A stretch of 40,354 nucleotides of DNA from an uncultured Bacilli bacterium (GCA_947627895.1 CANQXV010000003.1:1-40354), one strand, 5' to 3'. Positions 1 to 40,354 are shown, counted from the first letter of the stretch. Made by a program: numbers and translations. Notes: generated by a model not told the origin, from the sequence alone.

Positions 1-3
1 TTG

Positions 4-40
4 AAAAGAAAATCGCCCTGGTAGACGATTATCTTCTTTT
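4..40 (-). terminator. Rho-independent terminator downstream of ftsEX-M23 operon
   Basis: Minus strand reads AATCGTC-TACCAG-GGCGATT (7-bp stem with one G-U pair) followed by TTCTTTT; about 100 bp past the M23 stop. Confidence 0.55.
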
Positions 41-136
41 GCAATTTTTAGTCACTATGTCTTGACAAAAATCATTTTATCAGTTTGTTGATTAAATTTT
101 ATAAGTTTTTCAAAATAGTTTTTAGCTAATTAACTC

Positions 137-1342
137 TTAATCAAACCATTGGGTTCTGCTATAAAACCATGCCCCTTTAGTTTTAGGATATCCTGGAGGA
201 TTAATTAAATGGGCAACAAAGTTAGAATAACTTTGATATACTGTTTCCGACACCGAAACATGTAAGTGAGCCCCAGTTGTACATCTGTCATACCCTCCAT
301 GAAGAGTTGAGGTACTATATCCACCCGAGATTCCTATTTGGGTTTGTTGCGTTACTTTTTGCCCCTTTGATACACTTACACTTTTTAAATGAGCATATAA
401 TACGGTATAAGGTTTACCATCAATATAAGATTGAACATAAACTTGGTTACCACCACAATTAGTATGTAATATAGTAACAACTGTTCCATTAGTAGAAGAT
501 AAAACTGTTGTTCCTTCACTTACCCCAATATCAATCCCACTATGGTTGCTTGATACATTAGCATTACCTTGTCTATAACCAAATAAACTAACGATATAAC
601 CTTTAGGTACCGGTTTTAACCAACCCCCATTAGAACTAGTTCTGGCAATACAAGCTTCCAAAGTTTCATCTTCCCGACAACCCATTTGTTCATAGGTTTT
701 AATCGCATCCTTTTGAGATTGAATATCATCTTCAATTGATAAAGAGATATCAGCAAGTTCCAAAAGATCTGAATCTAATTCTTTAATTTTACTTTCATAA
801 GATGTAATATTACTATTAAGTTCATTTTCATATTTTTTTAAATCAACTTGGCGTTGTTCATTTTCTTTAATTAAATCTTCTAAAGTTACTAATTGTTCTT
901 GATTATAGGCAATTAATTGTTCGACCGCATCAATACGCATAATCATCTCCGTCATACTGGATGAGTCAGAAACAAATTCTAGGTAAGAGTTTTCCCCCAT
1001 CATAATTTGATAAAAACTCATTACTTCTTCGGTTTTAGCTTCATATTCTTTTATTTTTTCATTTGTTTCTTCAATACTTTGTTTGGCTTCTTCGATTTTT
1101 ACTTCCGACGCATCAATTTCTTTTTTAGCATTAGCAATATCATTATTTTTTTGAACTATTTCCGATTGCGTCCATTTTTTCTTATTATCATTATTTCTCT
1201 TTTGTTGTTCAAAAGCGGCTAAATCTTTTCTAAGGCCGGCCAAGGTATTGGCACTAGATACAGCTTTAACAGGGATTGGTGCCAAAGATATAAGCATACT
1301 TGCAATTAGGCCTATAAGGCCAATTTTACCTAACTTTTTCAT
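137..1342 (-). CDS. Secreted coiled-coil + M23 peptidoglycan endopeptidase (EnvC/CwlO-like FtsEX partner)
   Basis: N-terminal signal peptide, long coiled coil, C-terminal M23 motifs HSGID, YAHL and HLH; overlaps the ftsX stop by 4 bp. Confidence 0.85.
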   Translation of the reverse strand: MKKLGKIGLIGLIASMLISLAPIPVKAVSSANTLAGLRKDLAAFEQQKRNNDNKKKWTQSEIVQKNNDIANAKKEIDASEVKIEEAKQSIEETNEKIKEYEAKTEEVMSFYQIMMGENSYLEFVSDSSSMTEMIMRIDAVEQLIAYNQEQLVTLEDLIKENEQRQVDLKKYENELNSNITSYESKIKELDSDLLELADISLSIEDDIQSQKDAIKTYEQMGCREDETLEACIARTSSNGGWLKPVPKGYIVSLFGYRQGNANVSSNHSGIDIGVSEGTTVLSSTNGTVVTILHTNCGGNQVYVQSYIDGKPYTVLYAHLKSVSVSKGQKVTQQTQIGISGGYSTSTLHGGYDRCTTGAHLHVSVSETVYQSYSNFVAHLINPPGYPKTKGAWFYSRTQWFD

Positions 1343-2232
1343 ATCTTCAAGTACTTCCTTACAGCTTTTAGACTACCAAACATACCAACTAAAGCCCCAA
1401 TTACCACTAAAACTAGAGCCACTAAGAACACAAAATTATATGGTTCTATTAAAATAATTAAATTTGTGAATAATTGACCTCCCATTTTGGTAAATAAAAT
1501 AACATAACCATAAATGGTAATACAAACTGGGATAATTGAACCAATAATACCAATAACAAAACCTTCAATTAAGAATGGTAATTTGATTGAAGCATTACTT
1601 GCTCCCACTAACCGCATAATTTCGATTTCATTTCTGCGACTAAAGATGGTTAATTTAATCGTATTACTAATTAAGAAAGCTGTAACTAAAATTAGGGCAA
1701 CAACGGCAACAATTACAACTTTTTCAACAACATCGAAAGTGGAAACAACTGTTTCGACCATTCCTTCCCCATATTTAACTGTTTCGACGCCATCAATTGA
1801 TTTAATATATTCGGCCGTATCATGCATTTCTTCTAGATCATAAACTTTAATAATGAACGAATCTAATAAAGGATTTTCCCCAATATAATTTAAAACCGTA
1901 TCAAAAGTTTGGCTATATTCAGCCATTTCTAATTTCCATTCATCTTTACTTTTAAAAGTATATTCTTGAACATTACTTTCTGAGGCAATATCACTTTTAA
2001 TGTTATCAATTTTTTCGGTTGTTACATCTTTATTTAGATAAACAACAATACTTAATTCATCTTCAATTAATTTTGTAGCATTTTCAATATTGGCAGCACA
2101 TACAATCGCTACTGCAACTAAAATTAAAGTAATAGTCGTACACATAATAGAAGCAAAACTTAAACTAAAATTCCGACCTATACTTTTAAAAGCATCGCGA
2201 AAGCTTCTGCCTATTATTCTAATTACCCTCAT
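1339..2232 (-). CDS. ftsX: Cell division permease FtsX
   Basis: 4 TM segments, NPLLDS loop, ISNTIKLTIFSRRNEIEIMRLVGA motif, follows ftsE. Start moved from 2256 to the ATG at 2232 (MRVIRIIG). Confidence 0.93.
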   Translation of the reverse strand: MRVIRIIGRSFRDAFKSIGRNFSLSFASIMCTTITLILVAVAIVCAANIENATKLIEDELSIVVYLNKDVTTEKIDNIKSDIASESNVQEYTFKSKDEWKLEMAEYSQTFDTVLNYIGENPLLDSFIIKVYDLEEMHDTAEYIKSIDGVETVKYGEGMVETVVSTFDVVEKVVIVAVVALILVTAFLISNTIKLTIFSRRNEIEIMRLVGASNASIKLPFLIEGFVIGIIGSIIPVCITIYGYVILFTKMGGQLFTNLIILIEPYNFVFLVALVLVVIGALVGMFGSLKAVRKYLKI

Positions 2233-2920
2233 GAGCCTTATATCTTCCTTTCGCATAATCGCCCGCTAGAACACCATGATCGATTAAAAGCACTCTTTTT
2301 TTCATTCTATTAACGATATCCTTATCATGCGTTGCCATAATAATCGTGGTTTTTAAATCTTTGTTGATACTATCTATAACATCCATTATTTCTTTACTAG
2401 TTTCGGGGTCTAAGTTTCCCGTTGGTTCATCACAAATAAGAAGTTTTGGTTCATTAACTATGGCTCGGGCAATACAAACCCGTTGTTGTTCCCCACCAGA
2501 TAATTCATTAGGAAAAGATCGCACTTTATCTTTTAAGCCTACTCTTTCTAAAGCATTCATTACTTTAGGCCTTATTTCTTTTTCTTTTAACCCAACACAT
2601 TCTAAAGCAAAAGCCACATTTTCATAAACCGTTAATTTAGGTAATAACTTAAAGTCTTGAAATACAATGCCTATTTTACGTCTTAATTTATAAACGCGAC
2701 CATTACGAATTTTTCCAACATTTAAGCCGCCAACAGTAACAGTACCACTAGTAGGTTTTTCTTCCCGATATAACATTTTAATAAATGTTGATTTTCCACT
2801 GGCAGTTAAACCAATTACAAAAACAAATTCGCCTTTTTCTATTTCCACTGACATATCCGCTAGAGCAGTTACGCCATTTTTATATATTTTATTAACATTT
2901 TTTAACTCAATAAACTTCAT
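2219..2920 (-). CDS. ftsE: Cell division ABC ATPase FtsE
   Basis: Walker A GLTASGKST, IGIVFQDFKLL, LSGGEQQRV, DEPTGNLDP; AGGAGG RBS. Confidence 0.95.
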   Translation of the reverse strand: MKFIELKNVNKIYKNGVTALADMSVEIEKGEFVFVIGLTASGKSTFIKMLYREEKPTSGTVTVGGLNVGKIRNGRVYKLRRKIGIVFQDFKLLPKLTVYENVAFALECVGLKEKEIRPKVMNALERVGLKDKVRSFPNELSGGEQQRVCIARAIVNEPKLLICDEPTGNLDPETSKEIMDVIDSINKDLKTTIIMATHDKDIVNRMKKRVLLIDHGVLAGDYAKGRYKAHEGN

Positions 2921-2950
2921 TTTACCTCCTAGGATAATTATACCATTATC

Positions 2951-3832
2951 TCAATCCTCAATAAATGGTAAATTTGACCTTTTGACTCCACCATTAACCT
3001 CATAACAATTTTCAATGACAAAAAAAGCATTCGGATCTATTTCTAAAATACGCGTTTTAAACTTATAATAATCTCTATTAGAGGCCACCACCATTAACAA
3101 ACTACTTCTAGTATGGGAATATCCACCTTTAGTTGGTAAAACCGTGAATCCCGTTTGAAATTCATCAAAAATAATTTTTTTAATTTGTTTTGGTTTTCTC
3201 GTAAAAATATAAAATACTTTACTATCCGAAATACCATATAATATTCTTTCTAAGAAAAGGGTACTAATTAACATAATAATTAAAGAATAAATCCCATGTT
3301 CAATTGTAAAAATATAAGTACAACAAATAATAACAATTACATTAACAAATAATAATCCTTTAGATTCGGGTATTTTTAAATATTTATTCATAAGTTGCAT
3401 TAATACATCATTACCACCCGTTGTATAACCACTTTTATAAATTAAACCATTACTAATCCCATAAAGAATAGCTGTTAAAACCACGGTTAATATTAATTCT
3501 GTAAACTGAAAATGGACAAGCAATACTTGAGCAATAGGGTAAGTAAATGTGATCATCACGGGATATAAAATACTTCCTAAAATTGTTTTTTTAGTAATAT
3601 TCCAACCTAAAAATATAAAACTTATCACAATTAAAACCGCATTAGAAATATAGATAAAAAGGGTTGAATCAAAACCTGTAACCTCATGAACTAGTATTGC
3701 AATCCCACTCATGCCAGCGAAAGCAAAATTATTAGGCACTAAAAACAAATTGTAGTTTAAAGCGAGCAAAAAGACTCCCAAAACAAACATAAGGCCTTGG
3801 ATAATTATTTTTCGGTTGCTTATTTCCTTCAT
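2951..3832 (-). CDS. YitT family membrane protein (DUF2179 C-terminus)
   Basis: GMSGIA and GYTTGGND repeats, multiple TMs, C-terminal GFT...KGGYS...IDPNAF...EVNG motif. Confidence 0.85.
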   Translation of the reverse strand: MKEISNRKIIIQGLMFVLGVFLLALNYNLFLVPNNFAFAGMSGIAILVHEVTGFDSTLFIYISNAVLIVISFIFLGWNITKKTILGSILYPVMITFTYPIAQVLLVHFQFTELILTVVLTAILYGISNGLIYKSGYTTGGNDVLMQLMNKYLKIPESKGLLFVNVIVIICCTYIFTIEHGIYSLIIMLISTLFLERILYGISDSKVFYIFTRKPKQIKKIIFDEFQTGFTVLPTKGGYSHTRSSLLMVVASNRDYYKFKTRILEIDPNAFFVIENCYEVNGGVKRSNLPFIED

Positions 3833-3880
3833 ATCACACTACCGCCTTTATGATAATTATAAATGAAATTTAAAAATTTA

Positions 3881-3909
3881 GCAATTATTTAGCCAAAGTT
3901 ACATATATT
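3881..3909 (+). promoter_or_regulatory. Possible mother-cell sigma (sigmaE/sigmaK-type) promoter of gerQ
   Basis: CATATATT at 3902-3909 resembles the CATAcaxT -10 of sigmaE; the -35 (GCAATTA, 14 bp upstream) is a weak match; gerQ is sigmaE-dependent in B. subtilis. Confidence 0.35.
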
Positions 3910-3927
3910 TTACAGAGGTGAATTATT

Positions 3928-4287
3928 TTGAATGGCAGTTTTTACCAAAATCCAACTTTTCCTAATTCCATGAACTTTGAAACTCCACCCGGAAATATGC
4001 AAGTATCCGAAGTTAGTTCTTCCTTACCTATGGAACAAAGTTTTATTGAAAACATTTTAAGATTAAACAAAGGGAAAAAAGTTAAAGCTTATGTTTCTTA
4101 CCCGGATTCAAGTGCTTGGCAAAACAAAATTTATGAAGGGGTTATTGAGGAAGCAGGAAAAGATCATTTAATTATTCGCGACCCTTTAAATAATAATTGG
4201 TATTTAATTAGAATCATTTATTTAAACTATGTTGAATTTATGGAACCAATAGTTTATTCCCATAGTTATTCGGAAAAAACATATTAA
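3928..4287 (+). CDS. gerQ: Spore coat protein GerQ (short form)
   Basis: EQSFIENILRLNKGK...YEGVIEEAGKDHLIIRDP...IYLNYVEF matches the conserved GerQ core; TTG start with GAGGTG RBS. Confidence 0.9.
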   Translation: MNGSFYQNPTFPNSMNFETPPGNMQVSEVSSSLPMEQSFIENILRLNKGKKVKAYVSYPDSSAWQNKIYEGVIEEAGKDHLIIRDPLNNNWYLIRIIYLNYVEFMEPIVYSHSYSEKTY

Positions 4288-4311
4288 AAAAGCCACCTAA
4301 AGTGGTTTTTT
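4286..4311. terminator. Bidirectional terminator between gerQ and the convergent ATPase gene
   Basis: AAAAAAGCCAC-CTAAA-GTGGTTTTTT hairpin with A/T tracts on both sides. Confidence 0.8.
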
Positions 4312-4316
4312 GCTAG

Positions 4317-5522
4317 TTAGAAATCTTCACTTAAAAGAAAATCAATTAAATTTAAGTGTTTAATACCTTCTTGGGATAAATCTATTTTATCTAAAGAAAT
4401 AACATATTTAGGATAACTATCATTAATAGTTTTGTAAGCGCCAAATTCTCTAGTTAATGCATCTTCATTCCCAGCTATTTCATAAGTTACTTGAATATAT
4501 TTAACAAATCCATCCTTTTTAGCTAAAAAATCAACTTCTCCCGTTTTAGTTTTACCAATATATACTTCATATCCTCGGTAAATTAATTCATTATAAACAA
4601 TATTTTCTAAAACAATATAATTTTTAAATTCCGAATTATTATTTTTAATTTGGGCAATTCCTAAATCCGTAACATAATATTTATTTAAAGTTTTTAAAAT
4701 ACTTTTACCGACTATATCATAACGATATACTTTTTTTAAAATTAAAGCCTTACACAAAGCATCAATATAAGTATATAAAGTTTCATTTGATATTTTTTTA
4801 TTTTTTTGATTTAAATATTTAATAATATTTTCGGCCGAAAATTCGCGGCCAGCTGTCGAAATTAAATATTGTAATATCATATCGAATAAAACAGTATCTT
4901 TTAAATTTAATCTTTTTACAACATCTCTTAAGATAATAGAATCATAAACACTATGCAGATAGTTTTTAATATCCGCTTCATTAGTAAATTCGCATCTATT
5001 AGGAAGGCCTCCCCATTTAGCGTAATCCCAAAAGGTAGTTAAATCTTCCCCATTTTTACCTGCCAATGCCACATATTCTTTATATGACAAAGGATTAATA
5101 TTAAATAAAACATATCTTCCTGATAAAACAGTTGATAATTCATCAGATAACATTTTACTATTAGAACCCGTTAAAAAAATACTTATATTTTTTATTGAAG
5201 CTTGTAAGGAATTAATAACTTTTTCAAAATTATCCACATTTTGAACCTCATCTAAAAATAAATAATAAATTTTCGTATCTTTAATCTTATCTTTAACATA
5301 ACTATTTAATTTTTTATAATCTAATAATTCTTCAAATTCAATAAATTCAAAATTAATAACGATAATATGGTCACTTGCTATTCTTTTTTTCTTTTTTAAT
5401 TCTTCAATAATTTGATTTAAGATAACTGATTTGCCACATCTTCTTATTCCTACCAAAATTTTGATTAAATTGGAATCATAAAACCCTCTTATTTTAGATA
5501 AATAATTTTCTCTAATAAGCAT
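4317..5522 (-). CDS. AAA+ ATPase, AAA_14 + DUF4143 (C-terminal PD-(D/E)XK-like) family, copy 1
   Basis: GIRRCGKS Walker A, LFLDEVQ Walker B, TGSNS, LSGRY, GGLP, KYYVTDLG, LENIVY, EVDF...YIQV. Confidence 0.9.
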   Translation of the reverse strand: MLIRENYLSKIRGFYDSNLIKILVGIRRCGKSVILNQIIEELKKKKRIASDHIIVINFEFIEFEELLDYKKLNSYVKDKIKDTKIYYLFLDEVQNVDNFEKVINSLQASIKNISIFLTGSNSKMLSDELSTVLSGRYVLFNINPLSYKEYVALAGKNGEDLTTFWDYAKWGGLPNRCEFTNEADIKNYLHSVYDSIILRDVVKRLNLKDTVLFDMILQYLISTAGREFSAENIIKYLNQKNKKISNETLYTYIDALCKALILKKVYRYDIVGKSILKTLNKYYVTDLGIAQIKNNNSEFKNYIVLENIVYNELIYRGYEVYIGKTKTGEVDFLAKKDGFVKYIQVTYEIAGNEDALTREFGAYKTINDSYPKYVISLDKIDLSQEGIKHLNLIDFLLSEDF

Positions 5523-5542
5523 GTTATCACCCTCTTAATAAC

Positions 5543-5571
5543 ATTATAAAACATTTGTGGTTCTTTGTAAA
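5543..5571 (-). promoter_or_regulatory. SigmaA promoter of ATPase copy 1
   Basis: TTTACA (5571-5566), 17-bp spacer, TATAAT (5548-5543). Confidence 0.7.
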
Positions 5572-5598
5572 GTTATTACGATAGGGTGTAATAACTTT
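5569..5598. repeat. 11-bp perfect inverted repeat (operator or terminator) abutting the ATPase -35
   Basis: AAAGTTATTAC-N8-GTAATAACTTT. Confidence 0.75.
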
Positions 5599-5600
5599 TT

Positions 5601-6098
5601 TTAATAATATAATTCAAATCTTGGTTTTTCTTCGCCTAAAGTTGTAGATTTTCCATGTCCTGGATAAACCGTTATATCATCGGGATAAGTTTTAATTTTT
5701 TCAAGACTTTCTTGCATTTCTTTATCGTCTCCGGTTTCTAAATCTGTTCTCCCAATAGAATGGTAGAATAAAAAGTCTCCACTAAATAAAACTTTTTCGG
5801 AAGGAAAATAATAACTTAGGGAATCACTCGTATGGCCAGGTGTTTTAATAATTTCAAAATCAAAACCAGGAACCATAGTACTTTCCTTAATTCCAAAATG
5901 TTTTTCAATTTGTTTTAAGGCGGTAACATGATCAAAATGATGATGAGTTATCAGAACTCCTACCACCTTTTTATTTTCGCAGGCCGCGATTATTTTTTCT
6001 CCTTCATCCCCAGGGTCAATAATTATTGTTTTATCATTACAAGTTACTAAGTAACAGTTGGTTGCAAGAGCCCCAACCACAATTCTTTCTATTTGCAT
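5601..6098 (-). CDS. MBL-fold metallo-hydrolase (glyoxalase II-like, YqgX/YcbL type)
   Basis: TNCY, IDPG, THHHFDH, TPGHT, FSGDFLF..SIGRTDL, VYPGHG motifs. Confidence 0.88.
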   Translation of the reverse strand: MQIERIVVGALATNCYLVTCNDKTIIIDPGDEGEKIIAACENKKVVGVLITHHHFDHVTALKQIEKHFGIKESTMVPGFDFEIIKTPGHTSDSLSYYFPSEKVLFSGDFLFYHSIGRTDLETGDDKEMQESLEKIKTYPDDITVYPGHGKSTTLGEEKPRFELYY

Positions 6099-6105
6099 AA
6101 ATCAC

Positions 6106-7482
6106 CTAAAACCTAAAGTAAATAAAAGGATTATAAGAACCAATTATTATTTCTAAAAGAGATAAAACAAACAAAATACCTAGAAAAACATCAGTTAAAC
6201 GCGGATACTTTTTTCTTAATTTTTGTCCTAAAGGAACTACCATAAAAATAGTTAAAATAAGAGCTAGATATGTACTAAAAGTAAAAGCATTAATATAGAT
6301 TAAAAGATTAATATTACCGAAACCAAAACCACCAAACATGGCCTTAAAAATTGTTGATATTTCGGTGAATGTCAAACTTCTAAATAAAACCCAACCAAAG
6401 ATAATGATAATTATAGCATATAAGTGTTGGCAAAAACGCGGTAATTTTTCTAAATATTTTTTTAAAAATAATTTTTCAATAATTAAAATAACCCCATAAT
6501 AAAGACCCCATAGTAAGAAATTAACACTAGCCCCATGCCAAAGACCCGTTAAAGCCCAAACGATTAAAAGGTTAAGAATAAGTCTTGGCGTTTTGACACG
6601 GTTACCTCCCAGAGGAATATAAACATAATCTTTAAAGAAACTGCTTAAGGATATGTGCCAACGGCGCCAGAAATCCGTAATACTTGTCGCAATATAAGGA
6701 TAGTTAAAGTTTTCTAAATAATGGAAACCTAACATTCGGCCAATTCCAATCGCCATATCAGAATAGCCTGAAAAATCAAAAAGAATTTGTAAACTATAAC
6801 AAATCATGGCTATCCAGGAACCAACAAAGCCATAAACACTAGCACTTTGGCTTAAGATTTCGGTTGCAATTAAACCCATAACATTAGCAATTAAGATTTT
6901 TTTAGCTAACCCGACAATAAATCTTCTAACACCAATGGTAAAATCCGTCATGTTTTCTTTACGATTATCTAGTTCATCTTCAATTGTTGCATACCGAACA
7001 ATAGGTCCCGCGATTAACTGAGGAAAAGCAATAATATAGCAACCTAAATAAATAATATTTTTTTGCACCCCTACTTTATCTCGATAAACATCAATAACAT
7101 AAGATAACATTTGGAAAGTATAAAAACTAATACCAATTGGTAACACAATACTCGGAATAGGAATATGTAAATTAGTTATAGTATTAAAACTACTAACTAA
7201 AAATGGAACATATTTAAAAATAATTAAAATTGCAATATCAAATACTAATGTTAAGATAAAGATAAACTTACTTTTATTTTTAGCAATTAACTTCGTTAAA
7301 AAAAAGTTAACAAAGATGGAAAATAAAACTAAGAAAACATATAAAGGTTCTCCCCAAGCATAGAAAAATAAACTAAAAAGAAATAAAACAATATTCCGAC
7401 TTTTTCTCTTTTTACAAACAAAGTAAGTTAGTAAAAATAAAGGGAAGAAAACAAATAAGAAAATTAAACTTGTAAATTCCAT
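6106..7482 (-). CDS. MBOAT O-acyltransferase (AlgI/PatA/DltB-like)
   Basis: LPIGISFYTFQ, FPQLIAGPIVRY, DFSGYSDMAIG, FWRRWHISLS, GLWHGA, C-terminal NPFIYFRF. Confidence 0.93.
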   Translation of the reverse strand: MEFTSLIFLFVFFPLFLLTYFVCKKRKSRNIVLFLFSLFFYAWGEPLYVFLVLFSIFVNFFLTKLIAKNKSKFIFILTLVFDIAILIIFKYVPFLVSSFNTITNLHIPIPSIVLPIGISFYTFQMLSYVIDVYRDKVGVQKNIIYLGCYIIAFPQLIAGPIVRYATIEDELDNRKENMTDFTIGVRRFIVGLAKKILIANVMGLIATEILSQSASVYGFVGSWIAMICYSLQILFDFSGYSDMAIGIGRMLGFHYLENFNYPYIATSITDFWRRWHISLSSFFKDYVYIPLGGNRVKTPRLILNLLIVWALTGLWHGASVNFLLWGLYYGVILIIEKLFLKKYLEKLPRFCQHLYAIIIIIFGWVLFRSLTFTEISTIFKAMFGGFGFGNINLLIYINAFTFSTYLALILTIFMVVPLGQKLRKKYPRLTDVFLGILFVLSLLEIIIGSYNPFIYFRF

Positions 7483-8651
7483 TAGATACCTCCGAGACTA
7501 GCCACATACCCATAATCATAATTATCAAAAATTGTCGTTTGGGTTTCCATTAATACCAATACTTTAGTAATATTATTTTCTTGAAGATAATTTTTTAAAT
7601 TCATTTTTTCAATATATTTAGGATTTAAAACATAAGTTTTAGCAAAGTTTTGGGCCAATAAATAATCTATTTGCCAAGCATAGGAATCACCTAAAATAAA
7701 TAAATTATCTTCCCCCGTACCTTCATAAGTAACTTCACTGTAAAGACCATTATAGTAACCAACATATTGGTCATAAAATAAGCCTTTATCTGTTTTTATT
7801 TTTCGGGGTTTAAAATTAGTAGGGCTTGCCGCGCCTTCTACTGTTGCTTTCAATGTAATATCTTCATCAATAAAAGTAAAGTAATCAGTGGTTTTCGCAT
7901 CAGCCACCATTTTGCCAATAGAACCCCGATATAAAATATCTGAGGTTACCGCTTGATACACCTCACAATCAAGATTAAGCATTTGGCAAATATCATTATA
8001 TCCTTGCAAAGCTCCATAAGCATTCCAATGATGATCAGTATGATAAAACAATTTTTGGTATTCATCTCTTTCTTTTACTTTTAATTCGCCAACTGTAACA
8101 TTATCTAATTTAGCTAAAAACTCTTGCTTTAAATCCGCCATATTGCGTATGGTAACTGCATCATTAAAATCTTGAAACTCATACCTACTTGGTAAATAAA
8201 TATAAAGGTCTACTATTTTACCTAAGTTATTATAAAACAAAATATTTTCATTCATTTTACTATTTATATAATCATCATTTTGATTAGTTTGTAAAATATA
8301 AAAACCATCTTTATTTTGGAAAATATATTCCCCATCACTATTAGTACCTAAAGACTTAAATTCATTATTATATAAATTAAAACTATTTTTTAATGGTCTA
8401 TAACTACCATTAACCTCACTATATAAAAATAAATAATTACTTAATTTATTATTAATATTATTTTTAATATTTGTGGTTTTATTATTAAGTTTTGTTAAGA
8501 TATTTCCTTCTTCCGAAATAACCGTATAAATATTACTAAATTCTGGCGTAATTATTCCTTTTTGAATTAAAACAAACATCACGGGATACATTACTAAAAA
8601 AAGAAATAAAACTCCAATAAAAAAATAAGTAATAAAGTTTTTATTTTTCAT
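7482..8651 (-). CDS. DHHW-family membrane-anchored SGNH-like O-acetyltransferase partner
   Basis: N-terminal TM, FYHTDHHWN and GDSY motifs; translationally coupled to the MBOAT gene. Confidence 0.8.
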   Translation of the reverse strand: MKNKNFITYFFIGVLFLFLVMYPVMFVLIQKGIITPEFSNIYTVISEEGNILTKLNNKTTNIKNNINNKLSNYLFLYSEVNGSYRPLKNSFNLYNNEFKSLGTNSDGEYIFQNKDGFYILQTNQNDDYINSKMNENILFYNNLGKIVDLYIYLPSRYEFQDFNDAVTIRNMADLKQEFLAKLDNVTVGELKVKERDEYQKLFYHTDHHWNAYGALQGYNDICQMLNLDCEVYQAVTSDILYRGSIGKMVADAKTTDYFTFIDEDITLKATVEGAASPTNFKPRKIKTDKGLFYDQYVGYYNGLYSEVTYEGTGEDNLFILGDSYAWQIDYLLAQNFAKTYVLNPKYIEKMNLKNYLQENNITKVLVLMETQTTIFDNYDYGYVASLGGI

Positions 8652-8704
8652 ATCTATTCTCCCTACTTATTAATTTTAACAAAATATTCCAATATTATCA
8701 CTAT

Positions 8705-8935
8705 TTAATTAAAAAAATTTTTAATATTGACCTCTAAAACATCCGCAATACGACCAAGTATTGCTAAACTAAAACTTTTGCGACGCTTTAAACTTTCAAT
8801 TTCGGCGAGATAATCCATTGACATTTCCGCTTCTTCCGATAATTTTTGCAATGTATATCCTTTTTGTTTACGATATTTTTTAATATTTTTACGGACAATA
8901 TCGTAGTAATATTCGTCATTATGTTTTAGGGCCAT
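8705..8935 (-). CDS. XRE-family HTH transcriptional regulator
   Basis: NIKKYRKQKGYTLQKLSE...YLAEIES...LGRIADVLEV pattern. Start set to ATG 8935 (AGGAG 9 nt upstream); ORF track gives 8944. Confidence 0.88.
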   Translation of the reverse strand: MALKHNDEYYYDIVRKNIKKYRKQKGYTLQKLSEEAEMSMDYLAEIESLKRRKSFSLAILGRIADVLEVNIKNFFN

Positions 8936-8990
8936 AAGTACCAACTCCTATTATTATTTTCTAATAAAAGCCAAAATTATTTTATGGGCT

Positions 8991-9027
8991 TATAGCACTA
9001 GATTTTATATTAATTTTATGCTATATT
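8991..9027 (+). promoter_or_regulatory. Putative promoter of the 691-aa gene with flanking 7-bp inverted repeat
   Basis: TAGATT-17-TATATT with extended TG; TATAGCA (8991-8997) and TGCTATA (9019-9025) form an inverted repeat. Confidence 0.45.
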
Positions 9028-9048
9028 GTTTATAAATAAGGTGAGCAT

Positions 9049-11124
9049 ATGAAAAAAGTAATAATTTCTTATTTATTGGGATTTACTATGTGTTTATGTG
9101 TTTGTATAATAACCATATTTTATACAAATAGAAAAATACAAAAAGAAGAACAATACTATGATTTAGAAAATAATAATTTAATTAGTATGATGATACAAAA
9201 TGAATCAGGCGAATATGAAAAAGCTAATCAAAGTAATTGGCCAACTGATGGTTATAATTTTAATAAAACATTAAGTAAATGTGAAAATGGCAGTAAGCTT
9301 TCATGGCGTAATGATAAAGTTGTAGTTAATACCACAACATCAGATAAGTGTTATGTTTATTTTGATTTGGCAAATGGAACCGAACAATTTCCTTATCAAA
9401 TAGATTCTATTGAAGACTTAGTAAGATTATCTAAAGAAGTAGCTGAAGGAGATACGAAAGCAGGTATGACTTATGTTTTAACTAGAGATTTAGACTTTCA
9501 AGACCCGAGTTCATATGAAGATAGTTCAAGCACAACTTTTGGAGATATAAACGGAAATGAAGAAGACGAACCATTAATAACAGAATTAACAACGGGAAGA
9601 GGATTTAAATCAATAGGATTTTTTTACGGAATACTGAATGGTGGAAATAATAGAATAGATAATTTATTTATTAACACTGAAATTAATGGATATGCGGCAT
9701 TTATTTCAGTGTTAATAAATGGAGAAGTAAAAAATTTAACAATAAGTGGAGAAACAACAAGTTATAATGGTCATGATGTAGGCGGCATAGTGGCAGCTAT
9801 GGAAAATAGTAAAATTGAAAATTGTGTTAGTGAAGTTAATGTTACTAGCAATGGACCTTATTTTAATGTTGGAGGGATTGTAGGTCTTGTAGCAGGACAA
9901 AACGATAGTATAATCAAAGATTGTGTTAATAAAGGAAATATAACAGGCGGAGGAACAAGTGGCGGAATTGTAGGAGGAAATAGTTCTAGTACTAGTACGC
10001 TAACTATAAAAAATTGTTCTAATGAAGGCATAATAAATAATAATACAGGACAACATACGGGTGGCATAATAGGTTCTAGTATTGGAAGCTCTAGTGATGA
10101 GGCGTCTAATTTAAAAATTGAAGGGTGCCATAATAATGGAAAAGTTAAAAGCGAAACAGCGTATCTAGTAGGAGGCATACTTGGATATGGAAATGGAAAT
10201 GGAAATATAACTATTAATAATACTTATAATGCTGGAGAAATAACAATAAATAGCAAAACAGATTTTGGTAACGTCAGTATTGCTGGGATAATTGGTAATA
10301 TTAATATAACAAATGATTTATCAATAACAAATAGTTATAATAAAGGAATTATCAAAAATGAAGATATAGTAAATAAATTTACACATATGGGAGGTGCATT
10401 GGGACTATCAAGTGCAAGAAATACAATAATAGAAAACTTCCATAATGATAATGTCATTGATGGTGGCAACAATGGCAACAGGGTTGGTGGCATAGCCGGA
10501 GCTATTTCTAATGGAAATAATATAATAAATAAATGTTACAATACGGCAGATATTTATGGCGATTATGGTGTTGGTGGACTTATTGGACATGGATCTGGCA
10601 AAATATTTTTATTAAATAGCTATAATATAGGAAATGTCAATGGTAATACCCCAGAAGTGAGTGGCTTGATTGCTAGACAATCGCCAGGTTATTATTCTAC
10701 AGTTATAAATAGCTATAATGTAGGCAATGTTATAAGTAAAAATATTCGAGCAAATGGAATTTTAGAAATTTTAGGTGGTGCTTATTTAAATAATGTATAT
10801 AATGCTGGAAAATTATCAGAAAAAGAAACATATGGAATAGGTTATAAAGCAAGTCAAATTAGTTTACAATCATATAATATTTACTACGCAAATGGTGTAA
10901 CTGCTGGTTCAAATATAGAAAATATTGGTACTAATTATGATGAAAAATATATTAAAAGTACATCTTTTACTGAAGAATTAAATAATAATTTAGTCAATGA
11001 TACAACAATAAAAGAAGGGAGTGTCGATAAACCGTTAATGGATATTGACCCATCACTTGAAGGTTATACCTTAAGTCAATGGAAACTTGGCGATGACGGT
11101 TATCCAACATTAGTAAATAATTAG
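9049..11124 (+). CDS. Large surface protein: N-terminal anchor, small Cys-pair domain, GLUG-like beta-helix repeats
   Basis: Hydrophobic N-terminus; GTEQFPYQIDSIEDL, LTRDLDF, then many VGGIVG...NC/SYNxGxI repeats; ends WKLGDDGYPTL; Asn/Gly/Ile rich. Confidence 0.8.
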   Translation: MKKVIISYLLGFTMCLCVCIITIFYTNRKIQKEEQYYDLENNNLISMMIQNESGEYEKANQSNWPTDGYNFNKTLSKCENGSKLSWRNDKVVVNTTTSDKCYVYFDLANGTEQFPYQIDSIEDLVRLSKEVAEGDTKAGMTYVLTRDLDFQDPSSYEDSSSTTFGDINGNEEDEPLITELTTGRGFKSIGFFYGILNGGNNRIDNLFINTEINGYAAFISVLINGEVKNLTISGETTSYNGHDVGGIVAAMENSKIENCVSEVNVTSNGPYFNVGGIVGLVAGQNDSIIKDCVNKGNITGGGTSGGIVGGNSSSTSTLTIKNCSNEGIINNNTGQHTGGIIGSSIGSSSDEASNLKIEGCHNNGKVKSETAYLVGGILGYGNGNGNITINNTYNAGEITINSKTDFGNVSIAGIIGNINITNDLSITNSYNKGIIKNEDIVNKFTHMGGALGLSSARNTIIENFHNDNVIDGGNNGNRVGGIAGAISNGNNIINKCYNTADIYGDYGVGGLIGHGSGKIFLLNSYNIGNVNGNTPEVSGLIARQSPGYYSTVINSYNVGNVISKNIRANGILEILGGAYLNNVYNAGKLSEKETYGIGYKASQISLQSYNIYYANGVTAGSNIENIGTNYDEKYIKSTSFTEELNNNLVNDTTIKEGSVDKPLMDIDPSLEGYTLSQWKLGDDGYPTLVNN

Positions 11125-11183
11125 TTAATATAATTGTTTTTATTCCTATTTTTGGCTATAATAATATCAAGGAGTTTTTGAAA

Positions 11184-12797
11184 ATGAAGAAAAATGGCTT
11201 AATGGATGGTGCCTTTATTGCTACTTTAGCAATTATTATTTCCAAAATATTAGGTGTTTTATATGTTATTCCTTTTTATAATATTATTGGTGAAGCTGGT
11301 GGGGCTTTATATGGTTATGCCTATAATATTTATAACTTCTTTTTAATTATATCTAGTGCTGGTATTCCTTTAGCAATTAGCAAAATTACCAGTGAATATA
11401 ATACTTTAAAATTAAATAAAGAAAAATCTTTTATGTTTGATTATTCCAAAAAAATAATTAGAATTTTTTCAATAGTTTGTTTCTTAATTTGTTTTTTTGG
11501 AGCCCCTATTTTAGCTAATTTAATTGTTGGTGACTTAACTAATGGTAATACGGTTAGTGATGTTGCTTTTGTTATTAGATGTGTATCATTTGCTATTTTA
11601 GTAGTTCCTCTTTTAAGTATTTCTAGAGGTTACCTACAAGGACACAAATATATAGCTCCACCAGCAATTGGCCAAGTAATTGAACAATTTGTTCGAGTTT
11701 TAGTTATTGTAGTTGGTTCCTTTGTTGCTTTAAAAGTATTTAATTTAAGTGTGGTTCAAGCCGTTGGTATTGCTGTTTTTGGTGCTTGTGCGGGAGCCAT
11801 AGTCTCTTATATTTATTTACTTTTAAAAATGCGCAAAGTCAAAAAAGAAATTTTAGTTCCTTATGATGATGTTGCTAAAAGTGAAAAGAAAGCCATACTA
11901 AAAAAATTAGTTGTTTATTGTATTCCTTTTATTATTATTAATGTAGCTAACACAATTTATAACTTTGTTGATATGGTGTTAGTAATAAGAGGATTAAATC
12001 ATTTAGGTTTCCCAGCTGCCGATATTGAAACAATAAGCAGTATTTTTACCACTTGGGGTGCTAAATTAATTAGTGTTGTAACAGCGATTGCAACGGGTCT
12101 TGTTATAAGTTTAATTCCAAATATTGTGGAAGCTTACACTAAAAAGGATGAAAAAAAAGTTAATGAACATTTTAATAAAATATTACAAGTATTATTATAT
12201 GTTATTTTACCTTTAACTATTTTCTTAAGTATTTATGCAACTCCTGTATGGAGTGTTTTCTACAATGAAAGCCATTACGGACCCTTAATTTTTAAATATA
12301 CGATTTTACTTGCAACATTAGATAGTGCTTACATTATGATTTGTAGTGCCCTTCAAGGTTTAAGTAAAACGAAACTTATTTATGTATCGGTTGCAACTGG
12401 CTTAATCACCAAAACAATCTTAGATTTACCACTTATATATTTATTTAATAATCTTGGTATTGCCCCTTACTATGGAGCCATTGCGGCCACAACCATCGGT
12501 TATTTATTATCCTTAATTATTCCTCTTATTACCTTACATAAAAAATATAACTTTAGTTATAAACAAACTTTAAAATCACTACCAAAATTAATTTTAACTA
12601 CGAGTATTTTAGTAATTATTAATCAAATTATAAGGCCTCTTATCTTTAGTCATTTAACTTCTAAAATTGAAATGCTTTTAGGCCTTGCTGGAGTAGGAAT
12701 ATTATCTTTTGTAATTTACTTTATTTTAAATAAAAAACTTTTAATTGAATTAATGGGTGAAAAATTCTTTAAATTTAAAAAGAAAAAGAATGCTTAA
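11184..12797 (+). CDS. MOP-family lipid II/polysaccharide flippase (MurJ/YtgP-like)
   Basis: SKILGVLYVIPF, SSAGIPLAISK, RGYLQG, QVIEQFVRV; about 14 TMs. ATG at 11184 has AAGGAG 9 nt upstream (track uses TTG 11178). Confidence 0.85.
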   Translation: MKKNGLMDGAFIATLAIIISKILGVLYVIPFYNIIGEAGGALYGYAYNIYNFFLIISSAGIPLAISKITSEYNTLKLNKEKSFMFDYSKKIIRIFSIVCFLICFFGAPILANLIVGDLTNGNTVSDVAFVIRCVSFAILVVPLLSISRGYLQGHKYIAPPAIGQVIEQFVRVLVIVVGSFVALKVFNLSVVQAVGIAVFGACAGAIVSYIYLLLKMRKVKKEILVPYDDVAKSEKKAILKKLVVYCIPFIIINVANTIYNFVDMVLVIRGLNHLGFPAADIETISSIFTTWGAKLISVVTAIATGLVISLIPNIVEAYTKKDEKKVNEHFNKILQVLLYVILPLTIFLSIYATPVWSVFYNESHYGPLIFKYTILLATLDSAYIMICSALQGLSKTKLIYVSVATGLITKTILDLPLIYLFNNLGIAPYYGAIAATTIGYLLSLIIPLITLHKKYNFSYKQTLKSLPKLILTTSILVIINQIIRPLIFSHLTSKIEMLLGLAGVGILSFVIYFILNKKLLIELMGEKFFKFKKKKNA

Positions 12798-13990
12798 ATA
12801 TCAGCATTCCCTAGTAAAAAATCTAAAGCATTAATTTCTTTAATACCATCGAATGAGGCTTTATCATTATCCAAAGTTATAATGTATTTAGGATAATTAT
12901 CATTAATATTTTTAAGGGGCGCAAGCTCCCTTTTTAATGTTTCGGCACCCCGAATACTTAAAGCAACTTGAATGTATTTTAAACCATCATCTTTTTTGAC
13001 AACAAAATCAATTTCTTGATTACCAATTTTTCCAATATGAATATCATAACCCCGGCGCTTTAATTCTAAAAAGATGACATTTTCTAAAATACTACCTAAA
13101 TCACTTACTTCTCCTAATAGATATTTTCTTAAACCAAGATCACATACATAGTATTTATCGCCAGTTTTTAAGTATTCCTTACCTTTAATATCATAACGAC
13201 CAACATTATAAATAATGTAACTATCCTTTAACCAAGATAAATAATTTTCAATGGTATTAACCGAATTTTTTCGATTATGGGAATTTAGAGTATCACTTAT
13301 TTTTTTAGTTGAAACTAAATTGCCAATATTAGCAAAAATAAATTTAACAACGCTTTCTAAAATCATAACATCTTTAACTTTATTACGAATAATAACATCT
13401 CTCATTAAAACAGTATTATATATTCCATCTAAATAGTTACGAATTAAATCCGCATCATTATCTAAATTTATAAGATAGGGAAAACTACCATTTTCAATAT
13501 AATAATTATAGGCCTCTTCTTTATCCTTGATATTCCAGCCTTCAAAAAACTCTTTAAATGATAAGGGTAACATATGGATTTGCATATAACGACCAGTTAA
13601 AAAAGTTGCTAGTTCGCCCGATAGCATATAAGAATTAGAACCAGTTATATAGATATCCACATTATCTAGCGTAAATAAGCCATTAACCATTTTTTCAAAT
13701 TCTGGCACAATTTGCACTTCATCTAAAAATATATAATTCATTTTACTTTTTAAAAGTTTCTTTTCAATTGCATTATATAAATCGCGCCAATTAGAATAAA
13801 TATTATCACTAGGTTTTTCAAAATTCATACTGATTATTTGTTTTTCACTAACATTGTTTTGTTTTAAATAATCACGGTATAACGCTAAAAGAGTTGACTT
13901 ACCACAGCGTCTAATTCCGGTGATAATTTTGATTATTTTTTTATCCTTTAACTTTATTAAATAATTCAAATAGTCTTCTCTCTTAATCAT
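12794..13990 (-). CDS. AAA+ ATPase, AAA_14 + DUF4143 family, copy 2
   Basis: GIRRCGKST, IFLDEVQ, TGSNS, LTGRY, KYYVCDLG, LENVIF, EIDF...YIQV; diverged paralog of 4317-5522. Confidence 0.9.
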   Translation of the reverse strand: MIKREDYLNYLIKLKDKKIIKIITGIRRCGKSTLLALYRDYLKQNNVSEKQIISMNFEKPSDNIYSNWRDLYNAIEKKLLKSKMNYIFLDEVQIVPEFEKMVNGLFTLDNVDIYITGSNSYMLSGELATFLTGRYMQIHMLPLSFKEFFEGWNIKDKEEAYNYYIENGSFPYLINLDNDADLIRNYLDGIYNTVLMRDVIIRNKVKDVMILESVVKFIFANIGNLVSTKKISDTLNSHNRKNSVNTIENYLSWLKDSYIIYNVGRYDIKGKEYLKTGDKYYVCDLGLRKYLLGEVSDLGSILENVIFLELKRRGYDIHIGKIGNQEIDFVVKKDDGLKYIQVALSIRGAETLKRELAPLKNINDNYPKYIITLDNDKASFDGIKEINALDFLLGNADI

Positions 13991-14008
13991 TTTGCCTCAC
14001 CTAAATTA

Positions 14009-14037
14009 ATTATAATACCATTTTATTAGTTTGTAAA
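14009..14037 (-). promoter_or_regulatory. SigmaA promoter of ATPase copy 2
   Basis: TTTACA (14037-14032), 17-bp spacer, TATAAT (14014-14009). Confidence 0.7.
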
Positions 14038-14038
14038 G

Positions 14039-14096
14039 TTTTTTCAGTTAAATGAAATATTTTTTAATTTTTAATACTTTTTTCAGTTAAATGAAA
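14039..14096. repeat. Two identical 19-bp palindrome-containing repeats, 39-bp period (candidate operators)
   Basis: TTTTTTCAGTTAAATGAAA at 14039-14057 and 14078-14096; core TTTCA-N6-TGAAA. Confidence 0.85.
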
Positions 14097-14101
14097 ATAT
14101 T

Positions 14102-15349
14102 TTATTTTAGTAATTTATAAAATTTTAGAGCTATTTTATATAAATAATAAGCTGGTTTATCAACAATATAGTCAAATTCCCCGAGTAATTCCACTATTTC
14201 AGGATTAAAGCCTTTCTTTATTTCATAAATCGAATAGTAAGGGTTATTGGGATCTAAATCACTAGAAATACCATAGAAATTACAATATTTCTTTTTTTGT
14301 TTCAAACATTCTTTAATATGTTCATTATAAAAGACATACTTTGGTCCAAAATCTTTATATAGACTAGAGGTACCACTCATAAATGTTATGCCCTCATCGC
14401 CAATAAAAAGGCTCATTAAAGCGCCAATATTAATTGGAATGCCACCATCTTTTATCTTTTTAGCTTGAGTTAATTCTTGTTCTTTTTTAGTTATTTTTAT
14501 TTTTAATTCTTCTTCATGTTTTTTTAACTTAGGCCCAATATTTAGTTTCGCCATTTGTTTTTCTAAATTTAATAGTTCCTTTTTTAATTCATCTAAACTC
14601 ATAATAACATGTTCATAATATTTATTAGGGTCAATATAAACTACATAAAGACGCATATAATCGGACATTAAATCATACATTTTTTGATAATAACTCACGG
14701 GTCTTATCACAAAATGTTTTTTATCCGCGGTTTCTTGTAAAATAGAAACAAATAAATCCATTTCTTTAGAATCAATAGTTCTAGTTAAAACTCCCATATT
14801 ACTATATTTAACAATATTCTTACGGGTGTTTTTGCTAAAACTTTGTAAGGTATCTTCATAAGTATCCGCAAGTTTAAACCGGCATAAATTACGCGGTTGT
14901 AACGTTTCAAAATTTTTGGTAAAACCTAAATGATTGTAGCCGAGGCTTAAAAATTCTTGAAGTGTGTCTTCCCCTACAATACGCGGGTTTTCACCATTAC
15001 TATCCGTAATTTGATAAATTACATTAGGATCTACTTTTAACATAAACCCTTTGTGTTCTTTAACATATTTTATAATCTCATTATGAAATTTTGCAAGTAA
15101 GCCTGTCTCTTTATAATCAAGTAAAAAGCCCCGAGGTGCATAAAACAAACTCTTTTTTATGAGCGTACTTTTTTCTAATAATAAAGATACGCCTTTTATA
15201 ATCTCGCCATCATATAAACCTACTAAATGTCTTTTCCAGCCTGTTGTCTCTTTTAATAAACCCCATTCTGGTAATTGATAAATTGAGATATAAGGACTTT
15301 TTAAAGCCCAAGCTTTAAGGGATTGTTCATCTATTTGTTTTAATTCCAT
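14102..15349 (-). CDS. FemABX/MurMN peptidoglycan branch aminoacyltransferase
   Basis: YQLPEWGLLK, FYAPRGFLLDY, LKVDP, coiled-coil insert, NFYGIS, KKGFNP...LLGEFD. Confidence 0.88.
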   Translation of the reverse strand: MELKQIDEQSLKAWALKSPYISIYQLPEWGLLKETTGWKRHLVGLYDGEIIKGVSLLLEKSTLIKKSLFYAPRGFLLDYKETGLLAKFHNEIIKYVKEHKGFMLKVDPNVIYQITDSNGENPRIVGEDTLQEFLSLGYNHLGFTKNFETLQPRNLCRFKLADTYEDTLQSFSKNTRKNIVKYSNMGVLTRTIDSKEMDLFVSILQETADKKHFVIRPVSYYQKMYDLMSDYMRLYVVYIDPNKYYEHVIMSLDELKKELLNLEKQMAKLNIGPKLKKHEEELKIKITKKEQELTQAKKIKDGGIPINIGALMSLFIGDEGITFMSGTSSLYKDFGPKYVFYNEHIKECLKQKKKYCNFYGISSDLDPNNPYYSIYEIKKGFNPEIVELLGEFDYIVDKPAYYLYKIALKFYKLLK

Positions 15350-15351
15350 AA

Positions 15352-16575
15352 TTAACCTCTTAATTTACGATATATTTTTAAAAGAAATGGTAAAATTTTA
15401 TATAAGAATTTTTTATTAACTAAATCAAATTCCCCAATAAATTCAATATATTCATCACCAAATTTTCTTTTAAAATCATAAATCCTAGCTAAATTTTTAT
15501 AAGTTGTATGGGGATCTCCTACCACCCCAAAAAGATCAAAAAAGTCTAGGTCCTTTTCAAAAGCATCTTTTATTGCCACATAATAACAATAAGAAACAGC
15601 AAAAGTAAAATTAGCAAGTTCATTACTACCAATATATAGGCTCCACGCTCTATTCGCCGTATAAGTACAGATTAAAGAACAAATAGTTAATTCATCTTTA
15701 TCTATTTTTAAAAACTCTTCTTTTTCTTTATTTAGTCTCGCAATCTGATTTTTAATATCTTCTTGTTTTTTAGAAGACTCCTTTAATAATTGTTCTTGTT
15801 CGTGAATTTTAAGTTCTATTTTTTCTAGTAGTTCTTTAGGTCTTATTTTAATATTAAAAAATTTCATATTATTATCTTTAACCATTTCTTCGGCGAATAT
15901 TTGATAAAATTCTTTACTTCGAGGATCAAACTCATCTTTACTGCTATTTTCTTGTAATAAGTTATAAAAGGTATCAACATCAATTTCGTTATCTACTTTT
16001 AAATCATATTGACTACTCCGACGAATTGATTTCATAAAAGTTTTTGAAAAAGCATTTTCAACCTCTTCCCAGTTTCTTTTTAAATTGATTCTAAAAGTAT
16101 AACGAGGTTGATTTCCTTCATATAGTTTATAAAAACCCCCATGTTTATAACCTAAAGATAATAAATAATTATATAATTCATAATTATTTTCGCCACCCTC
16201 AACTTTTTGGCCTTCACTATCAATATCTTGATATTTAATATCAGGGTCAAATTTAATATAAATTATTTTATTTTTTTGCATATATTCTTTTAAATAATTA
16301 GTAAAAACTTTAATATAGGCATGATTAGTATAATCAATTAAAAAACCTCTTGGACAATAAACATAACTATACCCTAGGGGTGTTTTCTTTTCTAAAAGTA
16401 AAGCGGATGCCACCAGTTCTTCCTTATCATTATGCATCCCTACATAATGCGGAATTTGCCCTTTAGCCTTTTTACAAAACTCTCCCCATTCATAAGATTG
16501 TAAAAAATGAGATTTCTCATGATTACGCGTAAAATATTGGTATTCTGCTTTGGGAACGTCTTCTATGAATCTCAT
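15352..16575 (-). CDS. FemABX/MurMN peptidoglycan branch aminoacyltransferase
   Basis: HFLQSYEWG, YCPRGFLIDY, IKFDP, QPRY, DLFGV, FKRKFG..IEFIGEFD. Start set to 16575 (AGGTGA RBS). Confidence 0.88.
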   Translation of the reverse strand: MRFIEDVPKAEYQYFTRNHEKSHFLQSYEWGEFCKKAKGQIPHYVGMHNDKEELVASALLLEKKTPLGYSYVYCPRGFLIDYTNHAYIKVFTNYLKEYMQKNKIIYIKFDPDIKYQDIDSEGQKVEGGENNYELYNYLLSLGYKHGGFYKLYEGNQPRYTFRINLKRNWEEVENAFSKTFMKSIRRSSQYDLKVDNEIDVDTFYNLLQENSSKDEFDPRSKEFYQIFAEEMVKDNNMKFFNIKIRPKELLEKIELKIHEQEQLLKESSKKQEDIKNQIARLNKEKEEFLKIDKDELTICSLICTYTANRAWSLYIGSNELANFTFAVSYCYYVAIKDAFEKDLDFFDLFGVVGDPHTTYKNLARIYDFKRKFGDEYIEFIGEFDLVNKKFLYKILPFLLKIYRKLRG

Positions 16576-16661
16576 TAATATCACCTACTTAAAAATTTTA
16601 ACATAATCCTTTTACCTTTACAAGTTGCCAAACTTTTTTTATAATATTTATGGTGGTTATG

Positions 16662-17201
16662 ATGAATTATACTAGTGTAATCTTAGTTCTAATTATTATT
16701 GTTGGTCTACTTGTTATCTTTTATGCAACAATCTATAATAAAATTGTCGTTTATAAACTAAAAATCGATAAAGCGGAAAGTGTTATTGATGAGGCTTTAA
16801 GACAAAAATACGATTGTATCGCTAGACTTAATGGTTATATAAAGAAAGTTGTAGCTAAAAAAGATTATTTAAAAGAATATATTGATTTAAAGAATAAAAA
16901 AATTAGTAATTATGACTTAGATCGGAAACTAACGGAAGCTGTTAATACTATTCTAGAACTTAAAAACGATTATAGTGAACTTGATACTAAAGAATTTAAT
17001 AAAGAATTAAAAACAATCAATAAAATTAATGAAGAATTAACTTCAAGTAAAAATTATTACAATAAAAATACTTCGGATTTAAACGAAGTAATTAAAAAAT
17101 TTCCTAATAATATCGTAGCTAAAATTCATCATTATAGTATTAAACCTTTCTTTGATGGCAAAAATATGCAAGATGAAATAATAGATGATTTTAAACTTTA
17201 G
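16662..17201 (+). CDS. LemA family protein
   Basis: N-terminal TM, YN..V...., ID..L..KYD, C-terminal YYN....LN..IKKFPNNIVA. A TTTACA-17-TATAAT promoter (16617-16645) and GGTGG RBS favour a start at 16659 or 16662. Confidence 0.75.
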   Translation: MNYTSVILVLIIIVGLLVIFYATIYNKIVVYKLKIDKAESVIDEALRQKYDCIARLNGYIKKVVAKKDYLKEYIDLKNKKISNYDLDRKLTEAVNTILELKNDYSELDTKEFNKELKTINKINEELTSSKNYYNKNTSDLNEVIKKFPNNIVAKIHHYSIKPFFDGKNMQDEIIDDFKL

Positions 17202-17943
17202 TAGCTTCTCTTATTGGAAGCGATTTTTTTTCGCGTTTTAGTTCTTGACCCTTTAGAACTTTAACAAAATCTTCATTTAAGACGATATCACCAGATTGTA
17301 CATAATCATCAAGAGCACTTGCTAAAACTGTTGTATCAGTAATTAGTTTATAAATATCAAAATCAATAGCAAGTTCATTACAATTTTGTATTAAATTGCC
17401 CCTTAAAACAAAATGTATATTCCTTCCTTCAAAATTTTCAGAATCGGGAAAAACAGTTTTAATTAAACCATAATCTAAAGCGTCTTTTAAGAATAAAACT
17501 CGTTCGCGTGTTTTTTCTTCTCGCATTTTAATATCAACATTATAACGAGCTCGAGCTATTTTTTGAACTCTTTTACATGAATCCGAAATTAATAAACGAT
17601 AATCTAAGTAAGCTGCACAATAAAGTCTAATAGCATCAATAGAACTAGTATAAAGTTTTACAACTATTGGATAACTTTCTTTTAAGTCAAATGTTGCTAC
17701 GGCCTTAATTATGCCATTTATAAGGGTAATATAATATTCATGGGAAAAACTATTTATAGGATTAGTTAAGCCAAAACTAGCATATTTCAAAATATAAAGT
17801 AAACAATTTATATCTTTACTCTTCTTAGCGCCTTCAATGGCAGCTAAAAGATAATCCATATCTAGTACTTTAAACCAACTATCAATTTGTAAATTAGTTA
17901 AATTTCCGTTCCTTAATTCCGTAATTTCCTCTTTTATAGTCAT
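17191..17943 (-). CDS. Hypothetical cytoplasmic helical protein (orphan)
   Basis: 250-aa ORF, AAGGAG RBS before ATG 17943; no recognised motif. Confidence 0.7.
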   Translation of the reverse strand: MTIKEEITELRNGNLTNLQIDSWFKVLDMDYLLAAIEGAKKSKDINCLLYILKYASFGLTNPINSFSHEYYITLINGIIKAVATFDLKESYPIVVKLYTSSIDAIRLYCAAYLDYRLLISDSCKRVQKIARARYNVDIKMREEKTRERVLFLKDALDYGLIKTVFPDSENFEGRNIHFVLRGNLIQNCNELAIDFDIYKLITDTTVLASALDDYVQSGDIVLNEDFVKVLKGQELKREKKSLPIREATKV

Positions 17944-17991
17944 ATTTTTTCTCCTTAACAATTTATTATTATAATCCTAAACTATCAAAAG

Positions 17992-18654
17992 TCAATTTAA
18001 ATTCCAATTAATAGGTTTTTGGTTATTTTTGATAAGAAAATCATTGGTTTTAGAAAAAGGTTTACTACCAAAAAATCCTGAATAGGCGGATAATGGTGAC
18101 GGATGCGGGCTCGTGATAATATAGTGCTTTGGATTCGTAATATATTTGGCTTTTTCTTTAGCAAAATTGCCCCAGAGAATAAAAACAACTGATTCTTCTT
18201 TCATATTTAAAACTTTAATTATATAATCCGTCAAAGGTTCCCAACCCAAATTTCGATGTGAGGCTGGCTTATCTTTTTCAACTGTTAAAACGGCATTTAA
18301 AAGTAACACGCCATTTTTCGCCCAATTAGTTAAATCACCATCTTCTTTAGGAGGTATTCCCAAATCACTTTGTAATTCCTTATAAATATTTTGAAGAGAT
18401 GGGGGAATTTTAATTCCTTTATTGACGGAAAAAGAAAGCCCCATGGCTTCACCTACCCCATGATAAGGGTCTTGACCAACAATAACAACTCGAGTATCTT
18501 TAAATGAGGTTAATTTTAAGGCATTAAAAATATAATCCTTCGGAGGAAATATTTCTTTTTTATTATATTCATTTAAGATAGTATGATAAAAATTATTAAA
18601 GCCTGGACTATCCCAAATAACTTTTAATTTTTCGTCCCAATCATTACCAATCAT
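17992..18654 (-). CDS. ung: Uracil-DNA glycosylase (family 1)
   Basis: GQDPYH, GLSFS, PPSLQNIYKEL, GVLLLN, HPSPLSA; start MIGNDW with AAGGAG RBS. Confidence 0.96.
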   Translation of the reverse strand: MIGNDWDEKLKVIWDSPGFNNFYHTILNEYNKKEIFPPKDYIFNALKLTSFKDTRVVIVGQDPYHGVGEAMGLSFSVNKGIKIPPSLQNIYKELQSDLGIPPKEDGDLTNWAKNGVLLLNAVLTVEKDKPASHRNLGWEPLTDYIIKVLNMKEESVVFILWGNFAKEKAKYITNPKHYIITSPHPSPLSAYSGFFGSKPFSKTNDFLIKNNQKPINWNLN

Positions 18655-18670
18655 TTTTTCATTCTCCTTT

Positions 18671-19108
18671 TTATTTATGATAAGTTTCATTATTTATTAT
18701 TTTAAAACTTCGGTATATTTGTTCAAGTAAAATGCCACGGAATAAACCATGCGGAAAAGTAAGAGCTGAAAAACTAATAAGTTCATTGACCTTACTTCTT
18801 ACTTCATCATTTAAGCCAAGAGAACCCCCTATAATAAAGGTAATATTCCCATTGGTCATTAGTTTTTCATTTATTTTATTAGCTAGTTTTTCACTAGTTA
18901 CAACTTCACCTTTTAAATCTAGAGCAATGTTATAATCATGCGGATTAATTTTGGCAAGTAACCCACTTATTTCCTTTTCATAATTAACATTATCTTTTAA
19001 TTCGACAATTTCTATTTTATGATATTTACTAATTCTTTTTAAATAATCATTAACTAAATCTTGTAAATAAGCCTCTTTTAATTTTCCCACACAAAGTATT
19101 TTAATCAT
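18671..19108 (-). CDS. rlmH: 23S rRNA pseudouridine-1915 N3-methyltransferase
   Basis: VGKLKE, FIIGGSLGL, LTFPH, LLEQIYRSFKI...YHK SPOUT motifs. Confidence 0.95.
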   Translation of the reverse strand: MIKILCVGKLKEAYLQDLVNDYLKRISKYHKIEIVELKDNVNYEKEISGLLAKINPHDYNIALDLKGEVVTSEKLANKINEKLMTNGNITFIIGGSLGLNDEVRSKVNELISFSALTFPHGLFRGILLEQIYRSFKIINNETYHK

Positions 19109-19869
19109 ATTTCCACCACTTCACTTGCTTCTCTTTGCCGCGCACAAACAATATTATTAAATTCTACTCCGCGATCAATAAAAGTATTTCGCACGGTTTC
19201 TAACGCAATTTCTTCTAAATTATTAGTTTCACTTAAGTGCATCAAAATTATTTTTTGCGTATCCGGCCCAATTAGTTTTGCTAAATAAAAGGCGGCAGCT
19301 TTATTTGATAAGTGACCATTGTCGGATAAAACTCGTCTTTTAAGCCAAGCCGGATATGGCCCTTGCTGTAATAATTCAATATCATGATTACTTTCAAATA
19401 AATAAATATTTAAATTAGTTAAATCATTAAAATATTTTTTATTAATATAACCCGTATCCGTAATATAGGCTAAAGTTTTACCATTATCATTTAAAATAAA
19501 GTTTCTAGAATCAATGGCATCATGACTCGAATGAATAGGTTTTATAGTTACCCCATCTAAATCAATTTCTTTATCATAAATTAAAGTATGCGGATAATCA
19601 TTTAATCCTTCTAGGTCATAGAAGATTTTTTGACTCACAACTAAGGTTGGGTGGTGTTTGGTAACAAATGTTTTCAAAGCTGCGGTATGGTCAGTATGGG
19701 TATGACTTAAAAGAATATATTTAATTTCATTTAAGTCTACCCCTATATTTTCTAATTTTTCTTTAATATATTTATAATTAGAACCAATATCAATTAAAAT
19801 TTTATTTTGACTGGTTTCAATAAAGGTGCAATTGCCTTTTGAACCACTACATAAAACTACTACTCTCAT
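19105..19869 (-). CDS. walJ: YycJ/WalJ MBL-fold exonuclease
   Basis: SGSKGNC, SHTHTDH, SHDA, TDTGY, ESNHD, YPAWLKRRVLSDNGHLSN, HLSETNN; conserved adjacency to rlmH. Confidence 0.88.
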   Translation of the reverse strand: MRVVVLCSGSKGNCTFIETSQNKILIDIGSNYKYIKEKLENIGVDLNEIKYILLSHTHTDHTAALKTFVTKHHPTLVVSQKIFYDLEGLNDYPHTLIYDKEIDLDGVTIKPIHSSHDAIDSRNFILNDNGKTLAYITDTGYINKKYFNDLTNLNIYLFESNHDIELLQQGPYPAWLKRRVLSDNGHLSNKAAAFYLAKLIGPDTQKIILMHLSETNNLEEIALETVRNTFIDRGVEFNNIVCARQREASEVVEI

Positions 19870-19876
19870 AACTTAC

Positions 19877-21364
19877 CTATAACTTAATATAATTAAGGGG
19901 ATTTTGGAAACTATAAGATCCATGATATGGCCAACCAATGCAAACACCAAAGTGAAGGTGGGTTCCAGTTACATAACCACTATTACCCATTTGGGCAATT
20001 CTTTGACTCCGACTTACCTTTTGACCAACACTAACTAAAGCCTTAGAAAGGTGAGCATATTGGGTATAAATATTATTTTCATGTTCAATAATTACATAAT
20101 TACCATCAACTGACCGGTATCCTACTTCAACAACAGTACCATCATCAACCGCGTAAATTGGAGAGCCATAACCAGTACCGGAAATATCAAGGCCTAAATG
20201 TCTAGAACCACCACGCCAACCAAAGCCAGAGGTTAAATAATATGGGTAGTTGGTTGGATAAGCCCAGTTTAAGTTAGATTCGACAGGAGCTCCATGAATT
20301 GAAGATTTAGGCCCGACCGTAACAATTTGTTCGACCATTTCCCGAATAATAACTCTATCTTCCTTAATAGTTCTAACTTCGCTGCTAGCTTCCCCATTTA
20401 TTACTTGGTAAGTAACATGGTCAAGAGCAAGGCCATCAACACCTGAAGTTGTAACCTTCCGATATCCCGGATTCTTAGAACTATCAACCACTTCATTCGT
20501 CGTAAATGAAGTAATATTTTCATTAATTTGATCAACTTCATAAATAAAAGTTAACACCGGATTAATCAAAGTAATATTAACTTTAGTACCTTCGGTAAGT
20601 AAAGCTGATTCATCACGATATTCTGGATTGGCAATAATAAATTCTTGTGGGTTAATTTGATATTTTTCACTAATAGTTTCAATATTATCCCCCATTTCAA
20701 CTTTATAAGTATCCATTTTAGCATCAGGACCAAATAATAAATATTGGCTTAAAGATTCAACATCAGTAAATATTTTATCATGAACACTAATATAACCTTC
20801 TTTAATGGTAATTACTTCATTAAAATACATACTACTAATAGTTGAACCAATTTCTGATTTATTTATCGTTCTATTGCCCTCTAAATAATTATCGAGTCTT
20901 TCTTCATCAATAAAAGATAATATAAATCGATTCATCGCTTCTTCAAATATTTCTTTATCTAAAACGTTAATAGTTATATTTTCTTTATTTTCTTCTTCAG
21001 GGAATTTAATGGTAATAATATAACCTTCAATGGCAAAATCATCTACTTGAGCAATATTATTATATATTTCATTCACGGGAGTATAATCTGTATTAAAAGT
21101 ATTAGTTTTAACTAAATTAAAACCCGCCGGAGGATAAACATCAGCAACATTATATTCATAACGAATAGATTCTTGTTCTTTATTAATTAAGTCATATAAT
21201 TCATCAGCACTTTTAATTAAACCTATTGTTTCCCCATTTAAGTAAACTAAATAAGCATCTTCTGCTCTACTATCTATATCATTATTAAAAATATAACAAA
21301 CGCTATATAAAAGAACAAAAGCTATCGTAATTAAAGTTGTAATTATAATATCTTTTCTTTTCAT
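19877..21364 (-). CDS. Membrane-anchored LysM + G5 + M23 peptidoglycan endopeptidase
   Basis: N-terminal TM, YKVEMGDNIETIS (LysM), GVDG...VEQIVTVG (G5), HLGLDI, YAHL and GTHLHF (M23). Confidence 0.85.
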   Translation of the reverse strand: MKRKDIIITTLITIAFVLLYSVCYIFNNDIDSRAEDAYLVYLNGETIGLIKSADELYDLINKEQESIRYEYNVADVYPPAGFNLVKTNTFNTDYTPVNEIYNNIAQVDDFAIEGYIITIKFPEEENKENITINVLDKEIFEEAMNRFILSFIDEERLDNYLEGNRTINKSEIGSTISSMYFNEVITIKEGYISVHDKIFTDVESLSQYLLFGPDAKMDTYKVEMGDNIETISEKYQINPQEFIIANPEYRDESALLTEGTKVNITLINPVLTFIYEVDQINENITSFTTNEVVDSSKNPGYRKVTTSGVDGLALDHVTYQVINGEASSEVRTIKEDRVIIREMVEQIVTVGPKSSIHGAPVESNLNWAYPTNYPYYLTSGFGWRGGSRHLGLDISGTGYGSPIYAVDDGTVVEVGYRSVDGNYVIIEHENNIYTQYAHLSKALVSVGQKVSRSQRIAQMGNSGYVTGTHLHFGVCIGWPYHGSYSFQNPLNYIKL

Positions 21365-22701
21365 GATTCTTCCTTATTTTCTTGAAGCATATTTCTAAAA
21401 CTACACATATTTAATTCTAATAGTAAGTTCACAACACCCGTACTACCTTTACGATGTTTCGCAATTACTAATTCCGCAGGAACTATTTTTTGTTTCGCAT
21501 CTTTTACTTTTTCATAATAATCTTTGCGATTAATAAATAGAACCATATCAGCATCTTGTTCCAAAGAACCGGATTCTCTTAAGTCGGCCAACATTGGTTG
21601 ATTACTTTCTCTTTTTTCCGCACTCCGAGATAATTGACTTAAAGCAATAACTGGAACTTTTAATTCCAAAGCCATCGTCTTTAAATTACGGGAAATTTCT
21701 GATACTTCCACTTGTCTTGATTCATATCTTTTAAAACCACTATTAACAAGTTGCAAATAGTCAATAATAACTAAACCTAAGCCTTGTTCACTATTAGCAA
21801 GTCTTCTACATTTGGCTCTAATTTCTTGAACGGTTGCGGCCGAATTATCTTCAATATAAATGTTGGTATCTGCAAGTTGGGATAATGCTTCATTATATCT
21901 TTTCCAATCATTTTCATGCATATTACCAGTTTGTAATTTATAAGCATCAATTTGCCCAATAGAACTAATCATCCGATTAACTAACATTTCCGCGGGCATT
22001 TCTAAGTTAAATATGGCAATTGCTTTTTTAGTAGTTGATGCCGCATATGTTGCCATGTTTAAAGCCAGGTTTGTTTTACCCATCCCGGGACGGGCCGCCA
22101 AAATAATCATTTCCCCAGGTTGAAATCCGGTTGAAATTCGGTCAAAATCAATGAATCCCGTCTCTAAACCCGTAATAACTTTTTTATTTTTAGCTAGTTC
22201 TTCTAACTTTTCTTGAGCTCTTCTTAATACTTCTTGAATTGGTAAGAATTCGCCAACACTTCTAGCTCTAACTACATTATTTATTTTCTTTTCGGCACTA
22301 TCAAGTAAATAATTTAAATCATCACTTTCATAAGAATCAGTTACAATTTCGGTTGCCGTATTAATTAAATTTCTTCTTATGGCAAAATCTTTAACAATAC
22401 TTATATAATGGTCTAAGTTTGCCGTTGTTACAACTGAATCAATAACTTCACTTAAATATTCAATCGAAACAGCATTTAATTTTTTATCTTTATCAAGTTC
22501 ATTTTTTATTGTCATTATATCCACAGGTGTATTGGTATCATGAAGATTCTTTATAGCATTAAATATAAATTTGTTTCGCTCATCAAAAAACATTTCAGGT
22601 ACTACTTCTTCGACAATCTTATTAACTGTTGTATTATCGATAAAAGCAACTCCTAAAACACTCATTTCTGCTTCTAAATTCTTAGGCATCGTTCGAGCCA
22701 T
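21361..22701 (-). CDS. dnaB: Replicative DNA helicase (DnaB; DnaC in B. subtilis nomenclature)
   Basis: EAEMSVLG, AARPGMGKT, IDYLQL, LSQLSR, DLRESGSLEQDAD, KHRKG. Confidence 0.97.
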   Translation of the reverse strand: MARTMPKNLEAEMSVLGVAFIDNTTVNKIVEEVVPEMFFDERNKFIFNAIKNLHDTNTPVDIMTIKNELDKDKKLNAVSIEYLSEVIDSVVTTANLDHYISIVKDFAIRRNLINTATEIVTDSYESDDLNYLLDSAEKKINNVVRARSVGEFLPIQEVLRRAQEKLEELAKNKKVITGLETGFIDFDRISTGFQPGEMIILAARPGMGKTNLALNMATYAASTTKKAIAIFNLEMPAEMLVNRMISSIGQIDAYKLQTGNMHENDWKRYNEALSQLADTNIYIEDNSAATVQEIRAKCRRLANSEQGLGLVIIDYLQLVNSGFKRYESRQVEVSEISRNLKTMALELKVPVIALSQLSRSAEKRESNQPMLADLRESGSLEQDADMVLFINRKDYYEKVKDAKQKIVPAELVIAKHRKGSTGVVNLLLELNMCSFRNMLQENKEES

Positions 22702-22716
22702 TTATCTTCACACCCT

Positions 22717-23157
22717 TTATTTTACTAATACAATTTTTACTAAAAATTTTACTTTCTTATGTAACTCAATTTCTACATTAGTTGTTCCTAAAGATGAAAT
22801 TGGCACTTCAATCTTAATAGCTTTTTTATCTATTTTATAACCCATTTCTTTTAATTTATCACTTATTTGTTTACTAGAAATAGTCCCAAATATTTGATCA
22901 TTTTTTCCTGTTTTAACTTTAAAAGTTAATTCTTTATTTTCTAAACTATCCTTTATTTTATTAAATTCTTTTATTCTTTCTTCTTCGGCATCTTCTCTTA
23001 TTTTTATTTCTTCATCTAGTATTTCTTTACTCCTTTTAGAGTAAGGAACAGCAAGTCCATTTTTAATTAAATAATTATTAGCATAACCATCAGATACATC
23101 CAATATAGCATCCTTTTTACCTTGGCTTTTAACATCTTTAAGTAATATTACTTTCAT
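22717..23157 (-). CDS. rplI: 50S ribosomal protein L9
   Basis: [13 protein letters not shown]...[24 protein letters not shown]. Confidence 0.97.
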
Positions 23158-23216
23158 AAATCCTCCTTAAAGTCACAACTATTATATCATACATTTGCAA
23201 AATAATTAAAAAAAGA

Positions 23217-23236
23217 AACCAATTTCTTGGTTACTA
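23217..23236. repeat. 20-bp direct repeat, left copy (terminator hairpin after the 622-aa gene)
   Basis: AACCAATTTCTTGGTTACTA is identical to 25438-25457; on the minus strand the hairpin is followed by TCTTTTTTT. Confidence 0.9.
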
Positions 23237-23240
23237 AGTT

Positions 23241-25109
23241 TTAAGCTATTCGATATGGATTTGTTTCAGTTCCATCTCCTGAGGCAATTTTTGCGTCAGA
23301 TGAAAGATAGAAGGAAGGTCTAACACAATATAAATTATAAACATCATTGCCTATACCATTTGTCATACCTGCATAATCGATAAATCTTGCCCCGGCTCCA
23401 TATTCTGGCCAACGAGAAAGTGTCCATTCGTTAATACCCAGGTATAACCAATTATTATTTTTGACCACATCTTCATTATAATTACTTGCCTTAATATTCC
23501 AATATTCTGGTAAAGTTCCGTACATATAATCGCTTATATACATTAAACCAATATTTGAGTTAAACAATAAATCATTATCGCTGTTACATAATCTCGGTTC
23601 TTGATTTAAGGCCAATCCGTTTCCTTGCGTATAACATAAATTACTTTCTTTTGTTAATTTACTATCACCTAATTCACTCTCATATACTTCTTTAGCATTA
23701 TTAAAACTTGATGTCCCTCCGACTTCCCATATGTGACTAACAATTTTTTTTTGATAAATTTCATCTATATTATTATAGAAATACTCATTTAAGTTTTTAC
23801 TATTTAGGTCGCTTTCCTTCCACATATTTACATTAGTACTGTTCTCATATAATATGTGTTCTTTGTCCGTACTATTCCAACTATAACTTGCCAAACTATC
23901 CCAATTTGTGCCCTTATAATACATATGATTAGTACTATTATTTAAACTATATAAACTATAAGTTGCTCCACCTCCTACTTCACTATTACCTAATTGAGCT
24001 GCTGTTGCACCTTCCGCTTTAATCAATTTCATTTCATATTGTTGATTCGCATTTTTAAATAACCCTATTATTCTATATAAATCTTCATTTGTTGTACATT
24101 GTTGTGGTTCCTCTGATACTTCTGTAACATCATCTAAACATACATAGTTATTTACTATTTCACTGGCCCCACTATACCTATAGGAATTATCATTAGCTCC
24201 GTTTGTTAAGTTTTCATTATGTAATAATAATGTATTGGCTTCTGAATCTGCTAATAATTTTTCTTGTATTTCTTCTTGTTTAGTTTCTTTTTGGATTATT
24301 ACTTCCCCACTTACTTGTTTTCCGGTATTTAATTCTTGATCAGTTGGTAGGTTTATAAATGTTATGGTTATTTCCCATGTATCTGTTGTTGGCCCTGGTT
24401 GAGTATTTGGATCAGATGGTGCTGTTACTTCTATTGGTACTCCACTTGCTATGGTTATTAATCCTCCTACTTCAGTTATATCATACCCACTTATTTTCTT
24501 TGTTTGTTGTTCTTCTCCTTCTGTATATTTTATTTCTATATCATCTTTATGAGTTAATCCAACTACTCCTTCATACTCCTCAGTACCCTTTTTAACACTT
24601 AATATTAATTCTGACACTGGAGTATTATATGTTCCTTTATCTGCATCACTCAATGGTACTTGTTTAACATCTCCAGTGTCATTTTTATAACTTGAATACT
24701 CTAATTCTTTAGTATTTAATCTTAAATACACATTATAAGTTTCTCTTGCTGCTCTGGTAGCACTATTAGCTGTTAGTACTGCTTTGGCTGTTACCCCATC
24801 AGCTATACTTTGATCATTTGCTTCAAAGTTTTCCACTGTTGCTTTTATATTTATTGGTGTTAAATCATCAGTTCCTTGTTTGGGATCATTATCAATAATA
24901 TGATTTCCTTCATCAGTTGCATCCTTATCTACAATGCTAAAAGTTAAGGAATCATTAGTTCCCGTTTTAGCACTAACATCAAGGGTTTGATTATCACCAG
25001 TTTGGGCAGCAAAAAAAGCATATGTTGCTCCGGCTACTACTATTAATAATGTTAATACCCCTATTATTAATAACATTAAGTTTTTTCTTTTTTTGTCATT
25101 ATCTTTCAT
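23241..25109 (-). CDS. Surface protein with SipW/TasA-type signal peptide, TasA-like N-domain and C-terminal DUF6273/C-type-lectin-like domain
   Basis: KKRK-hydrophobic-GATYAFF leader; WEITITFIN..DQ..NTGK; SYRYSG, NNYVC, YRIIG, KLIK, GLMYISDY, EWTLSR, VRPSFYL, GDGTETNPYRI. Confidence 0.7.
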   Translation of the reverse strand: MKDNDKKRKNLMLLIIGVLTLLIVVAGATYAFFAAQTGDNQTLDVSAKTGTNDSLTFSIVDKDATDEGNHIIDNDPKQGTDDLTPINIKATVENFEANDQSIADGVTAKAVLTANSATRAARETYNVYLRLNTKELEYSSYKNDTGDVKQVPLSDADKGTYNTPVSELILSVKKGTEEYEGVVGLTHKDDIEIKYTEGEEQQTKKISGYDITEVGGLITIASGVPIEVTAPSDPNTQPGPTTDTWEITITFINLPTDQELNTGKQVSGEVIIQKETKQEEIQEKLLADSEANTLLLHNENLTNGANDNSYRYSGASEIVNNYVCLDDVTEVSEEPQQCTTNEDLYRIIGLFKNANQQYEMKLIKAEGATAAQLGNSEVGGGATYSLYSLNNSTNHMYYKGTNWDSLASYSWNSTDKEHILYENSTNVNMWKESDLNSKNLNEYFYNNIDEIYQKKIVSHIWEVGGTSSFNNAKEVYESELGDSKLTKESNLCYTQGNGLALNQEPRLCNSDNDLLFNSNIGLMYISDYMYGTLPEYWNIKASNYNEDVVKNNNWLYLGINEWTLSRWPEYGAGARFIDYAGMTNGIGNDVYNLYCVRPSFYLSSDAKIASGDGTETNPYRIA

Positions 25110-25129
25110 CGTATTATCACCTATTATTA

Positions 25130-25158
25130 ATTATATAACCATTTGGTTATATGGTCAA
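25130..25158 (-). promoter_or_regulatory. SigmaA promoter of the 622-aa gene
   Basis: TTGACC-17-TATAAT, followed by AGGTGA RBS. Confidence 0.85.
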
Positions 25159-25177
25159 GATAATCAAATGGTTATAT
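25133..25177. promoter_or_regulatory. Two palindromic operators, probably bound by the adjacent XRE
   Basis: ATATAACCA-TT-TGGTTATAT (25133-25152, fills the promoter spacer) and ATAATCA-AA-TGGTTAT (25160-25175); centres 25 bp apart. Confidence 0.8.
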
Positions 25178-25201
25178 GTAAAAATATAAATGGTGATTAA
25201 A

Positions 25202-25432
25202 ATGAACTTAATAAGACTAAAAGAAATAAGAGAAGACCATGATTTACTCCAAAAAGATATTGCGAAAGTTTTAAAAATTTCTCAAGTTCAATATAGTCGA
25301 TATGAAACTGGTATTAGACTAATACCCATTGATAAATTAAATATTTTAGCATCATTTTATAAAGTTTCCGTAGATTATCTTATCTGTAGAACCGATTGTA
25401 AGAAGCCTTATCCCAAATCTATTATAAAATAA
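25202..25432 (+). CDS. XRE-family HTH repressor
   Basis: RLKEIREDHDLLQKDIAKVLKISQVQYSRYETG...LASFYKVSVDYL; GGTGA RBS favours ATG 25202 (track gives 25190). Confidence 0.92.
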   Translation: MNLIRLKEIREDHDLLQKDIAKVLKISQVQYSRYETGIRLIPIDKLNILASFYKVSVDYLICRTDCKKPYPKSIIK

Positions 25433-25457
25433 AAAATAACCAATTTCTTGGTTACTA
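25430..25457. terminator. rpsR terminator / right copy of the 20-bp direct repeat
   Basis: Minus strand: TAG stop, TAACCAA-GAAA-TTGGTTA hairpin, then TTTTTT. Confidence 0.8.
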
Positions 25458-25670
25458 TTTAACAAATGGTATTAAAGCCATATATCTTGCATATTTAACT
25501 TGATTTGCAATATGTCTTTGATGTTTCGCACAAGCACCAGTCATTCTTCTTGGTAAAATCTTGCCTTTATCATTAATATATTTATTAATAATCATAACAT
25601 CTTTGTAATCAACACTTTTTCCAGCGCACATTTGACATATTTTCTTTTTCTTACGATAAAATTCTGCCAT
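25455..25670 (-). CDS. rpsR: 30S ribosomal protein S18 (zinc-binding type)
   Basis: CQMC...DYKD...GKILPRRMTGACAKHQR...ARYMALIPF. Confidence 0.97.
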   Translation of the reverse strand: MAEFYRKKKKICQMCAGKSVDYKDVMIINKYINDKGKILPRRMTGACAKHQRHIANQVKYARYMALIPFVK

Positions 25671-25686
25671 CTTCTTTCCTCCTTAA

Positions 25687-26175
25687 CTAAAATGGTAAGT
25701 CATCACTACTTAAGGTTACCTCATCCCCGAAATCTTTATATGGGTCTTCACTAACATCAGTTGTTTCAATATTAGCTTCAGGTGATGGTGAATAAGCATA
25801 ACTATTATCTACTGGTTCACTTGGGCCAAAATCGACAGTACTATTGCTACTATTATTATTTCTAGCTCCTAAGAATTCCATTTGTTCGGCGACAACATCA
25901 GTTGTATATCTTTTAGAACCATCTTGAGCATCATAACTACTATTTCTAATCCGACCAGTAATACTAATTAAAGAACCTTTACGACAATATTTATTAATTG
26001 TACCGGCTAAACGATTAAACGCAACACAATTTATAAATTCAGTATCTCTTTCACCGTTACGATTTAAAAAATCATTTTGACAAGCCAAGGAAAATCTTGC
26101 AACTTCCACATTATTTTGACTCATTCTTGACTCAGGATCTCTCGTTAACCTTCCTGTTAATATAACTCTATTCAT
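25687..26175 (-). CDS. ssb: Single-stranded DNA-binding protein
   Basis: MNRVILTGRLTRDPE, FINCVAF, C-terminal DDLPF. Confidence 0.97.
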   Translation of the reverse strand: MNRVILTGRLTRDPESRMSQNNVEVARFSLACQNDFLNRNGERDTEFINCVAFNRLAGTINKYCRKGSLISITGRIRNSSYDAQDGSKRYTTDVVAEQMEFLGARNNNSSNSTVDFGPSEPVDNSYAYSPSPEANIETTDVSEDPYKDFGDEVTLSSDDLPF

Positions 26176-26177
26176 TA

Positions 26178-26468
26178 TTACTCGCTTTCTATCTTAATGA
26201 TTAAATGTCTTAATACATTTTCATTAATAGATACTTTTCTATCAAATTCTTTAATGGTTTCATGATCAGTTTCAACTTTCATAACATAGTAAAAACCACT
26301 TAATTCCTTATTAATTGGATAAGCAAGTTTTTTTCTACCCATTTCTGTAAATTCGATAACTTTGGATTTTTTACCGTTAATTAATTTTTGTAATTCTTCA
26401 GCGGTCTTCTTAATTTCGCTTTCTTCCATCGATGCTTTAACGATAAACATAATTTCATAATTAGTCAT
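26178..26468 (-). CDS. rpsF: 30S ribosomal protein S6
   Basis: YEIMFIV, GRKKLAYPINK...GFY, VLRHLII. Confidence 0.97.
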   Translation of the reverse strand: MTNYEIMFIVKASMEESEIKKTAEELQKLINGKKSKVIEFTEMGRKKLAYPINKELSGFYYVMKVETDHETIKEFDRKVSINENVLRHLIIKIESE

Positions 26469-26476
26469 CTTTTTTT

Positions 26477-26518
26477 CACCTCCTTATGGTCTTTTGGCTT
26501 CGAAATGAAGCAAGGAGT
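26477..26518 (-). promoter_or_regulatory. S6:S18 ribosomal protein leader (cis-regulatory RNA)
   Basis: Transcript CTCCTT-GCTTC-ATTTC-GAAGC-CAAAAGACCAT-AAGGAGGTG: anti-SD/SD pairing around an inner hairpin with a CCR motif, as in the Bacillota rpsF leader. Confidence 0.8.
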
Positions 26519-26538
26519 AACTTTTTTTACTCGCGATT

Positions 26539-26567
26539 ATTATAACAAATAATATTACTCATTTCAA
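26539..26567 (-). promoter_or_regulatory. SigmaA promoter of rpsF-ssb-rpsR
   Basis: TTGAAA-17-TATAAT with extended TG. Confidence 0.8.
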
Positions 26568-26580
26568 GCACTTATGCATG

Positions 26581-26604
26581 AAAAAAGTGCCCTTAAGCAC
26601 TTTT
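26581..26604 (-). terminator. Terminator overlapping the acyltransferase stop codon
   Basis: AAAAGTGC-TTAAGG-GCACTTTTTT on the minus strand. Confidence 0.65.
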
Positions 26605-27723
26605 CCTTCTCCCTCTTTTTTTGATTTCTTTGGTAACTTTTTCTTCTATTTTTTCTAACTTGCTTGCTCTAAATACTGGAGTAATAACATAGTCATCAAA
26701 GTATATCATAATAAATGCCCAACATAGAGTAAACATAATATTAAAGACAATACTTGGAATATAATCCATTTCAGGGAATAAATAAGCAAGTAAATATACA
26801 AAAGCAATATGACTAACAAAATAATATAATGAAAGACGACCTAATATATTTATAAATTCATTATCATCATATAAAGCTGAAATGTAGTCTTTATCAATTA
26901 ATAAAATGGCCGTAAAGATGAATAATAATATATCATAAACGGAATCATGCCAAGTAGCTCCATGAAACCAGAAGTAAATAATAACCATCGCAAGAGCAAT
27001 ATGTAACACACTTAACGTCATCGTCATATTTTCGGTAAACTTCTTATCTTTAAAATAACGAACCATATAATACATTAACATTCCAGCACACATACCAGCC
27101 ATTAGTCTTAATAAATTACTTGGAATGCCTAATATATAAGAAGTATCCGCGGTATTAGCCAAACCTAAAGCTCCATATACAACGACAAGGAAAACGACAG
27201 CGAAGAATTTAAAGAAATCTTCATTTTTACTAACAATATAATATAAAATAAAGCCCACGATAAATAAAGCTGAGATGTACCATAAAGGACTATTCCATAA
27301 AGTTGCCGCATTCATACTTAATTGGGATAAGCCTAAGAATTCAAATATAGAATTCATAAATACGGTAAATAATTCTGTCATTTTAGTTTCCGCGATTACA
27401 TTTCGAACCATGAAAGCTAGTAAAACGCCCCCAAATAAAGATGGGTATAAAGCACTAATTTTTTTCTTTGTATATTTCCAAGCAGCAGTTGATGCTTTCT
27501 CACTTTCAATACTTTTTTTATTTTTTTGATAATTAGCCATTAAGAAATAACCAGATAGAAACATAAAGAAAGCAATAAATTTATAACCTGTAAAAATTAA
27601 ATCAACATTTCCTTTATTCCATATAATGGTATTTAAATGACCAATAGCAATGGCAATTGTGAATATAAAACGCCATAATTCAACCGCCGAATTTTTCTTT
27701 TGTTTTTCTATCATTTTCATCAT
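26593..27723 (-). CDS. Acyltransferase-3 (OafA/OatA N-domain-like) membrane protein
   Basis: VELWRFIF.IAIAIGH, FFMFLSGYF, PLWYISA, LGRLSLYYFVSH; about 10 TMs; exact start (27723/27720/27714) uncertain. Confidence 0.85.
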   Translation of the reverse strand: MMKMIEKQKKNSAVELWRFIFTIAIAIGHLNTIIWNKGNVDLIFTGYKFIAFFMFLSGYFLMANYQKNKKSIESEKASTAAWKYTKKKISALYPSLFGGVLLAFMVRNVIAETKMTELFTVFMNSIFEFLGLSQLSMNAATLWNSPLWYISALFIVGFILYYIVSKNEDFFKFFAVVFLVVVYGALGLANTADTSYILGIPSNLLRLMAGMCAGMLMYYMVRYFKDKKFTENMTMTLSVLHIALAMVIIYFWFHGATWHDSVYDILLFIFTAILLIDKDYISALYDDNEFINILGRLSLYYFVSHIAFVYLLAYLFPEMDYIPSIVFNIMFTLCWAFIMIYFDDYVITPVFRASKLEKIEEKVTKEIKKRGRRKSA

Positions 27724-27734
27724 CCCTCTTATTC

Positions 27735-29018
27735 TTACAATACTTGATCAAATATATTTCCTAGATCTTCTGAATCATAAGTTGGTGTATTTCCTTCTTT
27801 ACGCGCTTTACTAGTATCAATATCTTTAACTAAATTTTCACCATATTGAACATCAAGATTGAAATTAACACTAAAGTTCTCTACGCCCACATTGGCTCTA
27901 ACAACCCCATCAATAGTGGTATTATTATCACTTTTTTTATTTATATTTGCTTCTAGGCGAACATCCATCGATTCATTTGCCATATTTATTTTTAAACTTT
28001 CTTCATTTTTATAAGTAATACTAAAAGTATTTTCGTCTTTAGTAATAATTAAATCCATATCTTTGTTTTTATTATAGTTTAAAACTACTTTAGCATCGTC
28101 ATAAACAGTTGTAACTTTGATTGCATCATCCCGAACATATACATCTAAAGGACTACCATCAGTTCCTGTAATAACAAACTTTTCACCATCTTCTTTACCT
28201 GTTATAGTAGCTTCAGCATTTTCCAAAGTAAAGCCTTTAACTTCATCATTTAAAGGATTAACTGTAACTCTAACTTCCATTTCCGTGAAAACATCTAAAT
28301 CATCTGTCGTCATTAATTTACTAACTTTTTCATCATTGGTTACTAATTCTTTAAATTTAGCATTAACCGCATCAACATTACTTTCATCAATAATAAGAAC
28401 ATATTCTTTTTCCGTAATACCCTTTAATTCAGTTGATGTTTTAGCTTCTTTTAAAGCCGTGAACATATATTCTATAACTTTTTCTTCGGCATTCATTAAA
28501 TCATTTATATTAGTAATACCTTCTTGAGTTAAATTAATATCCCCAATTTCTACTAAACCTTGTTCATCTTCAGCATATAATTTTCCATTTTGGAAATAAA
28601 TACTTTGTTTTTCCGCTCCTTGGCCATTAATATTATAATTTAAATTAACATAACCATTAGTTTTTTGATTTAAGCCTATTTCTAAATTAGCATTAGCAAT
28701 ATTTGGTAATTCTATACCGCCTTTTACAACAACATCTTTGCCTTTTATGGCCTCAAGATCTTTAGTTTCATTATTTAACAAAGTTGTAACATTATTACTT
28801 ATTTTTTCTAAATATTTATTAGTATTTTGATAATAGAAAAAGTAATAATAAGCCCCTCCAACTACTAATAAAATAATAATTACAAAAATAAGTATGCCAA
28901 CCCATGCTTTTGATTTAACTTCTTTTTGTAAATTTTGATCATCTGGCATATGGTTTACCGCGCCACTCGAATTTTGAACCATTGATTCATCTGGTTTTTG
29001 AATATTTTGTTCTTCCAT
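27735..29018 (-). CDS. Hypothetical single-pass membrane protein with large beta-rich extracellular region
   Basis: Disordered N-terminus, TM WVGILIFVIIILLVVGGAYYYFF, AAGGTG RBS. Confidence 0.75.
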   Translation of the reverse strand: MEEQNIQKPDESMVQNSSGAVNHMPDDQNLQKEVKSKAWVGILIFVIIILLVVGGAYYYFFYYQNTNKYLEKISNNVTTLLNNETKDLEAIKGKDVVVKGGIELPNIANANLEIGLNQKTNGYVNLNYNINGQGAEKQSIYFQNGKLYAEDEQGLVEIGDINLTQEGITNINDLMNAEEKVIEYMFTALKEAKTSTELKGITEKEYVLIIDESNVDAVNAKFKELVTNDEKVSKLMTTDDLDVFTEMEVRVTVNPLNDEVKGFTLENAEATITGKEDGEKFVITGTDGSPLDVYVRDDAIKVTTVYDDAKVVLNYNKNKDMDLIITKDENTFSITYKNEESLKINMANESMDVRLEANINKKSDNNTTIDGVVRANVGVENFSVNFNLDVQYGENLVKDIDTSKARKEGNTPTYDSEDLGNIFDQVL

Positions 29019-29074
29019 TTCTCACACCTTCTATATTAACTCTATCTTATCATAAAAAAGCCAAGAAAAAAATA

Positions 29075-29869
29075 CTAATTTTGATTTTTAGTATTTTTTG
29101 AATTATTATTTTTAGCCCTAGTTGTTGTTTTATTCGCCCTAGTCGCACTTGAAGTTTTAGTACTTTTGCTAGTTTTAGTTTTTTTAATTTCTTTAGCCTC
29201 TTTTACCTCAATTACTTTTGGTTCTTCTACTCTTTCTTCCTTAGGTGTAACTGGGGTTTCTTCAGGAACTACTGGAACCGTACTTACTACTTTAGTCCCA
29301 GCGATATAATCATGAAGACCACGGCCATCTTTTCGTAACATAATCATAACGAAAATAGCACATTCAACTACTCCTTCTAAGATTTCCATGACATAACTAT
29401 AGGTATTAAAAGTACTGGCATTTGTTATAAACGGACCAATAAGTAATAAAATTCGAAATATTATATTATTTAAAATAACACATCTTAAAATATATAATCC
29501 GGCATTTACTTTTTCGGCTTTAGTACCCACGATTTTGATTTTCATCATTTTCTTACCTATTGTTTGACCACCAGCAAGGCCTTGATAAATACCAAAATAA
29601 GCAACTAATAAAGCAATGGTTACGCCACTTGCAATAGTGCTATCTTTGCTTAATTCATAATTAAGGGGAATAAATTCCTTTTGATATTCTTCTTCATCAA
29701 TTTCTTCATTTTGATACTTTGTTAATAATTCTACATACTTATCATAATTTTCATTATATCTTTCATAATAAGGATTAAAAACTTTAACATTAGTTATTAA
29801 AGTTGCAATTAAAGTAACAAAGACAATATCTAAAAGATACGCAACTATTCTTTTTAAACTGATATCCAT
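29075..29869 (-). CDS. RDD family membrane protein
   Basis: KRIVAYLLD, GQTIGKKMMKIKIV, RGLHDYIAGTKVV; Lys/Thr-rich tail. Confidence 0.9.
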   Translation of the reverse strand: MDISLKRIVAYLLDIVFVTLIATLITNVKVFNPYYERYNENYDKYVELLTKYQNEEIDEEEYQKEFIPLNYELSKDSTIASGVTIALLVAYFGIYQGLAGGQTIGKKMMKIKIVGTKAEKVNAGLYILRCVILNNIIFRILLLIGPFITNASTFNTYSYVMEILEGVVECAIFVMIMLRKDGRGLHDYIAGTKVVSTVPVVPEETPVTPKEERVEEPKVIEVKEAKEIKKTKTSKSTKTSSATRANKTTTRAKNNNSKNTKNQN

Positions 29870-30510
29870 TAATTATCACTCCTTCCAAATAATGATAACA
29901 TATTAACAAATATGTTAATAAAATCTAAATATAAATCTAAGGCTCCCCAGATAACGAGGTTTTCTTCAGGAAAGTTAGTCTCCGTGAGTCTTTTTAATTT
30001 TTGCACATCATACATTGTAATACCTACGAATATTAAAATACAAACTATCGATATAATTAAATCGAGTAGGGAATTATTTAAAAAGATATTGATAAGACCT
30101 GCCACAAGTAAAGCAATAAGGCCCACGATAACATAAGTTCTCATCTTGGTTAAATCAGTTTTTAACACATAGCCTAAGAATGAAAGTATGGCAAAGAAGC
30201 CCGCGGTTATTAAAAAGACATAAAGAACTGATGTGAGTTCATAAAAAATAAAGATGGATGAAAAAGTAAGACCACTTACAACTGAATATAATAAGAAAGT
30301 ACAACGAGCCGTACTTACTTGCATTCGCATAACTTTAAACGATAAAAATATGACTAAAAGGACTTCAAATATGGCTAAAATTATATACCATGGTCCCCGA
30401 TAAATATTTTCATACATTGTCCCATTATGACTAACAAAGAAGCCTGTTACAAAAGTGATAATTAAACCTAAAGTCATCCACATAAAAGTTTTACTCATTA
30501 TTTTATTCAT
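29869..30510 (-). CDS. Bax inhibitor-1/YccA family protein
   Basis: TFMWMTLGL, TMYDVQKLK, GALDLYLDFINIF; GGAGG RBS before ATG 30510. Confidence 0.9.
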   Translation of the reverse strand: MNKIMSKTFMWMTLGLIITFVTGFFVSHNGTMYENIYRGPWYIILAIFEVLLVIFLSFKVMRMQVSTARCTFLLYSVVSGLTFSSIFIFYELTSVLYVFLITAGFFAILSFLGYVLKTDLTKMRTYVIVGLIALLVAGLINIFLNNSLLDLIISIVCILIFVGITMYDVQKLKRLTETNFPEENLVIWGALDLYLDFINIFVNMLSLFGRSDN

Positions 30511-30520
30511 ATTCTGCCTC

Positions 30521-31621
30521 CTAGACATTAAATCGGAAATAACAGATATCTCCGTCTTGAACTATATAATCTTTACCTTCAATTCTAAGGCGTCCCGCTT
30601 CTTTTACTTTCTTTTCATCACCTAGTTCGACTAAGTCATCATAACTCATAACCTCAGCTTTAATAAATCCCCGTTCAAAATCATTATGAATTATGCCCGC
30701 GCATTTTGGAGCTTTCATTCCCTTACGGAAAGTCCATGCCCGACATTCATCTTTGCCCGCAGTAAAGAAAGTAGCCAAGCCTAATAAATCATATGTTGCA
30801 AATATTAATTTATCCAATCCACTATTATTTATCCCAATTGAGGCTAAAAAGTCTGCTCTTTCACTATCTTCAACATTCGATAAATCTTCTTCTAACTTGG
30901 CACACATAACAATAACACCATTATTTTCTTTTTCAGCATAATCTTTTACTTTTAAAGTGTAATCATTATCCCCAACTACTACCGTTTCTTCATCAACATT
31001 AGCCACATAAATAATTGGCTTTATCGTTAAAAAATTAAAATTCTTTAAAGCAAGTAGCTCATCTTTATCAAAATCAACTTGTCTTAAAGCAATATTTTTT
31101 TCTAAGGCATCTTTCGCTTTTCTTAAAACATCGCGTTCAAAGACCACATCTTTTTCTTTCGTCGTATCCGCTTTTTTCTCAATTTTACCTAATCTATTTA
31201 TAACAATATCAAGGTCCGCTAAAATAAGTTCAACATTAATAATTTCAATATCCCGAATAGGATCAGTTGCCCCACTTACATGCGTAATATTCTCATCGTC
31301 AAAACATCTAACCACCTCAACAATGGCATCAACTTCTCTGATGTGGGATAAAAACTTATTTCCTAATCCTTCCCCTGAGGCTGCCCCTTTTACTAAACCA
31401 GCAATGTCCGTGAATTCAAAAGTTGTTGGCACTAAACTCGCCGGTTCATATAAAGTGTTTAAAAAATCTAATCTCTTATCAGGCACAAAAACAACTCCCA
31501 CATTGGGTTCAATGGTCGCAAATGGATAATTAGCCGCCAAAATATTTTTCTTAGTTATCGCATTAAATAAAGTTGATTTTCCAACATTGGGTAATCCTAC
31601 AATTCCTGCTTTTAATGACAT
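30521..31621 (-). CDS. ychF: Ribosome-binding ATPase YchF
   Basis: GIVGLPNVGKSTLFNA, NYPFATIEPN, DIAGLV, GEGLGNKFL, TGS domain ending YFRFNV; 366 aa from ATG 31621. Confidence 0.97.
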   Translation of the reverse strand: MSLKAGIVGLPNVGKSTLFNAITKKNILAANYPFATIEPNVGVVFVPDKRLDFLNTLYEPASLVPTTFEFTDIAGLVKGAASGEGLGNKFLSHIREVDAIVEVVRCFDDENITHVSGATDPIRDIEIINVELILADLDIVINRLGKIEKKADTTKEKDVVFERDVLRKAKDALEKNIALRQVDFDKDELLALKNFNFLTIKPIIYVANVDEETVVVGDNDYTLKVKDYAEKENNGVIVMCAKLEEDLSNVEDSERADFLASIGINNSGLDKLIFATYDLLGLATFFTAGKDECRAWTFRKGMKAPKCAGIIHNDFERGFIKAEVMSYDDLVELGDEKKVKEAGRLRIEGKDYIVQDGDICYFRFNV

Positions 31622-31638
31622 TTTTTTATTCCCCCTAA

Positions 31639-33183
31639 CTATAATGAAATTCCGGTATTTAAACCTAATGGTAAACCAATAATATACCAAATAACAATTA
31701 GAACTAAAAAGACTAAGAAAGTAACAATATTATATGGTAATTGAACTTTAATCGCATTAGTTACTCTAATATTACCACTATTTTGACTATATTTTTCTAA
31801 ATAAGCTAAATATACAACAAAGTAAGCAAATATTGGGGTTAAACCTAAAGATACGGATTCACCAAAGCGAAATACTACTTGCGCAAATTCGGGCGTAATT
31901 CCGGCATTTATAATATGTGGTATAGCCGTTGTCGCAATTATTGACCATTTAGATACCGAACTTGGTAAAAAGATTGTCGCCATAATTGAAACTAAAAAGA
32001 TAAGTAATAAAAGTGGTAAACCACTAAATGATACTCGACCTAAAACATTAGCAAGACCAACCGTAATAACATTACCAATATTCGTTTGTTTAAAAATACT
32101 AATGAAAGTAGCTGCGGCAAAAATCATAACTAATATTTTTCCCATATCATTTAAGGAATGACTTAAGCCATCAATAAAATCTTTATTATTCTTAATTGTT
32201 CTAGCCCCAATTCCATAACTTAAACCAAGTAATACAAAGAAAAAGGCGACAATGAAGACAAAACCATTAGTAAAAAATGATTCATAACTAAATAATTTAT
32301 CAATATATAATTCCTGACTATAATCAAGAAAATTACCCGAAAAAGGCAAGCCTGGGATAATATTATATATAAATATTAATAAATAAATTAACCCAACAAT
32401 TCCTGCCAGTAACAATCCACGCATTTTGGGTTTGGTTAAAACTAAATCTTCTTCCACTTCTTCTTCCGCGAAGTCATATTTTTCTAATCTCTTAGCAATT
32501 ATATTTTCGGTAATATTAGTAAGTAAAAAAGCTAAAGTTATAATTGCTACAATCATAATAAGTAAGAAAGCCCAACTATTAATTGCATAACTACCAAGTA
32601 ATATTTGCGAGTTTAATTCCGTGATATTTATTAAACTGGAATCAACACTAGTTAAAATCATACTTAAAGCCGAACCACAAGTTAAGGCCGCAAAAGAAGC
32701 AATAATTCCAAGTATTGGATTCCTTTTACCATATAAAAATAGCAAGGCACTTAAAGGAATAAATATTAAATAAGATAAATCCCCAATAATACTTGTTGAT
32801 AAACAAATTAAGATTAACACAAAGGTAACAGTTGTTTTTTTAGCCTTTTTAGTTAATAATGTAATAACTGTTTTTAAGAACCCACTCTTTTCCATTAAAC
32901 CAATACCTAATAAAATAATTATTAAGTGGCTTAACACCGCAAAGTTAGCAAAGTTAGAAACCGTATTGGTAAAAATATATTTTAAACCACGAAGACTAAA
33001 AAGGGATGTAACTGCTTCAGTTGTAACGCTATATTCTCCCGTTATCGGTGATATTTGATTATAAGTTGCTTGAACATTAAACCACGATAAAATCCCACTT
33101 AAGATAATAACAATTAAGCTTAAGATTAAATACACCATCACGGGATGTAAATTAACTTTTTCTCTATTTTTCCTTTTTTTCAA
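31639..33183 (-). CDS. AbgT family transporter
   Basis: HPV...LS, SLFS.RGLKYI..NTVSNFANF, LGIGLMEKSG, NPILG, SKW, FRFGES...TP; start TTG 33183 or 33189. Confidence 0.8.
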   Translation of the reverse strand: MKKRKNREKVNLHPVMVYLILSLIVIILSGILSWFNVQATYNQISPITGEYSVTTEAVTSLFSLRGLKYIFTNTVSNFANFAVLSHLIIILLGIGLMEKSGFLKTVITLLTKKAKKTTVTFVLILICLSTSIIGDLSYLIFIPLSALLFLYGKRNPILGIIASFAALTCGSALSMILTSVDSSLINITELNSQILLGSYAINSWAFLLIMIVAIITLAFLLTNITENIIAKRLEKYDFAEEEVEEDLVLTKPKMRGLLLAGIVGLIYLLIFIYNIIPGLPFSGNFLDYSQELYIDKLFSYESFFTNGFVFIVAFFFVLLGLSYGIGARTIKNNKDFIDGLSHSLNDMGKILVMIFAAATFISIFKQTNIGNVITVGLANVLGRVSFSGLPLLLLIFLVSIMATIFLPSSVSKWSIIATTAIPHIINAGITPEFAQVVFRFGESVSLGLTPIFAYFVVYLAYLEKYSQNSGNIRVTNAIKVQLPYNIVTFLVFLVLIVIWYIIGLPLGLNTGISL

Positions 33184-33364
33184 AATCAATCACCTTTTTT
33201 AATTTTCGCATAAATTCTAATCTATCCATCATTATTTCCCGACCACAATTATTGCATTTTATTTTTATATCAACGCCATCTCTAATTATGGTCCATAAAT
33301 TAGTACCACAAGCATGTTGTTTTTTCATTATTACTTGATTACCAAGTTTAAATTCTCTATTCAT
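33164..33364 (-). CDS. DUF951 (YyzM-like) protein
   Basis: MKKQHACGTNLW...GVDIKIKCNNCGR..MM.R motif; typical soj-ychF region gene. Confidence 0.9.
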   Translation of the reverse strand: MNREFKLGNQVIMKKQHACGTNLWTIIRDGVDIKIKCNNCGREIMMDRLEFMRKLKKVIDFEKKEK

Positions 33365-34236
33365 TAGTCATCCTCAACTTTAATATCAAGTCTTTCTAAT
33401 AATTGTTCTAATTCCTCTTTATTGGAAAAATATATTTCCATTTTATTTTTAGTTATTCTAACCTTGGTATTTAATTTTTCAACCGCTAAATTTTCATATA
33501 ACCGATAATTATTTTCAGTTTTTATTTTATTTTTCTTAGGTAATACATCGGTAGTTGTCATTTTTTCTAAATCTCGAACATTAATATCTTCATTGATAAT
33601 TTTATGAGCTAAATTAATTATTTGCTCGTCGTCATCTAATTTACTTAATACCCGGGCATGAGACATAGAAATTTCCTTTTTTTCAACCATTTTTTTTACT
33701 TCTTCGGGTAATTTCAATAAACCTAAAATATTAGTTACATAACTTCTACTTTTACCCATTTTGCTAGCAAATTCTTCTTGCGTATACCCTCTTAATTTAA
33801 TAATATTGTTAATAGATGTCGCTTCATCTATTGGATTTAAATCTTCTCTTTGAATATTTTCGATTAAAGCCAGTTCCATCATTTCTTGATCAGTAAAATC
33901 TTTAATTATGGCAGGAACCTTAGTTAAACCGGCAATTCTCGCTGCTTTAGTTCTTCTTTCACCGGCGACTAGTTCATAACCTTTAATACTTTTTTTAACA
34001 ATAACTGGTTGCAAAAGTCCATATTCTTTAATTGATGCCGCCATTTCATTTAAAGTTTCAGGATCAAAGCTTTTTCTTGGTTGATAAGGATTACTTCTTA
34101 TTTCATCCAAATTAATTTCAACAATATTATTCACATTTTCTTCAACTATTGATTGTTCAAAATTATCGAAATCAATAACCGAATTAGAAAATAATTGTTC
34201 TAATCCTTTACCTAAGGCTTTCTTTTTAGTTTCCAT
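33364..34236 (-). CDS. parB: Chromosome partitioning protein ParB/Spo0J
   Basis: ALGKGL, NPYQPRKSF, GLLQP, AGERR, ALIENIQREDLNPI, HTH GKSRSYVTN. Confidence 0.96.
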   Translation of the reverse strand: METKKKALGKGLEQLFSNSVIDFDNFEQSIVEENVNNIVEINLDEIRSNPYQPRKSFDPETLNEMAASIKEYGLLQPVIVKKSIKGYELVAGERRTKAARIAGLTKVPAIIKDFTDQEMMELALIENIQREDLNPIDEATSINNIIKLRGYTQEEFASKMGKSRSYVTNILGLLKLPEEVKKMVEKKEISMSHARVLSKLDDDEQIINLAHKIINEDINVRDLEKMTTTDVLPKKNKIKTENNYRLYENLAVEKLNTKVRITKNKMEIYFSNKEELEQLLERLDIKVEDD

Positions 34237-35011
34237 CGCGACTAATCACTTCCTTTGCTAAATTGGCATATGCTTCGGTAGCTCTACTAGTAGGATCATA
34301 TTCATTAATTGGTTTACCATGGCTAGGCGCTTCTACTAATCTAACCAACCGCGGAATAATGGTATTAAATACTTTATCTCCAAAATATTTTCTTATTTCT
34401 TCTATAACTTCTAAACCAATGTTAGTCCGCCCATCTAACATTGTTAAAAGTACTCCTTCAATTCTTAAATTAGCATTCATACTATTTTGAATCGTAATAA
34501 TAGTAGTTAATAGTTGCGTAATCCCTTCCAACGCATAAAATTCACATTGCACCGGAATAATCACGGAATCACTAGCAACTAAGGCATTCATTGTCCCAAG
34601 ACCTAATGATGGTTGACAATCAATAATTATATAATCAAAATTTTCTTTTACTTTTTCTAATTGATTTTTTAATTGAAAATTTTGTTTAAAACTTTTATCT
34701 GTTAACATTTTTTTTACGAATTCCACATCAACACCAGCCAAATTAATAGTTGAGGGAATAATACTTAAATTTTGAAATTTAGTTTTTATTATAGCTTTAC
34801 TTATATCACATTGGTTAGTTATCAGTTCATAAATATCATTATCAAAATCATTTGAATTTAAACCTAAACCTGTCGTAGCATTACTTTGAGGATCCATATC
34901 GATTAATAAAACTTTTTTATTTAACCGACCTAAAGCAGCAGCTAGATTAATACTAGTAGTTGTTTTGCCAACGCCACCTTTTTGATTTACCAAGGAAATA
35001 ATTTTAGCCAT
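34226..35011 (-). CDS. parA: Chromosome partitioning ATPase ParA/Soj
   Basis: NQKGGVGKTTT, DMDPQSNAT, PVQCEFYALEG, RLVEAPSHG; GAGGTG RBS before ATG 35011. Confidence 0.96.
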   Translation of the reverse strand: MAKIISLVNQKGGVGKTTTSINLAAALGRLNKKVLLIDMDPQSNATTGLGLNSNDFDNDIYELITNQCDISKAIIKTKFQNLSIIPSTINLAGVDVEFVKKMLTDKSFKQNFQLKNQLEKVKENFDYIIIDCQPSLGLGTMNALVASDSVIIPVQCEFYALEGITQLLTTIITIQNSMNANLRIEGVLLTMLDGRTNIGLEVIEEIRKYFGDKVFNTIIPRLVRLVEAPSHGKPINEYDPTSRATEAYANLAKEVISRDGN

Positions 35012-35098
35012 AACAAGCACCTCTTTTAAATATTTCGCTACTTCTTATTTTATCATATATTTCTCATAAATTGAAAAAAAGTTAATGACTTTTTATCA

Positions 35099-35587
35099 TT
35101 AACTATTTCTACTACATACATAACCAAGTTCTTCTAAAGATTTTCGAAACTCACTAAAATTAAGTGTTACTTCTTCGCCTTCAGCATTCTTGGTATAATC
35201 AATTTCATCACCAACAGTGTATTCGATACTTAAAGCATCATCATTATAAAAGACCTTCCCCGGATATTCGTCTTCTTTACCTAATTTGTATTCTTCTAAA
35301 GTTGCATAAGTTAATACTATTGATGATTGACTACTTATTACTTTTTCGCCATCAATTTTTAAATTTTCAATGTGAGTTTCTCGATAGTTAGCATCAATTT
35401 CGTTATCTACCGTACATTTAATATTATAGCCTTCTAAAGATTCCGTTTGATGATTCTCTGGTTCTGGACTAGTTTCCGTTTTTTTTACTTCAGGTTTATT
35501 ATTTAACACAATTATAATAGCAATTACCAAAATAACAACTAAAGCAACAATACTTCCCATAATAATTAATTTTTTCTTATTAGTCAT
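35099..35587 (-). CDS. Membrane-anchored two-Cys extracellular protein, paralog B
   Basis: N-terminal TM; KC...YRE...NLKIDG...YTKNAEGEEV...LEELGYVC aligns with 35603-36124. Confidence 0.78.
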   Translation of the reverse strand: MTNKKKLIIMGSIVALVVILVIAIIIVLNNKPEVKKTETSPEPENHQTESLEGYNIKCTVDNEIDANYRETHIENLKIDGEKVISSQSSIVLTYATLEEYKLGKEDEYPGKVFYNDDALSIEYTVGDEIDYTKNAEGEEVTLNFSEFRKSLEELGYVCSRNS

Positions 35588-35602
35588 AATTTTTCCCTTC
35601 AA

Positions 35603-36124
35603 TTATTGTTCATTAGCAGTTGTACACGTATAACCATTGTTTTCTAATATTGCCTTATAATTACTATAGCTTTGTACTACTTCATTACCATCAGCATCTT
35701 TTGTAAAATCAGCATTTTCTTCGGTATCAATATATTCAATAATTTTTTCAGCATCATTAAATTCTACTCTATTACCATAATTATCGTTTTTAGCTTCATT
35801 ATATAATTCTTCATCTGTATATTCGACTCTAACAGACGATAATGAATTTAATAATCTATCCCCTTCTACTTTTAAATTATTGGTATATATTTCCCGATAA
35901 CCTTCGTTTTCAGTAATAATTTCACATTTAGCAGTGTATGATTTTAAAATTTCCAAACCTTCTTGTTGTTCAGTTTGTTGCCCTTCTTGTGTTTCATTTT
36001 CCTTAGGAACTTCTTGTTTATTCACTTTAGCCACAATTAATAAAACGACAATTACAATAGCAAGCAATAATACTGTTAAACCTATGGATATGATTTGATT
36101 ATTTTTTCTCTTTTCCTCTTTCAT
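35603..36124 (-). CDS. Membrane-anchored two-Cys extracellular protein, paralog A
   Basis: N-terminal TM; KC...YRE...NLKVEG...FTKDADGNEV...LENNGYTC. Confidence 0.78.
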   Translation of the reverse strand: MKEEKRKNNQIISIGLTVLLLAIVIVVLLIVAKVNKQEVPKENETQEGQQTEQQEGLEILKSYTAKCEIITENEGYREIYTNNLKVEGDRLLNSLSSVRVEYTDEELYNEAKNDNYGNRVEFNDAEKIIEYIDTEENADFTKDADGNEVVQSYSNYKAILENNGYTCTTANEQ

Positions 36125-36125
36125 T

Positions 36126-36551
36126 TTATAACCCTCTTTCAAAATAATATATTATTTTTGAATTATTATCTATTGTTTGTTCTAATTGAATACTACCATT
36201 TTCATCAAATGTTACTACGCCGTTTATATCTAAATAATCGCCTTTCGATACAACATATATCGAATCATCCCTATAATACTCGCTCATAGAGCAAACACTA
36301 TTATCTTCATAAAAAGTGCATATACTAACATGATTTTCCATAAAATTAAGGAATAATTGTACATTACTTTCTTCTTCTGACATTGTTTCATTTTTATATT
36401 GCACAACTTTATTTAAATTCCATTTTGTTCCTACTAAATCATAAGTCTCCTTTTTCAAAGTTCCTTTTTTAATATATATTAATATCCAAATCGATATTAA
36501 TATTATTAACAAACCAGCAATTACACAGAGCTCTTTAATATATTTTTTCAT
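36126..36551 (-). CDS. Membrane-anchored protein, possible lipocalin-like beta-barrel
   Basis: TM followed by LVGTKWNL, beta-strand pattern, Cys pair, ends YYFER; AAAGGA RBS before ATG 36551. Confidence 0.65.
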   Translation of the reverse strand: MKKYIKELCVIAGLLIILISIWILIYIKKGTLKKETYDLVGTKWNLNKVVQYKNETMSEEESNVQLFLNFMENHVSICTFYEDNSVCSMSEYYRDDSIYVVSKGDYLDINGVVTFDENGSIQLEQTIDNNSKIIYYFERGL

Positions 36552-36562
36552 AATCTTTTCCT

Positions 36563-39500
36563 TTACCAGCAAGACCCTGATCCACTTGCATATCCTTGAT
36601 ATTGACATGCAGAATTACAATCGTTTGCACAGAAACTTTTTTGATGAGCCTTATAAGTGGTGTCCTCATAACAGTAGCAACTACATGTACGATATGGACT
36701 ACATGAATTACTGCTTCCTCCACCCGAAGAGGAACAAGTTGTTTGACAACCATCATTGCCATAACAATATCCTCCTATCGAAGTGTTTTTTTGCATACCA
36801 TCAGATTCGGAAATATAATAATAACAATATCCTTTATTAGCACCAGCCTCGGTACTTTTAGGTAAATATTGTCGTCCAGTTTGAAGACAACCATTGCTTG
36901 TACTTAAGAACCACCAACGATATTCGGATGACCAAGTACTACTATCAATTCTTAACCAACGCCAGCCCCCTAACCAAGAACCACTTTCAAAGTATTTCCA
37001 ACAAGAGCCTTCCCATTGCCATCCTTCTTTTACAACAGGTTTCTTTTCGGTTCGAGCTGAACTATATGCATAATCAGAATTGCCTTGAGTATCATATACA
37101 TCTACTTCAATAGAATAAGAGGTATCCTCGCTTAAGCCCGTCATATCACATGATACGGTACCACTACCACTTTTTGTACATTTTAGGGAATAATTAGCGT
37201 AGAATTGGACACTTGATATCGAATATGTTCCTTTAGTAACATAGGCATCAACATGAATAGAATTTGGTCCCGTAGCATATGCACTTGATATCCGTACCTG
37301 TGGTTCGTCTACATCAAGGGTATAGGCAGAACTATAATCAGAGTCCCAATTTCCTTGGGTATCATAGATATAGACTGTTATACTATGATAACTATTCATA
37401 GATAACCCAGAAATGGTACATGAAGAAGAACTAGAATCATATCTTGTACATTCCTTATAGCCATCCACATAATATTCATATCTATCTATTGAATATGTCC
37501 CTTTGGTTCCCCGAGCACTAACATATATTGAATCTGCTGATGTACCATAAGCATTAGTTATTTCAACCTGTGGGTCCACTACTGATAATGTTCGAGCTGA
37601 ACTACTAGCGGTTGAGTAGTTCCCTTTTGTATCATAAATATAAACTGTAATAGAATAATACGTATCAATGCTTAAACCAGTTACATCACAAGATGCAGAA
37701 GTACCAGATGTACTTTTCGTACATTTTTTATTTCCAACATAAAATTCGTATCTATCTATTGAATATGTTCCTTTAGTTCCTGTAGCACTAACATATATCG
37801 AATTTGTTCCCGTTCCATAAGCATTAGTAATTCTTACAGTTGGTTTTTTAACATCTGCAGTTTTTATTGTTTTGGAAGCCGACGTAGACTTATTATAACT
37901 ATTGGTTGCCTCAACACTTATTGTATAATTAGTACTCATTGTTAAATTAGTAAATGTATATGAACTACAATTACCAGTTACCCAAGCATTGGTTCCTATT
38001 TTATACCTACATGAGGATAAAGTACCACTTCTAGCAGTCGCATTTGGATAAACAGTTATACTATCAGTTTCAGAACTTGAAGTTATATTTAATGTTGGTG
38101 TTAAAATCTGATTTGTTTTTTGAGTTAGTGACCTTTCACCAGTATGACCATTAACGTCAGTTACTACTACTTTTAAAGTGTAAGAAGTATTTTCATTTAA
38201 ACTTTGATATACATAGGTATTACTTGCGGCCATATTATTGGTATAAACGTATTTTCCATTTAAATAGTAATCATATTTTTTGATAGTTCCTGATCCTGCT
38301 GTTCCAATGGCCCTTAAAGATATACTATAGTAATCAACTACTGAAACTGCTAAATCTACCTTTGGATCTTCATAATCTGTTTTAGCTTTTACACTTGCTT
38401 CGGCTGTCAATCCCTTTTGGTCTGTTACTCTTACCGTAAAGGTATATTCCGTATTACTTGTTAATCCTGTAAAGGTATGCGTATCAACTATTGCACTACT
38501 ATTTACTGTTACCCATGAACCATTTCCTACTTTATATTCATACTTCGCTATTGTCCCGCTTCCTATTGTTGTCGTTGCTTTTACTACTACTTGATTTATT
38601 GTTTGACTTACATGTTCTAATACTACCTTTGGTCCTTCATATAATGTATGGCATGGCAATTCATATTCTTCCGAATAATTTCCTCGATTATTTAAGGCTT
38701 TGACTCTTATTTTATAATCTTTATCACTTTCTAGACCATCAAACGTATATTTATAGCTTTCACTTTCTTTCCACGTTTTTCCTTCATCTATACTATAGAA
38801 ATATTTACTTATTCTTCCATCTTGGCTTTCCGCGGTTACTTCTACTTCTATGCTATGGAATGATTCGTTTTTCCCTACACTTTTGATTATGACTCCTACA
38901 TCTGCTACCCGATAGGGATTGGATCTTGTTCCTTCTCCTCCTGTTAGGATTATGGTATCTTTTAAATTGATTGTTCCCCTTGCCATACTTACGGTACTAC
39001 TTGGGTTCCATCCCACATTTCCTTCAATATTTATAGCATAGTAGTTACTCGTTCCTACTTCTTTACTTACACTCCATTCTATTAATCCCGCTTGATACAT
39101 CCAGTTCTTTTCTCTGGCTTGGCTATAGGCTGTTCCGATTGTTTCCCAATATGATGGATGTGCACTATACATATATTCATTTACATACATAAGTCCTGTC
39201 TTACTATTCGTGGTTGCTCCTTTTATTTCTGCTGCATACACTTCTTTCGCCGTTTTTCCTATTTCACTTCTTGCAAATCCAGTGGTATACCATGCTGCAT
39301 TTGTTACCATATTTTGCCATTTGGATTCATACCCATTTATCATATCACTTCTCGTTGTTACACCACTGTTGGCTTTATTTATATCTTTTTCTTTTATTAG
39401 TTTGATATTATTTCCATAGACTCCAATTATTCGATACATATTTTCATCTGGACATGTATCTTCATCTGTTCCAAAGCATATATAGTTTTTTACATTTACA

Positions 39501-40294
39501 CCGGCATAACGATATGAATAATCTCCTGCTTCATCTTCTCCATATCCTGAGTCTTCTCCATCTTTATCATGATAGTAGATTCCTCCTTCTTCATTATTTT
39601 CTAGTTTATAATTATCTTTTAAACATTTGGCAAAGTTCTTTCCCTTACATACTTCTCCTAAACTACTTTCTCCTACTTCAATTTCTTTATTAATATCTAG
39701 TTTTAAGGTTACATAAAAGCTTTGACAATTTTCTTCATTTTCATTACATTTTGCTACACCATCTTCGGTAGATTTTTCTTTATATTCTGTAACTAGATAG
39801 TAGTTTACTCTGTCATCTTCGTCTCTTTCCACATTCATGGTTTCGATATATCTACTTAAACCTTCACTTAAGCCTTCATATGAGGCATCACATTTTTTAT
39901 TCGCAGCCGCATTAAAGCATTCCGTGATTATTTCATCCGATACCACCAACATTTTATTTACGTTAAATTTTTTGGTTATATTTTCAAGCTCCGCGGGATA
40001 ATCTTCACTTGCTTGATATTCAGTAAATAGTTCACTATATACATCTTTATTTATTTCTAATGTATATTTTTCATTAAATCCCGTATCTTTTAAATCATTT
40101 ATTTCCGTTTTATTTATTAAAAAATCGGCAAGATAATAGTTTCGATACAAATATCCTATATCATCATAATATACTTTGGTTTTTTCTTCCGTGATCGCAT
40201 TTCTATAACTTCCATACAATACTAGTAATGCCGCGGCCAAGAATACTATGGTTATTATTGTTTCGATAAATACAAATCCATTTTTCTTTTTCAC
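36563..40294 (-). CDS. Giant type IV prepilin-like adhesin: pilin N-terminus, DUF6273/C-lectin-like domain, 7 FN3, cell-wall-binding-like repeats, Cys-rich tail
   Basis: MKKKNG|FVFIETIITIV class III signal (G-1, F+1, E+5); SYRYAG/YRIIG/GLMY/GEGT..NPY domain; GL...T.Y...V FN3 motifs; GW..W.YF repeats; GTG start with AAGGTG RBS. Confidence 0.8.
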   Translation of the reverse strand: MKKKNGFVFIETIITIVFLAAALLVLYGSYRNAITEEKTKVYYDDIGYLYRNYYLADFLINKTEINDLKDTGFNEKYTLEINKDVYSELFTEYQASEDYPAELENITKKFNVNKMLVVSDEIITECFNAAANKKCDASYEGLSEGLSRYIETMNVERDEDDRVNYYLVTEYKEKSTEDGVAKCNENEENCQSFYVTLKLDINKEIEVGESSLGEVCKGKNFAKCLKDNYKLENNEEGGIYYHDKDGEDSGYGEDEAGDYSYRYAGVNVKNYICFGTDEDTCPDENMYRIIGVYGNNIKLIKEKDINKANSGVTTRSDMINGYESKWQNMVTNAAWYTTGFARSEIGKTAKEVYAAEIKGATTNSKTGLMYVNEYMYSAHPSYWETIGTAYSQAREKNWMYQAGLIEWSVSKEVGTSNYYAINIEGNVGWNPSSTVSMARGTINLKDTIILTGGEGTRSNPYRVADVGVIIKSVGKNESFHSIEVEVTAESQDGRISKYFYSIDEGKTWKESESYKYTFDGLESDKDYKIRVKALNNRGNYSEEYELPCHTLYEGPKVVLEHVSQTINQVVVKATTTIGSGTIAKYEYKVGNGSWVTVNSSAIVDTHTFTGLTSNTEYTFTVRVTDQKGLTAEASVKAKTDYEDPKVDLAVSVVDYYSISLRAIGTAGSGTIKKYDYYLNGKYVYTNNMAASNTYVYQSLNENTSYTLKVVVTDVNGHTGERSLTQKTNQILTPTLNITSSSETDSITVYPNATARSGTLSSCRYKIGTNAWVTGNCSSYTFTNLTMSTNYTISVEATNSYNKSTSASKTIKTADVKKPTVRITNAYGTGTNSIYVSATGTKGTYSIDRYEFYVGNKKCTKSTSGTSASCDVTGLSIDTYYSITVYIYDTKGNYSTASSSARTLSVVDPQVEITNAYGTSADSIYVSARGTKGTYSIDRYEYYVDGYKECTRYDSSSSSCTISGLSMNSYHSITVYIYDTQGNWDSDYSSAYTLDVDEPQVRISSAYATGPNSIHVDAYVTKGTYSISSVQFYANYSLKCTKSGSGTVSCDMTGLSEDTSYSIEVDVYDTQGNSDYAYSSARTEKKPVVKEGWQWEGSCWKYFESGSWLGGWRWLRIDSSTWSSEYRWWFLSTSNGCLQTGRQYLPKSTEAGANKGYCYYYISESDGMQKNTSIGGYCYGNDGCQTTCSSSGGGSSNSCSPYRTCSCYCYEDTTYKAHQKSFCANDCNSACQYQGYASGSGSCW
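37049..37852 (-). repeat. Three tandem 270-bp FN3-coding repeats
   Basis: GAATATGT at 37221, 37491 and 37761; TCTATCTATTGAATATGT identical at 37481 and 37751; protein repeat TKGTYSI...YDTxGN. Confidence 0.85.
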
Positions 40295-40324
40295 TACTAT
40301 CTACACCTTTCCCTATCCTATTCC

Positions 40325-40352
40325 ATTATACCAAACTTTTTCTCTTTTACAA
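40325..40352 (-). promoter_or_regulatory. Putative sigmaA promoter of the giant pilin operon
   Basis: TTGTAA-16-TATAAT with extended TG. Confidence 0.55.
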
Positions 40353-40354
40353 TT

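Follow-up and report, generated by a model that had tools for sequence, protein, structure and literature searches.

The window, a stretch of 40,354 nt from an uncultured Bacilli bacterium (GCA_947627895.1, CANQXV010000003.1:1-40354), probably encodes three proteins of a combinatorial surface-binding repertoire that belongs to a single genus of uncultured gut Bacilli with small genomes. Every protein of this repertoire would consist of an N-terminal export or anchoring module, an optional Ig/FN3 stalk, and a distal head, most commonly a lectin-like one. Diversity in binding would arise in three ways: genes duplicate and then diverge, chiefly within one surface stretch; heads are now and then exchanged between modules; and a diversity-generating retroelement (DGR) hypermutates the same stretch in at least one paralog.

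Two proteins of the window, P0001 (622 aa) and P0002 (1243 aa), had been noted to share a collinear domain, and direct comparison bears this out. BLASTP aligns a collinear region of about 290 aa in two segments: P0001 residues 517-622 with P0002 residues 363-464 (31% identity, E 1e-11), and P0001 residues 252-374 with P0002 residues 197-311 (27% identity, E 9e-7). By profile, the domain extends over residues 298-622 of P0001 (23244-24218) and residues 247-466 of P0002 (38897-39556), the latter being a shortened internal copy matched in two pieces (E 3.3e-27). The motifs originally listed are readable in the translations and in the paralog alignment, and the profile coordinates lie near those first proposed. 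The lectin-like nature of the domain agrees with its modeled structure. The top structural match of the AF2 model of the P0001 domain (pLDDT 91.6, pTM 0.92) is residues 37-303 of PDB entry 9qa6 (Z 15.6, rmsd 3.3, 200 aligned, 18% identity), and the N-terminal domain of 9qa6 is also the sole Foldseek match at E<=1e-3 (E 2.6e-7). The matched region is the DUF6273 C-type-lectin-like N-terminal domain of the Thomasclavelia ramosa IgA peptidase; the P0001 model thus shares its fold with a solved DUF6273 domain. Lower structural matches (Z 4-7) are C-type-lectin/FGE-fold proteins, including TvpA, Mtd, TaqVP, and the C-terminal domain of Lcl. The Pfam DUF6273 model (PF19789) matches neither P0001 nor P0002 at E<=0.01 and exceeds its cut-off in one of 18 paralog domains (C54, 24.5 versus 23.5 bits), so membership in the DUF6273 class is based on fold and on annotated homologs. 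Some database homologs of the domain carry the DUF6273 annotation. The shared domain is an enlarged version of the C-type-lectin fold, placed in the DUF6273 class by fold and not as a model-defined member.

P0001 (23241..25109, minus strand) is composed of a leader and beta-sandwich, together termed module A, followed by the C-terminal lectin-fold head, as judged from its translation and profiles (module-A E 1.5e-123, lectin-domain E 1.4e-92). The leader (residues 1-31; 25017..25109) was delimited by conservation and AF2, the stalk domain (residues 52-279; 24273..24956) by AF2, and the head (residues 298-622; 23244..24218) by AF2, Foldseek, and structural alignment. The AF2 model has a pLDDT of 83.4 overall and mostly above 88 in residues 52-279. 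Residues 567-595 (23325..23411), between EWTLSR and VRPSFYL, vary more than any other block of the paralog alignment and are equivalent to the DGR variable region (VR) of the paralog on contig C71. A divergent XRE-family HTH gene (25190..25432, plus strand; HTH_3 50 bits) lies 81 nt from the start of P0001, and the two genes are located between rpsR (25455-25670) and rplI (22717-23157). No family gene is found upstream of rplI in any of the five congeners examined, and rpsF-ssb-rpsR-rplI-dnaB is contiguous in congener G015. The earlier claim that all three proteins interrupt core synteny is therefore shown for P0001 only.

P0003 (691 aa; 9049..11124, plus strand) has, as anticipated, a different N-module. 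Its residues 1-112 (9049-9384; module-B profile E 8.5e-60) recur in 13 further ORFs of this genome, and in two of these the lectin-like domain forms the C-terminal end. The remainder is a GLUG-type repeat region, which scores 19.2 bits in P0003 (cut-off 20.5) and 41.7-58.7 bits in the paralogs C92 and C1_36806. A divergent XRE-family HTH gene (8705..8944, minus strand; HTH_3 34.1 bits) is located 105 nt from the P0003 start, and the pairing of two of the three proteins with XRE genes is thus as originally described. Genome-wide, nine of 14 XRE homologs are divergent from a family gene at distances of 81-157 nt. These small repressor genes would probably switch single genes at many loci, an individual mode of regulation that is suggested by gene order only.

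P0002 (36563..40294, minus strand) starts 60 nt from the contig end and has no adjoining XRE gene. Translation, Pfam, and profile searches divide it into a prepilin leader with minor-pilin module (residues 1-200; 39695..40294), the lectin-fold domain (38897..39556), a run of Ig/FN3-like repeats (residues ~467-1085; 37040..38896; fn3 E 4.7e-18, with Big_7 and PKD-like matches), and a Trp-/Cys-rich C-terminal tail (residues ~1086-1243; 36566..37039) that matches no Pfam family at cut-off. The pilin module was recognized by ortholog comparison and by its start, KKKNG/FVFIE, which by eye is a canonical prepilin motif with Glu5; Pfam N_methyl is unreported for P0002 and reaches 20.2 bits (cut-off 21.2) in the ortholog of congener G011. 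In 28 of 30 congeners the pilin module occurs once, in most cases as a separate gene of ~195 aa within a three-gene pilin cluster, and the P0002-type fusion is present in only three of 31 genomes. The G011 cluster encodes a 192-aa pilin, a lectin protein with a pilin leader lacking Glu5, and a 202-aa pilin (N_methyl 24.6 bits); the same three-gene cluster occurs on contig C54 of the genome studied here. P0002 and the C54 and G011 clusters hence show the layout of modular minor pilins, in which a binding module is grafted behind a pilin module and the gene lies among those of other minor pilins. The P0002 domain groups with the C54 copy on the lectin-domain tree (support 96/80), a grouping to be read with caution given the long branches. 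Cognate assembly genes were located as well: a prepilin peptidase (Peptidase_A24 and A24_N, C59:2177-2932), PilC (two T2SSF domains, C59:2942-4513), PilB (T2SSE 408 bits, C17:12256-13734), and four ordinary pilins with the GFTLVELL motif. Grafting of the lectin head onto type IV minor pilins (P0002, C54) would place the head at the pilus tip.

Beyond the window, the lectin-like domain is present in 25 ORFs of the 1.18-Mb genome, and 50 ORFs, together 74,307 nt or 6.27% of the assembly, are found with three profiles; 13 of the 50 run off contig ends, leaving counts and architectures incomplete. This large family size goes beyond the pair of proteins first noted. All 24 congeners searched have the domain (11-60 matches each), as opposed to two of 16 genomes of other families, both with weak matches, and the full module A, sought across 200 genomes of the class, is confined to this genus, a distribution in keeping with the proposed lineage-specific repertoire. 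Cluster representatives matching the domain at E<=1e-3 number 6119. Of the 22 ORFs that include the end of the domain, 21 have it at the C-terminus, followed by no more than 6 aa. Three kinds of N-module bear it: the SipW-like leader with beta-sandwich (A), a membrane anchor with a small domain (B), and minor-pilin modules of type IV. Nine ORFs combine module A with the lectin head, and other module-A ORFs have ALK_LTK_GRD, DUF285 (twice), GLUG, and PT-HINT; module B carries the lectin head on two ORFs and also GLUG (six times) and ALK_LTK_GRD (twice); two pilin-type proteins have a lectin head. A mix-and-match architecture is supported because modules A and B bear GLUG, glycine-rich, DUF285, and toxin-type passengers in addition to the lectin head.

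The extent of shuffling differs between the two trees. On the lectin-domain tree, the three N-module classes are explained by two changes, the minimum; transfers of the head between module classes would therefore have been few and followed by duplication. Resolution of this tree is poor, with 12 of its 15 inner branches open, and its pilin pair joins on long branches. On the module-A tree, the six head types are explained by five changes, again the minimum, and the lectin protein CLec_C66 is sister (97*) to proteins with a GRD or another head not assigned to a type; head swapping thus appears more clearly here than on the lectin-domain tree. The original idea that passengers are shuffled among modules consequently holds for the several heads on A and B and for the lectin head on three modules, but the lectin head itself rarely changed module class. 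Overall, the interpretation first offered is partly supported, and the observations beneath it are partly confirmed.

Contig C71 contains a DGR that targets one family paralog (C71:1-393), a new finding on a contig other than that of the window and one that lies beyond the earlier claims. The VR (224-310) and the template repeat (TR; 757-843) differ by 17 mismatches, all at template adenines, with 62 of 63 non-A places identical, and an RT is encoded at C71:1711-2793 (73-74.5 bits). In gut-metagenome contigs from public runs, every one of the 16 variant places listed within the VR lies opposite a template adenine, although adenines occupy only 24 of the 87 places; one difference is listed for the template in the same contigs. 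The C71 paralog is an active DGR target. A second paralog, C10, partly fits a DGR target (56 of 66 places identical, nine of ten mismatches at A, no adjoining RT). No template-like match for P0001 or P0002 occurs anywhere in the genome, and neither is DGR-targeted. DUF6273 has been reported as a DGR target in PMC10743442, and that paper, along with other titles, points to gut phages as the best-known setting of DUF6273 heads and of DGRs. Given also the DGR cassette and the placement of the genes in variable spots, the family could be read as phage receptor-binding remnants, tentaclin- or Mtd-like DGR targets scattered by prophages. Such an origin is extremely improbable: each intact copy has its own N-terminal leader, anchor, or pilin module; P0001 lies between rpsR and rplI without phage genes around it, and the Pfam survey of the window found none; the family occurs in every congener searched; and housekeeping-looking ORFs follow the C71 cassette.

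The manner in which module A reaches or leaves the membrane was considered separately. The P0001 leader has a basic n-region, a hydrophobic stretch of ~18 residues, and then G-A-T-Y-A-F-F, and the residues G17, L22, A28, Y30, A31, F33, and Q36 do not vary among 14 module-A N-termini. A putative signal-peptidase site follows Ala31. The leader may be cleaved by a signal peptidase, most likely of the SipW type, or retained as a membrane anchor; in either case the head would follow the conserved leader and a 230-aa beta-sandwich, as it would follow a membrane helix and an ~80-aa domain in the module-B route exemplified by P0003. The motif of small and aromatic residues that closes the hydrophobic stretch presumably resembles TasA's own site. 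A SipW-type signal peptidase is encoded at C2:7390-8376 (TIGR02228, 89.6-91.3 bits, cut-off 51.85) and a LepB-type signal peptidase elsewhere in the genome, as the original prediction entailed; the former is a weak test, being present in 113 of 200 genomes of the class. The SipW/TasA-type leader proposed for P0001 and the prepilin leader proposed for P0002 are evident by motif, but TIGR04088 and N_methyl report neither protein: the SipW-cognate model TIGR04088 matches one of four module-A leaders (15.5 bits, E 0.015, cut-off 19) and does not match that of P0001 itself.

Under one reading, SipW removes the leader, the freed N-terminal strand enters the next beta-sandwich as in TasA, and the heads decorate the resulting polymer. 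Consistent with such fibers are the TIGR04088 match, a TapA-model match at E 0.093, the presence of the SipW-type beside the LepB-type enzyme, the disorder of residues 40-49 after the putative cleavage site in the monomer model, the lack of a sortase signal in family proteins, and the TasA fiber 8aur as top Foldseek match of the P0001 N-module (E 2.1e-3, probability 0.82). That E value is above 1e-3, however, and in VIA-align TasA ranks 16 among generic beta-sandwiches (Z 5.0, rmsd 3.7, 124 aligned; best Z 6.5). The camelysin/TasA Pfam family is unreported, no tapA-sipW-tasA-like operon is present, and in G011 and G003 the ortholog of the peptidase is isolated, with no family ORF within the 18 kb (G011) or 14 kb (G003) fetched around it; 15 or more different large subunits would also have to co-polymerize. 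Fiber formation by this class, part of the original prediction, finds no support in these weak fold matches, and we regard it as unlikely. A second reading retains the helix as an archaeal- or Tad-type pilin core, making module-A proteins large modular subunits of a type IV-like filament, such as one built by the divergent Tad-like machine of contig C2. It draws on the "lollipop" shape of the AF2 model, with residues 3-36 as one helix before an all-beta domain; on four archaeal type IV pilins being the sole PDB sequences touched by the module-A profile, over the helix and first strand; and on the SipW-type gene ending a Tad-like core (CpaB-like, TadA-like ATPase, two membrane proteins) in this genome. 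Yet those PDB matches are not significant (E 0.22-1.1, hydrophobic bias), the helix has neither a preceding G/A nor Glu5, and the adjacency of peptidase and Tad genes is absent in five of five congeners (orthologs 84 kb apart or on different contigs), which makes this reading very improbable.

The repertoire interpretation favored here bears on how these bacteria live. Judging from record titles, uncultured gut Bacilli of this small-genome kind occur commonly in gut metagenomes of animals and humans, and to our knowledge nothing is known of how they attach to host or partner. Devotion of about 6% of a 1.18-Mb genome to anchor-by-head combinations, together with a hypermutating copy, points to attachment as a central, fast-changing trait. 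A bolder and rather doubtful proposal is that these genes, about 50 in all, constitute a programmable coat on the cell surface: XRE-paired cassettes would act as independent on/off units so that few anchor-by-head combinations are shown at once, a mycoplasma-style variation run by dedicated repressors, with the DGR adding unlimited variants of one head and the G-A-T-Y-A-F-F leader marking a dedicated SipW-type export or processing route for all of module A. The heads, stalks, and pilin fusions are concrete reagents for binding screens; they also give a cellular context to DUF6273, whose role in the solved IgA peptidase is unassigned, and widen the "modular pilin" concept by a further type of head.

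Four known systems invite comparison. The N-terminal domain of the T. ramosa IgA peptidase (IgAse/ThomasA; PDB 9QA6, residues 31-321) is described as DUF6273 in PMC12402451 and, in PMC12237041, as enlarged C-type lectin-like and dispensable for catalysis. It shares with the family an enlarged C-type-lectin-like core of about 290 residues and belongs to a surface protein of low-GC gut Bacillota, as the family proteins would be. In the peptidase, the domain precedes a metallopeptidase within a sortase-anchored protein and is a Pfam DUF6273 member; in the present family it serves as C-terminal head on non-enzymatic proteins, is multiplied 25-fold in one genome, and escapes that Pfam model in the window's copies. 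As described in PMC9934059, Streptococcus sanguinis PilB and PilC consist of a class III leader and a pilin module onto which an adhesive vWA or lectin module is grafted; their genes lie with those of other minor pilins, and the proteins are modeled at the pilus tip, with the lectin module there established. P0002 and the C54/G011 proteins share the leader-pilin-grafted-module layout, and pilus machinery genes are present. The S. sanguinis lectin is concanavalin-like, unlike the C-type-lectin-fold, DUF6273-class domain found here; P0002 is longer by about 780 residues (Ig/FN3 repeats and Cys/Trp-rich tail) and is a rare fusion. With TapA-SipW-TasA of Bacillus subtilis, module A has in common a SipW-type peptidase beside a general one and, by AF2, a beta-sandwich as mature N-terminal domain; it differs in a leader below the model cut-off, no operon with the peptidase, a weak fold match, and far larger proteins with swappable heads. 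The DGR variable proteins Mtd, TvpA, and TaqVP have the same fold class (Z 4.2-6.3) and a variable stretch in the same C-terminal part, and the C71 paralog adds a template repeat, an RT, and adenine-specific variation, whereas a template is lacking for both copies in the window and for almost every other copy in the genome. In contrast to the DUF6273 phage "tentaclins," diversity here lies mainly in many fixed paralogs mounted on cellular export modules rather than in a single phage tail gene.

The source assembly comprises 1.18 Mb in 93 contigs (about 29% G+C, 93% complete), of which the window is one complete 40,354-bp contig, C3. The majority of its genes are housekeeping genes on the minus strand (ftsEX, two FemAB genes, dnaB, rplI, rpsR, ssb, rpsF, ychF, parB, and parA). 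Among them lie three large orphan genes: P0003 (9049-11124, plus strand), P0001 (23241-25109, minus strand), and P0002 (36563-40294, minus strand), whose products matched no family in an NCBIfam search. P0001 and an XRE regulator gene are located between rpsR and rplI. No family gene occupies this position in any of the five congeners checked, and the rpsF-ssb-rpsR-rplI-dnaB run of congener G015 is unbroken; of the three genes said to interrupt core synteny, this bears out P0001.

Two further gene groups accompany these orphans. Two AAA_14/DUF4143 ATPase genes (4317-5522 and 12794-13990) flank the region of P0003 and a flippase, and a third (C10:2152-3492) follows an orphan template repeat; such genes may be markers of variable spots. 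Downstream of P0002, three ORFs (35099-36608) encode small membrane-anchored proteins of no assigned family. By eye, two of these are paralogs of each other and of the pair of ORFs that comes after the P0002 ortholog of congener G012 (L126:11333-12350). A similar small ORF also follows the SipW-type peptidase gene of the genome (C2:6873-7334).

The collinear domain that the original prediction placed in both P0001 and P0002 is borne out by their alignment, which has two segments in the same order (E 1e-11 and 9e-7). With a profile built from genome paralogs, the domain maps to residues 298-622 of P0001 and 247-466 of P0002, where neither Pfam nor NCBIfam reports it. Its AlphaFold2 model is confident (pLDDT 91.6, pTM 0.92, from a 91-row alignment). 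The single significant Foldseek match in the PDB is 9qa6, a cryo-EM structure of the Thomasclavelia ramosa IgA peptidase (E 2.6e-7), and VIA-align places the match on the N-terminal domain of that protein (Z 15.6, rmsd 3.3, 200 aligned residues, 18% identity). Published work names this N-terminal domain DUF6273 (PMC12402451) and characterises it as an enlarged form of the C-type lectin-like domain, which IgA cleavage does not require (PMC12237041). The VIA-align runners-up (Z 4-7) are proteins of the C-type-lectin/FGE fold: CarF, TvpA, PorKN, PvdO, EgtB, the C-terminal domain of Legionella Lcl, Mtd, TaqVP, and many animal C-type lectins. The label "lectin-like" therefore holds at the level of the fold, and ligand binding is putative for all members. 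At the sequence level, only one of the 18 paralog domains tested (on C54) passes the Pfam DUF6273 cut-off, the sole match of the domain profile among PDB sequences is a weak one to NKG2-A (E 0.24), and an ESM Atlas query with the head returned only unnamed Bacillota clusters and one DUF6273 cluster at 12%.

The domain is present in 25 ORFs of the source genome (profile, E<1e-10). Many of these sit at contig ends, and the family therefore breaks the assembly. The domain forms the protein C-terminus in 21 of the 22 ORFs that hold its end, the exception being P0002, in which 780 more residues follow. As expected of a lineage-specific repertoire, all 24 same-genus genomes searched (0.9-1.5 Mb each) have 11-60 profile matches, and genomes of other families gave weak matches only, in two of 16. 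In public data, the profile matches 6119 cluster representatives at E<=1e-3, with 782 left at the stricter E<=1e-30; named relatives belong to uncultured Bacilli or "Tenericutes" gut MAGs, Candidatus Onthocola, CAG:460, and CAG:609. Among relatives in the database, single proteins of up to 2446 aa (P0250, P0242, and P0246) contain three to six matched lectin-fold stretches.

The lectin head is carried on three kinds of N-terminal module. Module A, that of P0001, begins with a basic n-region and a hydrophobic stretch; next come a G-A-T-Y-A-F-F-x-A-Q motif, strongly conserved in an alignment of 14 sequences, and a 230-aa domain. In its AlphaFold2 model (pLDDT 83.4), residues 3-36 form a helix, residues 40-49 are disordered, and residues 52-279 form a beta-sandwich. 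Structure searches returned generic sandwiches only (best Z 6.5). Foldseek places the TasA fibre first, though with an E of 2.1e-3, and VIA-align places it sixteenth (Z 5.0). Three copies of mature module A (residues 32-290) scored 0.00 in an oligomer prediction run without controls, against a mark of 0.42, which speaks neither for nor against self-assembly. The SipW-cognate model matches one of four module-A leaders, below its cut-off, and the module-A profile matches only four archaeal pilins among PDB sequences, at non-significant E values. We prefer the reading that the leader is cut by signal peptidase after Ala31, because the small/aromatic motif is invariant. Elsewhere in the genome, a gene that runs off its contig (C30:12451-14421, L105) joins module A to FN3 repeats and a terminal PT-HINT pretoxin domain; module A may be an export module that also delivers a polymorphic toxin.

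Module B, residues 1-112 of P0003, consists of a membrane helix and a Cys-containing domain of about 80 aa. P0003 has no similarity to P0001 or P0002 (best E 0.71). Module B, found in 14 ORFs of the genome and in 194 database proteins, bears out the third protein on another N-module; as an ESM Atlas query it gave no usable match. Module P, the first 200 or so residues of P0002, is a probable type IV minor pilin. Of 30 congeners, 28 have one copy of it, mostly as a gene of its own of about 195 aa, and its fusion to the lectin domain and repeats occurs solely in the source genome, G012, and G042. In G011, it is the first of three clustered genes, which encode a 192-aa pilin, a 302-aa lectin-domain protein whose pilin-like leader lacks Glu5, and a 202-aa pilin (N_methyl 24.6 bits). 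Contig C54 of the source genome retains the last two genes. The separate 192-aa pilin gene is absent from its place there (C54:3657-4063, compared with G011 L125:8077-8655), and its sole homolog in the genome is the P0002 N-terminus. The pilin module of P0002 thus looks like a relocated, fused copy of that gene.

Searching the genome with the module profiles and then Pfam yields a matrix of modules and heads. Module A carries lectin (nine ORFs), ALK_LTK_GRD (C56), DUF285 (C4, C5), GLUG (C9), PT-HINT (C30), and unnamed heads. Module B carries lectin (C47, C39), GLUG (P0003 and five paralogs, counted by module and length), ALK_LTK_GRD (C2, C35), and unnamed heads. Two unrelated N-modules thus have three head types in common, with the lectin head on pilins too, and the mix-and-match architecture is supported. 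Together, the three profiles mark 50 ORFs, which total 74,307 nt and make up 6.27% of the assembly.

Trees of the head and of module A moderate this reading. In the tree of the lectin domain, built from 18 rows and with 12 of its 15 inner branches unresolved, two changes, the minimum, explain the module labels; the module-B pair groups together (93/47), as does the pilin pair (96/80), on long branches. In the module-A tree (15 rows), the lectin bearers do not form one group. Separating them from the rest needs four changes, at least two of which are forced by well-supported branches. CLec_C66, a lectin bearer, has as its sister group (97*) one protein with a glycine-rich domain and one with an unnamed head. 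The six head types on this tree fit five single replacements, again the minimum. Our reading is that a few head exchanges would have been followed by extensive duplication.

Absence of cognate peptidases and assembly genes would speak against such a display system, and all are present in the genome. There is one SipW-type signal peptidase (C2:7390-8376), a LepB-type signal peptidase, a prepilin peptidase adjoining PilC on C59, PilB on C17, and four ordinary GFTLVELL pilins. Five sortases are also encoded; LPXTG-type ends were not found in the family proteins, and the family does not appear to make use of sortases. At C2:6873-17006 (L019), a Tad-like core encodes a 1069-aa secreted protein, a DUF5411+FN3+VanY/M15 protein, a CpaB-like protein, a TadA/VirB11-like ATPase, and two membrane proteins, and the SipW-type gene comes after it. 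SipW as part of this Tad-like machine was rejected, the adjacency being missing in five of five congeners. No family genes, its presumed substrates, occur within the 18 and 14 kb taken around the SipW-type ortholog in G011 and G003. Among 200 genomes of the class, 113 have SipW and seven have module A or its leader, a distribution that does not inform on co-occurrence.

Putative regulators and a diversifying retroelement are also associated with the family. A small XRE/HTH_3 gene lies divergently upstream of both P0001 and P0003, as originally noted. Nine of 14 homologs of the window XRE genes are each divergent from a module-A or module-B gene, on the other strand and at 81-157 nt from its start. 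One of the nine (C9) overlaps an uncertain start, and many family gene starts are too near contig ends to judge. Outside the window, a complete diversity-generating retroelement (DGR) cassette (C71:1-2793, L116) includes the 3'-terminal part of a lectin-domain gene (1-393) with a variable repeat (224-310), a template repeat (757-843), a small MutS_I-like ORF (977-1384), a 124-aa ORF (1353-1727), and a reverse transcriptase (1711-2793; RVT_1 73-74.5 bits). The template reads as a run of AAY codons. All 17 differences between the repeats fall at template adenines, and 62 of 63 non-adenine places are identical. The variable stretch coincides exactly with the block, between EWTITR and VRPSFYL, that is most divergent among paralogs. 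In public gut-metagenome contigs, which hide rare variants, two forms of it coexist within one run, and 16 of 16 listed variant places inside it face template adenines (as do 24 of the 87 places); the template has a single difference among those listed. From these sequence patterns, the retroelement is judged to act on the lectin-domain family, through the C71 paralog.

No additional variable repeats for this template were found in the assembly; C49 carries a diverged relative, whose mismatches include 13 at places other than adenines. Likewise, an assembly search found no template for P0001 or P0002. A second, Asn-codon-rich template-like repeat follows the C10 paralog (C10:1645-1797, L117), next to a DUF4143 ATPase gene and without an adjoining reverse transcriptase; 56 of 66 positions are identical, and nine of the ten mismatches are at adenines. 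A second reverse transcriptase gene (C22:16462-17542) is split by a stop. Together they may represent a second DGR, either decayed or served in trans.

A literature search on RF39 together with DGRs found no paper, and the titles of the seven papers found for DUF6273 include none on this lineage. Each ingredient of the system is known: DUF6273/C-type-lectin proteins are described as DGR targets (PMC10743442), a lectin module at the pilus tip is documented for modular minor pilins (PMC9934059), and SipW-type leaders are familiar. What is new is the matrix of anchoring modules and heads within one genome, taking about 6% of its DNA, the recurrent pairing with XRE genes, and type IV minor pilins that bear a head of the C-type-lectin fold.
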